In this document: positions 1-48,574 of the stretch, in pieces
How the letters are laid out: every line of letters starts with the position of its first letter
How positions within the stretch are numbered: position 1 is the stretch's first letter
IMG/VR virus record: IMGVR_UViG_2734482555_000011
Reading direction: 5' to 3' (one strand)
DNA length: 48,574 bases
DNA from: a virus
Lineage: Duplodnaviria > Heunggongvirae > Uroviricota > Caudoviricetes
Program-made: the position numbers and the translations under genes
Notes under the pieces: generated by a model
What the model was told of the DNA's origin: nothing
The model's input: the letters and a program-made list of their open reading frames with translations, nothing else
Databases searched by the model: none

Positions 1-1236
1 CTACGATAACCGCGCATTCAACATGGCTACCTGTTCGTCGTTCATGTCATCAATCCACATACCGTAAATTTCATACACCATCTGCGCAGTTTCATGCCCC
101 ATCTGGCTGGCTATAAACGCCGGGTTCGCTCCTGCCGTCAACAGCCAGCAGGCAAAAGTATGCCGCGTATGGTACGGATTACGGCGGCGAATACCAGCAC
201 GTTTTACTGCTGCATTCCATCTCGCACCCAAACTGCTTACCGAGTAATAAGGTTTCTGTTTTCCGTTACACACTCTGGGCATGAAAACAAAATGCAGTTT
301 TTGCTTTTCGGTTCTGCCGTACTCCCGATGATAAAAAGTGATTTCGCTTTTGCGATGATGCCCGGTCAGTTTGTATTGCTCCTTCAGTGCTTCAAGAGCA
401 GGCTGCAGTAGTGTTACCGTCCGGATCCCCGCATTTGTTTTTGGGGGACCGAACATATCCAGTATCGTCAGGTTTCTTCTGACATTCACAACTCCCTTCT
501 CGAAATCCACATCCTCCCACGCCAGAGCAGCCAGTTCCCCGTGACGAAGCCCGGAGTATACGGCAAATTTCCACAAGTTCTGGCTCTGTCCTTTTTCACT
601 TTCCATTAATGCATTGAATTCTGTTTTAGATAACGGGTCAGGCTTTATTCTGTTTCTCTGTAATTTCTTTACTCCTTCAAATGGTTTGGTTGATATAAAT
701 CCCGACTGATACGCAAAACGTAACAACGAACAGAGCAGGGCGATATAGTTATCAACTGTGCGCACGGTTCTTCCTTTTTTGTTGGATCTTGGATTATCCA
801 GGTAAAGCGTTTCTCCATGCAGCAGTTCATTCCGGTAGTTTAAGATATCGCTATAACGAATATGCGATATCGGAGTACTCTCACAAATTATTATCCTGAG
901 TGTTTTTAATTGTGATTTCGTTTTCTTCATTGTGTTTGTTGTTAACTCTGTTTCTTTAATTTTTGTCCAGATATCACAAAGCTCCCCGAACGTTTTTATG
1001 ACCCTCGTTGTCACCATTTTTGCCCCAGTGCTGGACTGGGGAAAACGTCTTAAATACTCAAACTCACCGGAATTGATTTCATGAACTATCAACGCTCTTA
1101 AATTCCCGGCTTTTTTAATGTTACTGTTAGTAACCTCCCAGCCTTTCAATGTTTCCCGACATCGTTTTCCTCGAAACATGAACCAGATGCGAATGTATTT
1201 ACCTCGAATCTCGACACCTGTTGGTAATTTAGACAT
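1..1236 (-). CDS. intR: Tyrosine integrase, Rac IntR-type
   Basis: Complete 411-aa minus-strand ORF (start 1236, stop codon at 1-3). Length and N-terminus MSKLPTGVEIRGKYIRIWF match my recollection of K-12 Rac IntR; HTRHTFA box near the C-terminus is typical of tyrosine recombinases. Confidence 0.9.
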   Translation of the reverse strand: MSKLPTGVEIRGKYIRIWFMFRGKRCRETLKGWEVTNSNIKKAGNLRALIVHEINSGEFEYLRRFPQSSTGAKMVTTRVIKTFGELCDIWTKIKETELTTNTMKKTKSQLKTLRIIICESTPISHIRYSDILNYRNELLHGETLYLDNPRSNKKGRTVRTVDNYIALLCSLLRFAYQSGFISTKPFEGVKKLQRNRIKPDPLSKTEFNALMESEKGQSQNLWKFAVYSGLRHGELAALAWEDVDFEKGVVNVRRNLTILDMFGPPKTNAGIRTVTLLQPALEALKEQYKLTGHHRKSEITFYHREYGRTEKQKLHFVFMPRVCNGKQKPYYSVSSLGARWNAAVKRAGIRRRNPYHTRHTFACWLLTAGANPAFIASQMGHETAQMVYEIYGMWIDDMNDEQVAMLNARLS

Positions 1237-1237
1237 A

Positions 1238-1453
1238 TCATGAGTCTTTGATAAACTGATTTATCTTTGGATAGTTATACCAGATAATCCCTCGCTTACT
1301 GTCTGGCTTCCCTAAAGGAGATACTCGTTTGAAGTGGAAGCCTTCCACCCAACAGTTCTGGCGGTATGCTTCAATTTGTCTGGCCCCCAGACCAGTGCGA
1401 AGCATCAGGCCGTATTCAACCATCCACTCTTCATTAAAGATTACTTGTGCCAT
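1238..1453 (-). CDS. xisR: Excisionase-like protein (XisR/YdaQ-like)
   Basis: Small minus-strand ORF immediately upstream of int. Internal ATG ([10 protein letters not shown]...) gives 71 aa, the size I recall for YdaQ; the track ORF extends to 1477. Confidence 0.7.
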
Positions 1454-1552
1454 CGCATCACCTCTGGCAGGCGCCAATGTTAGACTTAAATTGACGCCCG
1501 ATGTTGATTATTAATAATCAGCTATGAAGTTTTAATTTGAATACAATGCAAT

Positions 1553-1753
1553 TCACGAGGACTGAAGTTTCTCGCAATTAAAATTTATCAGTTTTACTTT
1601 CTGCTCTCTGGAAACGCCTGCTTCTTTTTTACCTGAGAGCATTTTTTCGCATTCTGATTTCGTTAGTTTAGATTTTGAATATCTTGTCCAGTTAGTAGGA
1701 GTGCCACCTTCCTTTTCAATAGTGGCGGTAATTTTATACATGAACACCTCCAT
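1553..1753 (-). CDS. ydaC: YdaC-like small protein
   Basis: Track ORF 1553..1813 (MVEV...MEVFMYKITATIEKEGG...). Position between xis and ralR as in K-12 Rac. Start uncertain: ATG at 1753 or ATG at 1741 preceded by GGAGG. Confidence 0.55.
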   Translation of the reverse strand: MEVFMYKITATIEKEGGTPTNWTRYSKSKLTKSECEKMLSGKKEAGVSREQKVKLINFNCEKLQSS

Positions 1754-1778
1754 TATTATTTCCAGTGGTTCGTTTATT

Positions 1779-1928
1779 TCATCGTTCGAGTGCTTCTTTT
1801 TCACTTCCACCATAACCGGTTCGGGATTCGCATCCGTTACACTTCGCTCGGTAATATCCTGAAATGGCTTTCACCGTTACTGATGGACAACCACAAAATG
1901 GACATGGTTTAACATTGTCATATCTCAT
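1779..1928 (-). pseudogene. ralR: Restriction-alleviation protein RalR/Lar, interrupted by in-frame TGA after codon 49
   Basis: Manual minus-strand translation from ATG at 1926-1928 gives MRYDNVKPCPFCGCPSVTVKAISGYYRAKCNGCESRTGYGGSEKEALER then TGA (plus 1779-1781); the same frame continues NKRTTGNNNGGVHV to TAA at 1734-1736, i.e. 64 codons if the TGA were sense. Not in the ORF track because it is under 60 aa. Confidence 0.6.
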
Positions 1929-1983
1929 AATTTTTCTCATAAAAATATTTCAAGTTGGCGGTGCATTACACCGCCAGGCTGAA

Positions 1984-2793
1984 TTATTCCTCTGAATTAT
2001 CGATTACACTGTATTCCCCGGTTAATACAGAGGAATCTGCAGGATCGATTGTCAGTGGTTCCTTTTCATCCATTGATACTGCACGCTGGATCTCAATTGA
2101 TACGGGCAGATATTTGAACAGGCGACGAATAGCCGTTTTCTTTGCCATTTCTTCCCAGTGAGTTACCCACGGCCCGTTATTACCAGCTTTACTCTGGCTG
2201 CGCACCAGCTCAATCTGTTTGCGCGTCATAACTTCAAACTGAGTACCTCCGTCTTTCAGTCTTGCGACAGCATAGACGTGGGTAACAGGGGCATCTTCGT
2301 TTTCTCCTGGGCGGTGTATTAACTTTTCATCAAGGCCAAATTCGAAATTAAACTCGTCACCTTCACGGACAACACGGGCTGACAGGCTGGCGATTTGACC
2401 TGAACGGCGAGCCAGATCAATCATGCCGCGATAGCCAATGATTAGCTGAACGTTTTTTTTACCGCTCTTTTCGTTTTTATTACCAAAAGGCAGTAAATAT
2501 GCATGACCGAGGGCGCTACCGGGCTCAAGTCCGAGCTGTGAACACTGTACGATTGCACTGACAAAACTCATAGTGTCACAGTTTCCTAACGCCGGAACTT
2601 TACGAATTTCTGTGGTGGCGATACGGATCATACGTTCAGCCGTCATATGGCGTGGAAGAGCTGCTGCCAGTTGCTCTTTCATTGATGGCTGGTTAATAAA
2701 ACTAATCACGTCGTTATTTTTAATTGCTGCTGGTGCACGGTTTCCCTGAGTTTTTTGCAGATCGGCTTTTGCGATTGGTGGTTGCTTAGTCAT
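1984..2793 (-). CDS. recT: RecT single-strand annealing recombinase
   Basis: Track ORF 1984..2850; internal start [18 protein letters not shown]... gives 269 aa, matching recalled K-12 RecT. Lies immediately downstream of recE with a small overlap. Confidence 0.9.
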
Positions 2794-5386
2794 TTGCATA
2801 TTCCTTAGCCCAGCGGGGCAGTGATAACGTCTTAATAGCTGGCCATTCATCGGTATTGAGGCAGTCAGCCAGGGTTCGCAGATTGCGGTGATATTCCAGC
2901 TGACCTGCCAGTTTTGCTTCTTCGCCCATCATGAAAATTTCAACCGGATAACGTCCGCATTCAATAGTTGTGCTGGCAACCAGAAAAACGAAAGTTGGCT
3001 GCACTCCAAACTGTGCTTCATAACCGTCACTGTAGAATGCATCCTGAACGTGATAGCGGTAGTCGTAATAAGCGGTTTTGAATCGTTGAATATCCGCCGT
3101 AGTTTTCACGTCCATGATCCAGTGAAATTCAGGGATAATTTTGTCCGGACGGCACCGACACAAAATTGCTGTTTCAGGATCTTCCCAGTAAATTGATGAT
3201 TCAGCGTGTCCGGCGCTTTCAACAAGCCATTGCCCCAGCGGCAAAGCCATAACGCTCTGATACATGAGTTCAATTTTCCGGCCTTCTTCGGCAGTGATAA
3301 CCGTTTTTCCTGTGCTTGCGCATTCCCTCAGAAACGCTTTCTCTTCTTCTTTTCCGGAGTTTGTCCGGCGGTTAAATTCAGGTGCTACGATAAAGCGGTT
3401 ACTGAATTCTTCCGGCTCAAGTACCCGGCAGTGGAAAGCGGTTCCTAAATCGAGCGTTTTTGTCTTTGTGGTGTCCACGGGGGCATTTTTACGCCACAAA
3501 TACAGTGCCGGAGTATCAGCAATGTCATCGAGCTGAGACTTACTGACACCGGGACCCGCGTGGTAATTCTCATTCGAAATTCCGTAATAAATACCTGGCT
3601 CTATGTCTTCTACGATTACGGGATCTGCGACTTCGCCAGTTTCATCACTGCAATCGCGATGCGGATCGCTGCCAGCATTCTCATTGTGCGGATGTTCAGC
3701 GCCTTCCATTTCCTCCGGATCATTTTCCTTAGCTTCAACCTGACTCTCTTCATCGAATGTTTCCTGGTATGTTGCGTCGCCCATCACCGCACCACAGTCA
3801 GGGCAGTTATCCCCGCCAGTCTGGCCGCAGGCATTGCAGGCTATTTCCGGTTCCTGTTGCACTACTGGCTCAGGTTGATTCATATCCGGGCTGGTTTTTT
3901 CCGTTTCTGGCTGGTTCTGGTACACACAATCGCGAGTCTGGATCCCCTTTACCCATTTCGGATCGTTCGGGTCGCTAATTCCGTCAACAAATTCACCACG
4001 TGATGCAGCAAGCAATTTATCGGCATCGACAGGATTTTTTGATGGAATGTTTTTCCGGGCTTCATGGAGTTCTGCCCGCAGTTCCTGATATTTCGCATCA
4101 ACAGAATTTACCTGTGACTGAGCATCCAGCGGCTGCGTGTCCTGATGATGTTCAGTTGCGTCCGGTTCCATTGTTTCAGCCTCTCCCTGTTCAACTGCCG
4201 TTGTTCCAGATGGTTGCGGTTTTTCTTCATCATCCTGTTTTCCTTCTTCTGTTACTCGCTGCGGCATCGGGGCAGAGGAGCGACCGCAGGCAATATCCAC
4301 GATTTCCGGATCAGGGTTGGCATGATCGGTTTCAGTCAGTACTTTGTTCAGATATTCAGTGACGTGCGCGGGGATGACCTCGATCCCAATTGGTGCTTCT
4401 TTTACGGACGCAACCACGATGGCGCGGGAATAATCCAGCCCGCCAGGCATGGTGATGAATTTGTCGCGGAAAACAGAAAAGGGCGGTTTATTTTCAGCGA
4501 TAATTTCCTCAATGCGTTTAGCGTGTGCCGGATGAAGGTTATAGATGTCCAGATCCATTGAACGGGCCAGTACGCCAGTGGCTACGTCCCGCGCCAGTGA
4601 CGTCAGATCGTGTACGAAACCTTCGCCGCGATCGGTGAGGTTTCCGCCGCCAGCATTAGCACCGGAAGCCGTGCGAGTGATGTGTGAAACACGATTACCC
4701 TTCATCCACTCTTTTGTCAGCAGTCCTCGATCGGTGTAGTCAGCGTTCAGGTATGCTTCGAAAAAAGCAGTTATCAGTCCCAGGTTTGAATTACCAGGAT
4801 TAGGGAAAACTTTGTCAGTGTCACGAACCAGTTTGTGGAGTTCGCGAATTTCCAGCGGGTCGAGCAGGCTGGTTTTGTGGGAAACAGCCAGGGCAGTAAC
4901 AGCCGGTAGTTCTTCAGCCCGAGCAATGTGTAATGCCTGGAGTCCGTCGCGTGAAACGTGCGTTACCGGTTTTTCGCTGCCGTGTTGAGCAAGCCAACGA
5001 ATGGGCAGTTCCTGGCCAGAAATTGGGAGTAGCATATTCTCCTCAATCTCAGTCATGTCTTCGCCGTTGACGTTGGTATTGCCTTGATAGTGAGCGTTGT
5101 CTGGTGCTGCTCCCGGTTTTAGTTCCCATGTCATGGAGTCTTTGCTGAGTTGATAGCGTTCACTCCAGGTAAAATCGATCTCACCTTCAGCGGGCAGGTC
5201 ATTAACGACAGGAAAATTCGTGGCAACAGCTTTAAAATAGCTGCTCAGTTTTTTACCTGACTTAACGATCAGGTAGTCCAGAGTGGCACAGGTCGATTCA
5301 AAATCGTTGCTTGCCCACAGGACGACGTCAGGTTCACCGGATGATTTTTTCGCTTTCCGTAACAGGAAGAGTGGTTTTGTGCTCAT
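2786..5386 (-). CDS. recE: Exodeoxyribonuclease VIII (RecE), full length
   Basis: 866-aa minus-strand ORF, same length as K-12 RecE; the C-terminal region is the part I associate with the exonuclease fold. Plus-strand ORFs inside it are antisense artefacts. Confidence 0.9.
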
Positions 5387-5487
5387 TGTTTTTTAACCTC
5401 AACTCAGATTAAAATTCGTTTTGTTCAGTGAATGATCTTGCCGGATACACACTGTTCATAGCCTGCGCCATACGCAGGCTATTTCTT

Positions 5488-5763
5488 TCAGATTTCACCT
5501 TTTAATTTCATTGCAATTAGAGTTGCCAGAAATTCGGCTTTTTTTTCTGCGGGCAGATTCTTTCCGATATGCACCAGGCACATTTTTTTGACACCTTCAT
5601 CAAGTGTTTTTACGTTGCCTGATGGACCATCGATATCAACCACAGTGAATGGGGTTTCTTTATTTTCTGTTTTAATTACGTAGCCAATGCGCTTTCCTTC
5701 CAGATTCACCTCGTGAACAATGTCATCGGTAGTTACAACAGTGGCTTCATAATTGGTAATCAT
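5488..5763 (-). CDS. racC: RacC protein
   Basis: Track ORF 5488..5811; internal start MITNYEATVVTTDDIVHEVNLEGKRIGYV... gives 91 aa as recalled for RacC. Confidence 0.8.
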   Translation of the reverse strand: MITNYEATVVTTDDIVHEVNLEGKRIGYVIKTENKETPFTVVDIDGPSGNVKTLDEGVKKMCLVHIGKNLPAEKKAEFLATLIAMKLKGEI

Positions 5764-5837
5764 GTTTTTCTCCTTAATTAAGGTTGAGCGAATACCTGCC
5801 ATTTCTGGCATAAATTCAGTTTCGAATAGTCAATTAA

Positions 5838-6008
5838 TTAAAGTTCATGTGCCATCTGGTCTTTTTCGGCACAAGCTTCACTGCAATATTTTCTCGGTTC
5901 GTCTTTTGATAAAATCCCGTGCATGAAGTGAAGCATTCTTTCAATAGCTTTGCTTTCTTCAACGTCTTTTTTGCAAAGGTGGTAAGCACATTTTATTTTC
6001 TTAGTCAT
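5838..6008 (-). CDS. ydaE: YdaE, small cysteine-containing protein
   Basis: Manual translation [56 protein letters not shown] (56 aa); under the 60-aa track threshold. Start overlaps the kilR stop. Confidence 0.7.
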   Translation of the reverse strand: MTKKIKCAYHLCKKDVEESKAIERMLHFMHGILSKDEPRKYCSEACAEKDQMAHEL

Positions 6009-6229
6009 CACCATGACTCCGCCTTTACAGGTAAACCATCACGACCGAGGAAGACTTTAATCATGCGGTCAGTAATGCATGTTTTTGTGGTCAGGTTACG
6101 AATATATAGTTTTCGCTTTTTAATATTGTTTGCCGAGGCAATATATGTCCGGCCTTCATGAAGAACATAATCGCCAGGAGTCACACACTGACGTGGTATT
6201 TCATCAGTTCCGAAGTGATGTGCAATCAT
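6008..6229 (-). CDS. kilR: KilR, FtsZ-targeting cell-division inhibitor
   Basis: Track ORF 6008..6241; start at [29 protein letters not shown]... gives 73 aa, matching recalled K-12 KilR. Confidence 0.8.
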
Positions 6230-6670
6230 AATTATCTCCATTTTTACAAATGAACTTTGTTGATGCGGTGCCTGGTGCCTCCAGGTGACTGCAACCAGTT
6301 AACAATTACAGTCGGCTTTCCCACCCAAACCAATAAGGACTAACATGACTTTTAACTGTGCCACGTGCGCTTAGCCGCATTCACCGCATCACAAAATTCA
6401 CTTTAAAAAGGGCGGACATCAGCCGAACTTCAAGAAAAAAACTGATGCCGCCAGGACTACACACAGCAATGTCGTTATTTACAACCGGAGGCGCACTCCC
6501 ACCATTTAAATTTAACAGACAAGACCGACTCTTTATGGATATCGGAAATGCGCCTTCGTGTTGTGCCCGGTTTTATTTCACCACCTCCGGGCTTCGGTGG
6601 TCTCGGCTATACCCCTACAGCGAGAGCTTGTGTTAACATTTCAATACCCTTACAGTTGAGAGTTATTGAT

Positions 6671-7159
6671 ATGTTGGATGTATTTACTCCATTGTTGAAA
6701 CTTTTTGCTAACGAGCCACTCGAAATACTTATGTATACGATTATCATTTTTGGTCTCACTCTCTGGCTGATACCGAAAGAGTTTACTGTCGCATTCAATG
6801 CTTATACTGAAATACCTTGGCTCTTTCAGATTATCGTTTTTGCCTTTTCTTTCGTGGTCGCCATTTCCTTCTCAAGATTGCGAGCACATATTCAAAAGCA
6901 TTATTCATTACTACCAGAGCAACGAGTATTGCTTCGTTTATCTGAGAAAGAAATCGCTGTATTTAAAGATTTCCTTAAAACAGGAAATCTTATTATCACT
7001 TCTCCTTGCCGTAACCCGGTTATGAAAAAATTAGAACGGAAGGGCATCATTCAACATCAGAGTGATAGCGCAAACTGTTCTTATTATCTCGTCACCGAAA
7101 AATACTCCCATTTTATGAAGTTATTCTGGAACAGCAGGAGTAGACGTTTTAATCGTTAG
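6671..7159 (+). CDS. sieB: Superinfection exclusion protein SieB
   Basis: Track ORF 6548..7159; internal start MLDVFTPLLKLFANEPLEILMYTIIIFGL... gives 162 aa with hydrophobic segments, as recalled for SieB. Opposite orientation to its neighbours, as in K-12 Rac. Confidence 0.8.
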   Translation: MLDVFTPLLKLFANEPLEILMYTIIIFGLTLWLIPKEFTVAFNAYTEIPWLFQIIVFAFSFVVAISFSRLRAHIQKHYSLLPEQRVLLRLSEKEIAVFKDFLKTGNLIITSPCRNPVMKKLERKGIIQHQSDSANCSYYLVTEKYSHFMKLFWNSRSRRFNR

Positions 7160-7311
7160 CTTACTGTGTGCTTCTCCAACCATCGGCGCGCACCAGTTTC
7201 GGTTTTAAATGTTTTGCTTTTGGTATACGTCATGGCAGTGAACGTTCCATCCTGGTTGGGGAACACGCCGCACACCAGGGATTCGTTGTTGCCGAGGTCG
7301 ATTTTTTGCAT
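7156..7311 (-). CDS. ydaF: YdaF small protein
   Basis: Manual minus-strand translation MQKIDLGNNESLVCGVFPNQDGTFTAMTYTKSKTFKTETGARRWLEKHTVS (51 aa); under the track threshold; convergent 4-nt overlap with sieB. Confidence 0.6.
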   Translation of the reverse strand: MQKIDLGNNESLVCGVFPNQDGTFTAMTYTKSKTFKTETGARRWLEKHTVS

Positions 7312-7321
7312 TTTGCGAATC

Positions 7322-7456
7322 TCACATCTTGTTGCTGTGTATAGCGACTTCTGCCTGCCAGAGATCCCAGTCGTTGCTGCGTAAAGCCTGCACAGCCTGG
7401 TTGTAAGTGATACCGCAACAATCCATCAAATACTGAACTACTTCGTAATGCACCAT
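7322..7456 (-). CDS. ydaG: YdaG small protein
   Basis: Track ORF 7322..7504; internal start MVHYEVVQYLMDCCGITYNQAVQALRSNDWDLWQAEVAIHSNKM (44 aa) matches recalled YdaG. Confidence 0.65.
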   Translation of the reverse strand: MVHYEVVQYLMDCCGITYNQAVQALRSNDWDLWQAEVAIHSNKM

Positions 7457-7624
7457 CTTATCTCTCCCCTTAACGCCGGGTGGCGGAACTGAAACCTGCT
7501 GCACTGCAAAATCTGAACCCTGCCGTCATGTTCATACGCCTCGGGCTGGCTACTTAACCCCTGACCACTGCCTGGTAACTCGAAGTATTGCCCTGCGTTC
7601 TGTGGGGCGGGGTGGGTTGGTAGG

Positions 7625-7675
7625 TATATAATGTACTTTGTGTTCATTGATGTAAAGTACTATAAGTACATTTTG
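7625..7675. promoter_or_regulatory. OL-like operator/promoter region with TGTACT-type repeats
   Basis: TGTACT at 7632-7637, palindromic AGTACT at 7656-7661 and AGTACA (reverse complement of TGTACT) at 7665-7670, in the gap between ydaG and the repressor gene. Promoter hexamers not resolved. Confidence 0.4.
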
Positions 7676-7746
7676 TGTGTAAAAAAATGAGATGGGATAA
7701 AGTGAAGCACAAACCCGGAGGGGGACGCTACCGGATTTATGCTGGT

Positions 7747-8184
7747 TTAAGAGGCTTTTTGTTTTTTCTTTCGTGCTAGCTCTTCGTAAATTGCATTGTA
7801 CTTCTGTTTTTTCTCCTCAAGAGTTTTTAAAAGTTCATCTGTCTCACTGTCAGGGAGCTCGTCCAGAAGGTCAATGATGATTTTTTGTCTTGGATTTAAC
7901 TCCTGATAGAAACGTACCTGTCCACTTTCTTCTGTATCCTCTCCCAAAAGATAGGTTGGTGTTGTTCCAATGAGTGTTGCTAATTCCCTTAATTTCTCTC
8001 GGCGAGGAATTGTTTCGCCATTAAACCATTTGCTAACCGCTTTTGGTGTTAATTTCATTCGACGGGCAATTTCTGCCTGCCTTCCATGTTGTTCATAACC
8101 AGCGTTTTCACAGGCTAGCGCAAGCCTACTGGCGAACTCTTTACGCGCTTTATCTTCATGAACCATAAGTTCAATGATATTCAC
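7747..8184 (-). CDS. racR: CI-like HTH prophage repressor (RacR position)
   Basis: 145-aa ORF (GTG at 8184; alternative ATG at 8166) with an HTH-like segment (GRQAEIARRMKLTPKAVSKWFNG). Sits where racR sits in K-12 Rac, divergent from the Cro-like gene. The allele may differ from K-12, so the symbol is by synteny. Confidence 0.6.
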   Translation of the reverse strand: MNIIELMVHEDKARKEFASRLALACENAGYEQHGRQAEIARRMKLTPKAVSKWFNGETIPRREKLRELATLIGTTPTYLLGEDTEESGQVRFYQELNPRQKIIIDLLDELPDSETDELLKTLEEKKQKYNAIYEELARKKKQKAS

Positions 8185-8245
8185 TCTTGAATGTACTGTC
8201 AGTTCTGTTATAGCATGTACTCAAAGTTCACATTGTGAGGGTGAT
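8185..8245. promoter_or_regulatory. OR/PR-like divergent promoter-operator region
   Basis: Plus-strand TTGAAT (8187-8192), 16-nt spacer, TATAGC (8209-8214), then GAGGG and the ATG at 8246. TGTACT repeats at 8192-8197 and 8215-8220 overlap and follow the hexamers. Confidence 0.45.
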
Positions 8246-8500
8246 ATGAACCAGAAAACACTTGAAGATGTAATCAAAACTGTTCGCGTTTCTGTTGTGG
8301 CCGACGTTTGTGGTGTCAGCCAAAGAGCAATCTACAAATGGATGGATAACGGAAAATTGCCTCGCACAGAATATACCGGCGAAACAAATTACGCTGAAAA
8401 AATCGCTCATGCATCAAACGGATTATTTTCTGCTGATGTAATTTTAACTATTGGCAGAAATAAAACTACTACGAAAAAGCTGATGGGAGTTGATTCATGA
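8246..8500 (+). CDS. Cro-like HTH regulator (YdaS position)
   Basis: Track ORF 8174..8500; ATG at 8246 follows GAGGG. Contains an HTH-like segment (VADVCGVSQRAIYKWMDNGKLP). The sequence does not look like the K-12 YdaS I recall, so no symbol is given. Confidence 0.6.
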   Translation: MNQKTLEDVIKTVRVSVVADVCGVSQRAIYKWMDNGKLPRTEYTGETNYAEKIAHASNGLFSADVILTIGRNKTTTKKLMGVDS

Positions 8501-8919
8501 AAATCAAGCATGAGCACATCGAGTCAGTGTTGTTAGCCCTGGCAGCCGAAAAAGGGCAGGCATGGGTAGCCAATGCCATTACTGAAGAATATCTGCGCCA
8601 GGGGGGCGGCGAATTGCCCCTGGTACCAGGCAAGGACTGGAATAATCAGCAGAATATCTATCACCGTTGGTTGAAAGGTGAAACGAAAACGCAAAGAGAA
8701 AAAATTCAGAAGCTGATCCCAGCAATTCTGGCAATCCTTCCGCGCGAGCTGCGTCACCGACTCTGCATCTTCGATACCCTGGAACGCCGTGCATTACTGG
8801 CGGCGCAGGAAGCGTTAAGTACGGCAATTGATGCGCATGATGATGCAGTCCAAGCCGTTTACCGGAAAGCGCATTTCAGCGGCGGCGGGTCTTCCGACGA
8901 TTCTGTCATTGTTCATTAA
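8497..8919 (+). CDS. ydaT: YdaT (CII-like regulator, toxic when derepressed)
   Basis: 140-aa ORF MKIKHEHIESVLLALAAEKGQAWVANAITEEYLRQGGGELPLVPGKDW...; matches recalled K-12 YdaT in sequence and length. ATGA overlap with the upstream gene. Confidence 0.8.
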   Translation: MKIKHEHIESVLLALAAEKGQAWVANAITEEYLRQGGGELPLVPGKDWNNQQNIYHRWLKGETKTQREKIQKLIPAILAILPRELRHRLCIFDTLERRALLAAQEALSTAIDAHDDAVQAVYRKAHFSGGGSSDDSVIVH

Positions 8920-8931
8920 GCAAAAGTTTCC

Positions 8932-9789
8932 ATGCTGTTTGTGCTTATTCTAAGCCACCGGGCAGCATCATACGGGGCAATTATGGCCGCATTACCATAC
9001 ATGCAACTGTACATAGCTGATTACCTGGCTGACACCATGCATTTGTCAGCAGAGGAGCATGGTGCGTATTTGTTGCTGATGTTCAATTACTGGCAAACAG
9101 GAAAGCCAATACCTAAAAACAGGCTGGCAAAAATTGCCCGTCTGACTAACGAGCGATGGGCTGATGTTGAACCATCCTTGCAGGAGTTTTTTTGCGATAA
9201 CGGCGAGGAATGGGTGCATCTTCGGATTGAGGAAGATCTGGCATCAGTCAGGGAAAAATTAACCAAAAAATCAGCCGCAGGAAAAGCATCTGTTCAGGCC
9301 AGAAGAAGCAGAAAGGAAGCAGATGTTCAAACAAAACAAGAGAGAAATTTAACAGGTGTTCAAACAGATGTTGAAGTGGTGTTTGAACATGATGTCAACA
9401 CAAAGGCAACTAATAAAGATACAGATAAAGATCTAAAAACAGATCCCCCCCTAAATCCCCCCCGGGGGAATCGAGGTGTCAAAAAGTTTGACCCTCTGGA
9501 TATTGCTTTGCCGAACTGGATTTCTGTCTCGCTTTGGCGTGAGTGGGTTGAATTTCGCCAGGCATTGCGAAAACCGATTCGAACGGAGCAGGGCGCTAAC
9601 GGGGCGATACGGGAGCTGGAAAAATTCCGCCAGCAGGGTTTTTCACCTGAGCAGGTGATTCGACACAGCATCGCCAATGAATACCAGGGCTTGTTCGCGC
9701 CGAAAGGTGTTCGACCTGAGACGTTACTCCGACAGGTTAACACCGTCTCGTTACCGGATAGTGCGATCCCGCCAGGCTTCAGGGGGTAA
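8932..9789 (+). CDS. ydaU: YdaU, replication-associated protein (O-like position)
   Basis: 285-aa ORF, same length as recalled K-12 YdaU; sits immediately upstream of the DnaC-like gene. Confidence 0.75.
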   Translation: MLFVLILSHRAASYGAIMAALPYMQLYIADYLADTMHLSAEEHGAYLLLMFNYWQTGKPIPKNRLAKIARLTNERWADVEPSLQEFFCDNGEEWVHLRIEEDLASVREKLTKKSAAGKASVQARRSRKEADVQTKQERNLTGVQTDVEVVFEHDVNTKATNKDTDKDLKTDPPLNPPRGNRGVKKFDPLDIALPNWISVSLWREWVEFRQALRKPIRTEQGANGAIRELEKFRQQGFSPEQVIRHSIANEYQGLFAPKGVRPETLLRQVNTVSLPDSAIPPGFRG

Positions 9790-9795
9790 CTGACC

Positions 9796-10542
9796 ATGAA
9801 AAATATTGCGACAGGCGACGTTCTTGAACGTATCCGCAGACTGGCCCCGTCACATGTAACCGCGCCATTCAAGACGGTAGCGGAGTGGCGCGAGTGGCAA
9901 CTTTCCGAAGGCCAGAAACGTTGTGAGGAGATCAACCGTCAGAATCGTCAGTTGCGGGTGGAAAAAATTCTGAATCGCTCTGGCATCCAGCCATTGCACC
10001 GCAAATGCTCGTTTTCGAATTACCAGGTGCAGAACGAAGCGCAGCGATACGCGTTGAGTCAGGCGAAATCCATCGCTGATGAACTGATGACCGGGTGTAC
10101 AAATTTTGCGTTCAGCGGAAAACCTGGTACCGGGAAGAACCACTTAGCGGCAGCTATCGGGAATCGCCTGCTGAAAGACGGTCAGACAGTGATTGTGGTT
10201 ACCGTGGCTGATGTTATGAGTGCCCTGCACGCCAGCTATGACGATGGGCAGTCAGGCGAAAAATTTTTGCGGGAACTATGCGAAGTGGATCTGCTGGTTC
10301 TTGATGAAATTGGCATTCAGCGCGAGACGAAAAACGAGCAGGTGGTGCTGCACCAGATTGTTGATCGCCGGACAGCGTCGATGCGCAGCGTGGGGATGCT
10401 GACAAACCTGAACTATGAGGCCATGAAAACATTGCTCGGCGAGCGGATTATGGATCGCATGACCATGAACGGCGGGCGATGGGTGAATTTTAACTGGGAG
10501 AGCTGGCGTCCGAATGTCGTCCAGCCAGGAATTGAGAAGTAA
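9796..10542 (+). CDS. ydaV: DnaC-like helicase loader / replication protein YdaV
   Basis: 248-aa ORF with Walker A motif [15 protein letters not shown] and Walker B-like LLVLDEIG; length as recalled for YdaV. Confidence 0.85.
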
Positions 10543-10564
10543 TTTTTACCGGGAGGAAATTTTT

Positions 10565-11326
10565 ATGGAGACTGTTTTTGACGCACTGAAAGCAATGGGA
10601 AAAGCCACATCCATAGAACTTGCTGCGCGACTTGATATCAGTCGTGAAGAAGTGCTGAACGAACTATGGGAACTGAAAAAAGCTGGTTTCGTTGATAAAA
10701 GCGCGTACACCTGGCGTGTGGCTGATAACAACGTTCAGCAGGAACAGCCAATGCAGGCAGAACTGCCGGAAGAAACCACCACGGCAACTGTAGTGAAAAT
10801 CTCAGAGTGCGATTTAACCGCGACGATTGAACAACGCGGACCACAAACGGCGGATGAACTGGCTACGCTGTTCGGTACAACATCCCGCAAAGTTGCTTCA
10901 ACGCTGGCAATGGCAATCAGCAAAGGACGCCTGATTCGCGTAAACCAGAACAGTAAATTTCGTTACTGCATGCCGGGCGATAATTTACCAGCAGAGCCGA
11001 AAGCTGCATCGGTAGCGGAAACTGATGGTAAAGCCTTTCCTCAGCCAGCCGGTGTTGCGTTACCAGTACAGGAAGCGGCAACACAGGAAGATATTAAAAC
11101 AGAAACTGTGGCGGACATTGTGCAGTCGCTGCCATCGTTTACTGAAACGCAAGCGGATGACCTAGTTTTACCATCGCTGCATATGGCAAACCGCGAACTG
11201 CGTCGGGCGAAAAATCATGTCCAGAAGTGGGAGCGAGTCTGCGCCGCGCTGCGGGAGCTGAACAAGCACCGGGATATTGTCCGACAGATTGTCGATTCCT
11301 CCAGTCGTATTGTGTCGGAAAAGTGA
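10565..11326 (+). CDS. YdaW-like protein, apparently full length
   Basis: Track ORF 10514..11326; likely start [13 protein letters not shown]... Position after ydaV corresponds to ydaW, which I recall as a truncated pseudogene in K-12. Confidence 0.55.
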
Positions 11327-11341
11327 TTGCCGGAGGCGCTT

Positions 11342-11758
11342 ATGGCAAAAGTTTTTACACAGGAAGAGCGTGAAAAAATTAAGGAGCAGGTTGTTGAGTT
11401 GGTACGCCAGAGTGGGCGCGAGACGTTAAGGCAACTGGAGGCCAAGACAGGTGCGACAAGATATCTGATGAGCATTCTTGCCAGAGAGTTGGTTGCCAGT
11501 GGCGATGTATACAACTCTGGCTATGGGTTATTCCCGTCTGAACAGGCTCGTAAGGATTGGAAAAACGCCCGCAAAAAACTATCCAGGGCAAAGGTGAAAA
11601 AAACGGTTGTGGTTGATCCTGACCTTATCTGGTCATTACCAGACGGAGAAATACGCCGCTATGACAGGCGTCAGAACATAATCTGTCGCGAGTGCCGGAA
11701 GAGTGAAGTTATGAAACGTGTACTGGCATTTTATCAAGGAAATCTTCGGTATTTATAG
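11342..11758 (+). CDS. Hypothetical phage protein
   Basis: Track ORF 11327..11758; ATG at 11342 follows GGAGG with a 5-nt spacer. Contains a CxxC pair (CRECRK). Base composition looks backbone-like rather than island-like. Confidence 0.5.
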   Translation: MAKVFTQEEREKIKEQVVELVRQSGRETLRQLEAKTGATRYLMSILARELVASGDVYNSGYGLFPSEQARKDWKNARKKLSRAKVKKTVVVDPDLIWSLPDGEIRRYDRRQNIICRECRKSEVMKRVLAFYQGNLRYL

Positions 11759-11896
11759 ACGTTACTAGATCAAAGAGCATTAGTTCATATGTAAATTGAC
11801 ATTTTTCTGGCACAGGGGAGAGCTAGCGTGGTTGTCCGCTTTGTGCCAATAGCGGACATTGCTGGCTCATGGTATGTTAGTTTAAGGAGGCAGGTT

Positions 11897-12919
11897 ATGC
11901 CCTGTATTTCGCTGTGGTATAATAGTTGCGCAATTGATACAAGGGAGCGTTACATCGTGAAAATTGTTTTCGAGGTTAATGGAAAGAAAGTTCCACTAAA
12001 ATCTTTAAAATACATAAGCAAAAAAGATCAACTCGAAGTAATGAAAAACTGGTTCTTTGAAAACTTTGAAGATCCGGCAAATGCTTGTCCGTATGAAAGT
12101 AGAGAAGGTGGCTATGCTTACATATATGGCGGGCCGTATGATGCGAGCGAAGAACTACAATCCATCTTCGGTCAATATGTTAAATCTGAGTATATTGAGG
12201 AATTAGTAGATGAATTACAAACACAATGTTTTGACTGGTCTGGAAACTCAAATAATATAGATGATTGGTACGATGATGATATCTACGACGCTGTAACGTC
12301 TTCCGGTAATCCGTATTTAAAATTCATTGATAATATCGATAAAATAAAAAAACTTGCAAAAGATAAAACTGAACAACAGCAAAAAAACCACTTGCTTAGT
12401 TTGCTCTACACGAATGTTATTACAGCTTTGGAAACGCTTTATGTTGAGCTATTCATTAATTCTATAGAGAAAGATGATGTCTACATAGCCAATTGTATAG
12501 AAAAAGGTAAGACTGAATTTAAAGTAAGCAAAGATATTGCTGCGTTGCCTTTCAAGGGTGAACCCATCGAGAAAATTAGGGGAGAGCTAATCAGGTCAAT
12601 CAAGGAACACTTGATCAGTGCAAGCTGGCATAGCACTAAAAAGGTAATCGACCGCTATGAAGCTACATTCGATATAAAAGTACAAAAAGACTGTCCGATA
12701 GAAGCTATTGAATTGGCAACCCTCAATCGAAATCACTTAGTGCATCGTGGTGGAAAGGATAAAGAAGGGAACCTCGTAGTGATTACAGACCAGGATCTTG
12801 AAACGCTGATTGAAAATGCATCGAACCTGGCAATTATGCTCTACAACAGTTTAAATGTAGCAACGAATAAAACCACCATTTTGCAACCAGATGACAAACC
12901 GTTCATTCATGAATTTTAA
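11897..12919 (+). CDS. Accessory protein with C-terminal R-x4-H (HEPN-like) motif; candidate abortive-infection effector
   Basis: Track ORF 11828..12919, visibly AT-rich. ATG at 11897 follows AAGGAGG with a 6-nt spacer; alternative GTG at 11957 follows AAGGGAG. C-terminal region has LATLNRNHLVHRGG (RNxLxH pattern). Fold assignment is inference. Confidence 0.55.
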   Translation: MPCISLWYNSCAIDTRERYIVKIVFEVNGKKVPLKSLKYISKKDQLEVMKNWFFENFEDPANACPYESREGGYAYIYGGPYDASEELQSIFGQYVKSEYIEELVDELQTQCFDWSGNSNNIDDWYDDDIYDAVTSSGNPYLKFIDNIDKIKKLAKDKTEQQQKNHLLSLLYTNVITALETLYVELFINSIEKDDVYIANCIEKGKTEFKVSKDIAALPFKGEPIEKIRGELIRSIKEHLISASWHSTKKVIDRYEATFDIKVQKDCPIEAIELATLNRNHLVHRGGKDKEGNLVVITDQDLETLIENASNLAIMLYNSLNVATNKTTILQPDDKPFIHEF

Positions 12920-12934
12920 TAGCGCAGGTCATAC

Positions 12935-13936
12935 ATGGATATTCGCACACGAAAGACAAAATTTTTAGAGTCGTTAGATTCAACTGAAGTGATACGCAAA
13001 GCAGTAAGTCTCGCTATAGATTGCATTATTGATAATCATAATAGTAATGAAGATACCCCCTTAGTTATTACCAGCTATGATGATCTCTGTAGAATCCAGG
13101 TGCTAAATTATGTACAGGAGTTTTGCGAAGCTGCATTCCCTGATATGGATGAATATTACTTTAGTCCTAACATACTTCGCATCAACGGCAAGACTAGTGA
13201 AGAAGCTTGTATTAACTTAATTAAACTCTTAAGAAGTACAAAAGGCATGCTATTCTGGTCCGATGCCCCATCGTGGTTCGCTAGCCTCCCCGACGGATTA
13301 TTCCATGTTGTTAACATTGATCAAAAAATCGTTACTCGCGGCCTTAATAAGAAAAACTCTAAGCCGACAATAATCAATAAAGATTACAGTGTAGATACAC
13401 TACTATCAGAGCTATTTTTGAATGGCGCACACATGGAGCAACCCAACGTACACAACGTTTCTGAGGGAAACATGAAGTTCTATGATGAATGCCATGCTGG
13501 ATTAATCAGACCAATACCCGCTCCAATAGGCGCGTCATACGATGAAGAGATCACAATTAATTCTCCAGATTGGCAAAAGCTCGCGTGTGTAGCTTTACGC
13601 CGCTATCAGTCGAAGGAATGTCATGACGGAATGCAATGGGATACAACCGATCATGGTTGGACTGATGTAATCGCGTATCCATTCGTCGAAGAAATACAAT
13701 CAATGGATAATAGTGGTTATCGACAATGTTTAGTTGGGCTGGTCACAATAAACAATTCAAATGCAAATTCTCCGTACCTATCTACCGTTTGGATACATCC
13801 ATTTTATCGCAGGAGAGGGTTATTAAGTAAGTTATGGCCAAAATTACAAGAGTTATATGGAAGTAACTTCGAAATTGAGCGACCTAATGAAAATATGAAA
13901 GCATTTCTGAAAAGTGCGAAACACGCAGATTACTAA
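12935..13936 (+). CDS. Accessory protein with C-terminal GNAT-like acetyltransferase motif
   Basis: 333-aa ORF starting 15 nt after the upstream gene (operon-like), AT-rich. C-terminal LSTVWIHPFYRRRGLLSKLWPKL resembles GNAT motif A; N-terminal ~200 aa unrecognised. Confidence 0.55.
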   Translation: MDIRTRKTKFLESLDSTEVIRKAVSLAIDCIIDNHNSNEDTPLVITSYDDLCRIQVLNYVQEFCEAAFPDMDEYYFSPNILRINGKTSEEACINLIKLLRSTKGMLFWSDAPSWFASLPDGLFHVVNIDQKIVTRGLNKKNSKPTIINKDYSVDTLLSELFLNGAHMEQPNVHNVSEGNMKFYDECHAGLIRPIPAPIGASYDEEITINSPDWQKLACVALRRYQSKECHDGMQWDTTDHGWTDVIAYPFVEEIQSMDNSGYRQCLVGLVTINNSNANSPYLSTVWIHPFYRRRGLLSKLWPKLQELYGSNFEIERPNENMKAFLKSAKHADY

Positions 13937-14489
13937 TTTATGAATCAGTCTGTGGAGTTAGGGTTGGTGTGAACAAGTAGGGTAAGAGCCTCAACGTGAT
14001 GCTATGCCGACCTGCTCCCTGAGAATTCACACAGAAGGCTGCTAGCAATGTCTGCAGATCGCTCAAAGCGGACTAAAATGTTGGCTTGTTTCTGACTTAG
14101 AGCATTTAAGGAAGTGCTGGTGGTGACTGGTTGTTGTGTTCCATTTCTACAGAATAAAATCACAGAAACTATACCCAATAGTTGTATTGAATCACTGACG
14201 AGACAGCCTCATATTTATCAGGACTGGTGTGCGTCTAATACAGGGGGTTGTCGTGCTGGTTCTCAAATGTGCGCTGGCTATTGCGGCTGTAATGGCAATT
14301 TATTGTCTTGCTGTTGTTCTTATGGAGCGGCTTTCTGATTGATTACATACTGGCTAGAAAAAAGGTGTTACCTTGGTTTATCTTTGTCCGGCAAGGTGCG
14401 CTCATTAATCTTAAGTAAATTTATTGCTCAAGTATTCAGATTACTTCTTATGGTTGAAGTCTCCTGTCAATGTAGAACCAATATATTTA

Positions 14490-14527
14490 CAAAAATGAGA
14501 CCCGTCGGGGATAGCCCTGCCGGGTCT
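14490..14527 (-). terminator. Intrinsic terminator for the minus-strand YeaR-like gene
   Basis: GC-rich hairpin (GACCCG 14499-14504 pairing with CGGGTC 14521-14526, inner GGGG/CCCT) followed on the minus strand by CATTTTTGT. Confidence 0.5.
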
Positions 14528-14556
14528 GACTGTTAAAGCATTTTTAATATGATCAT

Positions 14557-14895
14557 CTATTTTTTGGTGCTATAGACTTTTTCGCCCGAAAAGTCTGGAG
14601 CGACCCAAAAGTTAATATTAAACTGAGCATCATCGCTTAGTTCAACACGGTGCCAGTATTGTGGTGGGCTTGTTGCAAAAGCGCCAGCATTAATGACTAC
14701 TTTTATCTCCGGTTCAGTAGCATTCTCATCAGTAAAACCATAATATGTTACAGTGCCTTCCATTACGCACAACTGCCCAAAAACACCTGCTGCTGTATTA
14801 TGATGTGTTAATAACGCTGAAGGTACGTTCTCTTTTGTGAAGAACGGAGTTGAGCGTTTGATTACCCAATCTTTAGGAATTCTCTTGTGTGTCAT
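14557..14895 (-). CDS. YeaR-like small protein (DUF1971-type, by recollection)
   Basis: Track ORF 14557..14919; start at MTHKRIPKDWVIKRSTPFF... Pattern RSTPF...G.V.Y.G..DE...EP...AG.FA..PP..WH...FNI.F.VAP resembles E. coli YeaR as I recall it; needs HMM confirmation. Confidence 0.5.
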   Translation of the reverse strand: MTHKRIPKDWVIKRSTPFFTKENVPSALLTHHNTAAGVFGQLCVMEGTVTYYGFTDENATEPEIKVVINAGAFATSPPQYWHRVELSDDAQFNINFWVAPDFSGEKVYSTKK

Positions 14896-15708
14896 AACCA
14901 CCTCCTCCAAAACATGCATTAAAAATGCATCTTTTGGAGGGTTATGTCAAGCTGTTATGAAACACATAATTGATATGTTGATTAGAGGAGAAGATAGAAT
15001 AAATATGGTTGTTTTTCGTATAACTATTTGTTTTACTTTTAGTTTATGCATTCTGTGTGTTAGGAATAAGTTATTAAAGTTTAATCAAAAAATCTCGATG
15101 TAGTCCACATAGATTACTGTTACTGAACCTTATTGTGTGTATTAGTTGTGTTCTGAAATTTCAGCTTAATTATTTATGATGTATTTTTTAACGATAAATA
15201 TTTTCCCAGGATACCTTTACTGTGTATATAAATAAATTATATACGCATAAATAATGTAAAGGCGTCCTTTTAGATATATCTTATCAAATGTTAATGACTT
15301 GAGTGGGAAATATGATTCCAGCAACTTATCATGTGGCTACTTTATAAAAATAATGCCCATATAAAACAACAAGCGAAAAGGATTACGGATAAAAAAGGAG
15401 CGAGATGTGCGAACTTGTTATTTTCCATGTTTAACCACCTTAAATAATTGATGATGACGGGATGATTGCATCTGTAATGCTTTTATTGAAATGTTATGAT
15501 AAAAAAGAACTTTTGCATAACATTAAAATGTAATTTATCTAATCGTTTTTAATAATAAGTGTCGTATTTCTATCCTTGTACCAGCTATTTGATATGTAGT
15601 GTTTGTTCATGCTATGTGGGGCTTTACACCATAGCCAGTTTATTTATACTTTATTCGTCAGCCTGAACAACTGGCATCTGCTGCGCTGCGCCATCGAGAG
15701 ATTGAGAA

Positions 15709-16308
15709 ATGGCGCATATACAACTGGTCAAACAAACCTCTTCTGGTTTACTTCTCCCGGCGACGCCGGAGAGTTGCGATTTTCTGCATCAAATCAAAAT
15801 AGGTGAGTGGATACACGCAGACTTTAAGCGTGTGCGTAACTACGCATTCCACAAGCGTTTTTTCAAACTCCTGCAACTGGGATTCGATTACTGGACTCCG
15901 GTCGGTGGGGCGATCACGCCTCGCGAACGAGAACTGCTGTCTGGTTTCGTTGATTACCTGTGCGAATCAGTTGGTCGGGAACACACGCCAGCCCTGAGTG
16001 ATGCCGCAGAGCAATACCTTAACACCGTTGCGACTCGTAGAACCCGGGATACGGCGTTGCTAAAGTCGTTTGAGGCTTTCCGCGAGTGGGTAACCATTCA
16101 GGCCGGATTTTACACCGAGCATATTTATCCGGACGGTAGCCGTGGGCGTCGGGCAAAATCCATCGCTTTTGCGAATATGGACGAAGTCGAGTTTCAGCAG
16201 GTTTATAAATCTGTACTGAATGTGCTGTGGAACTGGATTCTGTTCCGTAAATTCTCCTCTCAGGAGGAAGTTGAAAATGTGGCCGCACAACTACTGGAGT
16301 TTGCGTAA
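15709..16308 (+). CDS. Conserved nin-region phage protein (possibly DUF1367-type)
   Basis: 199-aa ORF immediately upstream of the YbcO-like and Q-like genes; family name is from memory of lambdoid prophage annotations and is uncertain. Confidence 0.5.
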   Translation: MAHIQLVKQTSSGLLLPATPESCDFLHQIKIGEWIHADFKRVRNYAFHKRFFKLLQLGFDYWTPVGGAITPRERELLSGFVDYLCESVGREHTPALSDAAEQYLNTVATRRTRDTALLKSFEAFREWVTIQAGFYTEHIYPDGSRGRRAKSIAFANMDEVEFQQVYKSVLNVLWNWILFRKFSSQEEVENVAAQLLEFA

Positions 16309-16598
16309 TGGTGAATTTACGTAAAGCGGCTAAAGGCCAGATGTGCCAGATCAGAATCCCTGGCTACTGCAATCACAATCCCGAAACCTCTGTGCTGGCG
16401 CATTACAGGCTGGCGGGGACGTGCGGAACAGCGACAAAACCACATGATATGCAGGCGGCGATAGCCTGTAGCTCATGCCACGATCTAATCGACGGGCGGG
16501 TAAAAACCAGCGATTACACCAAAGAAGAATTGCGCCTGATGCATGCTGAAGGGGTTTTTCGCACACAAGAAATCTGGAGAAAGAAAGGTCATTTATGA
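16308..16598 (+). CDS. YbcO-like protein (putative nuclease, DUF1364-type)
   Basis: 96-aa ORF with cysteine/histidine pattern CQIRIPGYCN...ACSSCHD, resembling DLP12 YbcO as recalled. ATGA overlaps on both sides. Confidence 0.65.
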   Translation: MVNLRKAAKGQMCQIRIPGYCNHNPETSVLAHYRLAGTCGTATKPHDMQAAIACSSCHDLIDGRVKTSDYTKEELRLMHAEGVFRTQEIWRKKGHL

Positions 16599-17137
16599 TT
16601 TACCCAACGAATACAGGAAAAAGCGGAGAACACCTTCGCCTCACCACGCTGGAAAGTGTCTGGATTCAGGGAAAACTACGTATGTGGGGGCGCTGGTCGT
16701 ATATTGGCGGTGGCAGGTCAGGGAATATGTTCAATCAGTTGTTGGCATCCAAAAAACTGACGAAAACAGCCATTAATGAAGCCCTGCGCAGAATGAAAAA
16801 AGCGGGAATAGAGAAAGCTGAGCTGGAAGCGTTTTTGCGAGAGATGATCAACGGCAAGCAAAAGAGCTGGCTGGCGCATTGTACTGATGCAGAGGCGTTA
16901 TGTATTGATCGAGTCATAAGTGAGGTGCTGGCAGAGCATCCAGGATTGATTTGCATTCTCCGGCAACGCTATGAAGGGCGGGGGATGACTAAGCGCAAAA
17001 TGGCTGAATTGCTAAATGATGCACACCCAGAGTGGTGTTTTAGCACATGCGAAAAACGGATTGCTAATTGGTTAGCTGTTGCTGAGTATGCCCTATATAT
17101 TCCCATGCGTGAATCATTTGCTGAGAAAATGGCTTGA
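16595..17137 (+). CDS. Late-gene antiterminator Q (probably phage-21/82 type)
   Basis: 180-aa ORF at the Q position: last gene before intrinsic terminators and a phage-21-type lysis cassette. Assigned by position and size, not a verified alignment. Confidence 0.55.
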   Translation: MIYPTNTGKSGEHLRLTTLESVWIQGKLRMWGRWSYIGGGRSGNMFNQLLASKKLTKTAINEALRRMKKAGIEKAELEAFLREMINGKQKSWLAHCTDAEALCIDRVISEVLAEHPGLICILRQRYEGRGMTKRKMAELLNDAHPEWCFSTCEKRIANWLAVAEYALYIPMRESFAEKMA

Positions 17138-17220
17138 TTTCTTACGTATAAACTGCTTCAATTTTGCTATGCTTCGCAAAGCTGTATCGCGAGGCGGATT
17201 GCAGACATGGACATCGTAAA

Positions 17221-17244
17221 AAAACCGCTTAATGCGGTTTTTTT
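17221..17244 (+). terminator. Intrinsic terminator downstream of Q
   Basis: AAAACCGC / TTAAT loop / GCGGTTTT followed by a T-run; preceded by an A-run, so it may act in both directions. Confidence 0.6.
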
Positions 17245-17564
17245 ACGTCAGGAAAGCAGGGGAGAATGCTGCTAGTTGGGCAACTGGTCTTTCTGCTCCA
17301 AATTATAACAGAGACCAGTTATAGTTTCGGTGCTGTGTTTTTTTTACAATATTGTGATAACACATTGCTGGCGGGAGTTTTGATATTTCTTGGCAGGGGC
17401 TGATGATGCGTTATCCTGATGTCGTCAACTCATATAAAATGAGATGAGAGATCATTGCAGGGTGGTTTGTAATTCGCTGTTTAGCGGGACAATATGTTGT
17501 CTGATACAAGACACCCGACGCCTCAGATTACTATAATAAAGACGAAGCATCCTTTGTATTGACC

Positions 17565-17590
17565 AACCGCCTGTTTAGGCGGTTCTTTTT
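17565..17590 (+). terminator. Second intrinsic terminator (tR'-like candidate)
   Basis: AACCGCCT / GTTT loop / AGGCGGTT followed by CTTTTT. Confidence 0.5.
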
Positions 17591-18122
17591 GGGCTGGTTT
17601 ATTGTATGCCAAATGATTATTAAAAAGGTTGTGTTAATAACAAGATCCGAAATAATATGCCTGCATATTTTTATCTTGCTTATATTCTGCATATTGTGCA
17701 TAGCAGGCTCATCCCTGCAATCAAAACTGTATGATGAGTATTTTTTGTTTTCCTTTTTTCCAGTCATCTGATGATGACCTGCTTCTTTTTAATCCGGATC
17801 GACATCAGTTTTTTAAGATAATTCCTGCGAGTTATATGCATAAATGCCACAAACTCCGCATTTTATGTGGTTGGGAGTTGCCGGGCGCGCAGTGAGTTTG
17901 CTAAGAAAACTCCTGCATGGTGAATCCCCCTGTGCGGTGGGGTGATACCATTAACCTTTTCTGTCGCCGACAGGTATCACGAACATTTTGTTCACCGGGA
18001 GGCACCCGGCACCATGCACTTCAATAGATTCTCTCCACATTATGGATATTCTTTCAGAATATCCCACGCAGACTTTGTGTAAATGTTAACAAATGTGCGT
18101 TTTATTTGATCTGATTCGCTGT

Positions 18123-18152
18123 TTGAGCGTCCAAAACAACGGTATATATAAT
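18123..18152 (+). promoter_or_regulatory. Sigma70-like promoter for lipoprotein gene 1
   Basis: TTGAGC (18123-18128), 18-nt spacer, TATAAT (18147-18152); GAGGA then ATG at 18182 about 30 nt downstream. Confidence 0.5.
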
Positions 18153-18181
18153 CCTTTACTATATGACATATGTGAGGAAAA

Positions 18182-18610
18182 ATGGGTTTTCGTAGCGCAT
18201 CAATTCTTACGTTGATTATTAGTGGGATTATTATCGGGTGCACTGATGCTGTATCGACAAATTATCATGACCGTACATCATATTACTCCGATAAAGCAAT
18301 AGAGACACAGTATGTGAGTTCATCTGAACGTACTTCTGATGTTAGTGAGGATATCCGTCTGTATGCCCATCAAATCAAGAGCGCCATCGAAAAACAGTTC
18401 GGGGATGCGAGTAAGTATTCAGGAAAAGAGTGTACACTGAGAATGCATATGGCCCCGAATGGCCTTCTACTGGAGGTTAAAAGAGAAAGTGGAGACCTCG
18501 ATTTATGTCGTGAAGCGATGAATGCGATAAAGAATGCTGATATACCTGCCCCCCCTTCGCCGGAAGTATATAAAGTATTTCAAAATGGGGTGCTGGATTT
18601 TAAACCCTGA
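18182..18610 (+). CDS. Lipoprotein with TolA domain-III-like C-terminus
   Basis: 142 aa; signal peptide with lipobox IIGC then T at +2. C-terminal YAHQIKSAIEKQFGDASKYSGKECTLRMHMAPNGLLLEVKRESGDLDLCREAMNAIKNADIPAPPSPEVYKVFQNGVLDFKP closely resembles the TolA C-terminal domain as I recall it. Confidence 0.7.
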   Translation: MGFRSASILTLIISGIIIGCTDAVSTNYHDRTSYYSDKAIETQYVSSSERTSDVSEDIRLYAHQIKSAIEKQFGDASKYSGKECTLRMHMAPNGLLLEVKRESGDLDLCREAMNAIKNADIPAPPSPEVYKVFQNGVLDFKP

Positions 18611-18760
18611 TATTTATTGTTTTGTAATAAACGGTTTCGGCTTAGGTTTGTTCTGACACAGCTACGGCACTGAGCTAAATTTAGCGGATAGTCAGCTCTG
18701 AGCCAGTGGCGGACGTAACAACTACTATTGCTGAGATTTTAATGGATTGAGGAGCAAGAA

Positions 18761-19156
18761 GTGGGATTAAAGAAAATCGTTATGTTGACTTTTTGGGTCG
18801 GTTTTGTTGCGGGATGCACACCTTTACACCCTTCAGATTGCCACAAAACTACTGCTACAGGTAGTTGCAGTTCAGGACGCTGGGATGATCAGGATGAATG
18901 GGGGGCGCAAGCGCGGGGAATCAGAGCTGCAATTAATGCCAAACTTGATGAGCCGCATAACTGGAAAGGGAAAAAATGCAGGTTGCATATGGAATTCTCT
19001 CAGGATGGCACGGCGTTAAAAATATCTACCAGTAACGGTGATAAAGCCTATTGCGAAGCGATAAAGTCCGCAGCTCATAAAGCCAAATTTCCGGCCTTCA
19101 ACAATCCGGAAGTCTACAGAGATTTTCAGAAATCTGGCTTTGACATGCGAGGTTAG
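18761..19156 (+). CDS. Second lipoprotein with diverged TolA domain-III-like C-terminus
   Basis: 131 aa, GTG start after GAGGAG; lipobox VAGC then T at +2. C-terminal ...KKCRLHMEFSQDGTALKISTSNGDKAYCEAIKSAAHKAKFPAFNNPEVYRDFQKSGFDM shares the spacing pattern of gene 1 and TolA-III. Confidence 0.6.
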   Translation: MGLKKIVMLTFWVGFVAGCTPLHPSDCHKTTATGSCSSGRWDDQDEWGAQARGIRAAINAKLDEPHNWKGKKCRLHMEFSQDGTALKISTSNGDKAYCEAIKSAAHKAKFPAFNNPEVYRDFQKSGFDMRG

Positions 19157-19407
19157 CTCTTCAATTACTATATCTCATTCATAGCAAACTGACAGATTTG
19201 ATGATGTTCTATATACGAAACCTGTGATGTCAAGTCTGAGCTAATACAAATAAACATAATATCAGAGAAATACATTTTATTAGCTCGCTACGGCGAGCTT
19301 TTTATATTGCATCGTCTCCAGCATATATATCAATTAAGGCTCTGATTGATGTGTCTGAAAGCCTACACATAATAACTATGCCATCCGTTCCGTGCGGAGG
19401 TGAGGCT

Positions 19408-19623
19408 ATGAAATCCATGGACAAAATTTCAACAGGCATTGCCTACGGCACCTCCGCAGGCAGTGCTGGCTACTGGTTTTTACAGTTGCTCGATAGAGTA
19501 ACTCCGTCACAGTGGGCTGCAATCGGTGTGCTGGGTAGTCTGGTATTTGGCCTGCTGACGTACCTGACAAACCTTTATTTCAAGATTAAAGAAGATAAGC
19601 GCAAGGCTGCGAGAGGTGAATAA
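19408..19623 (+). CDS. Holin, phage-21 S-type pinholin
   Basis: Track ORF 19351..19623; start [29 protein letters not shown]... (71 aa) with dual-start motif M-K-S-M and GGAGGTGAGG upstream; matches S21/EssD as recalled. Confidence 0.85.
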
Positions 19624-20074
19624 TGCCTCCATCATTACGAAAAGTCGTTGCTGCTGCTATTGGTGGCGGAGCAATTGCTATAGCATCAGTGTTAATCACT
19701 GGCCCAAGTGGTAACGATGGTCTGGAAGGTGTCAGCTACATACCATACAAAGATATTGTTGGTGTATGGACTGTATGTCACGGGCATACAGGAAAAGACA
19801 TCATGCTCGGTAAAACGTATACCAAAGCAGAATGCAAAACACTCTTGAATAAAGACCTTGCCACTGTCGCCAGACAAATTAACCCGTACATCAAAGTCGA
19901 TATACCGGAAACAACGCGCGGCGCTCTTTACTCATTCGTTTACAACGTGGGTGCTGGCAATTTCAGAACATCGACGCTTCTTCGCAAAATAAACCAGGGC
20001 GATATCAAAGGCGCATGTGATCAGCTACGTCGCTGGACATATGCTGGCGGTAAGCAATGGAAAGGTCTCATGAC
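19623..20074 (+). CDS. SAR endolysin (phage-21 R-type lysozyme), 3' end lost in N run
   Basis: [44 protein letters not shown]... with N-terminal signal-anchor-release segment, matching recalled R21. Reading frame runs into the N block at 20075. Confidence 0.8.
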
Positions 20075-20295
20075 NNNNNNNNNNNNNNNNNNNNNNNNNN
20101 NNNNNNNNNNNNNNNNNNNNNNNNNNNNNNNNNNNNNNNNNNNNNNNNNNNNNNNNNNNNNNNNNNNNNNNNNNNNNNNNNNNNNNNNNNNNNNNNNNNN
20201 NNNNNNNNNNNNNNNNNNNNNNNNNNNNNNNNNNNNNNNNNNNNNNNNNNNNNNNNNNNNNNNNNNNNNNNNNNNNNNNNNNNNNNNNNNNNNNN
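20075..20295. other. Run of N (221 nt), masked or unsequenced
   Basis: Literal n characters; covers the endolysin 3' end and the Rz 5' end. Confidence 1.
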
Positions 20296-20566
20296 TGCTA
20301 AATACACGAAGGAGTTAGCTGATGCGAAAGCTGAAAATGATGCTCTGCGTGATGATGTTGCCGCTGGTCGTCGTCGGTTGCACATCAAAGCAGTCTGTCA
20401 GTCAGTGCGTGAAGCCACCACCGCCTCCGGCGTGGATAATGCAGCCTCCCCCCGACTGGCAGACACCGCTGAACGGGATTATTTCACCCTCCGGGAACGA
20501 CTGGTAATGATGCAGGCCCAACTTGAAGGTGCTCAGCAATACATAACCGAGCAGTGTTTAAAGTAA
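20296..20566 (+). CDS. Rz i-spanin, 5' end lost in N run
   Basis: Frame after the N block reads ...AKYTKELADAKAENDALRDDVAAGRRRLHIKAVCQS...QLEGAQQYITEQCLK, a coiled-coil Rz-like C-terminus. Confidence 0.7.
20322..20507 (+). CDS. Rz1 o-spanin lipoprotein, embedded in the +1 frame of Rz
   Basis: 61 aa MRKLKMMLCVMMLPLVVVGCTSK... with lipobox VVGC and proline-rich periplasmic segment (PPPPPAWIMQPPPDW), entirely inside Rz. Confidence 0.7.
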   Translation: MRKLKMMLCVMMLPLVVVGCTSKQSVSQCVKPPPPPAWIMQPPPDWQTPLNGIISPSGNDW

Positions 20567-20703
20567 AATCTTAACTACAATATGATTCATTTTGATGATT
20601 GTTTCATAAGGAACAGTGAAGTAAGATCTAAGAGGAGTTAAATTTTATACAGTATAATCATAATATTGCAGCAAGGTGGTTATAATTGAAAGAATATTTA
20701 GAT

Positions 20704-22161
20704 ATGAATACATCTCATGTAAGAGTTGTTACTCATATGTGTGGGTTCCTGGTTTGGCTCTATAGTCTTTCAATGTTGCCACCAATGGTTGTAGCATTGT
20801 TTTATAAAGAAAAAAGCCTGTTCGTTTTCTTTATAACTTTCGTTATATTTTTTTGCATTGGTGGCGGAGCGTGGTATACAACTAAGAAATCTGGCATTCA
20901 ATTACGTACCCGTGATGGGTTTATTATAATTGTAATGTTTTGGATTTTGTTTTCTGTTATTAGTGCATTCCCTTTATGGATTGACTCAGAACTTAATTTA
21001 ACGTTCATTGATGCTCTGTTTGAAGGGGTTTCTGGAATAACAACAACAGGAGCAACTGTAATTGATGATGTTAGTTCATTACCTCGGGCATATTTGTACT
21101 ATCGGTCACAGTTAAATTTTATAGGTGGTTTAGGAGTTATTGTTCTGGCGGTTGCAGTATTGCCATTATTGGGTATTGGTGGTGCAAAGCTTTATCAGTC
21201 AGAAATGCCGGGGCCATTTAAGGATGACAAACTCACTCCCCGCCTGGCCGATACGTCACGGACACTGTGGATAACTTATTCTTTATTAGGTATTGCTTGT
21301 ATTGTCTGTTATAGACTTGCAGGAATGCCTTTGTTTGATGCTATTTGTCACGGGATTTCCACAGTTTCGCTTGGTGGTTTCTCAACTCATAGCGAGAGTA
21401 TCGGATATTTTAATAACTATTTGGTTGAGCTGGTGGCTGGTTCTTTTTCCCTGCTATCGGCTTTCAACTTCACTCTTTGGTATATTGTTATTAGCAGAAA
21501 AACGATAAAACCTTTAATCAGAGATATTGAACTTCGTTTCTTTCTGTTAATAGCCTTAGGGGTGATCATTGTTACCTCTTTCCAGGTCTGGCATATAGGT
21601 ATGTATGACTTGCATGGAAGTTTTATTCATTCGTTTTTTCTTGCCAGCTCCATGCTCACTGATAATGGTTTAGCTACGCAGGATTATGCAAACTGGCCCA
21701 CGCACACGATAGTGTTTTTGCTGTTGTCAAGTTTCTTTGGGGGATGTATAGGTTCAACCTGTGGTGGAATTAAGTCACTTCGATTTCTTATACTTTTCAA
21801 ACAAAGCAAACACGAGATAAATCAGCTTTCTCATCCCAGAGCGTTGTTGAGTGTAAATGTAGGAGGGAAGATAGTTACAGATCGTGTAATGAGGTCTGTA
21901 TGGAGTTTCTTTTTTCTTTATACTCTCTTCACGGTGTTTTTTATACTGGTGTTAAATGGTATGGGATATGATTTTCTTACATCATTTGCAACAGTGGCTG
22001 CATGTATTAATAATATGGGATTAGGTTTTGGGGCTACTGCATCGTCATTCGGAGTGCTTAATGACATTGCAAAATATTTAATGTGCATAGCTATGATTCT
22101 TGGTCGCCTTGAAATTTATCCTGTTATTATATTGTTTTCAGGTTTTTTTTGGCGCTCCTAA
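20704..22161 (+). CDS. trkG: TrkG potassium uptake protein (Rac moron)
   Basis: Track ORF 20686..22161; start MNTSHVRVVTHMCGFLVWLYSL... gives 485 aa, matching recalled K-12 TrkG; polytopic membrane protein, AT-rich. Confidence 0.9.
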   Translation: MNTSHVRVVTHMCGFLVWLYSLSMLPPMVVALFYKEKSLFVFFITFVIFFCIGGGAWYTTKKSGIQLRTRDGFIIIVMFWILFSVISAFPLWIDSELNLTFIDALFEGVSGITTTGATVIDDVSSLPRAYLYYRSQLNFIGGLGVIVLAVAVLPLLGIGGAKLYQSEMPGPFKDDKLTPRLADTSRTLWITYSLLGIACIVCYRLAGMPLFDAICHGISTVSLGGFSTHSESIGYFNNYLVELVAGSFSLLSAFNFTLWYIVISRKTIKPLIRDIELRFFLLIALGVIIVTSFQVWHIGMYDLHGSFIHSFFLASSMLTDNGLATQDYANWPTHTIVFLLLSSFFGGCIGSTCGGIKSLRFLILFKQSKHEINQLSHPRALLSVNVGGKIVTDRVMRSVWSFFFLYTLFTVFFILVLNGMGYDFLTSFATVAACINNMGLGFGATASSFGVLNDIAKYLMCIAMILGRLEIYPVIILFSGFFWRS

Positions 22162-22298
22162 TATATGGCTGATTTATAATTGTGAGTTTAATATTATGTT
22201 GACTCACTCATTGATCCAATACCTAACTTTACCAGCAACACCTCCGCCCCCAGTAGCACTGGCTGCTGGGGTGCGTTTTATTCATAAAGCAAGGCTGT

Positions 22299-23087
22299 AT
22301 GAGCGAGAAATTAAAGATAGTCTATCGCCCATTACAAGAATTGTCACCGTATGCGCACAACGCCAGGACGCACAGTACTGAGCAGGTGGCACAACTGGTA
22401 GAAAGTATTAAGCAATTCGGCTGGACTAATCCGGTGCTGATTGACGAAAAGGGCGAAATTATTGCGGGTCACGGTCGTGTTATGGCGGCTGAAATGCTCA
22501 AAATGGATTCTGTTCCGGTCATTGTTCTGTCTGGCCTGACGGATGAGCAGAAAAAGGCGTACCGCCTGGCAGATAATCGCCTGCCGATGAATGCTGGCTG
22601 GGATGAAGATCTGTTGCGGATGGAGCTGTCGGACCTAATCAATGCTGATTTTGATGTCTCCCTGACAGGCTTCATCCCGGCAGAAATTGATGAACTGTTG
22701 ACGGATGTTTTGCCCGGTACAGGAAATGAGGAGGAGCCGTATACGACGAAAATTGATACGCCTGTTTATGAGCCGTCAGGCGGTAAACCGGATATCAGTG
22801 AACTGTACGACGATACGAAAACTCAGGAGCTGATCAGCCGGATACGTTCGGCGTCCCTTGATCCTGATATTGAGAAATTCCTCCTGTGTGCAGCAGAACG
22901 TCACACGGTGTTTAATTTCAGCAGAATTGCGGACTATTACGCTCATGCCCCCGCTGAAATTCAGTGCCTTTTCGAGGAGTCGGCGCTGGTGATCATTGAT
23001 TATCAGCAGGCTATTGAAAATGGATTTGTCCGAATGACGCAGCGCATGGTGGAGATCATGCATGGCGGGGAGGAGGAATATGCGTGA
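22299..23087 (+). CDS. ParB-like nuclease domain protein (full-length YnaK-like)
   Basis: 262-aa ORF with ParB/Srx-like N-terminal region (LIDEKGEIIAGHGRVMAA). Sits where K-12 Rac has the short ynaK. Confidence 0.65.
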   Translation: MSEKLKIVYRPLQELSPYAHNARTHSTEQVAQLVESIKQFGWTNPVLIDEKGEIIAGHGRVMAAEMLKMDSVPVIVLSGLTDEQKKAYRLADNRLPMNAGWDEDLLRMELSDLINADFDVSLTGFIPAEIDELLTDVLPGTGNEEEPYTTKIDTPVYEPSGGKPDISELYDDTKTQELISRIRSASLDPDIEKFLLCAAERHTVFNFSRIADYYAHAPAEIQCLFEESALVIIDYQQAIENGFVRMTQRMVEIMHGGEEEYA

Positions 23088-24012
23088 TGATTTTTGCGCC
23101 TTTATTCTGACTCACGGGCGACCGGACAAAGTTCTGACTTACCGGACGTTGCGTCGTGCTGGCTATACCGGGAAAATTTTTATCGTTGTTGATGATGAAG
23201 ATAAGACACGGCATCAGTACATGGCTGAATTTGGTGAACAGGTGCTGGTATTTTCCAAAGCCGATATTGCTAGTCGTTTTGACGAAGCCGATAATTTTAG
23301 TGACCGCCGCTCAATTTTTTACGCCCGTAATGCCTGTTTCGACCAGGCAAAACTGGTCGGGTGTAAATACTTCATTCAGCTCGATGATGATTATCACGAG
23401 TTCCAGTTTCGGGTGGATCGCAACTATGACCAGGCCTATTTCCCGATAAGGAAACTGGATGAGATCCTTTCTGAAATGCTTGCGTACTACGAATCAATAC
23501 CTGCTCTTTCCATCGCTATGTCGCAGGGCGGGGATTTTCTTGGTGACAATGGCGGCCATGCTTCGTGGGTGAAACGCAAGGCAATGAACAGCTTTATCTG
23601 TTCGGTTGATCGACCGTTCTCATTCATGGGGCGCATTAACGAGGATGTGAATACGTACACGAATCTCGGTCGCTGTGGTGAATTGTTTATGACGATCGGT
23701 GCTGTCCAGTTAGGGCAGAAACAGACGCAGAAAAACAGCGGCGGAATGACCGAGCTGTATCTGGATTCCGGAACCTACGTTAAAAGTTTTTACTCCGTCA
23801 TGTATGCGCCGTCGTGCGTAAAAATCTCACTTATGGGTGCCAGTCATAAACGCATTCACCATCAGGTCACCTGGAACAACGCTGCAGTAAAAATCCTTCA
23901 CGAAAAATACAGGAAGAAGACACCCTGCATATCAATGGGGGTGACAAATGATTCCGTATTCGAAAGTCGAGTCTCTGGCAGCGTGCCGGATGACTGCACA
24001 ACAAATCGCTGA
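23062..24012 (+). CDS. YdaY-like hypothetical protein
   Basis: 316-aa ORF (alternative start MRDDF at 23080) with acidic motifs (IVVDDEDK, QLDDDYHEF); function unknown. K-12 ydaY at this position is a pseudogene as I recall. Confidence 0.45.
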   Translation: MAGRRNMRDDFCAFILTHGRPDKVLTYRTLRRAGYTGKIFIVVDDEDKTRHQYMAEFGEQVLVFSKADIASRFDEADNFSDRRSIFYARNACFDQAKLVGCKYFIQLDDDYHEFQFRVDRNYDQAYFPIRKLDEILSEMLAYYESIPALSIAMSQGGDFLGDNGGHASWVKRKAMNSFICSVDRPFSFMGRINEDVNTYTNLGRCGELFMTIGAVQLGQKQTQKNSGGMTELYLDSGTYVKSFYSVMYAPSCVKISLMGASHKRIHHQVTWNNAAVKILHEKYRKKTPCISMGVTNDSVFESRVSGSVPDDCTTNR

Positions 24013-24199
24013 CGTTCTGGATGTTGATCTGAACCGACTGAAAGAAAATCGGGAAGCAATGACAGATTTTTATGCGGCCATCCGTAAGGGCAGAGCGAAA
24101 GGTGAAGCCGAGTTACGAGCGGCATTGTTTAAGCTTGCCAGAAAAGGGGATGCCTTTGCTCTGCGCGAACTACTCAGGGTGGATAAAAATCAGGACTAA
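23948..24199 (+). CDS. Small putative HTH DNA-binding protein
   Basis: 83-aa ORF; ATG at 23948 follows GGGGGTGA. Overlaps the upstream gene by about 65 nt in another frame; immediately precedes terminase small subunit. Confidence 0.4.
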   Translation: MIPYSKVESLAACRMTAQQIADVLDVDLNRLKENREAMTDFYAAIRKGRAKGEAELRAALFKLARKGDAFALRELLRVDKNQD

Positions 24200-24202
24200 C
24201 TG

Positions 24203-25297
24203 ATGAGCAGACCGGACTGGGGGGCGTTGCAGCAGGAGTATATTGCTGAATACACCCGCTCCGGTATATCTCCGGTGGCATGGTGTGAAGCAAGGGGACT
24301 GAATTACGCAACAGCCCGTCGTTACATCAAAAAAACTCCGAAAAATGCGCAGACAGAAATGTGCAAAACTGCGCAAAAAAGTGCGCAGAAAAAATCTGCG
24401 CAGACTGCACAAAAGCGGAACGAAAAATCTCAGGAAAAAAAGCCAGTATTCGATGCGGGCCTGAATGAGGGCGACGCGGAGGAATTTTCGTTCTGTCCCG
24501 ATGAATTCGGCATTTCTGACCAGCAGGCTAAGTTTGCGATGCTTGTTGCTCAGGGTAAAAAGCCGACAGAGGCGTACCGACTAGCCGGTTATGAGGGGCA
24601 AGGTGCGACAGCTAACAGCAACGCCAGTCGTATGCTTAGAAATGCCAGGGTTTTTCGCGCTATCAGCTACTTCCGCAATCAGTACCAGAAACGCTATACC
24701 GCAGACCTGGATTTACTAGTGAGTCAGTTGATGGCTATTGTCCTGGCCGACCCCAATCAGCTTGCACAATTTCGCCGTGTTAACTGCCGTTATTGCTGGG
24801 GCGAGAATCATCTCTACCAGTGGCGCGATATAGCAGAATTCGACAAGGCAGCGGCGCAGGCTTCCAGAGATGGCAAACCCGAACCGGAATATGGAGGCCT
24901 CGGCTTTGTTGATAACGCCATACCCAATCCGGACTGCCCGAAGTGCTGCGGTGAGGGAACGGGACAGCTTTATATGGCTGATACCACTCTGCTTGATGGG
25001 GATGCGCGGCAATTATATGCAGGGGCAAAATTCGGAAAATTCGGCGTTGAGATCCTGCTGGAGGATAAGGCTGCCGCCCGGCGTGAATTGTTGCGTTTGT
25101 TTTCTGCTGGCGGGGCTTTATGTGCAGATAAGCGGCTACGGGAACTGGAAATTGAACGGCGCAGAATGGAAAACCAGAAGCTGCGCAAAGAGATCGAAAC
25201 GGTGGAAGATAATGAACATCCCCAGCCTGTGGCGATCAATATTAATGTGGTTGATGCCAGAGTAAGGAGTGATGAAGATGATCTCTCCGACGCTTAA
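24203..25297 (+). CDS. Terminase small subunit
   Basis: 364-aa ORF immediately upstream of the large terminase; HTH-like segments (GLNYATARRYIKK; QQAKFAMLVAQGKKPTEAYRLAGYEG). Confidence 0.65.
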   Translation: MSRPDWGALQQEYIAEYTRSGISPVAWCEARGLNYATARRYIKKTPKNAQTEMCKTAQKSAQKKSAQTAQKRNEKSQEKKPVFDAGLNEGDAEEFSFCPDEFGISDQQAKFAMLVAQGKKPTEAYRLAGYEGQGATANSNASRMLRNARVFRAISYFRNQYQKRYTADLDLLVSQLMAIVLADPNQLAQFRRVNCRYCWGENHLYQWRDIAEFDKAAAQASRDGKPEPEYGGLGFVDNAIPNPDCPKCCGEGTGQLYMADTTLLDGDARQLYAGAKFGKFGVEILLEDKAAARRELLRLFSAGGALCADKRLRELEIERRRMENQKLRKEIETVEDNEHPQPVAININVVDARVRSDEDDLSDA

Positions 25298-26579
25298 TGT
25301 GCCTCAGGCGCGATTTCTTTCAATGCCCCATAAATTTAAAGCCTATATTGCTGGTTTTGGCTCGGGCAAAACATGGGTTGGGTGTGGCGGCATATGCAAG
25401 GGGATTTGGGAGCATCCAGGTATAAATCAGGGATATTTTGCGCCAACGTATCCCCAAATTCGCGATATTTTTTACCCTACAGTGGAAGAAGTTGCTGCTG
25501 ACTGGGGATTGAACGTAAAAATTAATGAGGGAAATAAAGAGGTTCACTTTTATTACGGACGCCAGTATCGGGGAACCACTATCTGCAGATCGATGGAGAA
25601 GCCACAAACGATCGTCGGTTTCAAAATTGGTAATGCGTTGGTGGATGAACTGGACATTTTGCCGAAGGAAAAAGCCAGAACGGCGTGGCGCAAGATAATT
25701 GCACGTATGCGTTATAAGATTGATGGACTTCGCAACGGTATTGACGTTACAACCACGCCGGAAGGATTCAAATTTGTCTACGAGCAGTTTGTTAAAGCCG
25801 TGCGTGAAAAAACAGAGCTGGCCTCACTGTATGGTCTGGTGCAGGCATCTACTTTCGATAATGAAAAGAACCTGCCAGCAGATTACATTCCTTCGCTTCT
25901 TGAATCATACCCTCCAGAGCTGATTAAAGCCTATCTTCGAGGACAGTTTACTAACCTGACAAGTGGTACTGTTTACCATCAGTTTGACCGGAAACTGAAT
26001 AATTGCGAAGAAGTGGAGCAGCCAGGGGAGCCGATTTATATTGGGATGGATTTTAACGTTGGAAAGATGGCGGGAATCGTCCATGTGCTGCGTTTGGGGC
26101 TTCCATGTGCGGTAACTGAAATCATCAATGCCTACGATACGCCGGATATGATCCGCATCATTAAAGAACGCTTCTGGCTGTATGATGGGAATGATTACCG
26201 GAAAGTGAGGGAAATTTATATTTATCCAGATGCTTCCGGGGATTCCAGAAAATCAAGTAACGCAAGTACGACGGATATAGCCCAGCTTAAGCAGGCTGGT
26301 TTTAACGTTGTGGTGAACAGCTCGAACCCGCCAGTAAAAGATCGCGTTAACTCAATGAATGCAATGTTCTGCAATGCCAATGGTGAGCGTCGCTATAAAG
26401 TTAATGTGAAGCGTTGCCCGTTATATGCCGAATCTCTGGAGCAACAGGTCTGGGATGAGAAGGGGGAGCCTGATAAAAAATCTGGCAATGATCACCCGAA
26501 TGATGCCGGAGGTTATTTCATCGTTAAGCAATTCCCTATTGTCAAACCGACCGGAAGAGTCACATCACTTCGGATTTAA
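25269..26579 (+). CDS. Terminase large subunit
   Basis: 436-aa ORF with Walker A-like AGFGSGKTW near the N-terminus, directly followed by the portal gene. Confidence 0.8.
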   Translation: MMKMISPTLNVPQARFLSMPHKFKAYIAGFGSGKTWVGCGGICKGIWEHPGINQGYFAPTYPQIRDIFYPTVEEVAADWGLNVKINEGNKEVHFYYGRQYRGTTICRSMEKPQTIVGFKIGNALVDELDILPKEKARTAWRKIIARMRYKIDGLRNGIDVTTTPEGFKFVYEQFVKAVREKTELASLYGLVQASTFDNEKNLPADYIPSLLESYPPELIKAYLRGQFTNLTSGTVYHQFDRKLNNCEEVEQPGEPIYIGMDFNVGKMAGIVHVLRLGLPCAVTEIINAYDTPDMIRIIKERFWLYDGNDYRKVREIYIYPDASGDSRKSSNASTTDIAQLKQAGFNVVVNSSNPPVKDRVNSMNAMFCNANGERRYKVNVKRCPLYAESLEQQVWDEKGEPDKKSGNDHPNDAGGYFIVKQFPIVKPTGRVTSLRI

Positions 26580-26581
26580 TT

Positions 26582-27988
26582 ATGGCTGATATATCAACAC
26601 CCAACCTCGACTATAACGATATGCTGGAGGCGTGGGATATTAACGACGCACTGATGGGCGGTACGCTTGAAATGCGCAGGCAGGGGGAAAATTATCTCCC
26701 AAAATGGCCTAACGAAGATGAAGACGCTTATAAAAAACGCCTGTCTGTGGCTACGCTACTTCCTGTGTATGAAGAAAGCATCAAGCAAAATATTGGGCGC
26801 ATATTTGCAGAGCCGACAGTATTGAGTGAGGAAACGCCGGCAAAAATCAGGGAATATGCAGAAAATATCGACATGGAGGGGAGCCGACTGGATGTGTGGG
26901 CGCAGCAATTTTTCAGCCTCGCATTTCAGTATGGTGTGGCACATGCGCTGGTGGACTATCCACGAACGGATATGAAAGAGATTCGGACAAAAGCCGATGA
27001 AAACGCGACCGGTGGTCGTCCGTACGTTACGATGCTGAATCCACGCCAGGTTATTGGATGGAAATCGAAAGTTGAAAAAGGGAAAGTTGTTCTCACTGAT
27101 TTGCGTATAAAAGAGGTCATCATTATTGATGGTGATGATTTCGGGCAGAAGAAGGTGGAGCAGATCCGCCATATTATGCCCCGTCGAGTTGAAATTTATC
27201 GACGTAGCGAAGGCACTAATGGCGAATCTGTCTGGACGCTTCATGAGTCATGGAATACCAGCCGTGATGATATTCCTCTGGTAACACTGTACACGAAGAA
27301 AACAGGATTTATGCGTGGTACACCGCCATTGCTTAATCTTGGCTTGCTGAATATCAAGCACTGGCAAAGCCAGAGCGAGCAGGACAATATTCTTCATGTT
27401 GCCCGCGTTCCATTGCTGGTGGCCTACGGGCTGGACAGGAATGAAGAACTGACGGTTGGTGCATCCACCGCTACGATTTTTGAGGACAGAACAAAAAATG
27501 GCCTCGAATATGTTGAACATAGTGGCGCAGCGATAGAATCTGGCGAAACATCACTTGAGAAGCTGGAAAATCAGATGCGTCATGCCGGCGCTAAACTTCT
27601 GCGTGCTGAAAATACATCCACCAAATCTGTTGATCAGACTAATGAAGAGCGAATGCAGGAAAACTCGCCGCTTTATACAATGGCGAACTCCCTCGAAGAT
27701 GCCCTCGATAATATTCTCCAGATAATGGCGGAATGGATCGGAGAGAGTTGCGGTGGCAATGTGGATGTGCGCACTGAACTGGATGTATCTGCCCAGGTGT
27801 TTGACTCATCCTCCGCGCTGGCTGTTCAGTCATTGCGTCAGGGCGGTGATATACGTCAGATTGATGCGGTTCGGGTGTTGCAGGCGTTGAAATTTATCGA
27901 TCAGGATTCCCGTCCAGAGGAAGTGATCGATGAATTAAAAAATCAGAGTGTAATGCTGATGGAAATCAATGATGCAAACCGTGAATGA
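26582..27988 (+). CDS. Portal protein
   Basis: 468-aa ORF between large terminase and head-morphogenesis gene; assigned by position and size. Confidence 0.7.
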   Translation: MADISTPNLDYNDMLEAWDINDALMGGTLEMRRQGENYLPKWPNEDEDAYKKRLSVATLLPVYEESIKQNIGRIFAEPTVLSEETPAKIREYAENIDMEGSRLDVWAQQFFSLAFQYGVAHALVDYPRTDMKEIRTKADENATGGRPYVTMLNPRQVIGWKSKVEKGKVVLTDLRIKEVIIIDGDDFGQKKVEQIRHIMPRRVEIYRRSEGTNGESVWTLHESWNTSRDDIPLVTLYTKKTGFMRGTPPLLNLGLLNIKHWQSQSEQDNILHVARVPLLVAYGLDRNEELTVGASTATIFEDRTKNGLEYVEHSGAAIESGETSLEKLENQMRHAGAKLLRAENTSTKSVDQTNEERMQENSPLYTMANSLEDALDNILQIMAEWIGESCGGNVDVRTELDVSAQVFDSSSALAVQSLRQGGDIRQIDAVRVLQALKFIDQDSRPEEVIDELKNQSVMLMEINDANRE

Positions 27989-29084
27989 ACGGCTGCGTGA
28001 TGAATCAATTGCTCATGCAGTCTGGATATCCCGCTATAGCACTGGCGTGGCTGCCAGAATGGTGAAAATACTGAATGACAGCGATGCGGAACTTACTGCT
28101 CGCCTGCTGATAGCACTGGACAGCCTCGATCCAGGTAGTTTTACCGTTAAGCGCCTGGAGTCACTTCTGGCGAGCGTCAGAGAGGTTAACCGCACTGCTA
28201 TTAACAGCATGTTTACCAGTCTCTCCGGAGAGCTGAACGAGCTGGCAATTTATGAGGCTGGTTATCAGTTAAGTCTGTTTGATTCTATGCTACCTGATTT
28301 TGTTGCTGATGTTCACCCTCTGGTTGGTATCTCTCCTGATGCACTTTATGCCGCTGCAATGGCGCGACCATTCCAGGGACGACTGCTCAGTGAGTGGGCC
28401 TCAGATCTTGAGGCGGATCGGCTCAGACGCATAACAAATACAGTGCGTCAGGGTTTTTTGCTGGGGGATACCAATGAGCAGATCGCAAGAAAAATTCGGG
28501 GACATGTCAGTAAGGGATTTCAGGATGGTGCATTGCAGATGAGCCGGGCTAATGCGGCCAGCATTGCAAAAACAGCGGTTGGACATCTTGCTGCTACTGC
28601 CCGTGAGAGTTTTGCCAGCGCGAATAATGATTTGATTAAGGGTAAGCAATGGTTATCAACGCTTGATAATCGTACTACGCCACAATGTCGAATCAGGGAT
28701 CGCCTCAAATATACGCTGAATAATAAACCTGTAGGTCACAGCGTGCCTTATTTGCAGGGGCCGGGAAAAATTCATTTCTGCTGCCGCTCAACGGAAACGT
28801 TCATTCTGAAATCAGCGAAGGAACTGGGTATTGATGTTCGCGATATTTCCCCGGCTGAGCGGGCCAGCATGGATGGCGTGGTGGCCGGAGATACAACCTA
28901 CAGGGAATGGTTTTTGCGTCAGCCTTACACCAGACAAAAACAGATTGTGGGGGAAAGCCGAGCAAAGCTGATTCGGGATGGTGGTATGTCGCCAGATGAA
29001 TTTTACACCGATAAAGGCGAATGGCTGACGCTGAAGCAGCTCCGTGAGCGTGATGCACAGGTATTCAGAAAAGCAGGGATTTAA
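27969..29084 (+). CDS. Head morphogenesis protein (Mu F / SPP1 gp7-like)
   Basis: 371-aa ORF with LSTLDNRTTPQCRIRDR, resembling the conserved minor-head-protein motif. Confidence 0.65.
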   Translation: MMQTVNERLRDESIAHAVWISRYSTGVAARMVKILNDSDAELTARLLIALDSLDPGSFTVKRLESLLASVREVNRTAINSMFTSLSGELNELAIYEAGYQLSLFDSMLPDFVADVHPLVGISPDALYAAAMARPFQGRLLSEWASDLEADRLRRITNTVRQGFLLGDTNEQIARKIRGHVSKGFQDGALQMSRANAASIAKTAVGHLAATARESFASANNDLIKGKQWLSTLDNRTTPQCRIRDRLKYTLNNKPVGHSVPYLQGPGKIHFCCRSTETFILKSAKELGIDVRDISPAERASMDGVVAGDTTYREWFLRQPYTRQKQIVGESRAKLIRDGGMSPDEFYTDKGEWLTLKQLRERDAQVFRKAGI

Positions 29085-29104
29085 ATAAATCATTTATTAC
29101 AACA

Positions 29105-29128
29105 GGCTACCTTCGGGTGGCCTTTTTT
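29105..29128 (+). terminator. Intrinsic terminator-like hairpin
   Basis: GGCTACC / TTCG / GGTGGCC followed by TTTTTT, just after the head-morphogenesis gene. Confidence 0.45.
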
Positions 29129-29188
29129 ATTGCTGCGATCCGGATGGTGAGCAGCGTAACTGTCGGAAGACTTAAACCAGGTACTAAT

Positions 29189-29953
29189 ATGAAACTGAAA
29201 ACGGTCGAGATTAACGGAAAACAATACGCAGAAATTGATACTGCTGGCCTGCCAGTTTATGTGCACGACGATGGTAAAGAAATTGGCTTCGATGCACCGC
29301 TGGCGACAAAAAAAATTACAGAGCTTAATGGCGAGGCAAAAAATCATCGCCTGGCTAAAGAAGCTGCAGAGGAAAAACTGGCTAAGTTTGCCGCTATCGA
29401 AGACCCGAAGAAGGCGATCGAGGCACTGGAAATGCTGTCAAAAATCGACCAGAAAAAGCTGCTCGATGCGGGACAGGTTGACCAGGTTAAGGCAGAAATT
29501 ACGAAAAATTTTCAGCAGCAATTAGATGAAGAAAAGCAACGCTCTCAGATGCTGGAGAAGCAGCTTTACGATTCTATGATTGGCGGTAGTTTTGCGGGTT
29601 CAAAATATATTGCCGATAAAATTGCGATCCCGGCAGATTTATTACAAGCCCGCTTCGGGCAGGCATTCAAAGTGGAAGAAGGGAGGATCGTTGCTTATGA
29701 CGCTTCCGGCAACAAAATTTATTCCCGCGCGAAGCCTGGCGAACTGGCGCAGTTTGATGAGGCGCTGGAGTTCCTTGTCGAAAATTACCCTCAGAAAGAC
29801 TACATCCTGAAAGCCAGTGGCAACAATGGCGGCGGCTCCCGTCCGACACAGCATGATATTGGTCAGAAAACGATGAAACGCTCTGCTTTTGATGCACTGG
29901 ATGTTGCAGGTAAGCAAAACGCATTGAAAGACGGTATCACAATCGTTGATTAA
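29189..29953 (+). CDS. Scaffolding-like protein
   Basis: Track ORF 29117..29953; start MKLKTVEINGK... chosen because the upstream part overlaps a terminator hairpin. E/K/A-rich helical sequence between head-morphogenesis and capsid genes. Confidence 0.5.
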   Translation: MKLKTVEINGKQYAEIDTAGLPVYVHDDGKEIGFDAPLATKKITELNGEAKNHRLAKEAAEEKLAKFAAIEDPKKAIEALEMLSKIDQKKLLDAGQVDQVKAEITKNFQQQLDEEKQRSQMLEKQLYDSMIGGSFAGSKYIADKIAIPADLLQARFGQAFKVEEGRIVAYDASGNKIYSRAKPGELAQFDEALEFLVENYPQKDYILKASGNNGGGSRPTQHDIGQKTMKRSAFDALDVAGKQNALKDGITIVD

Positions 29954-30051
29954 CACATTTGTCAGCTTCCGGATGGGAGCTGGTGTCAGGGCTGGATAGC
30001 TCATTACTCCATCTATTCACAATTACGCAAATTTTTAAGGAATATTTAATT

Positions 30052-31191
30052 ATGGCTGGAAATACCCTGACCGGGTTGATCCCGACTATTTATACCGCCC
30101 TGGATGTTGTATCCCGTGAGCAGGTAGGTTTTATCCCTGCGGTAGCAAAAAACGCAAAAGCTGACGCCGCAGCAAAAGATCAGACGGTAACCGCGCCAGT
30201 TGCGCCTGAGGCGAAAACCGAAGATATCGTACCGGGGCCGTCAGCTCCGAATACCGGTGATCAAAATATTGGCACTGTTGATGTAAAAATTACTAAATCC
30301 AAAATGGCACCGGTTAAATGGAATGGTGAAGAACAACTGGCTCTTGGCCCTTCAGGGACTTACAACACCATTCTGGCTGATCAGTTCAAGCAGGCTTTTC
30401 GCGCCCTTGCAAACGAGGTTGAGGCTGATCTTGGTGCGTTGTATTTCGGTGCTTCCCGCGCCGTGGGAACCGCAGGGACAACGCCGTTTGGTGTTAAAGA
30501 TGATCTTTCTGATGCTGCTCTGGCTCGTCAGGTTCTGGAGGATAACGGCGCACCGACAACCGATCTGCAGATGGTGCTTGGCTCCACTGCCATTGCTAAT
30601 TTGCGCGGAAAACAGTCTGTATTGTTTAAAGTGAATGAATCCGGCACTGAACAGCTACTGCGTGAGGGCGTGTTGGGGCGTCTGGAGGGATTCAATATTC
30701 ACAGTTCGGCAGGTGTGAAACGAGCGCCAAAGGTTGCTGCAACTGGTTATCTCGTGAATGGAGAGAAAAAAGAAGGCGATGTTCTTATTTCCATTGATAC
30801 TGGTTCGGGGAGTATTTCTGCAGGTCAGATTGTTACGTTCGCTGGTGATCCGAATCAGTATGTTGTGGCAGCAGCGACCAGCAATCTGATTACTCTTGCA
30901 GCGCCCGGACTGCGTCAGGATCTGGCCGATGATACTGCCATCACAGTTGTTGGGGCCTTTACTGCAAATATGGCGTTTGATCGCAACGCGTTTCTGCTGG
31001 CATCCCGTACTCCGGCAATGCCGGAAGGTGGCGATAATGCTGATGATGTAATGAATGTTACGGACCCGATTTCAGGGATTACGTTCCAGATTGCACTGTA
31101 TCGTCAGTATCGCCAGGTGCGCTATGAAGTTGGACTGGCATGGGGTGTTTCATCAGTGAAGCCGGCACATGGTTGTCTGATTCTTGGTTAA
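30052..31191 (+). CDS. Major capsid protein
   Basis: Track ORF 29959..31191; start MAGNTLTGLIPTIYTAL... after AAGGA; about 379 aa; followed by a strong terminator. Confidence 0.65.
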   Translation: MAGNTLTGLIPTIYTALDVVSREQVGFIPAVAKNAKADAAAKDQTVTAPVAPEAKTEDIVPGPSAPNTGDQNIGTVDVKITKSKMAPVKWNGEEQLALGPSGTYNTILADQFKQAFRALANEVEADLGALYFGASRAVGTAGTTPFGVKDDLSDAALARQVLEDNGAPTTDLQMVLGSTAIANLRGKQSVLFKVNESGTEQLLREGVLGRLEGFNIHSSAGVKRAPKVAATGYLVNGEKKEGDVLISIDTGSGSISAGQIVTFAGDPNQYVVAAATSNLITLAAPGLRQDLADDTAITVVGAFTANMAFDRNAFLLASRTPAMPEGGDNADDVMNVTDPISGITFQIALYRQYRQVRYEVGLAWGVSSVKPAHGCLILG

Positions 31192-31201
31192 ACATTCAAA
31201 C

Positions 31202-31221
31202 GGGGCTTCGGCCCCATTTTT
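31202..31221 (+). terminator. Intrinsic terminator after the capsid gene
   Basis: GGGGC / TTCG / GCCCC followed by ATTTTT. Confidence 0.6.
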
Positions 31222-31233
31222 AATGGGGGGCAT

Positions 31234-31413
31234 ATGGCCGGATTAACTAAAGAGCAAAGAGCACAGCGTGAAGCCGCACAAAAAACGCAAATTGAGTTAG
31301 TGGTTATGGTGACCGATTATCAGATGTTTCCCGGCGCACCAACTATCGCTAATGTTCATCCTGATGAAGTTGACAACTGGAAGGCTATGGGCTGGAAAAC
31401 TCAGGAGTAACAC
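31234..31413 (+). CDS. Small hypothetical protein (59 aa)
   Basis: Manual translation MAGLTKEQRAQREAAQKTQIELVVMVTDYQMFPGAPTIANVHPDEVDNWKAMGWKTQE; fills the gap between capsid terminator and next gene exactly; under the track threshold. Confidence 0.4.
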
Positions 31414-31809
31414 ATGATCACTTACGTGACCTGTGATGACGTTGATAATGCGTTTGGGAACGCCTGGACGAGTGAGAACGCTAAAAATAAAGCTGTTTTA
31501 ATGGCTAATGCCTGGCTTAATGGCTTCAACCTGAAAATTAACCCATCCCGTATTCCGGAAGAGGTAAAACTTGCGGGAGCATATGCAGCCAGAATTGCCT
31601 CATTCGGTAAGTTGTTTCAGCAGAAAAATGATTCTGGCGTTGTTATCAGTAAAGCCGTGTCGGCTGACGGGGTCAGTGTATCGAAATCATTTTCTGAGTT
31701 GCCAGCAAACAGCACTGCATTGCTTGAACCCGATTTACAGCTTGCGATAGCACTGCTGAAACCGTACGGACTTAGTCGCTCACAAGTCAGGGTTGTGAGG
31801 GGGGGATAA
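31414..31809 (+). CDS. Head-tail connector / head completion protein (putative)
   Basis: 131-aa ORF in a tightly packed operon between capsid and tail genes; assigned by position only. Confidence 0.5.
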   Translation: MITYVTCDDVDNAFGNAWTSENAKNKAVLMANAWLNGFNLKINPSRIPEEVKLAGAYAARIASFGKLFQQKNDSGVVISKAVSADGVSVSKSFSELPANSTALLEPDLQLAIALLKPYGLSRSQVRVVRGG

Positions 31810-32192
31810 TGGGGCTTCGTGAAGAGATTCAGTCAGAGGTTGCCGCTGCTTTTGATGAGGATTTAGCGGACGCCGTGAGTGATTTTTCTGGTTCTTACGT
31901 TACGCACCGGCACTGGGATCCTGTGACGGAAACTGGCGGCGAATCAACCGCAATCTATACCGGGCGAGGCGTGTTGACACGTTATAAGCTGGGCAGAATT
32001 GATGGGATTAATATTTTGCATGGTGACCTTAAATTAACCGCTCTGGTATGCGAGGTTACGGATAAACCAGCTGTCGACCATATTATTGAGATTTATGATC
32101 CTGTATCAAGGCAGTTACAACGATACGAGGTAATTACAGCAAGTGTAGATCCTTCCGCATCAGTTTACTCTATCCAGTTAAGGAGAGCGTAA
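31809..32192 (+). CDS. Head-tail joining protein (putative)
   Basis: 127-aa ORF, ATGA overlap with the upstream gene; by position. Confidence 0.5.
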   Translation: MGLREEIQSEVAAAFDEDLADAVSDFSGSYVTHRHWDPVTETGGESTAIYTGRGVLTRYKLGRIDGINILHGDLKLTALVCEVTDKPAVDHIIEIYDPVSRQLQRYEVITASVDPSASVYSIQLRRA

Positions 32193-32573
32193 ATGGCAAA
32201 GGCATGGGATATAGAACCGTCAATATTTGCCGGGATGATTGAGGAAGATGTAGGGCTGAAGATTCGCTACATCGCTATGCAGATTCTTACTGCTATTGAT
32301 ATTGCTGCTCCGGTTGATACCGGACGTTTCAGAAATAACAACCTGGTGTCGTTACAGCATCCCGATTTTGGTATATCTGATAACGTGGATCCGAACGGTA
32401 CGATTGCTGTTCAGCGTGGGATCGGGGTTATTTCGAAAGCTGCAAATTACGGGGTTATTTATATCCAGAATAACCTTCCTTATGCAGAGGCTCTTGAAAA
32501 CGGTCATTCACAACAAGCGCCAACTGGCGTGTATGCCAACGCTTTTCATGGTGTTTTACAGGCTTACAAATGA
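32193..32573 (+). CDS. Tail completion / neck protein (putative)
   Basis: 126-aa ORF; by position. Confidence 0.5.
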   Translation: MAKAWDIEPSIFAGMIEEDVGLKIRYIAMQILTAIDIAAPVDTGRFRNNNLVSLQHPDFGISDNVDPNGTIAVQRGIGVISKAANYGVIYIQNNLPYAEALENGHSQQAPTGVYANAFHGVLQAYK

Positions 32574-32962
32574 AGTTTACTGAAATCAGAAATACGGTTA
32601 TTTCCAGAATGACGGCACAGACGATTATTGATGGAAAAGACGTATTGTATCCGAACGGGCCAACGTTCGATCCTTCCGGTAAGTTAATCTGGGCGCGGTT
32701 AAGTAATATTCCCGGGCAGGCTGGAGTTAATGAAATTGGCGCGGGGCCGGTTGTTTATCGCACGGGGATAATCATTATTCAGTTATTTGTCCCCGCAGGT
32801 TCTGGTTCAAAACTCATTACTGAGACAGCCGATAAATTGCGGGAACTGTTTGAGTTTCAGGATGACGATCGTCTCAGTTACCAGGCTGTTTCCTCAATAG
32901 CCGTTGGCGAAAAGAATGGCTGGTTCCAGCTTAATCTTCAAATTCCATATCGCGCGCTCTAG
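32570..32962 (+). CDS. Tail terminator-like protein (putative)
   Basis: 130-aa ORF, overlapping start, directly upstream of the major tail protein; by position. Confidence 0.5.
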   Translation: MKFTEIRNTVISRMTAQTIIDGKDVLYPNGPTFDPSGKLIWARLSNIPGQAGVNEIGAGPVVYRTGIIIIQLFVPAGSGSKLITETADKLRELFEFQDDDRLSYQAVSSIAVGEKNGWFQLNLQIPYRAL

Positions 32963-32988
32963 CGCAATTAATGACATAGGAGGCTCCT

Positions 32989-33951
32989 GTGAGTTCAGGT
33001 GCAAAGGTTATCTCGGCATTTATCCGGGAGACGGTTGCAGGCACTACGCCAGCAAGTGGTGACTGGAGTTTATTAAAACGCACAAGCTGGGGAGTAAAAC
33101 CCACCCAGAATAAAGGCGAAAATAATGAGATTGGTGGCTCCCGGATGGCTCAGGGGGCGACGCCTGGCACTGTGGATGTCGGCGGTGATGTTGGTACCAA
33201 ATTTCGCTGGGGTCAACATGATGATTTTCTTGCATCCTGTTTCGGCGCGGAATGGTCAGGCGATTCTCTGACAATGGGGAATGAGCGAATAACATTTTCT
33301 CTGGCGACCTATGCGTCCGATGTCGGAATTGCCTCTGTCGTCAGAGGAGCGCAGGTTGGCTCATGGAAAATGCAGATCCCTAACGACGGCGATATTACAG
33401 CGACCGTAACCTTTGCCGGACTGGACTGGGAATCAAAGGCCGATGATACGAATTTTATCAAAGGCGAACCTGTGGATAGTGCAGGAAAGCTACGTTATTC
33501 GTTTAAGGAGGTTTCAGCAGTAAGCCTGAATGGTGTTGCCGGAGGTAACGGTTTTTGTATCGACAGTTTTGATATTCAGTTCGATAACAAACTCCAGACA
33601 CAGCGTTGTATCGGGACTGGCTCGCCTTATGCAGGAGCAAATATTCCGACTACTTTTACACCGTCCGGTACGGTGACGCTTTCATGGTCTAAAGCCGCGT
33701 GGGAAATCTGGAGTAAAACACTGACTGGAGAAACAGTTCCGTTCAGCTTCACGCTTTCGAATGGAGAGGGGGCATACACTTTCAGTTTCCCGAAGGTTCA
33801 GGTGTCAGGTGAATGGCCTGATGGGGGTAATAGCGACATTATCCAGGTTCAATTGAGCATTACCGCAGCAGATGAAGCACCTACGATAACCAGAAAAAAA
33901 AATTCCCCGGCTGCCGTGATCGCAAAAGCCAGTGCTGAGGCGATTAGTTGA
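32989..33951 (+). CDS. Major tail (tube) protein
   Basis: 320-aa ORF with GTG start after AGGAGG, immediately upstream of the chaperone pair and tape measure. Confidence 0.6.
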   Translation: MSSGAKVISAFIRETVAGTTPASGDWSLLKRTSWGVKPTQNKGENNEIGGSRMAQGATPGTVDVGGDVGTKFRWGQHDDFLASCFGAEWSGDSLTMGNERITFSLATYASDVGIASVVRGAQVGSWKMQIPNDGDITATVTFAGLDWESKADDTNFIKGEPVDSAGKLRYSFKEVSAVSLNGVAGGNGFCIDSFDIQFDNKLQTQRCIGTGSPYAGANIPTTFTPSGTVTLSWSKAAWEIWSKTLTGETVPFSFTLSNGEGAYTFSFPKVQVSGEWPDGGNSDIIQVQLSITAADEAPTITRKKNSPAAVIAKASAEAIS

Positions 33952-33999
33952 TTTTCCGTTATTCCTCCTGTGGTACTGCCCTACAGGGGGACGCATTGA

Positions 34000-34461
34000 A
34001 TGAGGTTATGGATGTTTATTCTTAATCAGAAAATTATCATTGGTGGAGAACGCTGGTTTACGCCAATGAAGGACTTAAAACCTGTAGACGGGTTAAAACT
34101 GTTGGTGGCAAGCAGCGATAACGATCAGTATCGCTCCCGTAATGCATTAATCCGTCGCCACATTGAGAAAATGGATGCCAGTTTGCACGTCGGAACGAAG
34201 GAGTTTGATATTTCAAAGGTTTCCGAGGTGGATTCTGTTGATGATTTACTCATTGATAATGCCGCTCGTTATCTGCTGAAAGACTGGAAAGGGGTTGGTG
34301 AACTGGTTAATGGTGTTGAGGTTGCACTGGAATATACGGCAGAACGAGGGATCGCGCTGCTTAAGCAGAATCCAGAGTTGTACTGGCAGATCCTTGCAGA
34401 AGCAGCCAGCATCGCCCAGGGTAAAGAGCAGCAGAAGCAGGATACGATAAAAAAGCCATAG
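34000..34461 (+). CDS. Tail assembly chaperone (gpG-like)
   Basis: 153-aa ORF after AGGGGGA, ending at TAG 34459-34461 just after an A_AAA_AAG heptamer; directly upstream of tape measure. Confidence 0.65.
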   Translation: MRLWMFILNQKIIIGGERWFTPMKDLKPVDGLKLLVASSDNDQYRSRNALIRRHIEKMDASLHVGTKEFDISKVSEVDSVDDLLIDNAARYLLKDWKGVGELVNGVEVALEYTAERGIALLKQNPELYWQILAEAASIAQGKEQQKQDTIKKP

Positions 34462-34769
34462 CTGCCCAGCGGTGGTTATCGGAGTTCGGGGGAGAAAGGG
34501 GGGAAAAGGCAAGATGGAAGCGAGAAAAACTCAGGTTGCCACCGATACCGGAACCAGAAATAGACCCGGTGCTTAAGGAGTTGTTGTACGCCTATTCGGT
34601 AATATCCCGTGCCCGACGTTATGCTGGAATGGCTGGGGTGCCTTTGCCTTTATCTCTGACAGAGATAAATGAATATTTAGCCACTCATCCGGTATTGATT
34701 GAGCGCGATGAATTTGAAGCAGTGATCTTTGCACTGGATGACCAGTATTTTCAGGAGCAGTGTGTGTAG
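34000..34769 (+). CDS. Tail assembly chaperone fusion (gpGT-like) by -1 frameshift at 34449-34455
   Basis: Slippery heptamer A AAA AAG at 34449-34455 in the G frame; the -1 frame is open from 34425 to TAG at 34767-34769 (track ORF 34536..34769 is its ATG-initiated tail). Confidence 0.55.
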
Positions 34770-34934
34770 TTGTTAATTACGTACACTCTGTTACAGAGAT
34801 GTGATGGTGTCTTTAATTAAATCGATGATGCTCCTGGAGAAAAGCATTGCGTGGCCTCGTAATCGCTATATCTACTATTATGTCGCCTGAAACCCACTTC
34901 GCGGTGGGTTTTTTGTTGTCAGGAGTTTTAATAA

Positions 34935-37900
34935 ATGGCAGAGCAAACCTCGCGTCTCGCAATAATTATTGATAGCACTGGAGCGAAAAATAATGCTGAC
35001 AATCTGACCTCCTCATTAGTCAAAATGACGCAGGCTGGGGAAACTGCTGCAAATAGCGCAGGGAAAGTGACTAAGGCAACAGAAGATGAGAAGAACGCGC
35101 TCGCAAAATTAAAAGCAGCTATTGATCCAGTTGGTGCCGCAATTGATACTGTCGGTCGACGCTATTCTGAATTAAAGAAATTTTTCGATAAAGGGCTTAT
35201 TGATAAAGAAGAATATGAATTTCTTGTCCGTAAACTTAATGAAACCACAGAGGAATTGAGCGGGGTTGCGCAAGCGCAGAGAGAAGCCGAGAAGGCCGGA
35301 AAACTTGCTGCCGCCCAGCAGGAAGCGCAGGCTCAGGCCTTTCAAAGAATGCTGGACAAGATCGACCCTCTGGCTGCGGCGCTAAGAAATCTTGAACAAC
35401 AGCATGATGAACTTAATGCTGCGTTTGCATCCGGGAAAATAAATGGTTCTCAGTTTGAGAATTATAGCCGAAAAATACAGGAAACACGGCGAGAGCTTAC
35501 CGGAGAGGCTCAGGCAGAGCGAGAAGCAGCAAAAGCGCATGATGAACAGGTTGTTGCTTTGCAACGTCTGATTGCTCAACTTGATCCTGTCGGAACTGCT
35601 TTTAATCGTCTGGTAGAACAACAGAAACAGCTCAATGAAGCAAAAGCTAAGGGGATGCTTTCTCCTGAAATGTATGAGGAGCTTTCTGGAAAACTTCGTG
35701 CTATGCGGAGTGAGCTTGAGGTTACTCAATCACAATTAAGCAAAACCGGAATGTCGGCAAAACAAACGGCTTTTGCTATGCGCATGTTGCCTGTACAAAT
35801 GACGGATATTGTTGTTGGGTTGTCCACTGGTCAGTCGCCATTTATGGTGTTAATGCAGCAGGGCGGCCAGCTAAAAGATATGTTCGGTGGGATTGGCCCG
35901 GCGATCAAAGGTGTAGGTTCTTATGTGCTGGGATTAATTAATCCTTTTACCCTGGCCGCAGCAGCCGTTGGGGTCTTAGGACTGGCTTACTATAAAGGCT
36001 CTCAGGAGCAGGACGAATTTAATAAATCTCTTATTCTTACCGGAAATCAGTTGGGGACAACCAGCGGGCAATTGGGCGATATAGCTCAACGTGCCGGGAA
36101 TGCGGCTGATTCGACAACTGGTGCTGCGGCGGCAGTATTAAATCAGCTTGTGCGTTCGGGAAAGGTAGCGAGCAGTTCGCTGGAGCAAGTGACGACAGCG
36201 ATAGTAAAAACGAGCGAAGTAACAGGAATATCAACCGAACAACTGGTTAATGACTTCAATGAAATTGCAAAGGATCCTGTCAGTGCCATATCAAAACTTA
36301 ATGATCAGTACCATTTTCTGACACTTGCGACTTATAACCAGATTAAGGCGCTACAGGATGAAGGGAACCAGCAGGAGGCCGCCCGCATTGCGACAGAAGA
36401 ATACTCATCCTCAATGATCCAGCGCACCAACCAGATTAAAGAAAATCTTGGTTATCTTGAGACTGCATGGAAAGCTGTCGCAGACTCCGCAAAATGGGCA
36501 TGGGATTCCATGCTGGATATTGGCCGTGAGGCCTCCCTTGATCAAAAAATCTCAGATGTTCTCCGTCAAATTGATGAAATAGAAAAAAATACCCGACCCG
36601 GAGTTTTCGGGTTAGGTGGCATTGGAGATGGCGGAGCTCAAAATAAAAGGCTGGCACGATTAAAGCAGCAATTGGGCGTACTTCAAGCAGAAAAAATTGC
36701 TCAGGACGTACTAAATTCATCAATAAACGATTACAACAAGCGACAACAGGAAGGAATTGAACTCAGACAGAGAGCAGATGCCTTTTCAAAACAATATCAG
36801 ACCCGGGAGCAGCAGAGAGCTAGTGAACTTGCAAAACTGGAAAAGCTAAAGAATCAGTATTCAAAGGAAGAATATAATAATCTTATCGCTCAAATAAATG
36901 AGCGTTATAAAGATCCAAAGCAACCAAAGGCGAAAGGTTATTCTGATGATGCAGCCCAACGAATGATTGATCATCTGAATCAACAGAATGCGTTACTAAG
37001 TTCACAAGCTGAGTTGACCGTTAAATTAAGTTCCTCTGAACAGGAACTGGTTAAGTGGCGTCAGCGGATTGCCGACCTAGAGTCACGACCATCATCGAAA
37101 TTAACCCAGGATCAGAAATCGCTTCTCTTACACCGGGAAGAAATAACCACGTTGATGGAGAAAAATGTTGCGATTGAAAAAAATAACAGGCTAATCAAGG
37201 AATCCGCCGAAATAACAGCATGGCGTGATTCATTGCAGGCTTCGATTGATAATCGTCAGCAGGGGTATGATATTCAGATTGCTGGTTATGGGGTTGGCGA
37301 TAAAAATCAGCAACGCCAGCAGGAATTACTGCGGATTGAACATGGATATAACAATCAGCGTCTGCAACTTGAACGTGACTATGCAGATAAATCCCGTGGA
37401 ATGTCAGATCATGTTTTTCAAGAGAAAATGCAGGCTCTGAATGATGCTCTGGAACGGGAAAAAGAAATTGTCAGACAGAAAAACGAGCAGCTCGATATTC
37501 AGGCAGGAGACTGGGTTAGTGGTGCCTCCCAGGGATTCAATAACTGGCTGGATGACACTAAGGATATCAGTGAGCAGATAAAATCAACCACGACTCAGAT
37601 GTTTGATGGGATGACCGATGCGCTGGGTGATTTTGTCACGACAGGCAAGGCAAATTTTCGTTCTTTCGCTACTTCCGTGATTTCGGATCTTAGTCGAATA
37701 GCATTAAAGGCTTCAATTACTGGGATTTTCGACAGCATTAGTAACAGTTCTTCTGGGGGGATTTTAGGAACTATCGGGAGTGCTATTAGTAAATTTATTC
37801 CGAATGCAAAGGGCGGTGTTTATGAGTCTCCGTCATTGAGCACGTATTCGAACGGTATTTATGATTCCCCGCAATTTTTTGCTTTTGCAAAAGGGGCTGG

Positions 37901-38168
37901 TGTTTTTGGTGAGGCTGGACCGGAAGCCATTATGCCATTAACACGAACTTCCGATGGTTCTCTTGGTGTCAGAGCTATTAATAGTAAAAGTGGTAATGGA
38001 GGCGGAGATATTACCTATGCCCCTGTATACCAAATCACTATTCAAAATGACGGCCAGAATGGAGAGATTGGCCCTCAGGCAATAAAAGCACTTATGGGGA
38101 TGGTTGATCAGCGGGTGCAGGGCAATCTGTTAAATATGCGACGTGATGGGGGAATGTTAAGTGGCTAA
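34935..38168 (+). CDS. Tail tape measure protein
   Basis: 1077-aa ORF with long coiled-coil N-terminal half and glycine-rich C-terminal region, in canonical position. Confidence 0.85.
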
Positions 38169-38499
38169 TACGGAAGAATTTCACTGGTTACCAGAGGATG
38201 GAATGAAAACAGAAAATAAACCATCGATAAAAACTGTAAGATTTGGTGATGGTTATGAGCAACGAAGTCCAAATGGACTTAATCATTCTCTGCGCGTTTT
38301 CACCTGTGATTTCAAAGTTGAGGCGAATGAACGTGATTCATTTGAAAAATTTTTAGCCCGGCATGAAGGCTATAAATCTTTTTTTTGGCGCCCGCCGGGT
38401 ATTAACAGAAAAATCAGAGTGGTGTGTCGAACGTGGTCAGCGACAGAACATATCACCTATACCGATTTTTCGTGTCAGTTTGACGAAGTGGTGATCTGA
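38161..38499 (+). CDS. M: Minor tail protein M (lambda gpM-like)
   Basis: ...[18 protein letters not shown]...SFFWRPP...FDEVVI resembles lambda gpM as recalled. Track start is GTG at 38161; ATG at 38203 after GAGGATGGA is a plausible alternative. Confidence 0.75.
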
Positions 38500-39086
38500 T
38501 GCAGGACATACAACAGGAAACGCTGAATGAATGCATTCGTGCGGAGCAGTCGGCCAGCGTGGTGCTCTGGGAAATCGACCTGACCGAGGTAGGCGGGGAT
38601 CGCTACTTTTTCTGCAATGAGCAGAACGAGAAAGGAGAGTCTGTCACCTGGCAGAGTCGGCAGTATCAGGCCTATCCCATTCAGGGGAGTGGATTTGAGA
38701 TGAACGGCAAAGGTGCCAGTGCAAGGCCAACGCTGAAAGTCTCTAATCTGCACGGCATGGTCACCGGGATGGCGGAAGACCTGCAGAGTCTGGTCGGCGG
38801 AACGGTGGTCAGGCGTAAGGTTTACGCCCGTTTTCTGGATGCGGTGAACTTCGTCAACGGAAACAGTGACGCCGATCCGGAGCAGGAGGTGATCAGCCGC
38901 TGGCGTATTGAGCAGTGCAGCGAACTGAGCGCGGTCAGTGCCTCCTTTGTACTGTCCACGCCGACGGAAACGGACGGCGCTGTTTTTCCGGGGCGCATCA
39001 TGCTTGCTAATACCTGCACCTGGACCTATCGCGGTGATGAGTGCGGTTATCACGGTCCGGCTGTCGCGGATGAATATGACCAGCCA
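38499..39086 (+). CDS. L: Minor tail protein L (lambda gpL-like), 3' end lost in N run
   Basis: [47 protein letters not shown]...ECGYHGPAVADEYDQP matches lambda gpL as recalled; runs into N block at 39087. Confidence 0.8.
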
Positions 39087-39336
39087 NNNNNNNNNNNNNN
39101 NNNNNNNNNNNNNNNNNNNNNNNNNNNNNNNNNNNNNNNNNNNNNNNNNNNNNNNNNNNNNNNNNNNNNNNNNNNNNNNNNNNNNNNNNNNNNNNNNNNN
39201 NNNNNNNNNNNNNNNNNNNNNNNNNNNNNNNNNNNNNNNNNNNNNNNNNNNNNNNNNNNNNNNNNNNNNNNNNNNNNNNNNNNNNNNNNNNNNNNNNNNN
39301 NNNNNNNNNNNNNNNNNNNNNNNNNNNNNNNNNNNN
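39087..39336. other. Run of N (250 nt), masked or unsequenced
   Basis: Literal n characters across the L/K junction. Confidence 1.
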
Positions 39337-39954
39337 CCGGAGGAGTATTTCCGGATGGCTCCGGAGGACTGGCTGCAGGCAGAGATGCAGGGTGAGATTG
39401 TGGCGCTGGTCCACAGCCACCCCGGTGGTCTGCCCTGGCTGAGTGAGGCCGACCGGCGGCTGCAGGTGCAGAGTGATTTGTCGTGGTGGCTGGTCTGCCG
39501 CGGGGCGATTCACAAGTTCCGCTGTGTGCCGCATCTCACCGGGCGGCGCTTTGAGCACGGGGTGACGGACTGTTACACGCTGTTCCGGGACGCTTACCAT
39601 CTGGCGGGAATTGAGATGCCAGATTTTCATCGTGAGGACGACTGGTGGCGTAATGGTCAGAATCTCTATCTGGATAATCTGGAGGCTACAGGGCTGTATC
39701 AGGTGCCGTTGTCAACGGCGCAGCCGGGCGATGTGCTGCTGTGCTGTTTTGGTTCATCGGTGCCGAATCATGCCGCCATTTACTGTGGTGACGGCGAGCT
39801 GCTGCACCATATTCCTGAACAACTGAGTAAACGAGAGAGGTACACCGACAAATGGCAGCGACGCACACACTCCCTCTGGCGTCACCGGGCATGGCACGCA
39901 TCTGCCTTTACGGGGATTTGCAGCGATTTGGCCGCCGCATCGACCTTCGTGTGA
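39337..39954 (+). CDS. K: Tail assembly protein K (lambda gpK-like), 5' end lost in N run
   Basis: Frame after the N block reads ...IVALVHSHPGG... (JAB/MPN-like HxH) and ...GVTDCYTLFRDAYHLAGIE...HAAIY (NlpC/P60-like Cys/His), ending at TGA 39952-39954. Confidence 0.8.
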   Translation, partial: PEEYFRMAPEDWLQAEMQGEIVALVHSHPGGLPWLSEADRRLQVQSDLSWWLVCRGAIHKFRCVPHLTGRRFEHGVTDCYTLFRDAYHLAGIEMPDFHREDDWWRNGQNLYLDNLEATGLYQVPLSTAQPGDVLLCCFGSSVPNHAAIYCGDGELLHHIPEQLSKRERYTDKWQRRTHSLWRHRAWHASAFTGICSDLAAASTFV

Positions 39955-40499
39955 AAACGGGGGCCGAAGCCATCCGGGCACTGGCCACACAGCTCCCGGC
40001 ATTTCGTCAGAAACTGAGCGACGGCTGGTATCAGGTGCGCATTGCCGGGCGTGATGCAGGCGAAAATGAATTATCTGCCCGTCTTAATGAACCGCTGGCA
40101 AATGGTGCCGTGATCCACATCGTTCCGCGTCTGGCGGGTGCCAAAAGTGGCGGTGTGTTTCAGGCGGTGCTGGGTGCGGCGCTGATTGCGGTGGCATGGT
40201 GGAACCCTGTGGGCTGGCTGGGGGCCGCGGCTGTATCGGGTATGTATGCAGCAGGGGCCAGTATGATCCTGGGTGGTGTGGCGCAGATGCTGGCACCGAA
40301 AGCCAGGACGCCCACGGCAGCCAGTACAGATAACGGCAAACAGAACACGTATTTCTCGTCACTGGATAACATGGTTGCCCAGGGTAATGTTCTGCCTGTT
40401 CTGTACGGGGAAATGCGCGTGGGGTCACGTGTGGTTTCTCAGGAGATCAGCACGGCAGACGAAGGGGATGGTGGTCAGGTTGTGGTGATTGGTCGCTGA
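39852..40499 (+). CDS. I: Tail assembly protein I (lambda gpI-like)
   Basis: MAATHTLPLASPGMARICLYGDLQRFGRRIDLRVKTGAEAIRALATQLPAF... and C-terminus ...GEMRVGSRVVSQEISTADEGDGGQVVVIGR match lambda gpI as recalled. True start uncertain because the ORF overlaps K. Confidence 0.75.
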   Translation: MAATHTLPLASPGMARICLYGDLQRFGRRIDLRVKTGAEAIRALATQLPAFRQKLSDGWYQVRIAGRDAGENELSARLNEPLANGAVIHIVPRLAGAKSGGVFQAVLGAALIAVAWWNPVGWLGAAAVSGMYAAGASMILGGVAQMLAPKARTPTAASTDNGKQNTYFSSLDNMVAQGNVLPVLYGEMRVGSRVVSQEISTADEGDGGQVVVIGR

Positions 40500-40517
40500 T
40501 GCAAAATGTTTTATGAG

Positions 40518-40545
40518 AAACCGCCTGCGGGCGGTTTTGTCGTTT
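40518..40545 (+). terminator. Hairpin with T-rich tail between I and J
   Basis: AAACCGCC / TGCG / GGCGGTTT followed by TGTCGTTTAT; function (terminator or attenuator) unknown. Confidence 0.35.
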
Positions 40546-40559
40546 ATGGAGCGTGAGGA

Positions 40560-43500
40560 ATGGGTAAAGGCAGCAGTAAGGGGCATACCCCGCGCGAAGC
40601 GAAGGACAACCTGAAGTCCACGCAGCTGCTGAGTGTGATCGATGCCATCAGCGAAGGGCCGGTTGAAGGTCCGGTGGATGGATTAAAAAGCGTGCTGCTG
40701 AACAGTACGCCGGTGCTGGACAATGAGGGGAATACCAACATCTCCGGCGTCACGGTGGTGTTCCGGGCAGGTGAGCAGGAGCAGTCACCGCCGGAGGGAT
40801 TTGAATCCTCCGGCTCCGAGACGGTGCTGGGTACGGAAGTGAAATATGACACGCCGATCACCCGGACCATCACGTCGGCAAACATTGACCGACTGCGTTT
40901 TACCTTCGGTGTACAGGCACTGGTGGAAACCACCTCAAAGGGAGACAGGAATCCGTCTGAAGTTCGCCTGCTGGTTCAGATACAGCGTAACGGTGGCTGG
41001 GTGACGGAAAAAGACATCACCATTAAGGGCAAAACCACCTCGCAGTATCTGGTCTCGGTGGTGGTGGATAACCTGCCTCCGCGCCCGTTCAGTATCCGGA
41101 TGCGCAGGATGACACCGGACAGCACCACAGACCAGCTGCAGAACAAAACGCTCTGGTCGTCATACACCGAAATCATCGATGTGAAACAGTGCTACCCGAA
41201 CACTGCACTGGTCGGCGTACAGGTGGACTCGGAGCAGTTCGGCAGCCAGCAGGTGAGTCGTAATTATCATCTTCGCGGGCGCATTCTGCAGGTGCCGTCG
41301 AACTATAACCCGCAGACGCGACAATACAGCGGTATCTGGGACGGAACGTTAAAACCAGCATACAGCAACAACATGGCCTGGTGTCTGTGGGATATGCTGA
41401 CCCACCCGCGCTACGGCATGGGGAAACGTCTTGGTGCGGCGGATGTGGACAAATGGGCGCTGTATGTCATCGGCCAGTACTGCGACCAGNNNNNNNNNNN
41501 NNNNNNNNNNNNNNNNNNNNNNNNNNNNNNNNNNNNNNNNNNNNNNNNNNNNNNNNNNNNNNNNNNNNNNNNNNNNNNNNNNNNNNNNNNNNNNNNNNNN
41601 NNNNNNNNNNNNNNNNNNNNNNNNNNNNNNNNNNNNNNNNNNNNNNNNNNNNNNNNNNNNNNNNNNNNNNNNNNNNNNNNNNNNNNNNNNNNNNNNNNNN
41701 NNNNNNNNNNNNNNNNNNNNNNNNNNNNNNNNNNNNNNNNNNNNNNNNNNNNNNNNNNNNNNNNNNNNNNNNNNNNNNNNNNNNNNNNNNNNNNNNNNNN
41801 NNNNNNNNNNNNNNNNNNNTTGACCCGGATAACGGCTGGGAGACGGCGACAGAGCTTGTGGAGGATACGCAGGCCATTGCCCGTTACGGTCGTAACGTCA
41901 CGAAGATGGATGCTTTTGGCTGTACCAGCCGGGGGCAGGCACACCGCGCCGGGCTGTGGCTGATTAAAACAGAACTGCTGGAAACGCAGACCGTGGACTT
42001 CAGCGTGGGCGCAGAAGGGCTTCGCCATGTGCCGGGCGATGTCATTGAAATCTGTGATGATGACTATGCGGGTATCAGCATCGGCGGGCGCGTGCTGGCG
42101 GTAAACAGCCAGACCCGGACGCTGACGCTCGACCGTGAAATCACGCTGCCATCCTCCGGTACCATGCTGATAAGCCTGGTTGACGGAAGTGGCAATCCGG
42201 TCAGCGTGGAGGTTCAGTCCGTCACCGACGGCGTGAAGGTGAAAGTGAGCCGTGTTCCTGACGGCGTTGCTGAATACAGCGTGTGGGGGCTGAAGCTGCC
42301 GACGTTGCGCCAGCGCCTGTTCCGCTGTGTGNNNNNNNNNNNNNNNNNNNNNNNNNNNNNNNNNNNNNNNNNNNNNNNNNNNNNNNNNNNNNNNNNNNNN
42401 NNNNNNNNNNNNNNNNNNNNNNNNNNNNNNNNNNNNNNNNNNNNNNNNNNNNNNNNNNNNNNNNNNNNNNNNNNNNNNNNNNNNNNNNNNNNNNNNNNNN
42501 NNNNNNNNNNNNNNNNNNNNNNNNNNNNNNNNNNNNNNNNNNNNNNNNNNNNNNNNNNNNNNNNNNNNNNNNNNNNNNNNNNNNNNNNNNNNNNNNNNNN
42601 NNNNNNNNNNNNNNNNNNNNNNNNNNNNNNNNNNNNNNNNNNGCTGACAGTCCGGGCGGTAAATGCCTGGGGACAGCAGGGCGATCCGGCGTCGGTATCG
42701 TTCAGGATTGCCGCACCGGTAGCACCGTCGCGGATTGAGCTGACGCCGGGCTATTTTCAGATAACTGCCACGCCGCATCTTGCGGTTTATGATCCGACGG
42801 TACAGTTTGAGTTCTGGTTCTCGGAAACGCGGATTACCGATATCAGGCAGGTTGAAACCACAGCCCGCTACCTTGGCGCGGGGCTGTACTGGATAGCCGC
42901 CAGTATCAATATCAAACCGGGCCATGATTATTACTTTTATATCCGCAGTGTGAACACCGTTGGCAAATCGGCATTCGTGGAGGCCGTCGGTCGGGCGAGC
43001 GATGATGCGGAAGGTTACCTGGATTTTTTCAAAGGCAAGATAACCGAATCCCATCTCGGTAAAGAGCTGCTGGAAAAAGTTGATCTGACGGAGGATAACG
43101 CCAGCAGACTGGATGAGTTTTCGAAAGAGTGGAAGGACGCTAACGATAAATGGAATGCGATGTGGGGCGTCAAAATTGAGCAGACCAAAGACGGCAAACA
43201 TTATGTCGCGGGTATTGGCCTCAGCATGGAGGACACGGAGGAAGGCAAGCTGAGCCAGTTTCTGGTTGCCGCCAATCGTATCGCGTTTATTGACCCGGCA
43301 AACGGGAATGAAACGCCGATGTTTGTGGCGCAGGGCAACCAGATATTCATGAATGACGTGTTCCTGAAGCGCCTGACAGCCCCCGCCATTACCAGCGGTG
43401 GCAGTCCTCCGGTATTTTCCCTGACATCAGACGGAAAGCTGACCGCTAAAAATGCGGATATCAGTGGTAGTGTGAATGCGAACTCAGGAACGCTCAACAA

Positions 43501-43990
43501 TGTCACGATTAACCAGAACTGTACGATTAAGGGCATGCTGGAGGCGACCCAGGTCAGAGGGGATTTCGTTAAAGCTGTATCAAAAGCCTTCCCGAAAAAA
43601 GTCGGTACGTGGGGTAACACGGAAACACCAGACGGTACGGTTACAGTCACCATCAGCGATGATCATAACTTTGACCGCCAGATTATTATTCCGCCCATTA
43701 TTTTTAACGGTATAGCGTATGACGATCCGGGGAGCGGAAATAACCCGGGAGGCACGCGATACACGGGTTATGGTTTTGAAGTTCGCAAAAACGGCGTATT
43801 AATCGCATCCAGAGAAACTAAAGGGGCCATTCCCGGTAGTTACAGTGCAGTTATTGATATGCCTAGTGGTGGTGGTAGCGTCACTCTGGAGTTTAAGATT
43901 TTCCAGAAAGGCAATCAGGGGGCAGGCAATATCACCGACTGTACGGTGATTGTGACCAAAAAAGCGGCTTCCGGCATCAGTATTCGTTGA
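40560..43990 (+). CDS. J: Central tail fibre / host specificity protein J (lambda gpJ-like), with two internal N runs
   Basis: N-terminus [34 protein letters not shown]... matches lambda J as recalled; frame stays open across N blocks 41490-41819 and 42332-42642 and ends at TGA 43988-43990. Residues inside the N blocks are unknown. Confidence 0.85.
41490..41819. other. Run of N (330 nt), masked or unsequenced
   Basis: Literal n characters inside J. Confidence 1.
42332..42642. other. Run of N (311 nt), masked or unsequenced
   Basis: Literal n characters inside J. Confidence 1.
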
Positions 43991-44012
43991 AATATTTATA
44001 ACCCCAATAAAT

Positions 44013-44036
44013 GGCGTCAGGAATGACGCCTTTTTT
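44013..44036 (+). terminator. Intrinsic terminator after J
   Basis: GGCGTCA / GGAA / TGACGCC followed by TTTTTT. Confidence 0.6.
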
Positions 44037-44060
44037 ATTGCAGAAAAGCGAGAGGTAATT

Positions 44061-44867
44061 ATGCGTAAAGTTTGTGCCGCCATTTTGTCCGCAGCCATTT
44101 GTCTGGCCGTATCCGGTGCGCCTGCATGGGCGTCTGAACATCAGTCCACGCTGAGCGCGGGGTATCTTCATGCCCGGACCAACGTTCCCGGCAGTGATGA
44201 TCTGAACGGGATTAACGTGAAATACCGTTATGAGTTTACGGATACGCTGGGGCTGGTGACGTCATTCAGCTATGCAGGAGACAAGAATCGCCAGCTGACC
44301 CGTTACAGCGATACCCGCTGGCATGAAGATTCCGTGCGTAACCGCTGGTTCAGCGTGATGGCGGGGCCGTCTGTGCGCGTGAATGAATGGTTCAGCGCGT
44401 ATGCGATGGCGGGTGTGGCTTACAGCCGTGTGTCGACTTTCTCCGGGGATTATCTCCGCGTAACTGACAACAAGGGGAAAACGCACGACGTGCTGACCGG
44501 AAGTGATGACGGTCGCCACAGCAACACGTCTCTGGCGTGGGGAGCTGGCGTGCAGTTTAACCCGACCGAATCCGTGGCCATTGATATTGCTTATGAAGGC
44601 NNNNNNNNNNNNNNNNNNNNNNNNNNNNNNNNNNNNNNNNNNNNNNNNNNNNNNNNNNNNNNNNNNNNNNNNNNNNNNNNNNNNNNNNNNNNNNNNNNNN
44701 NNNNNNNNNNNNNNNNNNNNNNNNNNNNNNNNNNNNNNNNNNNNNNNNNNNNNNNNNNNNNNNNNNNNNNNNNNNNNNNNNNNNNNNNNNNNNNNNNNNN
44801 NNNNNNNNNNNNNNNNNNNNNNNNNNNNNNNNNNNNNNNNNNNNNNNNNNTCGGTTATAAATTCTGA
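44061..44867 (+). CDS. lom: Lom-like outer membrane protein (Ail/Lom family), with internal N run
   Basis: Signal peptide MRKVCAAILSAAICLAVSGAPAWA, then beta-barrel-like sequence resembling lambda Lom as recalled; C-terminus ...GYKF after the N block. Confidence 0.75.
   Translation: MRKVCAAILSAAICLAVSGAPAWASEHQSTLSAGYLHARTNVPGSDDLNGINVKYRYEFTDTLGLVTSFSYAGDKNRQLTRYSDTRWHEDSVRNRWFSVMAGPSVRVNEWFSAYAMAGVAYSRVSTFSGDYLRVTDNKGKTHDVLTGSDDGRHSNTSLAWGAGVQFNPTESVAIDIAYEGXXXXXXXXXXXXXXXXXXXXXXXXXXXXXXXXXXXXXXXXXXXXXXXXXXXXXXXXXXXXXXXXXXXXXXXXXXXXXXXXXXXXGYKF
44601..44850. other. Run of N (250 nt), masked or unsequenced
   Basis: Literal n characters inside lom. Confidence 1.
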
Positions 44868-44893
44868 TTAGCCAGGTAACACAGTGTTATGAC

Positions 44894-44921
44894 AGCCCGC
44901 CGGTTCAGGCGGGCTTTTTTG
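44894..44921 (+). terminator. Intrinsic terminator after lom
   Basis: AGCCCGCC / GGTTCAG / GCGGGCT followed by TTTTTT; the stf start with its RBS follows. Confidence 0.6.
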
Positions 44922-44925
44922 TGGG

Positions 44926-47856
44926 GTGAATATGGCAGTAAAGATTTCAGGTGTACTGAAAGACGGCACAGGAAAACCGGTACAGAACTGCACAATCCAG
45001 CTGAAAGCAAAACGTAACAGCACCACGGTGGTGGTGAACACGCTGGCCTCAGAAAATCCGGATGAAGCCGGGCGTTACAGCATGGACGTTGAGTACGGTC
45101 AGTACAGCGTTATTCTGTTGGTGGAAGGATTCCCGCCGTCACATGCCGGGACCATCACCGTGTATGAAGATTCCCGACCCGGTACGCTGAATGATTTTCT
45201 CGGTGCCATGACGGAGGATGATGCCCGTCCGGAGGCACTGCGCCGTTTTGAGCTGATGGTGGAAGAGGTGGCGCGTAACGCGTCCGCGGTGGCACAGAAC
45301 ACGGCAGCCGCGAAGAAATCAGCCAGCGATGCCAGCACATCAGCCCGTGAGGCGGCAACCCATGCGACTGATGCTGCAGATTCAGCACGTGCAGCCAGCA
45401 CGTCAGCCGGACAGGCCGCTTCGTCGGCTCAGTCAGCGTCTTCCAGCGCAGGAACGGCATCAACAAAGGCCACTGAAGCCTCAAAAAGTGCTGCCGCTGC
45501 AGAGTCCTCAAAAAGCGCGGCGGCTACCAGTGCCGGTGCGGCGAAAACGTTAGAAACGAATGCGGCAGCGTCACAACAATCAGCAGCCACTTCTGCATCC
45601 ACCGCGACCACGAAAGCGTCAGAAGCTGCCACCTCAGCCCGGGATGCGTCGGCTTCAAAAGAGGCGGCAAAATCATCAGAAACGAACGCATCATCAAGCG
45701 CCAGTAGCGCAGCTTCCTCGGCGACGGCGGCTGCAAATTCTGCGAAGGCGGCCAAAACGTCCGAGACGAACGCCAGGTCTTCTGAAACGGCAGCGGGACA
45801 GAGTGCCTCAGCTGCGGCAGGCTCAAAAACAGCGGCTGCGTCGTCTGCCAGCGCCGCGTCAACAAGTGCCGGGCAGGCCTCAGCCAGTGCCACCGCCGCC
45901 GGAAAATCGGCAGAAAGCGCCGCATCATCCGCTTCAACAGCCACAACGAAGGCTGGCGAAGCCACTGAGCAGGCCACGGCAGCAGCGAGGTCAGCTTCCG
46001 CAGCGAAGACATCCGAAACGAACGCGAAAGCGTCGGAAACCCGTGCAGAATCCTCAAAAACGGCTGCCGCATCGTCCGCCAGTTCGGCGGCGTCATCGGC
46101 ATCATCGGCGTCTGCTTCAAAAGATGAGGCGACCAGACAGGCGTCAGCAGCGAAGGGCAGCGCCACGACGGCATCCACGAAGGCGACAGAGGCTGCTGGT
46201 AGTGCGACGGCAGCAGCTCAGAGCAAAAGTACGGCGGAATCTGCAGCAACGCGCGCTGAGACAGCGGCAAAACGGGCAGAGGATATTGCATCCGCCGTGG
46301 CGCTTGAGGATGCGAGCACGACGAAAAAGGGGATAGTACAGCTCAGTAGTGCGACTAACAGCACTTCCGAGTCACTGGCGGCAACACCAAAAGCCGTTAA
46401 GGCCGCGTATGACCTGGCTAACGGGAAATACACCGCACAGGATGCAACGACAGCACAGAAAGGGATAATCCAGCTAAGCAGCGCGACCAACAGCACGTCT
46501 GAAACGCTGGCGGCAACGCCAAAGGCAGTAAAAGCAGCCAATGACAATGCTGAGAAACGTCTGCAGAAAGATCAGAACGGTGCGGATATCCCTGGCAAAG
46601 ACACCTTTACGAAAAATATTGGTGCCTGCCGTGCCTTCGGTGGGTCAGTAAGCACAACAACAGGAAACTGGACGACTGCACAGTTTATCGAGTGGCTGGA
46701 TTCTCAGGGAGCATTTAACCATCCATACTGGATGTGCAAGGGTTCCTGGTCTTATGGCAATAATAAAATCATTACTGATACTGGCTGCGGTAATATTCAT
46801 CTCGCCGGAGCTGTCATTGAAGTAATGGGGATAAAGTCAGCGATGACGATCCGCATTACCACTCCGACCACATCCAGCGGTGGCGGAACAACCAACGCCC
46901 AGTTTACCTATATTAATCACGGAACAGATTATTCACCTGGCTGGCGAAGGGACTATAACTCCAGAAATAAGCCAACGGCATCAGAGATCGGGGCGCTACC
47001 GTCAGGTGGAACAGCAGTATCATCAGTTAATCTGGCTTCAAAAGGTCGGGTAGCCGCGCTGACAGACAATACGCAGGGGGCAGCAGGTCTTGAGTTATAC
47101 GAGGTGTATAACAACGGATATCCAACAGCGTATGGAAATATCATTCACCTGAAAGGGATGACAGCCGTTGGCGAAGGTGAGTTACTCATCGGCTGGAGTG
47201 GTACAAGCGGTGCTCATGCTCCGGCATTTATTCGTTCACGACGGGATACGACCGACGCAAACTGGTCGCCGTGGGCGCAGCTTTACACCTCGGCTCATCC
47301 TCCTGCAGAGTTTTATCCAGTCGGTGCACCAATCCCGTGGCCATCAGATACCGTTCCGTCTGGTTATGCCCTGATGCAGGGGCAGACTTTTGACAAATCT
47401 GCTTACCCGAAACTTGCAGCCGCTTATCCGTCAGGCGTGATCCCTGATATGCGTGGCTGGACGATTAAGGGCAAGCCCGCCAGTGGTCGTGCCGTATTGT
47501 CTCAGGAACAGGATGGCATTAAATCGCACACCCACAGCGCCAGCGCATCCAGTACGGATTTGGGGACGAAAACCACATCGTCGTTTGATTACGGCACTAA
47601 ATCCACGAATAACACCGGGGCGCATACGCACAGTCTGAGCGGCTCTACAAGTTCAGCTGGGGCCCACCAACATAGTCAGACTGGGCCCAGAACGAATAGC
47701 GGGAGTCAACCTACTGGAATGTTTCCGGCAGGGAGTACTCAAGTTAGCGGGACTAATCAGGTTGGTATCAGTGGCTCATTAACCAGTGGCACCTCCCAAT
47801 GGGTAGGTAAATCATCTTCAGAAGGAAACCATACACACTCACTGTCCGGCACAGCA
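44926..47856 (+). CDS. stf: Side tail fibre protein Stf, 3' end lost in N run
   Basis: N-terminus [33 protein letters not shown]..., long Ala/Ser/Thr-rich repetitive shaft, tandem duplicated KGI(V/I)[11 protein letters not shown](S/T)[11 protein letters not shown] motif and His-rich HTHS motifs near the readable end; runs into N block at 47857. Confidence 0.8.
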
Positions 47857-48106
47857 NNNNNNNNNNNNNNNNNNNNNNNNNNNNNNNNNNNNNNNNNNNN
47901 NNNNNNNNNNNNNNNNNNNNNNNNNNNNNNNNNNNNNNNNNNNNNNNNNNNNNNNNNNNNNNNNNNNNNNNNNNNNNNNNNNNNNNNNNNNNNNNNNNNN
48001 NNNNNNNNNNNNNNNNNNNNNNNNNNNNNNNNNNNNNNNNNNNNNNNNNNNNNNNNNNNNNNNNNNNNNNNNNNNNNNNNNNNNNNNNNNNNNNNNNNNN
48101 NNNNNN
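47857..48106. other. Run of N (250 nt), masked or unsequenced
   Basis: Literal n characters across the stf/tfa junction. Confidence 1.
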
Positions 48107-48574
48107 CCTGCAAACAGTACCGATATTGCACCGCCAGATATTCCGGCTGGTTTCGTGGCTGTTTTCAACAGTGATGAGTCATCGTGGCATCTCGTTGAAG
48201 ATCATCGGGGTAAAACGGTTTATGACGTGGCTTCCGGCGACGCGTTATTTATTTCTGAACTCGGCTCATTACCGGAAAATGTCACCTGGTTATCCCCGGA
48301 AGGGGAGTTTCAGAAGTGGAACGGCACAGCCTGGGTGAAGGATACGGAAGCAGAAAAACTGTTCCGGATCCGGGAGGCGGAAGAAACAAAAAACAGCCTG
48401 ATGCAGGTAGCCAGTGAGCATATAGCGCCGCTTCAGGATGCTGTGGATCTGGAGATCGCAACGGAGAAAGAAACCTTGTTGCTGGAAGCTTGGAAAAAGT
48501 ATCGGGTGTTGCTGAACCGTGTTGATACATCAACTGCACCGGATATTGAATGGCCAGTAGCACCTATAGGGTAA
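48107..48574 (+). CDS. tfa: Tail fibre assembly protein Tfa, 5' end lost in N run
   Basis: Frame after the N block reads [53 protein letters not shown]...[12 protein letters not shown], matching TfaR/TfaQ-type proteins as recalled, whose N-terminus would lie in the N block. Stop at 48572-48574. Confidence 0.8.

Follow-up and report, generated by a model that had tools for sequence, protein, structure and literature searches.

Gene content and layout of the window

The window analysed here, a stretch of 48,574 nucleotides, runs from the stop codon of an integrase gene to that of a tail-fibre-assembly gene (its final codon, taa, ends tfa) and encloses a single lambdoid prophage of the Rac lineage (Table 1). 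On the evidence of ORFs, of the annotation of E. coli NCTC10444 and of Pfam and PHROG matches, the modules stand in the order proposed by the initial annotation: int/xis, the recET early-left operon, immunity, the ydaTUV replication genes, a Q-like gene, a lysis cassette, trkG, packaging and head genes, the tail, and J/lom/stf/tfa. Pfam and PHROG yield a complete lambdoid set of functions, to which the G/GT frameshift signal is added (a slippery A_AAA_AAG at 34449, with the -1 frame open). We are highly confident that, att ends excluded, the window holds the whole gene content of one lambdoid temperate siphovirus.

Table 1. Features of the window, with positions, strand and supporting evidence (aa, amino acid identity).
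Feature	Position	Strand	Evidence
intR, tyrosine integrase	1-1236	-	ORF; 98.7% DNA identity to K-12 intR/xisR; NCTC10444 annotation
xisR, excisionase	1238-1453	-	ORF; 98.7% DNA identity to K-12; NCTC10444 annotation
Rac early-left operon: rcbA/DUF1187, ralR, recT (1984-2793), recE (2786-5386), racC, ydaE, kilR, ydaF, ydaG	1553-7456	-	Window 1-7622 at 98.7% to K-12 Rac
RalA sRNA	1557-1735	+	Rfam, 225 bits
sieB	6671-7159	+	Within early-left region
Immunity region	7623-8500	.	Unrelated to K-12 racR/ydaS
DicA-like repressor, 139-aa HTH protein	7747-8166	-	HTH_3 alone; DicA subfamily match
Cro-like HTH protein	8246-8500	+	Immunity region
Early-right/replication genes: ydaT (CII-like), ydaU (DUF1376), ydaV (DnaC/IstB-like ATPase), full-length ydaW, DUF977	8497-11758	+	98.3% to K-12 up to 11014; Pfam
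ydaW, full-length, DUF1627	10565-11326	+	Pfam
Low-GC cargo	11957-14919	.	GC 0.37-0.41; Pfam
HEPN-family protein	11957-12919	. (cargo block)	Pfam; homologues with HEPN_RES_NTD1 and RiboL-PSP-HEPN
333-aa protein, weak GNAT similarity	12935-13936	. (cargo block)	Pfam
DUF1971 protein	14557-14919	-	Pfam
DUF1367 (YbcN-like), YbcO nuclease, Q-like antiterminator	15709-17137	+	Pfam
Q-like antiterminator, DUF1133	16595-17137	+	PHROG 753 'anti-termination protein Q-like', E 2e-79
STnc100 sRNA	17885-18071	+	Rfam
Two lipoproteins with TolA C-terminal domain	18182-18610, 18761-19156	+	Pfam TolA, E 2e-23 and 1e-14; lipoboxes IIGC, VAGC
Phage-21-type lysis cassette	19408-20566 (end approximate)	+	Pfam; 91% DNA identity to phage 21
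Pinholin S	19408-19623	+	Pfam P21 holin, E 2e-35
SAR endolysin	19623 into mask	+	Pfam Phage_lysozyme
Rz/Rz1 spanins	Mask to ~20566	+	Phage 21 comparison
trkG, potassium transporter moron	20704-22161	+	99.6% to K-12 trkG region; NCTC10444 annotation; GC 0.32-0.40
ParB_N-fold protein	22299-23087	+	Pfam ParB_N; PHROG 620 and 842 for the pair with TAGT
TAGT-family GT-A glycosyltransferase	23062-24012	+	Pfam TAGT, E 4e-34; invariant DDD motif; GT-A fold matches
TerS	24203-25297	+	Pfam
TerL	25269-26579	+	Pfam; 51% to Kagunavirus, 43% to Jersey-type phages
Portal	26582-27988	+	Pfam; 69% aa to HK639
MuF-like	27969-29084	+	Pfam; 50% aa to HK639
Scaffold DUF6651	29117-29953	+	Pfam; 61% aa to HK639
Major capsid protein, P22-coat-fold	30052-31191	+	Pfam; 75% aa to HK639
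Neck and proximal tail: 58-aa protein, Ad1, Hc1, Neck1, tail terminator, tube, G/GT, tape measure	31234-38168	+	PHROG, Pfam
Tube	32989-33951	+	~70% aa to Klebsiella and Erwinia temperate phages
G/GT chaperone	34000-34461; T frame to ~34770	+	Slippery site 34449-34455
Tape measure, 1077 aa	34935-38168	+	PHROG, Pfam; only 27% aa to lambda H
Tail tip: M, L, K, I, J	38161-43990	+	Lambda comparison
M	38161-38499	+	42% aa to lambda
L	38499 into mask	+	93% aa to lambda
K	To 39954	+	96% aa to lambda
I	39852-40499	+	80% aa to lambda
J	40560-43990	+	N-terminal part 97%, C-terminal third 73% aa to lambda
lom	44061 into mask 44601-44850	+	41% aa to lambda
stf, side tail fibre	44926 into mask 47857-48106	+	N-terminus 88% aa to lambda
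tfa	Mask to 48574	+	92% aa to lambda
N runs	20075-20295 (R/Rz junction), 39087-39336, 41490-41819, 42332-42642 (tail tip), 44601-44850 (lom), 47857-48106 (stf/tfa)

The particle-making functions are all present and intact outside six masked N runs (1,612 nt in total, in R/Rz, L, J, which has two, lom and the stf/tfa junction), and every late gene that can be read outside the masks is one open frame of the expected length. The runs do not have their true length (221, 250, 330, 311 and 250 nt in the window against 236, 242, 280, 344 and 43 nt in NCTC10444), so that ORFs spanning them (lom at 44061-44867, 'stf' to 48174, L and K) are artefactual in length, and in this copy, whose frames are legible outside the masks only, they may hide frameshifts or stops.

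A PADLOC search for defence systems gave no match for the low-GC cargo. Of the 'nin/Q module' named earlier, a DUF1133 Q-like gene is in place, and 'nin' is a positional label only: lambda NinB, NinG, NinH and Q found no match in the window when used as queries, the genes there being DUF1367, YbcO and DUF1133, and the Q-like protein resembles neither lambda Q nor Q21. STnc100 and both TolA-domain lipoprotein genes are placed between Q and the holin gene, an interval that also contains terminator-like sites. Beyond trkG, the gene for the ParB_N-fold protein overlaps that for the TAGT glycosyltransferase. Among the side observations, this conserved pair, which precedes the terminase genes, most deserves to be followed up; K-12 ynaK consists of the initial ~84 ParB codons, and in a set of 5,426 complete genomes the undeleted ParB junction occurs in 1,093 and the K-12 deletion junction in 348.

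K-12 Rac as a deleted form of the element

The cryptic prophage Rac of K-12 (NC_000913.3, 1411899-1434958) is collinear with the window wherever K-12 has sequence, in six blocks of 98.3-99.9% identity. The integrase and excisionase are the same, as is the ttcA att site (seen in the NCTC10444 copy); identity is 98.7% in the early-left operon, 98.3% over ydaT-ydaW, 99.6% over rzoR-trkG-ynaK, 99.9% over ydaY-ynaA (window 34110-35869), 98-100% in lomR and 95% in the stfR N-terminus and tfaR, the last being the DNA identity of the stf/tfa region. K-12 differs in lacking 29 kb, lost in three clean deletions of 9,123, 11,557 and 8,368 bp with 2-bp microhomology junctions (TA, AA and CA), the first starting at 11014, inside ydaW, and the second having a breakpoint at 22552. 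Each gap closes at a single such junction inside genes (ydaW/Rz, ParB/G and tape measure/lom), which accounts for the K-12 pseudogenes rzpR, ynaK, ydaY, ynaA and lomR. K-12 also carries an IS5 in lom (lomR; ~44472 in window coordinates), racR/ydaS in place of the DicA-like/Cro-like pair (a swapped immunity; no K-12 alignment was found over 7623-8490) and pinR-ynaE-ynaM at its right end. The alignment of the whole element confirms the earlier description of K-12 Rac, namely that it has no Q, holin, endolysin, terminase, portal or capsid genes (all packaging and head genes at 24203-31191 are missing) and bears an IS5. With the deletion junctions mapped to the base, the earlier reading of a near-complete Rac-type prophage is borne out, and the window is, with high probability as judged from sequence, a Rac-lineage, lambda-like prophage of complete structure and the undeleted form of the K-12 remnant.

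Positions 1-39086 are 99.96% identical (13 mismatches and one indel) to a prophage of E. coli NCTC10444 at ttcA, where intR/xisR adjoin ttcA, ttcA/ttcC att repeats bound the element, the whole window lies in one stretch, and the late genes are all annotated as intact, with no pseudogenes among them. Within the L mask an exchange of tail-tip alleles begins, identity to NCTC10444 being 99.97% before it and 95-98% after. Coverage of the left half reaches 80% or more in 95 of the 5,426 complete genomes, and that of the right half does so in 486; the late region recurs at ≥98% identity in hundreds of genomes, which suggests recent spread or selection.

Mosaic structure of the late region

The late region is also the mosaic that was first proposed, with sharp transitions of identity at 38477, inside the mask at 39087-39336, and at 43546. 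Phage lambda (NC_001416) shares the lambdoid gene order, and DNA homology to lambda (90-95%) spans 38477-43546, beginning 22 nt before L and ending inside J. The close match claimed for M, L, K, I, J and lom stands for L, K, I and the N-terminal two-thirds of J (80-97% aa), a range within which the Stf N-terminus and Tfa also fall, and fails for M, Lom and the C-terminal third of J; with the latter at 73%, the receptor may differ from that of lambda. The view that the head genes and proximal tail are not of lambda type was right, there being no homologues of the lambda head, terminase, V, G, T, U or Z genes, and the tape measure has the predicted length of 1077 aa. Apart from the tail tip and fibres, Rz1 is 98% identical to that of lambda, whereas terminase, head, Z/U/V/G/T, Q, nin, O/P and cI/cro have no detectable similarity.

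The lysis cassette is indeed of phage-21 type (OL657228; S21 90%, R21 98%, Rz21 93-94% and Rz1 100% aa), but Q21 and the tRNA genes found upstream of S21 are absent from the window, their place being taken by the DUF1133 protein, STnc100 and the two TolA-domain lipoproteins. By sequence, the head structural genes are of HK639 type (NC_016158; the small head protein, at 62% aa, joins those of Table 1) and the terminase is of the headful type; in terminase, neck, tube, tail tip, immunity, replication and lysis, the relationship to HK639 is distant at most. The modules point to lambda (tail tip), phage 21 (lysis), HK639 (head), Kagunavirus/Jersey-type (TerL) and Klebsiella/Erwinia-type (tube) origins, and the late region is very probably a patchwork to which four or more donor lineages contributed as lambdoid phages recombined with one another.

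Immunity, induction and alternative readings

In the proposed life cycle, IntR and XisR would integrate and excise the element at ttcA, and the DicA-type repressor, acting on ATGTACT-N-GTTC operators (operator-like repeats of this form occur at 7631, 8191 and 8215), would keep silent the operons on both sides, leftward (recET, kilR) as well as rightward (cro-like, ydaT, ydaU, ydaV). The DUF1133 antiterminator would allow read-through of terminators into the pinholin/SAR endolysin/spanin cassette and the late operon; the headful-type terminase would then pack DNA into an HK639-type capsid, joined to a tail with a non-lambda tube and 1077-aa tape measure, the distal end of which would be a lambda-type L-K-I-J tip bearing Stf/Tfa side fibres. 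For the suggestion that the element may be inducible, support is partial: the particle functions are present, as described above. However, a domain search found HTH_3 and no S24 peptidase domain in the repressor, a LexA box (CTGT-N8-ACAG) had no match anywhere in the window, and no antirepressor was found there. Inducibility in the classical sense is therefore doubtful, in keeping with the behaviour of Sp10, a Rac-like prophage of O157:H7, which mitomycin C fails to induce and which is transferred at low frequency only (PMC2669165).

That the window might be no single element but a chimera, in which a Rac remnant and another, lambda-like prophage were joined during assembly or lie in tandem, is suggested by its lambda-like L-K-I-J-stf-tfa region and by the many lambdoid prophages of E. 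coli, with their repeated segments (a median of three matching places per genome). This reading is effectively refuted, since the contiguous arrangement recurs in closed genomes, including NCTC10444 between its att repeats, each function is in single copy, and the K-12 remnants trkG, ynaK, ydaY, ynaA, lomR and stfR are distributed over the late region with their order preserved and with ≥99% identity. Nor is it at all probable that an unrelated lambdoid phage shares with Rac its early-left module only, K-12 Rac having another origin: K-12 does differ in its immunity region, in the C-terminal portion of stf and beyond tfa, but all K-12 Rac segments save immunity, IS5 and the right end have collinear counterparts (95-99.9%), and the single 2-bp junctions explain the K-12 pseudogenes.

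A more serious alternative is that the prophage, though complete in structure, is functionally dead and in practice as cryptic as K-12 Rac, whether through point mutations, lesions concealed by the masks, excessive genome size or a locked repressor. The masked nucleotides do lie in essential genes, the repressor and the missing LexA box are as described, K-12 lysogens of Sp10 yield no visible particles (PMC2669165), and KingRac, from a mouse commensal E. coli, is weakly induced (PMC6731689). Moreover, the NCTC10444 element measures ~52.5 kb from att to att, with sitABCD and trkG as cargo, and is longer than HK639 (49.6 kb), so that headful packaging could be strained. Against this stand the open late frames, the near-identical copy free of late-gene pseudogenes, the wide conservation of the late region, the transfer of Sp10 to K-12, and KingRac, which forms K-12 lysogens in vivo and yields particles seen by electron microscopy (PMC6731689). 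We regard a dead prophage as possible but rather doubtful; the prophage of the window is probably able to produce particles, by a route other than classical RecA-mediated repressor cleavage.

The novelty that had been implied does not survive, complete Rac-like prophages at ttcA being common and published. Sp10/CP-933R, both of O157:H7, and KingRac are, by published description, full-length Rac-like prophages at this site, transferred to K-12 in the case of Sp10 and KingRac (PMC2669165; PMC4632033; PMC6731689); Sp10 shares a full set of intact morphogenesis genes, ExoVIII-type recombination, a DnaC-type loader and a repressor without a peptidase domain (PMC2669165), and KingRac differs in length (46,834 bp). 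The full-length Rac-type prophage is thus real but ordinary, near-identical copies being present in the sequenced genomes of many E. coli strains, and complete, transferable Rac-like phages are already documented by KingRac and Sp10.

Organization of the element and its closest copies

The element has a complete set of structural genes, all of them intact as far as the unmasked sequence shows. The gene content, which rests on the RefSeq annotation of the NCTC10444 copy (a prophage at ttcA) combined with scans of Pfam, PHROG and NCBIfam, follows the order listed in the table; ORFs and annotation alike agree with the module order proposed in the initial annotation, and no tRNA genes were found in the window. 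The succession of int-xis, recombination, immunity, replication, Q, lysis and packaging-head-tail genes, along with about 5 kb of tail-tip DNA that is 90-95% identical to lambda, makes the element a lambdoid phage. Moreover, its recE-recT-ralR-kilR-sieB early-left operon, with the RalA sRNA, is that of the Rac lineage (98.7% identity to K-12 Rac over window 1-7622). The element falls outside the genus Lambdavirus: neither the cos terminase of lambda nor its E/D head has a match, and TerL is of the Terminase_6N/6C type.

Features of the element, with positions in the window
Feature	Position	Strand	Remark
intR, xisR, DUF1187/RalA, ralR, recT, recE, racC, ydaE, kilR, sieB, ydaF, ydaG			first block
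DicA-like HTH repressor	7747-8166	minus	faces Cro-like HTH gene
Cro-like HTH gene	8246-8500
ydaT, ydaU (DUF1376), ydaV (DnaC/IstB-like), full-length DUF1627 ydaW, DUF977			3' of immunity genes
Low-GC cargo block	11957-14919
HEPN protein	11957-12919		320 aa, low GC
GNAT-like protein	12935-13936		333 aa
DUF1971 (TehB-N-like) protein	14557-14919	minus	120 aa
DUF1367, YbcO, DUF1133 Q-like antiterminator	16595-17137 (Q-like gene)
STnc100 sRNA	17885-18071		Rfam; 3' of Q-like gene
TolA-domain lipoproteins (two)	18182-18610, 18761-19156		after STnc100
S21-type pinholin, SAR endolysin, Rz/Rz1, then trkG
ParB-fold protein	22299-23087
TAGT glycosyltransferase	23062-24012
TerS, TerL (Terminase_6N/6C), portal (DUF4055), MuF-like, DUF6651 scaffold, P22-coat-fold capsid protein
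Ad1, Hc1, Neck1, tail terminator			3' of capsid gene
320-aa tube protein, G/GT, 1077-aa tape measure
M, L, K, I, J, lom, stf, tfa			final block
N runs	20075-20295, 39087-39336, 41490-41819, 42332-42642, 44601-44850, 47857-48106

The window begins at the stop codon of the leftward integrase gene (1-1236) and ends with the taa stop of the tail-fibre-assembly gene. Six runs of N, 1,612 nt in total, interrupt it. Where the window holds runs of 221, 250, 330, 311 and 250 nt, NCTC10444 has 236, 242, 280, 344 and 43 nt (the last in lom), so that reading frames across the masks cannot be judged and window coordinates 3' of each mask are shifted relative to the true genome. The ORFs 'lom 44061-44867' and 'stf to 48174' are artefacts of read-through across N.

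A Megablast search with the window in 5,426 complete E. coli genomes recovers all of it as one contiguous stretch in NCTC10444 (NZ_LR134092.1 2715461-2763809, minus strand); 95 of these genomes have 80% or more of the left half, and 486 have 80% or more of the right half. Over window 1-39086 the two copies are 99.96% identical; 13 mismatches and a single 1-nt indel separate them, all outside the frames of late genes. Two of the 13 substitutions, at 7662 and 8183, fall within or beside the operator-like repeats on either side of the repressor gene. Identity to NCTC10444 is 99.97% before the mask in gene L and 95-98% from 39337 onward; thus, the window and NCTC10444 carry different alleles of the tail-tip and fibre end, with the switch located under the gene L mask. 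The identities on the two sides indicate that the K-I-J-lom-stf-tfa end was recently exchanged between prophages that are identical elsewhere. An exact 82-mer of the right end of the window has no match among genome contigs and is found, among viral contigs, in 12 from IMG/VR, which have the tfa allele alone in common and whose flanks 3' of tfa match neither NCTC10444 nor K-12. An Rfam 'IS009' match lies inside tfa (48336-48534). Near-identical sequences also occur in GenBank phage records (vB_EcoS-...R, SPF_0923). We do not take the vB_EcoS-...R records as evidence of activity, because they describe prophages predicted in clinical isolates rather than phages obtained by induction.

The intR and xisR genes are 98.7% identical to those of K-12 Rac, and the window does not reach the att sites. 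In NCTC10444, the K-12 attL and attR sequences adjoin intR in ttcA and, as ttcC, sit between uspF and sitA, and the att-bounded element measures about 52.5 kb, sitABCD included. This iron/manganese transporter operon (2711375-2715226; positions 11376-15227 of L002, our extract of the NCTC10444 copy) is found between tfaR and the ttcC attR repeat, and is therefore inside the NCTC10444 prophage. K-12 Rac, in contrast, carries pinR-ynaE-ynaM at its right end; the window stops short of this region.

Three deletions in K-12 Rac

We aligned the K-12 Rac region to both the window and its unmasked counterpart in NCTC10444. The alignment bears out the background given for K-12 Rac, namely that it lacks Q, holin, endolysin, terminase, portal and capsid genes and carries an IS5 insertion. 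Beyond the left-hand block, K-12 is collinear with the window at 8491-11014 (98.3%), 20296-22552 (99.6%) and 34110-35869 (99.9%), as well as at 44263-44600 (98-100%; broken by IS5 in K-12) and in the stf N-terminus and tfa (95%). The late remnants rzoR, trkG, ynaK, ydaY, ynaA, lomR, stfR and tfaR are all collinear, at 95-99.9%. The K-12 sequence has three gaps, each closed by a single junction with 2-bp microhomology (TA, AA and CA). The first deletion, D1, removed 9,123 bp from the interior of ydaW to the interior of Rz; D2 removed 11,557 bp, starting near codon 85 of the ParB-like gene and ending midway through chaperone G; and D3 removed 8,368 bp from about codon 312 of the tape measure gene to the interior of lom, a total of 29,048 bp. 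It is these deletions that explain several K-12 'genes': as read from the alignment, rzpR is the stump of Rz, ynaK of the ParB-like gene, ydaY of the tail chaperone G, ynaA of the tape measure gene and lomR of lom. K-12 Rac also differs from the window in the immunity region, the stf C-terminus and the right end. The K-12-type D2 junction is present in 348 complete genomes and the undeleted junction in 1,093, which makes the 'complete' state the commoner one.

Lineages of the late region and accessory genes

DNA similarity to lambda, at 90-95%, runs only from 38477 (22 nt 5' of L) to 43546, and returns in the stf N-terminus and tfa. Relative to the lambda proteins, identity is 93% for L, 96% for K, 80% for I, 97% for the N-terminal two-thirds of J but 73% for its C-terminal third, 88% for the Stf N-terminus and 92% for Tfa, whereas M (42%), Lom (41%) and H (27%) are far more distant. 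Thus, the close match to lambda initially proposed for M, L, K, I, J and lom holds for L, K, I and the N-terminal two-thirds of J, and does not extend to M and Lom. Lambda Nu1, A, B, C, D, E, Z, U, V, G, T, Q, NinB, NinG, NinH, O and P have no match in the window, so that 'nin', as applied to the module before lysis, is a positional label only. The lysis cassette is of the phage 21 type, as described earlier: the holin starts with MKSMDK and matches Pfam Phage_holin_2_1 (E 2e-35), the N-terminus of the endolysin is of the SAR kind, and the products are 90-100% identical to phage 21 proteins (S21, 90%; R21, 98%; Rz, 93-94%; Rz1, 100%). In the window a mask covers the R/Rz junction, which is intact in NCTC10444. 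The head structural genes resemble those of HK639 (portal 69%, MuF 50%, scaffold 61%, capsid 75%), and the nearest relatives of TerL are the terminases of Kagunavirus (51%) and of the Jersey type (43%); the Terminase_6 domains and these affinities suggest headful packaging. The tube protein is nearest (about 70%) to those of temperate Klebsiella and Erwinia siphoviruses, and in G/GT a slippery A_AAA_AAG is found at 34449 with the -1 frame open. Scaled from lambda H, the 1077-aa tape measure would give a flexible tail of roughly 160-190 nm. Together, the affinities to lambda, phage 21, HK639, Kagunavirus/Jersey and the Klebsiella/Erwinia phages make the late region a mosaic, as had been suggested, to which four or more lineages contributed and whose sharp boundaries fall at or close to the borders of genes.

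Two overlapping genes lie directly 5' of TerS: one codes for a ParB_N-fold protein of 262 aa (motif AGHGR), the other for a TAGT-family GT-A glycosyltransferase (Pfam E 4e-34) with an invariant DDD motif. The structure model of the latter has a GT-A fold, confident for residues 1-215 only, and its PDB matches are generic GT-A enzymes at TM 0.3-0.4, which supports the fold class only. K-12 ynaK, a truncated relic, retains the first 84 or so codons of the ParB gene. Three phage lineages that are unrelated to one another and differ in terminase family have the order ParB, TAGT, TerS, TerL, portal (loci L024-L029), and no TET/JBP dioxygenase was found near the pair in those lineages. ParB-dependent thymine dioxygenases with glycosyltransferases near phage terminases are described in a 2026 paper (PMC13229309), which does not seem to account for a dioxygenase-free ParB/TAGT pair. 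The two proteins might form a self-contained, ParB-dependent modification module whose glycosylation target is phage DNA or else a protein of packaging or of the host, with no TET/JBP dioxygenase involved, although we consider this unlikely.

Homologues of the HEPN protein of the cargo block carry HEPN_RES_NTD1 and RiboL-PSP-HEPN domains. The family is widespread in Enterobacterales and Aeromonas, with lone copies at the edges of Aeromonas prophages beside terminase, and the protein, for which PADLOC has no model, is a candidate for a stand-alone moron with a toxin or abortive-infection role. A two-gene system with the adjoining 333-aa protein was considered and rejected, since homologues of the first gene stand alone in other contexts. 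The 333-aa protein has weak C-terminal similarity to GNAT, and some of its homologues are named GNAT acetyltransferase; its gene and that of the DUF1971 protein lie in a 37-41% GC block absent from K-12 Rac. PDB sequence searches with two cargo proteins returned nothing, and PADLOC detected no known defence system among ten cargo and accessory proteins, its sole strong match being to a Type II methyltransferase model, in the ParB-like N-terminal part (the rest at E of about 1e-4 or weaker). The tandem predicted lipoproteins between Q and the holin (lipoboxes IIGC and VAGC) have a TolA C-terminal domain and may serve in the periplasm as TolA-III decoys that counter Tol-dependent phages or colicins. 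The first of the two genes is labelled a tolA pseudogene in RefSeq.

Immunity, induction and significance

Window 7623-8490 has no similarity to K-12 racR/ydaS and codes for a DicA-like repressor and a Cro-like protein different from those of K-12, so that, judged by its immunity genes, the element is probably heteroimmune. The repressor (139 aa) has an HTH_3 domain only and no S24 peptidase domain, and is thus unlike that of an SOS-inducible phage of the lambda type. Moreover, no LexA box (CTGT-N8-ACAG) occurs across the window, and no antirepressor family is matched in it. Operator-like repeats flank the repressor gene, at 7631 on one side and at 8191/8215 on the other, consistent with a working immunity region, and terminator-like hairpins between the Q-like gene and the holin are consistent with Q-dependent late expression.

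Two relatives bear on the activity of the element. Sp10 of O157 Sakai, a Rac-like prophage at ttcA with all of its morphogenesis genes intact and a repressor without a peptidase motif, is not induced by mitomycin C, yet it excises spontaneously and is transferred to K-12 at low frequency (PMC2669165; PMC4632033). KingRac, a 46.8-kb Rac-like prophage that displaces K-12 Rac in the mouse gut, is weakly induced, and its particles have been seen by electron microscopy (PMC6731689). Given complete structural genes, a repressor of a non-cleavable type and the behaviour of these relatives, it seems plausible that this copy makes particles, the chances being about equal either way, whereas its induction by mitomycin C or UV is doubtful. 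Of the earlier suggestion that the element may be inducible and particle-making, the second part is favoured by the complete structural set, while the first is weakened by the failure to find an S24 domain, a LexA box or an antirepressor.

Full-length Rac-like prophages at ttcA are already known, from the published Sp10/CP-933R and KingRac as well as from phage records and from almost base-for-base copies in many closed E. coli genomes, and nothing seen in the window departs from known lambdoid biology; as stated, therefore, the finding of a complete Rac-like prophage adds little. Since this repressor does not belong to the self-cleaving class, SOS agents such as mitomycin C and UV may be unsuited for testing the induction of this element. 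The exact map of the three deletions is a tidy by-product, and provides a base-level account of the origin of the textbook K-12 Rac remnant.

Follow-up and report, generated by a model that had tools for sequence, protein, structure and literature searches.

It has been shown that RalR, encoded in the Rac prophage of E. coli K-12 (RALR_ECOLI; NF007260), is the toxin of the RalR/RalA type I toxin-antitoxin pair, that substitutions at its positions 14, 37, 39, 49, 51 and 52 lower toxicity, and that purified RalR K52Q gives no DNA cleavage (Guo et al. 2014, PMC4041452). The same work describes a 16-nt complementarity between RalA and ralR, 11 nt of it contiguous. RalR belongs to the Lar family (Pfam PF14354, Lar_restr_allev; TIGR03655), which shares a zinc-ribbon CPFCG...C..C core, a beta-hairpin followed by a helix, and an invariant WNxR at the end of the domain. 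Functionally, RalR and its family are marked by non-specific DNase activity with toxicity when overproduced, or by relief of EcoKI restriction, and the RalR/RalA pair by Hfq-dependent repression of toxin synthesis by RalA. Inactive type I toxins are also known from K-12, among them most hok homologues, in which the toxin is mutated and the antisense or antitoxin RNA region persists (cited in PMC4041452). The locus studied here lies in the same place as K-12 ralR, in the order intR-xisR-rcbA-ralR-recT at the ttcA attachment site, but in a complete prophage of 48.5 kb where K-12 retains a 23-kb remnant. Its ralR is identical to that of K-12 at 193 of 195 nt, and residues 1-49, RalA and the 16-nt pairing site are all unchanged, yet its product is 49 aa rather than 64 and lacks W50-N51-K52-R53. 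The product has the core of the Lar family without its invariant domain end. As with the inactive hok homologues, a mutated toxin stands beside a persisting antitoxin RNA; here, in contrast, one nonsense codon in place of a Trp makes up the lesion, and overlap with the protein-coding gene rcbA places an additional constraint on the antitoxin RNA. The closest relative is WP_001443846.1 of O157:H7, O55:H7, O111, O26, O103 and other strains, which is the same allele, with identical protein and identical ralR-rcbA DNA. We consider this allele, W50*, to be very probably a horizontally spread loss-of-function allele of the toxin, a reading that draws on conservation across the family and on the published point mutants of neighbouring residues.

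The window, by which we mean the whole 48,574-nt stretch of DNA analysed, comprises an entire Rac-type lambdoid prophage of ~48.5 kb, with intR (1-1236) at one end and tfaR, near 48.4 kb, at the other. On its minus strand, an ATG at 1926-1928 opens 49 sense codons, followed by a TGA at 1779-1781, 14 further codons and a TAA at 1734-1736, and translation of 1734-1928 gives MRYDNVKPCPFCGCPSVTVKAISGYYRAKCNGCESRTGYGGSEKEALER, a stop, NKRTTGNNNGGVHV and a second stop. The sequence-only reading of this DNA had given these coordinates and this codon count exactly. The features of the interrupted gene are:

1779..1928, minus strand: truncated ralR (lar) open reading frame, W50*; from translation, with a product identical to RefSeq WP_001443846.1

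1779..1781, minus strand: premature TGA, followed by A (UGA-A); K-12 and 1310 complete genomes have TGG (Trp50)

1734..1778, minus strand: residual in-frame ralR tail, codons 51-64 (NKRTTGNNNGGVHV), with the original TAA at 1734-1736; from translation and alignment

In the K-12-type locus used for alignment, ralR has 195 nt and 64 codons, is annotated as the RalR toxin and reads TGG at codon 50, in agreement with the earlier identification of the gene as ralR/lar of the Rac prophage with a 64-aa product in K-12. The two differences from the window are a synonymous one at codon 48 (CGA in the window, AGA in K-12) and the TGA for TGG at codon 50. As such, the single G-to-A change proposed from the sequence holds against the nearest TGG haplotype (CGA-TGG, 123 genomes) but not against K-12, from which the window differs twice. 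With W in place of the stop, the sequence is exactly the catalogued K-12 protein RALR_ECOLI, and these 64 aa reach 166 bits on the NCBIfam RalR equivalog, for which the cutoff is 113; judged by these comparisons, the resemblance is homology, not chance. The tail at 1734-1778 does not differ from that of K-12, and the translation signals of rcbA, its Shine-Dalgarno sequence and start codon, fall on the same stretch. Around the start of ralR, the T-run within 1941-1950 (minus strand), immediately upstream of an alternative ATG at 1938-1940, is T5 here and T6 in K-12, and some database entries begin RalR at that upstream ATG (MRKIMRYD..., 68 aa when full-length). Between recT and ralR, at 1957-1975 (minus strand), lies a 7-bp GC-rich hairpin, GGCGGTG-taatg-CACCGCC, whose stem is retained and loop changed in strain L73. 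It was not called by the terminator scan because the T-run lies 10 nt away; the promoter and terminator scan of the locus returned weak consensus matches only and no terminator.

The TGA is a common state of codon 50. Alleles were typed with a 55-nt query carrying the variable base at position 28, such that every 28-nt megablast seed spans the polymorphism. Of 5426 complete E. coli genomes, 310 have the TGA allele, each as a single copy at 100% identity, and 1310 have the TGG allele; of the latter, 123 are otherwise identical (CGA-TGG) and 1187 have the K-12 AGA or other differences. The TGA share is about 1 in 5 of ralR-carrying E. coli genomes; a ralR match of any kind occurs in 1920 genomes, with about 300 ralR-like loci too divergent near codon 50 for 55-mer typing. 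TGA on the AGA background was not seen among the genomes typed in this way, which points to a single origin on the CGA haplotype, and the ancestral state of codon 50 is given by the Salmonella and Citrobacter homologues and the whole family, all of which have W. Carriers include O157:H7 (among them ATCC 43890, ATCC 43894 and 86-24), O55:H7 RM12579, O111:H8, O26, O103 and many non-STEC strains, as well as three deposited phage genomes, vB_EcoS-666R9, -673R7 and -613R10. In RefSeq the product is the 49-aa RalR WP_001443846.1, bearing no pseudogene flag and annotated in NCTC10444, O157:H7, O55:H7, AR_0067, EC09 and E2865, and the exact 49-aa protein is present on at least 1000 contigs of a large protein collection. 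A literature search for a description of the truncated allele returned nothing relevant. W50* is no artefact: it is a widespread natural allele of a known gene that the databases already list.

The sequence-only reading had entertained a sequencing or assembly error at 1779, with TGG as the true codon. Beyond the prior plausibility of single-base errors nothing favours this, and it is ruled out by the recurrence of this base, always on one haplotype, in 310 complete genomes sequenced independently and in three phage records, and by the first 25 kb of the window, which match E. coli NCTC10444, isolated from a calf, at 100% identity; we give such an error essentially no probability. The sequence-only reading also implied a lesion peculiar to this sequence, and its interpretation had been made to depend on K-12 and other Rac ralR alleles not carrying the same TGA. 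The allele is instead common, horizontally spread and annotated in RefSeq as a 49-aa protein, and other Rac alleles do carry the TGA where K-12 has TGG. This makes the allele a polymorphism only, and does not show that the gene is intact.

In NCTC10444 the prophage sits between ttcA and sitABCD. The left arm is ordered intR, xisR, rcbA (DUF1187), ralR, recT, recE, racC, ydaE, kilR and sieB, and is followed by immunity, replication and lysis genes, trkG, and then terminase, portal, capsid and tail genes up to tfaR, the capsid genes being of P22 type. Only 123 genomes share at least 80% of the window's first 25 kb, and the intR-xisR-rcbA-ralR-recT module with W50* is shared by many E. coli lineages, whether the prophage is complete or decayed. 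Across five TGA genomes, ralR and rcbA have 0 differences from the window's source strain, while at the same loci the neighbouring core genes ttcA and dbpA differ at up to 26 of 936 and up to 30 of 1134 sites and intR at 0-43. In O55:H7 RM12579 the TGA module is joined to a different, longer recE, with a DUF1482 gene and dicB upstream, and in EC09 to an IS1-truncated recE and a frameshifted recT. Identical ralR-rcbA sequences between diverged flanks and variable right-hand parts indicate that the allele moves horizontally within a mosaic left-arm module. Elsewhere in the prophage, we note Rfam matches above the gathering score to the sRNA STnc100 (17885-18071, plus strand, 86.6 bits) and, at the extreme right end, to IS009 (48336-48534, plus strand, 218 bits). 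Just upstream of the lysis genes, at 18351-19157 (from 30351-31157 of locus L004), the prophage contains a TolA-like pseudogene fragment together with a gene encoding a TolA C-terminal-domain protein.

The effect of the stop on the protein can be judged against the family. At E <= 1e-3, a 64-aa RalR has 1690 relatives among the 1.8 billion representative proteins searched, and alignments to distant ones mostly reach residues 52-57. In a phmmer alignment of 213 domains, from 144 distant representatives among the best, W50 is present in all 213, N51 in 204 and R53 in 182 of the 199 that cover it, on a par with or above the zinc-ligand cysteines across the Lar family (C9 213, C12 213, C30 204 and C33 211 of 213); an independent MAFFT alignment of 58 single-domain members gave the same invariant set. 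The 49-aa product keeps all four zinc-ribbon cysteines, C9, C12, C30 and C33, and lacks the W50-N51-x-R53 motif, which is encoded only past the stop. Against Pfam PF14354 it scores 39.0 bits (cutoff 28.6) compared with 53.5 for the full-length protein, a loss of 14.5 bits, and leaves profile positions 53-58 of 58 unmatched; it scores 126.9 bits against the NCBIfam equivalog NF007260 (cutoff 113) and 40.3 against TIGR03655 (cutoff 39.6). An AlphaFold2 model (mean pLDDT 77.7) places a beta-hairpin at residues 17-30 and a C-terminal helix at 43-54; this predicted helix is interrupted by the stop, and its second half is missing from the 49-aa peptide. No solved Lar-family structure on which to place W50 was found by sequence or fold search: a PDB sequence search gave no relative and chance matches to CbpD only, and with Foldseek the model had no PDB match at E <= 0.001, those nearest to it being Elf1/ELOF1-type and Pol III C11-type zinc ribbons. 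Residues 51 and 52, at which published substitutions lower toxicity, are also missing, and the full-length 64-aa toxin open reading frame that characterises the RalR/RalA system is interrupted here by the in-frame TGA at codon 50.

From the conservation of W50, N51 and R53, the lost Pfam positions, the cut helix and the mutants at residues 51 and 52, we infer loss of function. Of the earlier suggestion that ralR is inactivated or truncated, truncation follows directly from translation, and inactivation is supported by family conservation and the neighbouring point mutants. Other independent lesions of ralR in nature, including frameshifts, W50S and deletions fusing ralR to rcbA, suggest that loss of RalR is tolerated. 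There is a counterpoint in the profile matches themselves, as the 49-aa product passes the PF14354 and NF007260 cutoffs and retains its four cysteines. It might on these grounds be proposed that the 49-aa zinc-ribbon fragment, with its CxxC...CxxC ligands and beta-hairpin, is itself functional as a shorter isoform, for example by binding DNA or a type I restriction enzyme, and its frequency and unflagged RefSeq entry would fit such a role. However, W50, N51 and R53 vary no more across the family than the zinc ligands do, distant family members usually align as far as residues 52-57, and mutations at 49, 51 and 52 already lower toxicity, with K52Q abolishing DNA cleavage (PMC4041452), and we regard a functional fragment as very unlikely. 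A functional allele of any kind would give the pattern observed, being frequent and widely spread with its 14 downstream codons unchanged in the carriers examined. However, these 14 post-stop codons overlap the translation signals of rcbA, and, with zero differences among carriers, overall divergence is too low for their constancy to speak for selection.

On the loss-of-function reading, translation would end at the UGA and release a 49-aa peptide expected to lack the DNase and toxin activity of RalR and probably Lar-type restriction alleviation as well; the ralR/RalA locus would then be a type I toxin-antitoxin pair with a dead toxin, and W50* a tolerated or neutral loss-of-function polymorphism travelling with the prophage module. 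This sequence of events would be modified if the allele were leaky. In that case Trp-tRNA(Trp) would rarely read UGA-A and a little wild-type 64-aa RalR would be made beside the 49-aa peptide, tuning the toxin or anti-restriction dosage down rather than abolishing it. UGA read-through is a competition between Trp-tRNA(Trp) and RF2, and a K-12 reporter puts it at ~2% at 37 C and ~4% at 25 C (PMC10570021). UGA followed by A is a comparatively weak stop, the binding of RF2 to UGAA is relatively weak (PMC5373646), and the amino acid brought in by the near-cognate tRNA is the wild-type Trp itself. Past the stop, the frame runs on through the 14 original codons and no others, which do not vary among the carriers examined, and W50* is both common and mobile. 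However, the K-12 read-through figures reflect the reduced-function RF2 of K-12, and with B-type RF2 no read-through product was detected at native UGA stops, among them the UGAA of pheL (PMC5373646). Nor was a downstream stimulator found, as no stem-loop is present in the 29 nt 3' of the UGA, which are predicted to be unpaired, and the 60-nt fold of -6.2 kcal/mol equals that of shuffled sequences (mean -6.23, z = 0.01). The host, moreover, is not K-12. Wild strains carry a fully active form of RF2 (prfB). The tail owes its conservation to the rcbA Shine-Dalgarno sequence and start codon that it overlaps, and to very low overall divergence, and, with RalA already repressing ralR, a further cut of at least 50-fold would probably have no phenotype. 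Read-through of UGA-A is probably negligible in non-K-12 hosts, and we think a leaky, attenuated allele unlikely. The stronger form of this argument, that W50* is not null and that selection has kept it, in the mobile module, spread over E. coli phylogroups, of a complete Rac-type phage, as a dosage-attenuated allele giving low-level wild-type RalR, with a read-through level that would vary with growth state, with temperature and from cell to cell, strikes us as quite unlikely. An in-frame UGA with an open frame beyond it could also be programmed as selenocysteine. This candidate was rejected, as there is no SECIS-like hairpin and the residue ancestrally in this position is an invariant Trp rather than Cys or Sec, and its probability is vanishingly small. 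Loss of function remains our preferred reading of the stop, and the toxin of W50* strains is most likely dead.

A search for RalA near the gene, as suggested by the sequence-only reading, placed it adjoining ralR. The features of this region are:

1557..1735, plus strand: RalA antitoxin sRNA, full length at 179 nt; Rfam RF02694, model positions 1-179

1791..1806, minus strand: RalA-pairing site in ralR, 16 nt (AAGTGAAAAAGAAGCA, codons 41-46); from a direct scan

1619..1634, plus strand: RalA element complementary to ralR mRNA, 16 nt (RalA positions 63-78); from a direct scan

1553..1741, minus strand: rcbA/ydaC (DUF1187), 62 aa; Pfam PF06688, 132 bits; RefSeq WP_001302840.1

RalA scores 225.1 bits against the RF02694 gathering score of 170 and is 100% identical to K-12 over 1557-1735, with an exact match in the K-12 locus. 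Its gene is convergent with ralR and antisense within the rcbA coding sequence. The RalA and ralR elements match at 14 of 16 positions, 11 of them contiguous, and the RalA element begins 62 nt from the RalA 5' end, in agreement with the primer-extension mapping in PMC4041452. The pairing site at 1791-1806 is intact and ends 10 nt upstream of the TGA. An inverted-repeat search for this pairing site found nothing because, RalA being antisense to rcbA, the site is a direct repeat in the DNA. The antisense position of RalA within rcbA also means that its conservation is no proof of a working toxin-antitoxin pair, and an unchanged RalA beside a dead toxin suggests retention by the overlapping rcbA gene or other roles of the RNA. 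Two database proteins are further observations at these repeats. P0012 (67 aa) joins RalR residues 1-46 to the RcbA C-terminus, the outcome expected from a deletion between the 16-nt direct repeats at 1791-1806 and 1619-1634, and another ralR::rcbA fusion, P0015 (96 aa), has its junction at a short repeat nearby. The pairing element appears also to be a deletion hotspot, at which the toxin C-terminus and part of RalA are removed.

For rcbA itself little change would be expected. Its ATG at 1739-1741 overlaps the original ralR stop (ATGTATAA), with a Shine-Dalgarno GGAGG at 1747-1751, five bases upstream, and the new TGA lies 37 nt upstream of the ATG. It is likely that rcbA is still translated from its own strong Shine-Dalgarno sequence, without termination-reinitiation coupling to ralR, and loss of that coupling would be the sole expected effect. 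The gene ends here at a TGA at 1553-1555 to give 62 aa, where K-12 reads AGA and continues to 69 aa. The 62-aa RcbA fits the DUF1187 profile from end to end (1-61 of 61) and is the form in every non-K-12 locus examined, from which it follows that K-12 is the unusual one. The rcbA frame is also open upstream to an ATG at 1811-1813, giving an 86-aa open reading frame (1553-1813, minus strand) that overlaps the 3' third of ralR in another frame and that is open in K-12 too, in an alignment judged by eye.

The labelling of the 49-aa product as RalR endodeoxyribonuclease toxin in RefSeq and in phage records is an issue of annotation hygiene. By such labels, a working RalR/RalA pair would be ascribed to about one fifth of the E. 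coli that carry ralR, O157:H7 and the major non-O157 STEC among them, when the toxin in these strains is most likely dead. It is therefore worth checking codon 50 before extrapolating to other strains the RalR/RalA or Lar phenotypes of K-12, those concerned being fosfomycin response, restriction alleviation and prophage stabilisation.

Follow-up and report, generated by a model that had tools for sequence, protein, structure and literature searches.

A predicted HK022-type operator and promoter arrangement in the immunity cassette of a Rac-family prophage of Escherichia coli

Introduction

In phage lambda, tandem palindromic operators cover each of the two divergent early promoters, between which the repressor gene lies. 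OR1 and OR2 are 24 bp apart, the repressor mRNA made from PRM is leaderless, and the third OR site serves autoregulation.

Two further systems are closer to the locus considered here. The HK022 immunity region (CI, Cro, OL and OR) goes back to Carlson & Little 1993, as cited in PMC8053113, and pairwise cooperativity as well as looping have been shown for HK022 CI (PMC8053113). The 933W operators have been defined by experiment as 15-bp sites symmetric about a central base pair, with five natural sites, three at OR and two at OL (PMC3317979). Their rules are as follows: positions 2-5 are G, A/T, A and C, position 6 is T or C, and the centre is A/T; 933W CI binds such 15-bp sites in vitro, reportedly without cooperative binding to adjacent sites (PMC3317979). 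In the model of 933W CI, the base contacts are made by K42 and K46; the K46A substitution abolishes specific binding, and in S41A the preference at position 2 is lost (PMC3317979).

Here, we describe the immunity cassette of a Rac-family lambdoid E. coli prophage contained in a stretch of 48,574 nucleotides (the window); a relative that is 99.8% identical over 7400-8600 adjoins ttcA, the site of K-12 Rac. Judged from sequence comparison, the cassette at 7623-8490 is very probably an HK022-type genetic switch in which a 139-aa repressor would act on five 15-bp symmetric operators (Table 1).

Table 1. Positions of the predicted regulatory elements and genes of the cassette in the window
Feature	Coordinates	Strand	Description
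Immunity cassette	7623..8490	.	OL/PL, repressor gene, OR/PRM/PR, cro; the only stretch unlike K-12 Rac
PL, leftward early promoter	7628..7656	-	Predicted; TTTACA-17-CATTAT; 9/12 matches in promoter scan
OL1	7632..7646	.	15-bp operator TGTACTTTGTGTTCA; core match; PWM score 16.9
OL2	7656..7670	.	15-bp operator AGTACTATAAGTACA; core match; PWM score 23.3, the highest in the window
Repressor gene	7747..8166	-	139 aa; HK022-like HTH at residues 1-75; same CDS called by PGAP
OR3	8159..8173	.	15-bp operator TGAACCATAAGTTCA; core match; PWM score 20.4
PRM-like maintenance promoter	8174..8202	-	Predicted; CTGACA-17-TATCAT; 10/12 matches in promoter scan
PR, rightward early promoter	8187..8216	+	Predicted; -35 TTGAAT at 8187-8192; two -10 options
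OR2	8192..8206	.	15-bp operator TGTACTGTCAGTTCT; core match; PWM score 19.2
OR1	8216..8230	.	15-bp operator TGTACTCAAAGTTCA; core match; PWM score 18.0
Cro-like gene	8246..8500	+	84 aa; same CDS called by PGAP

Operator sites on both sides of the repressor gene

The starting point was a prediction that TGTACT-type repeats flank the repressor gene as candidate OL and OR operators. The repeats are in place. On the left lie TGTACT at 7632-7637 on the plus strand, the palindromic AGTACT at 7656-7661 and AGTACA, which is TGTACT on the minus strand, at 7665-7670; on the right, TGTACT occurs at 8192-8197 and at 8216-8221, the latter ending one base beyond the interval (8192-8220) that had been given for the pair. 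The sequence TTGAAT-16-TATAGC (8187-8214), directed toward the Cro-like gene, also exists as described and overlaps the right-hand repeats. While the hexamers themselves were correctly listed, the unit is a 15-bp inverted repeat, TGWACT-N3-AGTWCA, five copies of which flank the repressor gene, and the partner halves as well as OR3 had been missed. Each TGTACT or TGAACT hexamer is thus best read, from its sequence, as one operator half-site. The hexamers at 7656 and 7665 pair with each other to form a single site, OL2; the partner halves of the other three hexamer-bearing sites are AGTTCA, AGTTCT or TGTTCA, and OR3 contains no TGTACT.

All five sites carry G-W-A-C on both halves and an A/T centre, and position 6 is T or C in nine of the ten half-sites. 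The irregularities are an A at position 6 in one half of OL1 and an outer A rather than T in OR2. Measured between centres, OL1 and OL2 are 24 bp apart, as are OR1 and OR2, and OR2 and OR3 are 33 bp apart; about 550 bp lie between OL and OR. Allowing up to one core mismatch between 7300 and 9000 adds a single match, at 7623-7637, which overlaps OL1.

Over-representation of TGTACT had been proposed as a check, and across the whole window it is weak: 20 matches are found against 13.55 +/- 3.26 expected, a marginal enrichment that 4 of 100 shuffles equal or exceed. Clustering and the 15-bp unit give a strong signal. Six members of the hexamer family fall within 650 bp (maximum 4 in 1000 Markov simulations), and the 48.6 kb contain the core GWAC-N5-GTWC 7 times against 1.58 +/- 1.15 expected, with none of 100 shuffles reaching 7; five of the seven lie within 7633-8229, about 600 bp. 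No simulation out of 1000 yielded five cores per 650 bp, and not even two sites appeared in any of 20000 simulations at local composition. The core pattern was set after inspection of the data; related loci supply the independent test. A position weight matrix (PWM) built from other loci only ranks the five sites at the top (16.9-23.3, with the next match at 12.2), a result that is partly circular because the training sites were chosen by the core pattern. The two remaining cores, at 17981-17993 (inside an STnc100 match) and 45093-45105, score only 5.6 and 6.7 and were treated as chance, and a TGTACT at 7797 inside the repressor gene, which has no partner half, is probably a chance match as well.

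Predicted promoters

OL1 occupies the PL spacer together with the first bases of its -10 element, and OL2 abuts the PL -35 with a one-base overlap. Tritos, Salmonella, Raoultella and HK022 have a corresponding promoter, TTTACA-17-CAT(T/A/C)(A/T)T, conserved in this position. According to the PGAP annotation of a 99.8% identical strain, the genes downstream of PL are ydaG, ydaF, kilR, racC, recE, recT, ralR, xis and int. An antitermination RNA of the HK022 put type was considered for the conserved PL leader (7460-7625) but found no support: the leader's fold is no better than that of shuffled sequences (z +1.56), it has no Rfam match at E up to 1, and blastn detects no similarity to HK022 downstream of PL.

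The predicted PRM has its -35 within OR2, whose central CTGAnA is kept in relatives, and OR3 is centred on the repressor ATG and the predicted start of the maintenance transcript. This ATG follows the maintenance -10 by 7 nt, in the window as in HK022, so that little or no leader is expected on the repressor mRNA. The TAnnAT element 7 nt before the ATG is retained in relatives, the -10 of HK022 PM is labelled at the equivalent position, and in the records of 933W and 24B the annotated pRM has the corresponding position, its start being 1 nt ahead of cI.

PR offers two -10 options: TATAGC at 8209-8214 with a 16-nt spacer, chosen in the original prediction, and TAGCAT at 8211-8216 with an 18-nt spacer, which is homologous to the annotated pR -10 of 933W and 24B. 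Neither is strong; TATAGC lacks the final T, for which reason PR was missing from the consensus scan, and TAGCAT requires the longer spacer. Relatives show TTGCGT-16-CATAAT or TATAAT in the same columns, and the 933W and 24B records annotate pR at the corresponding place. OR2 covers the PR spacer, and OR1 lies directly 3' of the PR -10 over the predicted transcription start.

Repressor, Cro and the cassette

The repressor consists of a helix-turn-helix (HTH) domain, a flexible linker and a two-helix C-terminal tail. A Pfam search returns HTH_3 at 1.8e-9 and no Peptidase_S24 (PF00717), the protein ending at residue 139; since the autocleavage domain is missing, RecA-driven self-cleavage is not expected. 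The AlphaFold model (mean pLDDT 82.6) likewise has a disordered linker followed by two C-terminal helices. Homologues from Raoultella, Klebsiella, Enterobacter, Vibrio and Haemophilus that share the N-terminal domain have lengths of 221-252 aa, and those with recorded Pfam calls carry S24. Residues T40-G50, including K42 and K46, are invariant in the family alignment, with P at position 41 in this repressor. A PDB sequence search with the repressor finds only the P22 C2 DNA-binding domain (E 0.006), the same search with Cro finds no match, and Foldseek with the repressor model gives generic HTH_XRE matches only, with E above 1e-3. When used alone as a homologue query, the tail retrieves fragments of the same protein only. 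The divergent gene encodes an HK022-type Cro (62% identity to HK022 Cro over 73 aa, E 2e-34).

The cassette sits in a backbone shared with K-12 Rac. Alignment by blastn gives 99.3% identity at window positions 5500-7622 and 99.4% at 8491-10313, with no match between them, and the segment from OL to cro is therefore read, from sequence, as having been exchanged as one cassette relative to K-12 Rac. The racR-ydaS cassette of K-12 (positions 2120-3178 of that locus) has no similarity to 7623-8490, and the immunity is not of the RacR/YdaS kind. Of 5426 complete E. coli genomes, at least 1044 carry the cassette at 96% identity or more, many of them at the Rac locus; phage records submitted as isolates, such as Tritos and the vB_EcoS series, contain it too. 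No LexA box (CTGT-N8-ACAG) exists anywhere in the window. The near-identical strain 1428 has a KilA-N gene to the right of the switch; different ORFs occupy this place in the window, and no antirepressor candidate was established.

Conservation in related loci

Thirty-five related loci were found via the repressor. The genome scan selected for the peptide TPKAVSKW, and the uniform recognition helix among these loci is hence a matter of construction. Three core sites upstream of the repressor gene, with spacings of 24 (25) and 32-34 bp, are present in 29 of the 35 loci, or 28 without a near-identical Shigella copy. An OL-type pair, 24-25 bp apart, follows 0.5-3 kb downstream beyond variable cargo in 24 loci. 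Site-bearing loci range from Enterobacterales to Vibrio, Haemophilus and Pseudomonas, with repressor identities down to about 40%. An alignment of the loci anchored on OR3 alone shows conserved OR1 and OR2 half-sites and promoter hexamers but variable central bases. A Cro homologue adjoins the repressor gene in divergent orientation in 34 related loci. The sites thus exist, are non-random, are positionally conserved together with homologous repressor and Cro genes, and match the operator grammar of 933W. A full-text search of the literature for the motif in pattern form yielded no paper.

Comparison with described switches

HK022 provides the closest parallel. Its CI is 47% identical to the repressor over 99 aa (BLASTP), rising to 58% for residues 1-77 (tblastn), and its recognition helix, TPKAISKW, differs from TPKAVSKW in one residue. 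The right-hand sites of HK022 (TGAACTTATGGTTCA, GGAACTGATAGTACA and again TGAACTTATGGTTCA) have the spacings of 24 and 33 bp seen in the window; its OL pair is likewise 24 bp apart, OL/PL DNA is 82% identical over 61 nt, and OR3, read on the repressor's strand, is identical. The distance between OL and OR is also similar, at about 700 bp in HK022 (PMC8053113). HK022 CI is a 235-aa protein with an S24 autocleavage and oligomerisation domain, in place of which the 139-aa repressor has a DicA-like helical tail; HK022 has additional sites, OL3 and, about 300 bp downstream of OR, another (PMC8053113), neither of which is found in the window; and where HK022 has a lambda-type cII, the prophage has ydaT. 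Since HK022 CI and 933W CI have a different C-terminal domain, the cooperativity and looping of HK022 CI cannot be transferred to this repressor.

The 933W CI is 51% identical to residues 1-77 of the repressor (tblastn), and the window's sites are in register with the 15-bp units annotated as oR1-oR3 in the 933W record, where oR3 overlies the cI start and oR2 is degenerate. The OR spacings are 24/32 bp in 933W against 24/33 bp here. Helix and half-site covary: 933W combines SSKGVSKW with an outer C (CGTAC), whereas all repressors with TPKAVSKW, and HK022, go with TGWAC. Unlike the repressor of the window, 933W CI has an S24 domain and is RecA-inducible. Altogether, the site pattern, the layout of three OR sites with a cluster on the far side and a homologous HTH with K42 and K46 place the operators with those of HK022 and 933W; the repressor itself is not a LexA-like (S24) lambdoid CI. 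The view of the repeats as OL, repressor and OR has gained support from this homology of HTH and Cro, the common register and the same offsets in about 28 loci, and their assignment as repressor half-sites is backed by the agreement with the 933W rules (PMC3317979) and annotated register. As for the suggestion that they define the immunity specificity of this prophage, such a specificity is not a private one: HK022 and many prophages with a TPKA(V/I)SKW helix share the half-site.

The resemblance to lambda extends to the layout of operators and promoters, the 24-bp spacing of OR1 and OR2, a leaderless repressor mRNA (predicted in the window) and a third OR site. The lambda operators, however, are 17 bp long, unrelated in sequence and three in number at OL, against 15 bp and two OL sites here, and lambda CI has an S24-type C-terminal domain that this repressor lacks. 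Furthermore, lambda OR2 is placed for activation, upstream of the PRM -35, but OR2 of the window overlaps the -35, and a repressor bound there might therefore turn PRM down instead of activating it.

A short repressor, a leaderless repressor gene, sets of sites at OR and OL and a YdaT-type CII analogue are shared with the PaaR2/YdaS/YdaT system of CP-933P (PMC8630535). Its operators are 18-bp palindromes with the unrelated half-site GTTTAGTAA, which is absent from the OR (8150-8245) and OL segments of the window, and, in contrast to the present repressor, that of CP-933P heads a toxin-antitoxin operon (PMC8630535); the locus does not belong to the PaaR2/YdaS switches. DicA of the K-12 Qin prophage is 29% identical over 112 aa, tail included (E 5e-15), and the repressor has the make-up of a short DicA-like protein: HTH_XRE, a short helical tail with an L..LP.SE motif and no peptidase. 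No GWAC-N5-GTWC site lies between dicC and dicA of Qin, and because the operators differ from Qin's, the likeness is one of architecture and not of specificity.

Alternative explanations and proposed mechanism

Could the repeats be chance products of AT-rich promoter DNA to which nothing specific binds? The two intergenic segments are indeed AT-rich (40% GC, 46% in the window), and the bare hexamer is only marginally enriched window-wide; yet the local-composition simulations set against the five observed cores, the same offsets in about 28 independent loci with repressors as little as about 40% identical, and homology to experimentally defined operators effectively refute this explanation. 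It is also improbable that the sites are read mainly by Cro or the CII-like YdaT rather than by the leftward-encoded repressor. A Cro homologue accompanies the site scaffold in the 34 loci, lambdoid Cro proteins share the repressor's operators, and YdaT of K-12 Rac also binds the racR-ydaS intergenic region (PMC11879457). Against this, the homologous 933W CI binds sites of this type in vitro (PMC3317979), the sites covary with the repressor helix between the 933W and HK022 types, and four loci (L006-L008 and L013) retain the three sites and the repressor gene, with no Cro homologue found; on that side, L006-L008 have a gene for a Q antiterminator instead. The motif of YdaT, TTGATT-N6-AATCAA (PMC11879457), is a different one and occurs once, at 8490-8507. 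Joint use by Cro is in any case expected, which makes this hardly a rival.

Improbable, too, is a decayed relic whose sites descend from an HK022-like ancestor and regulate nothing in this prophage. Rac-family prophages are often cryptic, the PR -10 TATAGC is weaker than the CATAAT and TATAAT of relatives, the window has no LexA box, and an inducing route is not evident. Repressor, cro and the five sites are all intact, however, and the frequency of the near-identical cassette in E. coli genomes and its occurrence in isolate-deposited phages speak against decay. With kilR in the leftward operon (K-12 KilR is annotated as inhibiting FtsZ), selection should act against a loss of repression; an analogous case is racR, reported to be essential in K-12 (PMC5700373).

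The reading preferred here is a working HK022-type switch, in which the repressor would bind the five operators, most likely as a dimer. OR1 and OR2, covering the start, spacer and -35 edge of PR, would then turn off cro and ydaT, and OL1 and OL2, on the spacer, -10 and -35 edge of PL, would turn off the leftward operon (ydaG, kilR, recET, xis and int). OR3, which sits on the repressor ATG and on the start of the leaderless transcript, would mediate negative autoregulation, and Cro is expected to work through these operators as well, in the lytic direction. Binding itself is inferred here, and so are the sequence in which the sites fill, cooperativity, looping between OL and OR across about 550 bp and the influence of an occupied OR2 on PRM.

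Implications

The locus is an uncharacterised, ordinary member of the known HK022/933W operator family and represents no new kind of mechanism. What is provided are base-level coordinates for the operators and three predicted promoters of a common E. coli cassette that presumably keeps toxic kilR and the recombination genes recET silent in Rac-family prophages. As the cassette is tied to the HK022/933W grammar, the mutational rules of 933W become directly usable for operator mutants, reporters and orthogonal parts.

The shared recognition helix and half-sites make cross-repression with incoming HK022-type phages possible in both directions, and cross-immunity with such phages is predicted, as is a lack of SOS self-cleavage. 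A broader proposition is doubtful, and we offer it tentatively: that a repressor of HK022 specificity with a DicA-like tail, found in about one-fifth of complete E. coli genomes, is a non-inducible, domesticated immunity factor that silences kilR and recET and cross-represses with HK022-type phages, as part of a single pan-gammaproteobacterial specificity. If true, a cassette of repressor domain, operator scaffold and Cro would have been reused with different C-terminal domains and cargo.

Probable operator sites on both sides of the repressor gene

The original prediction took TGTACT-type hexamers flanking the repressor gene as likely half-sites of lambda-like OL and OR operators. A reading of 6800-9200 recovers every element listed, namely TGTACT at 7632-7637, 8192-8197 and 8216-8221, the palindrome AGTACT at 7656-7661 with AGTACA at 7665-7670, and a rightward promoter whose TTGAAT and TATAGC elements lie 16 nt apart. 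The expected over-representation of TGTACT is borne out locally but scarcely for the window as a whole: the bare hexamer is only slightly enriched (20 versus 13.55 +/- 3.26 expected), whereas six members of the hexamer family crowd into 650 bp, with a maximum of four in 1000 simulations.

The hexamers are paired within 15-bp imperfect inverted repeats (TGTACT-TTG-TGTTCA, AGTACT-ATA-AGTACA, TGTACT-GTC-AGTTCT and TGTACT-CAA-AGTTCA). The shared core, GWAC-N5-GTWC, is found seven times in 48.6 kb versus 1.58 expected, a count reached by 0 of 100 shuffles; the 1612 masked N in the window (e.g. 20074-20295, 39086-39336, 41489-41819, 42331-42642 and 44600-44850) affect window-wide motif counts and shuffles slightly. 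Five of the seven matches start at 7633, 7657, 8160, 8193 and 8217, and one of these belongs to a fifth site, TGAACCATAAGTTCA at 8159-8173, which lacks TGTACT and had been overlooked. In simulations with local composition, even two core sites were obtained in 0 of 20,000 runs. Since the core pattern was set after inspection of the data, the decisive test is comparative. A further segment, GGTATATAATGTACT, matches the core with one mismatch, shares its right half with the TGTACT of OL1 and spans the PL -10; joint occupancy with OL1 is impossible, and the match is probably fortuitous.

Predicted features of the immunity region
Feature	Position	Strand	Description
PL leader	7465-7622	minus	directly downstream of PL, upstream of ydaG
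Exchanged cassette	7623-8490		OL/PL, repressor gene, OR, cro
One-mismatch core site	7623-7637		GGTATATAATGTACT
PL	7656..7628	minus	TTTACA-17-CATTAT; kept in relatives and HK022
OL1	7632-7646		operator
OL2	7656-7670		operator
Repressor gene	7747-8166	minus	HTH_3 protein, 139 aa, no Peptidase_S24 domain
OR3	8159-8173		operator
PRM	8202..8174	minus	maintenance promoter, CTGACA-17-TATCAT
PR -35	8187-8192	plus	TTGAAT
OR2	8192-8206		operator
PR -10	8209-8214	plus	TATAGC (16-nt spacer); alternative TAGCAT (18-nt spacer)
OR1	8216-8230		operator
Cro-like gene	8246-8500	plus	84 aa
YdaT box	8490-8507		TTGATT-CATGAA-AATCAA
YdaT-family gene	8497-8919		CII-like

Conservation across related loci

Homologues of the repressor comprise short-type Salmonella proteins (62-65% identity) and Raoultella and Klebsiella proteins in which an N-terminal domain 62-72% identical is fused to an S24 peptidase. 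In these loci core matches are confined to three sites directly upstream of the repressor gene, at the window's spacings, and to a second pair, 24 bp apart, past cargo that varies from higBA-like genes in Salmonella to an AAA ATPase in Raoultella. When one genome per species was scanned, 35 loci were recovered with repressor identity down to about 40%, from hosts including Kluyvera, Enterobacter, Brenneria, Pantoea, Providencia, Vibrio, Photobacterium, Haemophilus, Pseudomonas, Salinicola and one alphaproteobacterial MAG. Three sites upstream of the repressor gene, at spacings of 24 (25) and 32-34 bp, are present in 29 of the 35, including one near-identical Shigella copy, and 24 loci have a pair spaced by 24-25 bp at 0.5-3 kb downstream. 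Uniformity of the recognition helix is partly built in, because the scan used the peptide TPKAVSKW.

In an alignment of the loci anchored only on the OR3-like site, half-sites of the two other operators proved conserved and their central bases variable. Conservation extends to the complement of a TTG -35, to an ATAAT-like -10 that lies between OR1 and OR2, and to TAnnAT 7 nt before the ATG. A weight matrix built from the other loci only, from training sites chosen by the core pattern, ranks the window's five sites highest (16.9-23.3; next 12.2), with values of 6.7 and 5.6 for the two stray matches to the core at 45092 and 17981. On comparison and homology, the interpretation as OL, repressor and OR with the hexamers as half-sites holds, with corrections.

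The OR scaffold is retained in distant hosts with repressors of approximately 40-50% identity (L033-L037, Haemophilus; L024-L029, Vibrio, Photobacterium and Providencia; L032, Pseudomonas; L038, the alphaproteobacterial MAG), with three sites, spacings, promoter hexamers and mostly an ATG 7 nt past the -10. The Pasteurellaceae loci differ in that OR3 is 25-30 bp upstream of the repressor gene's matched start, and a third OL site, at 29 bp from the pair, occurs in some Haemophilus loci. In L006-L008 (Logan contigs, 2387-2510) the same three operators and an S24-type repressor homologue face, in place of cro, an antiterminator Q gene with holin and endolysin genes behind it. Neither L006-L008 nor L013 (Enterobacter sp. 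BIGb0383), which retains three sites, showed a Cro homologue; L006-L008 appear to be a variant layout in which an HK022-type OR would gate late and lysis genes directly.

Relationship to HK022 and 933W

In tblastn searches of phage records, the DNA-binding domain matches HK022 (58% over residues 4-75) and 933W together with many Stx phages (51%). HK022 CI is 47% identical to the repressor over 99 aa (BLASTP), the Cro proteins are 62% identical, and the OL/PL DNA is 82% identical over 61 nt. Upstream of its cI gene, HK022 carries TGAACTTATGGTTCA, GGAACTGATAGTACA and TGAACTTATGGTTCA at 24- and 33-bp spacings, and it also has an OL pair 24 bp apart. In the 933W GenBank record, oR1, oR2 and oR3 are marked as 15-bp units that share the window's register, with pR and pM overlying them.

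The 933W operator, with five natural sites over OR and OL, is 15 bp long and symmetric around a central A/T base pair, with strongly conserved positions 2-5 (G, A/T with T preferred, A, C) and T or C at position 6 (PMC3317979). The window's five sites obey these rules. In the 933W CI model, base contacts are made by K42 and K46; the K46A mutant lacks specific binding and S41A the preference at position 2 (PMC3317979). Both lysines are invariant across the repressor family. Helix and half-site covary, in that 933W combines SSKGVSKW with CGTAC, whereas all TPKAVSKW repressors, the window's among them, and HK022 (TPKAISKW) go with TGWAC (L045 versus L010-L041 and L046). Because position 1 carries little weight for 933W CI (PMC3317979), the difference in immunity between 933W and HK022 is not obvious from the sites alone.

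Promoters and a proposed switch mechanism

OL1 occupies the PL spacer and extends into the -10, while OL2 adjoins the -35. OR2 occupies the PR spacer and OR1 spans the PR start; the alternative PR -10 lies at the position homologous to the annotated 933W element. The repressor ATG is 7 nt past the PRM -10, which predicts a leaderless message, in line with the annotations of 933W and 24B, where the pRM start is placed 1 nt before cI. Leaderless messages are also reported for paaR2 and lambda cI (PMC8630535). OR3 is centred on the predicted start of the repressor message. Repressor dimers at OR1/OR2 and OL1/OL2 would occlude RNA polymerase, repressor synthesis would be limited through OR3, and Cro would use the same sites.

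HK022 CI loops OL and OR (PMC8053113) via its C-terminal domain; the window's repressor lacks that domain, and its operators are about 550 bp apart. 933W CI reportedly binds adjacent sites non-cooperatively (PMC3317979). OR2 overlaps the PRM -35, and lambda-style activation is therefore not to be assumed.

In the repressor model (mean pLDDT 82.6), residues 1-75 form a five-helix HTH domain, residues 77-87 are a disordered linker, and the C-terminal part consists of two helices, of which the second spans 106-138. A structure search returned generic HTH_XRE matches only; at full length, tail included, Qin DicA is 29% identical over 112 aa. The repressor is a mosaic. RecA-stimulated self-cleavage is not expected, as there is no S24 domain; the window contains no LexA box, and no antirepressor candidate could be assigned from its ORFs or the annotation of a near-identical strain.

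The approximately 160-nt PL leader is 87-97% conserved in 3830 of 5426 complete E. coli genomes, with any immunity type, and is mostly unannotated. It has a C-rich start (ACCUACCAACCCACCCCGCCCCAC), folds more poorly than shuffles (z +1.56) and has no match in Rfam. A role in Rho loading, or some other leader function, is possible.

Exchange of the immunity cassette in a Rac-family prophage

PGAP calls the same three CDSs in a strain 99.8% identical over 7400-8600. There the element adjoins ttcA and carries intR, xisR, ralR, recT, recE, racC, kilR, sieB and ydaF on its left side, which identifies a Rac-family prophage. Identity to K-12 Rac is 99.3% at 5500-7622 and 99.4% at 8491-10313, and the intervening 868 bp stand in place of K-12 racR-ydaS. 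The exchanged block runs from 5 nt outside the -10 of PL to the last codons of cro, so that it encompasses precisely OL/PL, the repressor gene, OR and cro. As a classical immunity-region swap, the exchange speaks for a single functional module made up of both operator clusters and the two regulators. In agreement, 34 related loci combine the scaffold with a Cro homologue, and only 4 with a YdaT homologue.

At least 1044 of 5426 complete E. coli genomes carry the cassette at about 96% identity or above, with query coverage of at least 80%. Several deposited phage genomes have it too, e.g. Tritos, in which the gene products are named CI and Cro. A literature search found no paper on this repressor or its operators. 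Judged by sequence, the cassette belongs to the HK022/933W operator family as a new, uncharacterised member, in which operators of that type occur together with a DicA-like tail on the repressor and a CII analogue of the YdaT type.

A perfect YdaT box overlaps the ydaT ATG (8497) exactly at the right junction of the cassette, with K-12 homology from 8491 and the first T of the box an A in K-12. In K-12 Rac, YdaT works through this box to switch on racR transcription from a reverse promoter within ydaS (PMC11879457); an equivalent would need to sit within the unrelated cro gene and was not found there. At 11828-13936, where strain 1428 (the strain 99.8% identical over 7400-8600) has a KilA-N domain gene and others, the window contains two large ORFs of 363 and 333 aa; the prophages therefore carry different cargo within a few kb on the right-hand side of the switch. 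Rfam matches over the gathering score are the RalA antitoxin sRNA (1557-1735, 225 bits), STnc100 (17885-18071, 87 bits) and IS009 (48336-48534, 218 bits).

Follow-up and report, generated by a model that had tools for sequence, protein, structure and literature searches.

The AT-rich insert of two plus-strand genes in the E. coli prophage window analyzed here (the window being the whole stretch of 48,574 nucleotides, IMG/VR record IMGVR_UViG_2734482555_000011) is very probably a self-promoted cargo cassette identical to DS-33, with the HEPN protein encoded by its first gene (A) as the effector. DS-33, which consists of WP_014639476.1 and WP_000354965.1 and carries the working identifier GNAT, was flagged as defensive by DefensePredictor (Science 2026; Table S6; PMC13092281). 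The cassette is thus already known: it was found, named, and functionally validated in 2026. A sequence-only reading of the same DNA had put the pair forward as a candidate undescribed system, and this description has to be withdrawn; its core, namely a HEPN-type and a GNAT-type protein forming accessory anti-phage cargo, is supported. For DS-33, the DefensePredictor paper reports phenotypes and no account of mechanism, promoter, boundaries, or native setting; in its main text the system appears only within a group of four that contain HEPN domains (PMC13092281). A search of main texts by accession number gave no match, and DS-33 was matched in supplementary tables only. What we add is the anatomy of the cassette (the start codon of gene A, a probable native promoter, and the exact boundaries), its evolution (a HEPN family of solo genes with a GNAT partner that appears recent and separable), a caveat (the published DS-33B allele carries a substitution at an invariant position), and its context (the slot next to a DUF977 gene as a defense hotspot with palindromic borders).

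Counted from GTG 11957, the product of gene A is identical to DS-33A at 320 of 320 residues, and that of gene B is identical to DS-33B at 332 of 333, with B on the same strand 15 nt downstream of A, an order and a spacing that DS-33 shares. The only difference in B is at position 289, where the window has the consensus proline and the tested DS-33B has leucine. A search for the tested Leu allele (as a single-step Leu codon) in the 209 complete E. coli genomes that carry the cassette found no instance.

Protection by DS-33 was reported as log10 values in two replicates, with the coding sequences carried on a plasmid flagged pBAD and not under the native promoter (Table S7; PMC13092281). The wild type gave 3.8/2.6 against T7, 3.3/2.4 against T3, 4.0/2.0 against Bas67, 5.0/5.9 against Bas26, and 0.8/0.1 against T5 (PMC13092281). 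Losing A or mutating R258 abolished the 3–5 logs of protection against T7, T3, Bas67, and Bas26, all values being ≤0.54 for the HEPN deletion and ≤0.78 for R258A, with T5 near zero in both (PMC13092281). The GNAT deletion gave 4.8/4.3 (T7), 3.3/3.3 (T3), 4.0/3.3 (Bas67), 5.0/4.9 (Bas26), and 1.7/0.5 (T5), so that deleting B did not lower protection, and that against T7 was up by 1.0 and 1.7 logs in the two replicates (PMC13092281). These experiments establish A as a one-protein defense effector, which is sufficient alone or with the P289L allele of B and requires R258. The tests that the sequence-only reading had proposed (cloning, a phage panel, an R-to-A mutant, and single-gene deletions) have thus been published (Tables S6–S8 of PMC13092281), and the anti-phage role that it had suggested is borne out by the identity of the HEPN protein to DS-33A. 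Its notion of a two-gene system stands for the HEPN gene, which protects, but not as an obligate pair, the GNAT gene being dispensable in the published assay. Because P289L lies at an invariant residue, this dispensability of B rests on an atypical allele.

The insert is flanked by the replication module and the nin/Q module. Two open reading frames (11897..12919 and 12935..13936, both on the plus strand) are separated by a gap of 15 nt, as the sequence-only reading had described them. The AT-richness that it had judged by eye is real, the GC content being 0.34–0.43 over 11800–14000 versus 0.50–0.55 in the upstream replication genes. The low GC runs on to ~15700, so the AT-rich stretch exceeds the cassette. 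The cassette itself is a discrete mobile unit of 2.2 kb (11834–14073) enclosed by two related 24-nt palindromes. In blastn comparisons of all fetched loci, homology blocks start at 11833/11834 and stop at 14010–14074 in otherwise unrelated contexts, and in many loci the right limit of the cassette-only homology is 14073/14074. The cassette ends form a 46-nt imperfect inverted repeat (I1), and the pattern GTCYGC-N8-18-GCRGAC has only two matches in the 48.5-kb window, one at each cassette border. The same palindrome pair encloses another cargo gene in phage Tritos and strain JS316, and the motif occurs three times in series in two metagenomic loci. The palindromes were also considered as RNA hairpins and as intrinsic terminators, and neither reading is supported: their variants are one-sided with no compensation, no T-tract follows them, and the terminator scan did not pick them. 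A search of Rfam with the palindromes gave no match. Palindromes around this cassette and other cargo of the slot could mark a site at which Rac-like prophages exchange cassettes, one dedicated to that purpose.

This slot lies downstream of the DUF977 gene in Rac-like lambdoid prophages, and its left flank, which consists of the palindrome and the end of the DUF977 gene, was found full-length in 1,345 genomes. In the sampled loci, the slot is occupied, apart from DS-33, by a PDC-S15, a DUF5677, or a SIR2 protein, by a BCCT transporter, by a 505-aa protein with a restriction endonuclease after it, by PD-T7-1 (E 3e-156) preceded by a hypothetical gene, or by a SMEK protein with a methyltransferase after it. 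The presence of PD-T7-1, PDC-S15, SIR2, and SMEK genes agrees with the earlier proposal that the pair is accessory cargo of a lambdoid hotspot. This slot is a defense hotspot whose palindromic borders recur, and it could be mined for more defense systems.

The start of gene A was placed differently by the sequence-only reading, at ATG 11897. The strings on which that reading relied are present: AAGGAGG 6 nt 5′ of ATG 11897, the extended −10 TGGTATAAT, and TTGACA at 11796–11801. In an alignment of 12 diverged cassettes (79–97% identity), neither that codon nor its ribosome-binding site is conserved, the codon being ATA in L096, L099, and L100, with a frame-breaking indel in L003. GTG 11957 is invariant in all 12, and its Shine–Dalgarno sequence is AAGGAGG or AAGGGAG in most of them, with single-base variants in L003 and L099. 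The RefSeq product of gene A has 320 aa, homologs have 310–320 aa, and it was the 320-aa form that functioned in the DefensePredictor assays (PMC13092281). Judging from this conservation, we take GTG 11957 to be the true start of gene A (320 aa). The extended −10 is kept as TG(G/A)TA(T/C)AAT in 12/12 cassettes, including two with unrelated upstream DNA (L101 and L102), and is likely to be the cassette promoter; with the GTG start it lies upstream of gene A, a position that corrects the earlier account of an otherwise real and conserved element. TTGACA, which had been listed with it, lies beyond the border of the mobile unit, in backbone sequence common to phages without the cassette, and its distance of 113 nt from the extended −10 means that it is not part of the same promoter. 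The coordinates are collected in Table 1.

Table 1. Features of the cassette and its borders (positions are those of the window).
Feature	Position	Strand	Remark
Left boundary palindrome GTCCGCTTTGTGCCAATAGCGGAC, 24 nt	11834..11857		Core of left arm 11821-11866
Weaker tandem copy of extended −10, TGGTATGTT	11870-11878	+	Direct repeat D18
AAGGAGG and ATG 11897	11885..11899	+	Rejected start of gene A
Extended −10 TGGTATAAT	11915..11923	+	Likely cassette promoter; direct repeat D18
Shine–Dalgarno AAGGGAG	11941..11947	+	9 nt 5′ of GTG 11957
Gene A, 320 aa (DS-33A, WP_014639476.1)	11957..12919	+	HEPN/RES NTD1, then RiboL-PSP-type HEPN domain
HEPN/RES NTD1 (~aa 26-92 of the 320-aa protein)	12032..12232	+	PF18870 E 2.5e-4, below threshold
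HEPN catalytic motif R258-N-H-L-V-H263	12728..12745	+	R-x4-H of gene A
Gene B, 333 aa	12935..13936	+	Orphan N-terminal alpha/beta domain ~aa 1-170; minimal GNAT domain ~aa 175-333
GNAT motif A segment H288-P-F-Y-R-R-R-G295	13796..13819	+	Part of gene B
Right boundary motif GTCTGCAGATCGCTCAAAGCGGAC, 24 nt	14050..14073		Core of right arm 14041-14086

The product of gene A has the all-alpha HEPN fold, whose last helix pair contains the R-x4-6-H motif. Across 44 diverse homologs, neither R258 nor H263 (numbered in the 320-aa protein) varies. The peptide motifs LATLNRNHLVHRGG in A and IHPFYRRRGLLSKLWPKL in B were both found where the sequence-only reading had placed them, and they are more than chance resemblances given this invariance and that of the H, P, and R of the GNAT motif in 39 homologs of B. 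PF18870 scored 21.8 bits against A of the window (gathering score 27.4) and 28.7 bits in the homolog P0116, where NTD1 is joined to a PIN domain; precomputed PF18870 matches exist in ~20 homologs. PF18735 gave no match to A of the window at E 1 or better, while it scored 36.1 (gathering 28.4) in P0101, a homolog 35% identical to A, and has precomputed matches in many homologs. NTD1 carries a conserved block in the family (MRxWFxxNFEDPxxxxPYESREGGYxYIxGGPY) and is presumed to be a sensor or regulatory module. Searches of PADLOC, NCBIfam, and PHROGs did not yield a functional name for A, and phmmer against PDB sequences found nothing. The family is broad and consists mostly of solo genes across many phyla. 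BLAST clustering of neighbor genes revealed no recurrent partner beside solo A, the neighbors including integrase, SIR2, AbiEii, DUF4238, and ImmA/IrrE genes.

The course of defense that we propose is as follows. A would be kept inactive before infection, and NTD1 would sense a trigger derived from the phage or relay its signal. As a probable dimer, the HEPN domain would join two R-x4-H motifs, and the activated protein would cut RNA (tRNA or mRNA), by which translation would stop and infection would be aborted. We infer the sensing and cleavage steps from the fold, the invariant residues, and solo HEPN proteins such as HepS.

Gene B encodes an accessory acetyltransferase-like protein, which is dispensable for protection and co-transcribed with A. 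It shows the fold and motif A (R/Q-x-x-G-x-G/A) of GNAT proteins (PF00583). All 39 aligned homologs have H288, P289, and R292, and P289 is present in 76/76 locus-encoded copies of B. F324 is conserved in the alignment as well, and it occupies the position of the catalytic Tyr of many GNATs. The best full-length structural matches were to acetyltransferases that act on protein lysines (HAT1, MYST, and ESCO1 types; Foldseek E 2.5e-4), the HAT1 match spanning 250–300 columns, with low TM-scores (~0.25) and marginal E-values. No recognizable relative of the N-terminal domain was found, phmmer against PDB sequences returned only noise, and B received no functional name from PADLOC, NCBIfam, or PHROGs. 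The sequence-only reading had linked B to GNAT toxins that acetylate aminoacyl-tRNA, which would make it a second effector. The GNAT fold and the intact motif A fit this idea, but architecture and structural matches speak against it: B has 333 aa in two domains and lacks an RHH antitoxin, and no such toxin ranks among its top structural matches. We therefore consider a tRNA-acetylating toxin hardly credible here.

Genes A and B were each found in 209 of 5,426 complete E. coli genomes (~3.9%), always at ≥95% identity, and the full cassette was found in 205. Carriers include the ExPEC/APEC reference strains APEC O1, S88, and IHE3034. No full-length match was found among deposited phage genomes. 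In the 26 IMG/VR viral contigs with B, A is directly upstream in 21. Beyond close relatives the two genes part company. Of 81 A loci, 80 taken from GTDB species representatives and one from APEC O1 (L001), only three near-identical ones (L001–L003) have B, and homologs of A at 75–76% identity are already without B. Homologs of B at ≥78% identity have A upstream nearly always, and those at ≤56% never do. Such distant homologs without A occur in an ICE (L160), in a prophage-like region, and in a variable island next to Abi_2; the solo homolog L165 adjoins a ddrB-ParB gene. No recurrent partner was found beside solo B homologs by BLAST clustering of neighbor genes. An A–B pair is kept down to identities of 77.5% for A and 73.8% for B in an unrelated context (L166), and paired genes stay adjacent, also in unrelated contexts (L166 and L093), with either a 15-nt gap or a 4-nt overlap. 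Judging from these sequences, the A–B pairing is young and separable, and the GNAT partner appears to be a recent addition.

Loss of the two genes is uneven. B-only loci at 68–90% identity still show either the ends of the cassette or leftovers of the last codons of A, indicating that A was deleted there. In at least five lineages A was lost and B kept with a remnant of the 3′ end of A, while no trace of B was found in A-only loci. In L097, L147, and L148 the deletion of A has left the promoter directly before B. In strain SF-173, IS1 splits B and A is intact; in strain MB56, copies of ISSen4 flank an intact A and B is disrupted; in strain AHB12, IS1 has removed half of A and B is intact. These natural knockouts of A and B, together with the separate loci, indicate that neither gene is addictive for the other.

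The same observations bear on a toxin–antitoxin arrangement resembling type VII, in which A would be a constitutively toxic HEPN RNase and B would neutralize it by acetylation. Structural matches of A include the HepT toxins (8xdj, 5yep, and 7ae2) and LsoA, and A is the gene preferentially lost. The HEPN toxin LsoA and its partner show the gene order of A–B, toxin first and then neutralizer, and MntA neutralizes HepT by AMPylation. However, the GNAT-deletion construct was viable and fully protective, and this viability largely refutes the arrangement. Intact A stands beside disrupted B in SF-173 and MB56, 78/81 A loci have neither B nor a recurrent partner, and B is not an MNT nucleotidyltransferase. 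We judge a toxin–antitoxin pair to be very unlikely.

Two other roles for B deserve serious weight. That B tempers A, as a brake or as a factor for self-immunity, is a view to which we give close to an even chance. The GNAT deletion raised T7 protection by 1.0 and 1.7 logs, and A was lost with B kept in at least five lineages, A-only loci holding no remnant of B. This rise, however, comes from two replicates and could be an expression artifact; moreover, the invariant residues of B are equally conserved in lineages without A, >95% of the sampled A loci (77/80) have no B, and two isolates tolerate a disrupted B beside an intact A. A narrower form of this view, in which the P289 allele is an acetyltransferase brake or self-immunity factor and the published dispensability comes from a crippled P289L allele, seems to us unlikely, although it is not negligible. 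If true, a B brake would be a new enzyme-based tuning of an abortive-infection effector.

Tentatively, B may instead be a passenger, an enzyme unrelated to A that acts on a target of its own, e.g., an anti-defense or host-modifying protein acetyltransferase, with A complete alone; this, too, is a substantial possibility, if one short of even. The shared promoter would then be put down to joint capture in one cassette. B is dispensable for defense, solo A is the rule, and solo B homologs with all invariant residues intact reside in the ICE (L160), in L165, and in other mobile regions. The promoter kept before B after the deletion of A (L097, L147, and L148) suggests that B is useful alone. DefensePredictor gave log-odds of 1.08 for B versus 9.45 for A (PMC13092281). 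Against a passenger, the pair stays adjacent down to ~74–78% amino-acid identity, also in unrelated contexts, the loss is asymmetric, and the GNAT deletion shifts protection upward. On either account of B, we regard A as the effector of the cassette.

Among known systems, HepS of the Salmonella Gifsy-1 prophage resembles A in being a single HEPN protein carried as cargo near lambdoid replication genes, in which R-x4-H is essential and no partner is needed for defense (PMC13043305). The motif is R100-H105 in HepS, whereas A has R258-H263 plus the NTD1 domain, and the trigger of HepS is the tail-tip protein J, its targets being tRNA anticodon loops (PMC13043305). No sequence relationship between A and HepS was detected by phmmer against PDB sequences. 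PD-T4-2 from E. coli has a B protein with a RiboL-PSP-HEPN domain (Vassallo et al., 2022; PMC9519451), which is the best remote homolog of DS-33A in the DefensePredictor table (HHblits probability 96.1, coverage 0.55; PMC13092281). PD-T4-2_B and A belong to the same HEPN clade but differ in partner gene and N-terminal domain; with the PADLOC PD-T4-2 models, 0/44 members of the A family matched at E ≤ 0.01, and neither window protein matched. The type VII system HepT/MntA has an essential MNT partner, whereas the partner here is a dispensable GNAT protein, which sets DS-33 apart from that type. Its gene order is also reversed relative to A–B. TacT, AtaT, and KacT are single-domain toxins of ~170 aa with an upstream RHH antitoxin, an organization that B does not share. 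For a GNAT protein of a mobile element that acetylates an immune protein, the anti-CRISPR AcrVA5 provides a precedent.

In Rac-like prophages, the site bounded by the DUF977 gene on one side and by hokD or the nin region on the other is a defence hotspot. Its full-length left flank occurs in 1,345 of the 5,426 complete E. coli genomes. DS-33, which consists of a HEPN gene (A) and a GNAT-like gene (B), is one occupant of this slot, and others are collected in the table. Several occupants had no match in PADLOC and are candidates for new systems: the DUF5677 and 505-aa proteins, and two hypothetical proteins of JS316/B-1109.

Related copies of a 24-nt palindrome with the pattern GTCYGC-N12-GCRGAC flank both DS-33 and unrelated cargo genes of the same slot, and three copies are arranged serially in some enterobacterial contigs (L099 and L100 in the table). 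Because the variants in its stem are one-sided rather than compensatory, the palindrome appears from its sequence to be a site at the DNA level, possibly a module boundary or a recombination site. To our knowledge, it has not been described previously. Downstream of the left palindrome of DS-33, two TGGTAT-N3-TAGTT elements stand in tandem at a distance of 45 nt. The conserved extended -10 is the second of them. The first, which could be a second promoter, is conserved only in the cassettes that retain the left palindrome.

Positions of the features in the window and in the fetched loci (L-numbers)
Feature	Locus	Position	Strand
Palindrome pair	window	11834-11857 and 14050-14073	
Palindrome pair	L154	3073-3096 and 4874-4897	
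Palindrome pair	L169	4772-4795 and 5988-6011	
Palindromes	L099	1604, 3535, 7482	
Palindromes	L100	134, 3183, 6650	
First TGGTAT-N3-TAGTT element	window	11870-11882	
Second TGGTAT-N3-TAGTT element	window	11915-11927	
Codon 289 of gene B	window	13799-13801	
Region shared with APEC O1-type prophages	window	14074-14357	
37-aa ORF	window	14229-14342	+
Terminator-like hairpins at this ORF	window	14277-14296 and 14313-14331	
TehB-N-terminal-like DUF1971 gene	window	14557-14919	- (opposite strand)
AT-rich DNA	window	14800-15700	
hokD-related DNA	window	15341-15686	
PD-T7-1	L169	6328-7674	
PDC-S15	L154	3245-4576	
SIR2	L168	5120-6076	
SMEK	L170	4956-5852	
DUF5677	L167	4934-5956	
505-aa protein + restriction endonuclease	L156		
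Gene A with two ISSen4 copies	L162	1730-5092	
Solo B homologue and ddrB-ParB protein	L165	1757-6410	

Immediately outside the cassette, within DNA that the window shares with APEC O1-type prophages, lies an unannotated and very hydrophobic 37-aa ORF (MRLIQGVVVLVLKCALAIAAVMAIYCLAVVLMERLSD). It may encode a small membrane peptide, or it may be a gene of the type I toxin kind. The ~800 nt after the DUF1971 gene are very AT-rich (GC 0.27-0.31), with no convincing ORF. The hokD-related part is ~74% identical to the hokD-holding region of other prophages, and neither a hok-like ORF nor a match to sok/hok of Rfam was found in it.

In E. coli MB56 (L162), a copy of ISSen4 lies on each side of gene A: the first is upstream, and the second, oppositely oriented, separates A from B. 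This arrangement resembles a composite transposon with the HEPN gene alone. JAIHTM010000277.1 (L002), a contig of 3.3 kb that carries the label Collinsella sp. MAG and was thereby assigned to an actinobacterium, is 97% identical to the E. coli prophage region of the window, and its A and B proteins are the same as those of the window. Most likely the contig is enterobacterial and was binned wrongly. Solo B homologues adjoin a ddrB-ParB protein in L165 and lie between transfer genes within an integrative conjugative element in L160. Conjugative elements often hold anti-defence genes in such places.

Codon 289 of gene B encodes a proline invariant in the family. The allele of DS-33B that the DefensePredictor study (PMC13092281) assayed has leucine at this position, and of the 209 complete E. 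coli genomes carrying the cassette, none has this Leu289 allele. Therefore, the published dispensability of the GNAT gene in DS-33 may rest on a defective copy of B.

Follow-up and report, generated by a model that had tools for sequence, protein, structure and literature searches.

TolA domain III lipoproteins in the Q-S interval of an Escherichia coli prophage: possible decoys for colicins and filamentous phages

Introduction

Laboratory constructs of TolA domain III (TolAIII) and of the TonB C-terminal domain (TonB-CTD) bring about colicin tolerance and block the entry of Ff phages, in both cases by sequestration. Free periplasmic TolAIII reportedly made cells tolerant to colicins and blocked Ff infection, a finding attributed to Levengood-Freyermuth et al. 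in 1993 and to Click & Webster in 1997. Phages themselves encode lipoproteins that protect the carrier cell, among them Llp of T5, which is reported to bind FhuA from the periplasmic side. A further point of reference is the Q-S slot of lambdoid prophages, an established site of stx genes, whose usual place is the tRNA-cluster site after Q.

The surfaces through which invaders exploit TolA have been mapped in detail. Strand β3 (A415-K420), with the backbone NH groups of D418 and K420, binds TolB, the g3p-N1 domain of filamentous phages and colicin N (ColN) (PMC4339652), and the site for colicin A (ColA) consists of β2 (L375-P380) together with K368, K379 and K396 (PMC3365938). Sequestration at TolA has a precedent: cells with pIII-N1 in the periplasm are resistant to colicin A, and their uptake of fd falls by 4 logs (PMC10424213). 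Resistance to at least one colicin is a property of more than 70% of natural E. coli, a figure quoted in a paper whose passing remark is also the sole mention that we found of stand-alone TolAIII and TonB_C proteins of the kind described here (PMC10269471); a literature search for binding, expression, phenotype or function of any family member returned none.

Here, we describe two lipoprotein genes, ORF1 and ORF2, in the Q-S interval of an intact Rac/mEp460-type E. coli prophage, which is contained in a window of 48,574 nucleotides (IMGVR_UViG_2734482555_000011; the whole stretch of DNA that was analysed). A first-pass annotation of the window had read them as two TolAIII lipoproteins forming a moron at the Q-S site, and this structural reading was borne out; for function, it had suggested decoys against Ff phage or colicins, or a disturbance of Tol-Pal. 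The reading that we favour, with confidence evenly divided for and against, is that the lipoproteins are outer-membrane-tethered decoys that would catch filamentous-phage g3p and the translocation domains with which colicins bind TolA.

A cargo unit between Q and the holin gene

The upstream edge of the slot is formed by a Q-type late antiterminator gene (16595..17137, +; PHROG 753 'anti-termination protein Q-like', E=2e-79), which goes by the name DUF1133 in PGAP annotation. Just 3′ of it, a consensus scan detects a PR'-like promoter (AAGACA-18-TATAAT, 17508-17537, +) followed by two overlapping intrinsic-terminator-like hairpins (17565-17584 and 17580-17596, +), and the location of this segment (17508..17596) fits a late promoter with tR'. 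A further terminator-like site lies at 17763-17778. The downstream edge is a holin gene (19408..19623, +; PHROG holin families, E=1e-37), called essD in RefSeq. Two plus-strand genes had been claimed at 18182..18610 and 18761..19156, between the terminators downstream of Q and the holin; both ORFs are present with exactly these boundaries, and the PHROG profiles and the terminator scan agree on their placement.

ORF1 is preceded by a sigma70-type promoter-like site (TTGAGC, 18-nt spacer, TATAAT; 18123..18152, +) that matches the consensus at 10/12 positions, in line with the near-consensus promoter first proposed. Across the region, such sites show no excess over chance (2 observed versus 1.15 expected), and the chance expectation for one in the right 40-nt window and on the right strand is ~0.008. 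An allele of 93% identity retains the site, with TGTAAT; it is absent from distant ORF1 alleles, whose upstream regions are unrelated. The two-gene unit ends in a terminator-like hairpin with a T-run (19282..19309, +), composed of a 7-bp stem with 5 GC pairs and then TTTTATATTG, the terminator itself being set at 19282-19299; distant ORF1 alleles have a terminator 3′ of the gene, too. An STnc100-family sRNA is encoded next to the unit (17885..18071, +; Rfam RF02076, 86.6 bits versus a gathering score of 47).

The interval between Q/PR' and the holin holds a unit of promoter-like site, two genes and terminator, and the unit sits between conserved modules at a position where a sister Rac-like prophage in EDL933 has different cargo. 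By this layout, ORF1 and ORF2 can be classified as prophage cargo genes (a moron) with a putative promoter of their own.

ORF1 is a close relative of TolA domain III

ORF1 (18182..18610, +) begins with ATG, encodes 142 aa and is preceded by a Shine-Dalgarno sequence, GAGGA (18174..18178, +), read from the sequence. Its first 20 codons (18182..18241, +) specify a lipoprotein signal peptide that ends at the lipobox Cys20 (MGFRSASILTLIISGIIIGC). Lipoproteins were called by a rule of the PROSITE PS51257 type, which combines a charged n-region, an uncharged h-region and the lipobox [LIVMFWSTAG]2-[LIVMFYSTAGCQ]-[AGS]-C. As had been suggested from the lipoboxes IIGC and VAGC and a non-Asp residue at +2, both proteins pass: ORF1 reads GIIIGC20 and ORF2 FVAGC19, each followed by Thr at +2 and each with K/R within the first 7 residues. 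The lipobox Cys is invariant in all aligned members of both families, and Thr at +2 predicts that both lipoproteins are sorted to the outer membrane.

Residues 21-54 of ORF1 (18242..18343, +) form a Ser/Thr/Tyr-rich tether that is predicted to be disordered (pLDDT <50 at residues 22-52) and that evolves faster than the domain behind it (dN/dS 0.29-0.78 versus 0.09-0.34). This domain, residues 55-142 (18344..18610 with the stop codon, +), is TolAIII according to Pfam PF06519 (E=2.4e-23; 82.6 bits, cutoff 25), with 59% identity to E. coli TolA 334-421 without gaps and a phmmer match to TolA in the PDB (E=5e-28) that is gap-free across the same residues. Alignment to TolAIII by the PF06519 profile and by phmmer against the PDB is significant for ORF2 as well. 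The elements of resemblance originally listed—QIKSAIE, GK.CTLR, PNG-LLL and the ending VY.VF....LDFKP—are all found in ORF1, as are both Cys residues.

Structure prediction agrees with the alignment. The domain of ORF1 is modelled by AF2 at pLDDT >90, and Foldseek superposes the AlphaFold model on solved TolAIII (2x9a_B/1tol) with an rmsd of 0.6-0.7 Å (for 2x9a_B, TM 0.94, target-normalised, and rmsd 0.6 Å). The TolAIII fold—a helix, a short helix, two strands, two helices and a C-terminal strand—is superposable for the models of both proteins. Moreover, the disulfide pair C363/C388 of TolA is kept as C84/C109 in ORF1 and C73/C98 in ORF2, both in invariant columns, pointing to a putative disulfide in each.

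Neither protein is a full-length TolA. A lipoprotein signal peptide replaces domains I and II in these chains of 142 and 131 aa, the genes lie outside the tolQRA-tolB-pal operon, and the match to the TolA equivalog profiles NF007065/TIGR02794 spans only profile positions 293-386 of 387. Both fall below the NF007065 cutoff of 213 bits (107.8 bits for ORF1, 53.7 bits for ORF2). In TIGR02794, with its cutoff of 59.45, ORF2 scores below (47.2 bits) and ORF1 above (75.6 bits), which explains the misleading name 'tolA'. PGAP annotates ORF1 in an identical prophage as 'tolA, incomplete, missing N-terminus', a pseudogene, and names other alleles, which it annotates as intact CDSs, 'TolA'. The genes also match PHROG 5772, a family listed as 'unknown function', and the PADLOC models give no match for either. 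The same name recurs in an EHEC ciprofloxacin study, whose 'TolA' (EDL933_2012) was considered as expression evidence and discarded, because the authors themselves tabulate it as a tail fibre gene.

The RefSeq annotation implies that ORF1 is a non-functional remnant, a tolA fragment acquired by the phage. This explanation has the pseudogene flag and the score above the TIGR02794 cutoff, which makes the pipeline read a truncated TolA, in its favour, and is hardly credible all the same: the reading frame is intact and comes with a Shine-Dalgarno sequence, a start codon and a lipoprotein signal peptide of its own, every allele down to 65% identity has a length of 142 aa and the lipobox Cys, and dN/dS is well under 1, with values of 0.09-0.34 in the domain reflecting purifying selection. 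The intact ORFs, conserved lipobox and dN/dS rule out the remnant, and the pseudogene label is a mislabel that hides the commonest ORF1 allele in RefSeq and misleads automated analyses. A recent duplication of host tolA was rejected, too, given that blastn with ORF1 finds E. coli tolA in 0/5,426 genomes—arguing against a recent fragment—and that identity to TolAIII is 59%.

ORF2 belongs to a separate and widespread family

ORF2 (18761..19156, +) encodes 131 aa from a GTG start that lies 6 nt behind a Shine-Dalgarno sequence, GAGGAG (18749..18754, +), likewise read from the sequence. The ATG chosen by PGAP (18782) has no Shine-Dalgarno sequence and would delete the charged n-region. The signal peptide with lipobox Cys19 (MGLKKIVMLTFWVGFVAGC; 18761..18817, +) is followed by an N-terminal segment (residues 20-44; 18818..18892, +) with a Cys pair (C27, C36) and the motif SSGRWDDQDEWG, which is modelled by AF2 with low confidence. 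TolAIII follows at residues 45-131 (18893..19156 with the stop codon, +; PF06519 E=1.3e-14, 54.6 bits, cutoff 25). The domain is 31% identical to TolAIII of E. coli, its phmmer match to TolA in the PDB is gap-free (E=5e-9), and its model (pLDDT >90) superposes on 3qdp with an rmsd of 1.1 Å (Foldseek; TM 0.92, target-normalised).

The second protein had been described as a more diverged paralogue of the first. The two do share a domain family; that ORF2 is a diverged copy of ORF1 did not hold up, as they are 28% identical. A recent tandem duplication is ruled out by this value together with the wide family that ORF2 has of its own, and the two genes have separate evolutionary histories.

This separateness invites a reading of split functions, which we regard as unlikely. 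ORF1 alone would then be a decoy, and ORF2 would descend from a long-established envelope lipoprotein of enterobacteria that the phage captured. It would have a partner of its own, contacted by the conserved Cys-loop/WDDQDEWG segment together with a TolAIII surface that has been remodelled, and its role would be unrelated to colicin or Ff entry, for instance in envelope homeostasis or conjugation support. Besides the low identity to both ORF1 and TolAIII, several observations speak for it. The N-terminal segment of ORF2 is nearly invariant across genera, whereas the tether of ORF1 is variable; the gene is under strong purifying selection (dN/dS 0.06-0.12; domain 0.06-0.09); the family is chromosomal in many Enterobacterales, found on large chromosomal contigs of 33 species representatives from about ten genera; and on IncK2/Z plasmids a family member sits directly behind the relaxase gene, on the same strand with a 68 nt gap. 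The chromosomal spread and strong constraint would suit a role in host physiology no less than one as a decoy in an arms race, and so count against the decoy reading of ORF2. On the other hand, we looked for chromosomal synteny of the ORF2 family and found none conserved, meaning that it behaves as an accessory gene even on chromosomes, and the family rides repeatedly on phages and plasmids, including pO157 and IncK/Z.

Binding surfaces compared with those of TolA

The β3 edge of ORF1, LDFKP, is that of TolA, and the ending ...VY.VFKNA.LDFKP is common to 18 distant stand-alone lipoproteins. ORF2 reads FDMRG, retaining an Asp and a basic residue at the equivalents of D418 and K420, a point against split functions. 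The ColA site separates the two proteins. In ORF1 it reads LLEVKR, with K379 and K396 retained and K368 replaced by His (2/3 of the cation-π lysines); in ORF2, Glu, Ser and His stand in the place of all three (0/3). The missing lysines speak for split functions and, along with the age of the family across Enterobacterales, suggest that ORF2 may act differently from ORF1.

Relatives on mobile elements

The ORF1-ORF2 pair is present in ~14% of complete E. coli genomes. ORF1 alleles fill the Q-S slot in at least four lambdoid backgrounds, in two cases immediately behind the tRNA cluster. Among sequenced phages, a TolAIII domain was found in 1/50,697 records only (mEp460_ev081), and a scan of IMG/VR added 80 near-identical copies of the same prophage with no increase in diversity.

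Bacteriocin plasmids of three kinds encode distant stand-alone TolAIII lipoproteins. One, a K. pneumoniae ColRNAI plasmid, encodes a cloacin-like bacteriocin and a TolAIII-lipoprotein gene that overlaps (ATGA) a signal-peptide TonB_C gene and is thereby translationally coupled to a periplasmic TonB C-terminal domain; this 10-kb plasmid with its TolA/TonB pair accounts for 374 near-identical records, of which almost all are from Klebsiella and many are from clinical isolates of K. pneumoniae. A Salmonella microcin V plasmid and an Enterobacter pore-forming colicin plasmid each have one such gene. On prophages of E. coli, a TonB_C lipoprotein is found in EDL933, phage 21 and Stx1a phages. The IncK2/Z plasmids that harbour ORF2 relatives we take to be members of the I-complex, the pili of which are used by filamentous phage If1; 2x9a, among the structure matches of ORF1, is solved If1 g3p bound to TolAIII.

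A proposed decoy mechanism

In the decoy reading, ORF1 and ORF2 would each hold a free TolA C-terminal domain, on a short tether, at the periplasmic side of the outer membrane. Translocation domains of group A colicins and filamentous g3p-N1 reach the periplasm at the outer membrane and must then dock on the C-terminal domain of inner-membrane TolA by β-strand addition, coupling them to the TolQR motor. A tethered, motor-less copy of TolAIII at the entry port may capture these ligands unproductively, which would protect the lysogen by tolerance of Tol-dependent bacteriocins, Ff/If1-type phages or both. ORF1 would be the close mimic of the host domain. The fold of ORF2 is the same, but its surface differs greatly, and this may extend or shift the set of ligands.

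Support for the decoy reading beyond the first-pass annotation—the β3 edge, the ColA lysines and the relatives on bacteriocin and pilus-encoding plasmids—is circumstantial. The analysis establishes the fold, the lipoprotein signals, the conserved binding edges, purifying selection, the moron layout and the spread on mobile elements, whereas location in the outer membrane, expression in the lysogen, binding of the ligands and protection are what the reading supposes. Against it stands the ORF1 promoter, a consensus match that distant alleles do not keep; lying inside the late transcription unit, both genes could be expressed mainly during lytic growth. Further points against it are that ORF2 has none of the ColA-site lysines and only 31% identity to TolAIII, that PADLOC gives no match and that a single record among 50,697 sequenced phages has the domain. 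TolAIII binds ColN at 1 µM and TolB at 40 µM (PMC4339652), from which it follows that a decoy at moderate dose could capture invaders and leave Tol-Pal working. A TolAIII copy should nevertheless bind the TolB N-terminus as well, and a cost or an effect on Tol-Pal is to be expected.

This expectation is at the heart of the main rival, in which the lipoproteins are modulators of Tol-Pal: the tethered TolAIII would bind the TolB N-terminus and lessen force-dependent removal of TolB from Pal. We consider such modulation improbable, and its suggested payoffs from a looser outer membrane—virion or bacteriocin release, more vesicles, or Rcs/capsule induction—equally doubtful. The idea draws on the position of the genes in the late operon, directly 5′ of holin, endolysin and spanin, on plasmid relatives that adjoin colicin-lysis modules (K. 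pneumoniae ColRNAI and the Enterobacter colicin plasmid) and on the β3 edge used by TolB, which ORF1 retains. Single mutations in β3 that block TolB binding are enough for the complete tol phenotype, leakage through the outer membrane included (PMC4339652), and a Tol-Pal review suggests that vesicle production could be regulated through modulated TolB interactions (PMC7391070). However, TolB binds TolAIII weakly (40-200 µM across two published sources), which would call for a large excess of decoy; spanins presumably deal with the outer membrane at lysis, and a Tol-Pal defect would build up over cell divisions; it is hard to see what the coupled TonB_C partner of the Klebsiella plasmid would contribute to leakiness; the IncK/Z, pO157 and chromosomal copies of the ORF2 family are unconnected with lysis; and a tol phenotype, if chronic, would burden the 14% of E. 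coli in which the pair is found.

Returning to the decoy reading, the plasmid and prophage relatives suggest a generalization that we offer tentatively and judge somewhat more likely wrong than right: phages, conjugative plasmids and bacteriocin plasmids of Enterobacterales may widely deploy TolA/TonB C-terminal decoys as a general 'import-hub mimicry' immunity, present in about one-sixth of E. coli genomes. With the same reserve, this immunity would need neither a cognate immunity protein nor the loss of a receptor; its copies of the two energy-transducing hubs of the envelope, either secreted or tethered to the outer membrane, would absorb the epitopes by which incoming bacteriocins and phages bind these hubs.

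If the lipoproteins are decoys, they would provide natural, transferable and broad tolerance to Tol-dependent colicins and klebicins and to filamentous phages, outside the usual explanations of receptor mutation, tol mutation and cognate immunity. This would bear on why colicin resistance is so common in natural E. coli (>70%; PMC10269471), on how bacteriocin- and phage-based therapies for E. coli and Klebsiella should be designed, and on how conjugative plasmids offset the cost of showing pili to male-specific phages. If instead they tune Tol-Pal, they would be its first natural regulators and would give phages and plasmids a route to control outer-membrane stability and vesiculation.

Comparison with known systems

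The closest described relative is TolAIII of E. coli itself (~330-421; 1TOL, 2X9A, 3QDP/3QDR, 1S62), with which both proteins share the fold (rmsd 0.6-1.1 Å) and the Cys pair, and ORF1 also the identical β3 LDFKP and a near-identical helix 1 (YA.QIKSAIE). Unlike TolA, ORF1 and ORF2 lack the inner-membrane domain I and the long helical domain II, and with them any coupling to TolQR and the proton-motive force; their lipoprotein signals and short tethers predict the opposite, outer membrane, and their genes belong to a prophage rather than to the tol-pal operon. The TolAIII and TonB_C proteins of bacteriocin plasmids and prophages resemble ORF1 in combining a signal peptide or lipobox, a tether and a hub C-terminal domain, but they are 37-60% identical to it in the domain and represent other lineages.

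The logic proposed here is that of the laboratory dominant-negative TolAIII and TonB C-terminal domains and of periplasmic pIII-N1, in which an uncoupled copy sequesters its partner. Whereas those constructs are engineered or derived from the invader, ORF1 and ORF2 are natural, predicted to be lipid-anchored, and part of a family found on a temperate dsDNA phage and on plasmids, where the natural copies have diversified into several lineages. Llp of T5 and Cor of phi80, N15 and HK022 are small phage lipoproteins of the outer membrane, as ORF1 and ORF2 are predicted to be, and they protect the carrier cell at the entry route. They are unrelated to ORF1 and ORF2 in sequence and fold, and they plug an outer-membrane receptor, whereas ORF1 and ORF2 would imitate an energy-transducing hub of the periplasm and so titrate out the invader. 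Finally, stxAB and other lambdoid Q-S morons occupy the same slot 3′ of Q/PR', in some backgrounds right after the tRNA cluster, and ORF1 and ORF2 resemble them in having a promoter-like site of their own with read-through expected from the late promoter; unlike stx, the cargo proposed here would be an envelope protein directed against the bacterium's competitors, not a toxin against an animal host.

Genomic setting of the two-gene unit

A complete Rac-type prophage makes up the window. It opens with intR (1-1236, minus strand, the integrase end), followed by recET and a replication block, with the late and tail genes after them, and is 99.9% identical to phage mEp460_ev081 across the region of interest. 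Two RNA elements lie towards its ends, namely the RalA antitoxin sRNA near int (1557-1735, plus strand; 225 bits) and an IS009 element at the far end (48336-48534, plus strand; 218 bits).

Downstream of Q (16595-17137; PHROG 753, also DUF1133), a PR′-like promoter (AAGACA-18-TATAAT, 17508-17537, plus strand) is followed after ~30 nt by two overlapping terminator hairpins (17565-17596, plus strand), the late promoter and short terminated leader expected for a Q protein of this type; a further hairpin lies at 17763-17778. The first-pass annotation had placed two tandem lipoprotein genes, the first preceded by a sigma70-like site, between such terminators and the holin, and PHROG assignments and a terminator scan bear this arrangement out. 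The promoter-like site (TTGAGC-18-TATAAT, 18123-18152) matches the consensus at 10/12 positions; the region holds no excess of matches this good (2 against an expected 1.15), and the chance expectation for one in the correct place and on the correct strand is ~0.008. Both genes are intact: ORF1 (18182-18610, ATG start, 142 aa) and ORF2 (18761-19156, GTG start, 131 aa) are separated by a 150-nt spacer free of terminators, and a terminator at 19282-19299 closes the unit before the holin, which begins at 19408. This is a classical moron layout within the late transcription unit.

An STnc100-family sRNA (17885-18071, plus strand; Rfam RF02076, 86.6 bits) sits between the PR′-type terminators and the ORF1 promoter-like site. 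It may be the ArcA-regulated, 193-nt ‘sRNA-17’ that E. coli K1 RS218 carries in its mEp460-like prophage and for which the original paper gives no Rfam homologue (PMC7719688). The potassium transporter gene trkG (20686-22161, plus strand) lies immediately 3′ of the lysis genes, the arrangement also seen in K-12 Rac. As a second item of cargo beside the lysis module, it takes the position that a TonB_C lipoprotein gene has in EDL933. Six N runs of 221-330 nt (20075-20295, 39087-39336, 41490-41819, 42332-42642, 44601-44850 and 47857-48106) obscure some of the endolysin/spanin region and of the tail genes, making ORF calls there unreliable.

Both starts are preceded by Shine-Dalgarno sequences (GAGGA, 18174-18178, and GAGGAG, 18749-18754), and the N-termini, MGFRSASILTLIISGIIIGC-T for ORF1 and MGLKKIVMLTFWVGFVAGC-T for ORF2, conform to the PROSITE PS51257-type lipoprotein rule. 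Because Thr occupies position +2, both proteins are predicted to be sorted to the outer membrane.

Both proteins end in a TolA domain III

The resemblance of the C-termini to TolA domain III (TolAIII), noted in the first-pass annotation, is now confirmed for both proteins. Against Pfam PF06519 (TolA C-terminal; cutoff 25 bits), ORF1 reaches 82.6 bits and ORF2 54.6. Among PDB chains, residues 55-142 of ORF1 align without gaps to E. coli TolA 334-421 (59% identity, E ~1e-27) and residues 51-129 of ORF2 align at ~31% identity (E ~5e-9); both TolA disulfide cysteines are invariant. AlphaFold2 gives pLDDT >90 across both domains and <50 across the N-terminal parts, and Foldseek superposes the ORF1 model on TolAIII from 2x9a and from 1tol at 0.6-0.7 Å and the ORF2 model on 3qdp at 1.1 Å, with TonB C-terminal domains as distant matches only.

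ORF1 is not a tolA remnant

Neither protein is TolA itself: full-length TolA has domains I and II, both of which ORF1 and ORF2 lack, and matches to the NCBIfam full-length TolA models are limited to the last ~95 positions. ORF1 nevertheless scores above the TIGR02794 cutoff, hence its database name ‘TolA’, under which other alleles appear in RefSeq/PGAP as intact CDSs. In the identical prophage of strain ECCHD184 (L001), PGAP calls ORF1 (20251-20511, equal to window 18350-18610) an incomplete tolA pseudogene and starts ORF2 at an internal ATG (20683-21057, equal to window 18782-19156). This RefSeq start, at 18782, lacks a ribosome-binding site and drops the Lys-Lys n-region of the signal peptide.

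Reading ORF1 as a tolA fragment is ruled out: alleles down to 65% identity all have 142 aa and keep the lipobox Cys, dN/dS across the domain is 0.09-0.34, and blastn with ORF1 in 5,426 complete E. coli genomes did not detect the host tolA gene. The pseudogene flag is therefore an artefact, and the RefSeq/PGAP names hide a lipoprotein family. One ORF1-family protein, P0023, is mosaic, with residues 1 to ~75 of the type of another member (P0026) and the rest identical to the window allele, which indicates intragenic recombination close to where the TolAIII domain starts.

The full two-gene unit occurs at ≥99% identity in 775 of the 5,426 genomes, and any ORF1 allele in 898. At least three further lambdoid backgrounds, with different Q proteins, have a diverged allele (66-91% protein identity) between Q and the holin; ORF2 is missing from these, and in two cases the allele lies directly 3′ of the tRNA cluster, where Stx phages have stx. 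The sister Rac-like prophage of EDL933 carries TerB, DUF3927 and nanS-p in this slot. A TolA C-terminal domain is encoded by just one of 50,697 deposited phage genomes, that of mEp460_ev081.

ORF2 belongs to a separate lineage

Described at first as a more diverged paralogue, ORF2 does share the TolA C-terminal domain, but at 28% identity to ORF1 it is a distinct lineage. Its N-terminal segment is nearly invariant (C-x8-C, SSGRWDDQDEWG) and its dN/dS is 0.06-0.12. Relatives with 47-89% identity, comprising 33 species representatives, sit on large chromosomal contigs of Enterobacter, Leclercia, Citrobacter, Klebsiella, Raoultella, Kluyvera, Buttiauxella, Yokenella, Pantoea and Rouxiella, and no conserved neighbours were found across the contigs compared. 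A copy at 87% nucleotide identity is present on ~600 plasmids. On pO157 (L002, 7995-8426) the homologue lies between the psiB-psiA-hok leading region and toxB, and on IncK2/Z plasmids (L003, 7995-8426; L109, 6995-7426) it follows a nikB-type relaxase gene by 68 nt. The annotated start of the 143-aa plasmid protein is probably too far upstream, as MGVKKIV... fits the phage protein.

A class of mobile-element cargo

An exhaustive HMM search returned 333 cluster representatives. Of the top 150, 84 have at most 175 aa, and an N-terminal lipobox is present in 48 of these short proteins. Eighteen diverse members share one plan and all retain the YAGQIK.AIE, GK.C.LR, GDP.LC and P.PPS..VY.VFKNA.LDFKP blocks. 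A 10,060-bp ColRNAI plasmid of K. pneumoniae (374 near-identical plasmid records) carries cloacin-like tRNase bacteriocin, immunity and lysis genes and, divergent to this module, an operon (L097, 35-768; L100, 1473-2206) of a 123-aa TolAIII lipoprotein and a 121-aa TonB_C protein with a cleavable signal peptide, the stop of the former overlapping the start of the latter (ATGA). TolAIII lipoproteins also adjoin a microcin V cluster on a Salmonella contig and pore-forming colicin, immunity and lysis genes on an 8-kb Enterobacter plasmid; others occur on a phage-like contig, a Rep3 plasmid and a Serratia island.

These proteins form a class of mobile-element cargo that is common, mis-annotated and uncharacterised. 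ORF1 and ORF2 both belong to PHROG 5772, labelled ‘unknown function’, PADLOC has no model matching either, and full-text searches of the literature gave no paper on TolAIII lipoproteins, decoys or mimics encoded by phages or plasmids. A Tol-Pal review of 2020 is silent on paralogues, decoys and prophage copies (PMC7391070), and a Klebsiella bacteriocin survey notes in passing a cloacin plasmid with ‘TolA and TolB family proteins’ (PMC10269471).

Proposed function

Free periplasmic TolAIII reportedly confers colicin tolerance and blocks Ff infection, according to work from the 1990s. Strand β3 of TolA (A415-K420) is the strand-addition site for the TolB N-terminus, g3p-N1 and colicin N, and proline at D418 or K420 abolishes all three interactions (PMC4339652). 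Colicin A instead adds to β2 (L375-P380), with cation-π contacts to K368, K379 and K396 (PMC3365938). Mapped through gap-free alignments of each protein to TolA, β3 (LDFKP) is identical in ORF1 and reads FDMRG in ORF2, retaining the Asp and a basic residue; β2 (LLDIKP) reads LLEVKR and ALKIST, and the three lysines are His/Lys/Lys in ORF1 and Glu/Ser/His in ORF2. A split model, with ORF2 serving a physiological partner of its own, is plausible, if improbable on balance.

With an outer-membrane anchor, as predicted, and a disordered tether of ~34 residues, the ORF1 domain would hang just below the outer membrane, in the zone where colicin T-domains and g3p emerge and TolB-Pal resides. The main rival reading is that titration of TolB loosens the outer membrane and aids virion or bacteriocin release, which the proximity to lysis modules supports; the weak affinity of TolB, the TonB partner on the K. 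pneumoniae plasmid and the many copies without a lysis link make this unlikely. Interception of imported bacteriocins and phages by a tethered TolAIII decoy fits best, given that a TolAIII lipoprotein is paired with a TonB C-terminal domain and that such proteins recur on bacteriocin plasmids and occur on pilus-making plasmids; we consider the chances of this predicted function evenly balanced. Colicin N binds TolAIII ~40-fold more tightly than TolB does (PMC4339652), and sequestration at this hub has a precedent with the opposite partner, since periplasmic pIII-N1 gave colicin A resistance and a 4-log fall in fd uptake (PMC10424213). The homology on which the first-pass interpretation drew is confirmed, the proposed function is better motivated than before, and the class yields a specific, cheaply testable hypothesis.

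Comparison with TonB_C lipoproteins of lambdoid prophages

E. coli lambdoid prophages (EDL933, phage 21, Stx1a phages) encode a 108-aa TonB_C lipoprotein just 3′ of the spanin gene. In the O157:H7 Rac-like prophage of EDL933 (L108, 20919-21245, minus strand) it begins MKRNLPLIILLSSLVMGC-T and matches Pfam at E=5e-15; relatives occur in 15 phage records, including phage 21, Stx1a-converting phages, ev017 and Perceval, and an EHEC proteome table gives protein-level values for it. EDL933_2012, considered separately as a TolA-type homologue of ORF1/ORF2, was rejected: the source calls it a TolA-type membrane protein in the text and lists a tail fibre gene in its table (PMC11125564). The EDL933 TonB_C lipoprotein offers a parallel case to the TolAIII lipoproteins and has no counterpart in the window.

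Follow-up and report, generated by a model that had tools for sequence, protein, structure and literature searches.

A probable G/GT programmed −1 frameshift in the tail assembly chaperone locus of a Rac-like lambdoid siphophage or prophage

Described frameshift systems and comparison with the locus

The −1 frameshift that yields the G and GT proteins of phage lambda has reportedly been described by Levin et al. in 1993 and by Xu et al. in 2004, 2013, and 2014. In the G/GT class of long-tailed phages (Xu et al. 2004), both proteins are reportedly made at a fixed ratio, needed for tail assembly, and missing from virions. The two lambda proteins are made at a ratio of about 30:1 (PMC5009743). 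The locus discussed here lies in a window of 48,574 nt (the whole stretch of DNA that was analyzed, IMG/VR virus record IMGVR_UViG_2734482555_000011) and is most probably a G/GT programmed −1 frameshift of the tail assembly chaperone in a Rac-like lambdoid siphophage or prophage, a reading to which we assign a probability of about 0.9 based on sequence comparison. Like in lambda, the site is located after the tail tube gene and before the tape measure gene, the −1 shift is placed near the end of G, the T extension comprises about 100 residues and has no start of its own, and no RNA stimulator is evident. Furthermore, the heptamer of lambda itself, G GGA AAG, is used at the same codons in some relatives of the locus. 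Unlike in lambda, the heptamer of the locus itself is A AAA AAG and its family is that of PHROG 313/1189; Pfam and NCBIfam scans gave no sequence match to the lambda-type G/T families.

The dnaX gene, with a shift rate of about 50%, relies on an upstream Shine-Dalgarno-like element as well as a downstream stem-loop. Its heptamer, A AAA AAG, which is decoded by a single tRNA-Lys in E. coli (PMC5009743), is identical to that of the locus. However, only a nonconserved AGGA of 4 nt is found upstream of the heptamer at the locus, and the hairpin downstream is no better than chance. The product logic is reversed as well, with the shift at the locus extending the protein. With no stimulator supported, the locus resembles the low-level lambda case rather than dnaX.

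A distant homologue is found in the Acinetobacter phage vB_AbaS_TRS1 (NC_031098, TRS1_18/19), whose chaperone has been deposited as a joined CDS. Its T part is 36% identical (E 1e-12), its G part was aligned by hhalign with an E value of 2.9e-5, and its slip site lies in the same aligned columns (hhalign). It differs from the locus in the heptamer used (G GGA AAG), in a G stop located 78 nt downstream, and in the host genus. For HK97, a structure of the tail assembly chaperone is listed as 2OB9 (Pell et al. 2013, as cited in PMC5313236).

Gene neighborhood and reading frames

The gene order derived from PHROG scans is major head, head-tail adaptor, head closure, tail completion, tail terminator, tube, G, T, tape measure, and M-like minor tail protein. 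Both PHROG and RefSeq assignments place two ORFs between the tail tube gene (320 aa product) and the tape measure gene (1077 aa product), which is the arrangement of the G/GT class. The features of the region are as follows.

32989 to 33951, plus strand: tail tube (major tail) gene, the upstream neighbor (PHROG 290, E 3e-112; RefSeq 'phage tail tube protein')
34012 to 34461, plus strand: gene G, tail assembly chaperone of 149 aa (PHROG 313; M1 at 34012 invariant in homologues)
34425 to 34461, plus strand: overlap of 37 nt in which both frames are open and any shift must fall (delimited by TAA at 34422–34424 and TAG at 34459–34461)
34449 to 34455, plus strand: A AAA AAG, a slippery heptamer of the X XXY YYZ type that is in frame with G, at the same aligned codons in relatives
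34455 to 34769, plus strand: T segment, consisting of 104 −1-frame codons followed by a TAG stop (PHROG 1189; without a conserved start of its own)
34456 to 34482, plus strand: local hairpin directly 3′ of the heptamer, unsupported as a stimulator
34935 to 38168, plus strand: tape measure gene, the downstream neighbor (PHROG 24, E 0; RefSeq 'phage tail tape measure protein')

The initial annotation had placed the heptamer A AAA AAG at 34449–34455 in the G frame and had described the −1 frame as open from 34425 to 34769. Both statements hold and all of its coordinates are right, as was seen by reading the sequence directly. The G ORF ends in ...CAG GAT ACG ATA AAA AAG CCA TAG, where the zero-frame codons of the heptamer are AAA (34450–34452) and AAG (34453–34455), followed by the single sense codon CCA and TAG at 34459–34461. 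Translation of the −1 frame confirmed the preceding TAA at 34422–34424 and the terminating TAG at 34767–34769; past 34461 the zero frame is repeatedly closed. Within the 37-nt overlap, no canonical heptamer other than A AAA AAG is found. A slip at this site would swap the last G residue for 104 new residues, so that G has 149 aa and GT would have 252 aa, both counted from the conserved ATG at 34012. This start codon is preceded by GAGG 6 nt upstream; an alternative ATG is found at 34000, from which the ORF has been listed, and the conserved start is the one at 34012. The anatomy of the site is thereby established.

The heptamer alone is not rare in the window: AAAAAAG occurs 25 times on both strands, compared with 15 ± 4 in shuffled sequences. 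A chance survey was conducted for in-frame X XXY YYZ heptamers (Y = A/T) located in open frames with a minimum length of 100 codons. It returned 35 heptamers, and in two of them (34449 and 30625) the −1 frame runs for at least 50 codons past the zero-frame stop; such a pairing of heptamer and long −1 extension is rare. The candidate at 30625 (TTTAAAG) lies in the major capsid gene, where its zero frame is not that of the capsid protein but an alternative one, and it was rejected as an artefact. This alternative frame (30287–30631) has 114 open codons and ends at the in-frame TTTAAAG, with the capsid frame as its −1 frame; it was judged to be open by chance.

Salmonella phage SPF_0923 and prophages of many E. 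coli genomes match the region with 100% identity, and at least 80% of it is present in 1,061 of 5,426 complete genomes. In E. coli K-12, the Rac remnant ydaY has been kept at 100% identity from 34110 on, adjoining a truncated tape measure gene. The identical stretch (34110–34800) includes the heptamer and the whole T frame.

The gap of 165 nt between T and the tape measure gene contains a terminator-like hairpin followed by a T run (GAAACCCACTTCGCGGTGGGTTTTTTG) at 34889–34912, which is located 23 nt ahead of the start codon of the tape measure gene and shows a weak match to the 3′-terminal part of Rfam sroH. In Klebsiella and Pseudomonas relatives (loci L003 2404–3239 and L005 2250–3507), the interval from T to the tape measure gene contains two to five additional small genes, one of which is annotated as a membrane protein; in the window only the 165-nt gap is found. 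The window also contains six N runs of 221 to 330 bases (20075–20295, 39087–39336, 41490–41819, 42332–42642, 44601–44850, and 47857–48106), which mask, among others, portions of the tail tip genes that follow the tape measure gene.

Homology of the G and T segments

G matched PHROG 313 ('tail assembly chaperone') with an E value of 4.9e-46 over profile positions 15–149 of 258. A conceptual G-T fusion matched positions 20–246 of the same profile in one stretch that runs across the junction (E 8.2e-51). This single-stretch match implies that the profile was built from G-T fusion products, with which the locus is collinear. PHROG 313 hence provides a significant match to a curated chaperone family for both G and GT, and the homology is established. 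The T segment on its own matched PHROG 1189 (E 1.4e-36), and the C-terminal part of PHROG 313 was matched weakly. Against Pfam Phage_TAC_18, T reached an E value of 4.7e-4 and a score of 20.7 bits, which is below the cut-off of 27 bits. G had no match in the Pfam scan, no NCBIfam model was found for G or T, and a sequence search against solved structures gave no match. When a fold search with G was performed against predicted viral structures, the named top matches were tail or tape-measure chaperones (E values from 8e-5 to 6e-2). The structural model of T (pLDDT 77.5) is a helical bundle, for which only generic fold matches were obtained.

Stimulatory elements and proposed mechanism

A downstream stimulatory structure, which the initial annotation had left unevaluated, was sought by folding, consensus folding, and an Rfam scan; none was supported. 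The hairpin at 34456–34482 has a predicted ΔG of −11.8 kcal/mol and follows the heptamer with a spacer of 0 nt, with a z-score of −0.16 compared with shuffled sequences (45-nt fold). A 90-nt fold of the downstream sequence gave a z-score of −0.24. The RNAalifold consensus of 15 relatives amounted to −4.3 kcal/mol, and the structure is not conserved and shows no covariation. The Rfam scan of the site returned only noise and no match. Upstream, the Shine-Dalgarno-like AGGA at 34439–34442 (6 nt from the heptamer) was considered and is not supported, as it is absent in Siccibacter- and Serratia-like relatives; its presence follows from the Gln-Asp/Glu codons at this position. The combination of an upstream Shine-Dalgarno-like stimulator and a stem-loop at a distance of 5–6 nt, which defines a stimulated cassette of the dnaX type, was likewise looked for and is not present at the locus.

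According to the proposed mechanism, most ribosomes would stop at TAG 34459 and release G (149 aa). A minority would slip back by one base with the Lys codons AAA and AAG in the P and A sites, whereupon both tRNA-Lys would re-pair on AAA AAA (34449–34454) and decoding would pick up at GCC 34455. The predicted product, GT, would have 252 aa, read ...QDTIKK/AIAAQRWLSEF... across the junction (slash), and end at 34769. Judging from lambda, the tape measure protein may be bound by the G part and the tail tube protein recruited by the T part, and the slip efficiency would set a fixed G:GT ratio, as tail assembly needs. Since no stimulator was found, the slip efficiency is probably a few per cent. 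We infer the synthesis of the GT fusion, the slippage and its efficiency, and the chaperone mechanism by analogy with lambda.

There is an outside chance that the shift rate at this heptamer, which is of dnaX grade, is instead much higher than the few per cent of lambda, owing to the closeness of the stop or to the adjacent hairpin and giving a ratio far from 30:1, or that the 5′-truncated ydaY-T remnant of K-12 is still expressed and frameshifted as a domesticated product.

Conservation of the slip site

In total, 178 related loci were collected; the sources were annotated phages, viral contigs, and genomes sampled at one per species. Their hosts or carriers include E. coli, Shigella, Citrobacter, Klebsiella, Raoultella, Siccibacter, Serratia, Pectobacterium, Dryocola, Erwinia, Pseudomonas, and Acinetobacter phages. 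Single-protein queries (P0119 and the G protein of Gungnir39) for distant viral loci gave no match; these loci were recovered with an alignment query led by a distant sequence. A joint MAFFT alignment of fusion, G-only, and T-only proteins put G tails on T, and the two domains were therefore modelled separately.

It was observed by tblastn that the frame of T is shifted by −1 against that of G in 177 of the 178 loci, the exception being one contig with homopolymer indels. The slip site remains constant at G codons 146–148, while the length of the overlap varies from 34 to 244 nt and the distance from the site to the downstream G stop is 0, 3, 21, 75, or 105 nt. This conservation despite sequence divergence is typical of the G/GT class. 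For a closer look at the codons, 81 distinct haplotypes of 456 nt were compiled from 174 related loci. Codons 146–148 read GTA/ATA-AAA-AAG in 75 haplotypes, GTG-GGA-AAG in five, and GTG-GGG-AAG in one, so that the heptamer takes the form A AAA AAG (75/81) or G GGA AAG (5/81). Both heptamers have been described as highly shift-prone in E. coli (PMC5009743), and the family alternates between these two forms. Furthermore, codon 147 and the wobble position of codon 146 change together (GTA/ATA versus GTG), which preserves the X XXY pattern. The synonymous positions in the heptamer are frozen: codon 148 is AAG in 81 of 81 haplotypes and Lys147 is encoded by AAA in 75 of 75. At other conserved Lys positions, codon usage is mixed, with AAG/AAA counts of 46/32, 69/12, 68/12, and 57/14. 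Conservation of the site and selection acting on it are thus established.

Non-canonical sequences were seen at the homologous site in three lineages, namely C GCA AAG TAA in Erwinia phage Gungnir39 (L004 1986–1995), G GGG AAG in a Pectobacterium odoriferum prophage (L019 2420–2426), and G GAA AAG in the Pseudomonas phages Aurca01/Cruim01 (L005/L006, about 1884–1890). The A AAG element, which is known to be shifty in E. coli (PMC5009743), is kept in two of these three lineages. Some relatives with a longer overlap (L076, L078, L082, L091, and L014) carry a second in-frame heptamer, G GGA AAA, 33 nt upstream. The window reads GGT AAA at this position, which creates the −1 stop TAA at 34422–34424 and makes that site unavailable here.

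The site contains six consecutive A, and RNA polymerase could in principle add one A to this A6 run; by inference, the resulting A7 mRNA would yield an identical GT sequence. This transcriptional slippage is very unlikely. The relatives that carry G GGA AAG at the same codons have no homopolymer longer than three bases, and the replacement of the A run by G GGA AAG fits tandem tRNA slippage and not polymerase slippage. The strict order of AAA and then AAG and the covarying upstream base are also features of an X XXY YYZ site. Moreover, efficient bacterial transcriptional slippage has been described for runs of about 9 A/T (PMC5009743).

Coding signal across the junction

The coding signal was assessed in an ungapped alignment of 15 relatives, for which the column entropy was calculated by G-frame codon position. 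Upstream of the heptamer, the mean column entropies are 0.43/0.25/1.17, and this pattern holds to the last 30 nt. Downstream, they are 0.32/1.27/0.53, where the most variable position is the third position of the −1 frame. The wobble periodicity changes phase exactly at the heptamer, with the periodicity of the T frame visible within the first 30 nt. The 26 T-frame codons right after the heptamer (AIAAQRWLSEFGGERGEKARWKREKL) are 65–100% identical and stop-free in 14 of 14 relatives, whereas the other two frames over the same stretch show about 30% identity and contain stops.

The first ATG, GTG, or TTG of the T frame in the window is TTG 34536, 27 codons past the slip. Across relatives, the first possible T-frame start is found 27 to 58 codons past the slip site at differing positions, and the sole conserved T-frame ATG encodes the internal Met of the invariant YAGMAG motif. 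The downstream ORF thus overlaps G in the −1 frame and lacks a conserved start of its own, as is characteristic of the G/GT class. Because 27 conserved T-frame codons precede any possible start, this stretch could be translated only by ribosomes arriving from G.

These data bear on the explanation that no recoding occurs and that T is a separate small protein starting at TTG 34536 or at TTG 34581/34584 behind AAGGAG (34575–34580). A CDS of 61 aa at 34584–34769 is indeed called in deposited records, and it is preceded by AAGGAG. We nevertheless consider a separate T highly improbable, as both the conservation and the T-frame periodicity set in directly at the heptamer, and the first possible start lies 27 to 58 codons further on. 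This start varies in position among relatives, and the AAGGAG/TTG pair is absent in Citrobacter and Klebsiella. The collinearity of the fusion with PHROG 313 is a further argument against it.

In-frame fusions and sequence variants

Direct repeats (GCAGAAGCAG) are located at 34396–34405 and 34431–34440, and the deletion of 35 nt between them gives exactly the 240-aa protein P0001 (E. coli NB16F79_39920). With such a deletion allele, GT would be the sole product and functional tails would probably not form. Several contigs and proteins (L059, about 2530–2560; P0002, P0004, P0006, and P0010) are distinguished from the window solely by single-base changes in G/A homopolymers just downstream of the heptamer. 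These homopolymer variants are probably assembly errors that yield spurious longer 'G' proteins or fusions.

That the heptamer is a chance feature of a decaying prophage, in which a single G-T ORF was broken by a frameshift mutation, is barely credible: many copies are prophage remnants, K-12 Rac retains the 3′ part only, and natural in-frame G-T fusions such as P0001 occur, but the −1 arrangement and the heptamer are conserved in 81 haplotypes from many genera, isolated phages included, and the in-frame fusions in the databases are explained by the repeat-mediated 35-nt deletion or by homopolymer indels.

Annotation and significance

The proposal of the initial annotation that a G/GT −1 frameshift lies just upstream of the tape measure gene is strongly supported by the gene order, the chaperone homology, the collinear fusion match, and the conserved −1 relation. 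It is backed as well by a heptamer that keeps its position and occurs in two forms that replace each other, by the freezing of its synonymous sites, and by the switch in periodicity at the heptamer.

In RefSeq, the gene is named 'protein YdaY', and T is left out or orphaned as a hypothetical protein. The start is often set at TTG 34102 (34102–34461, 119 aa), for example, in the full-length prophage of E. coli SE11, where the T frame is unannotated. This start copies the 5′-truncated gene of K-12 Rac. Slippage is shown in none of the public annotations of the lineage, and in the literature library that was searched, no paper was found that ties ydaY or the Rac prophage to frameshifting.

The analysis offers an annotation fix for a very common prophage family of E. 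coli, in which "YdaY" is a tail assembly chaperone and the downstream "hypothetical protein" is most probably the frameshift-encoded T domain of that chaperone. Existing knowledge of frameshifting or tail assembly is unchanged, as the G/GT class is already known and this lineage is newly added to it. With its interchangeable heptamers, covarying wobble base, and frozen synonymous positions, the locus is a clean natural case of slippery-site selection and could act as a benchmark for frameshift predictors.
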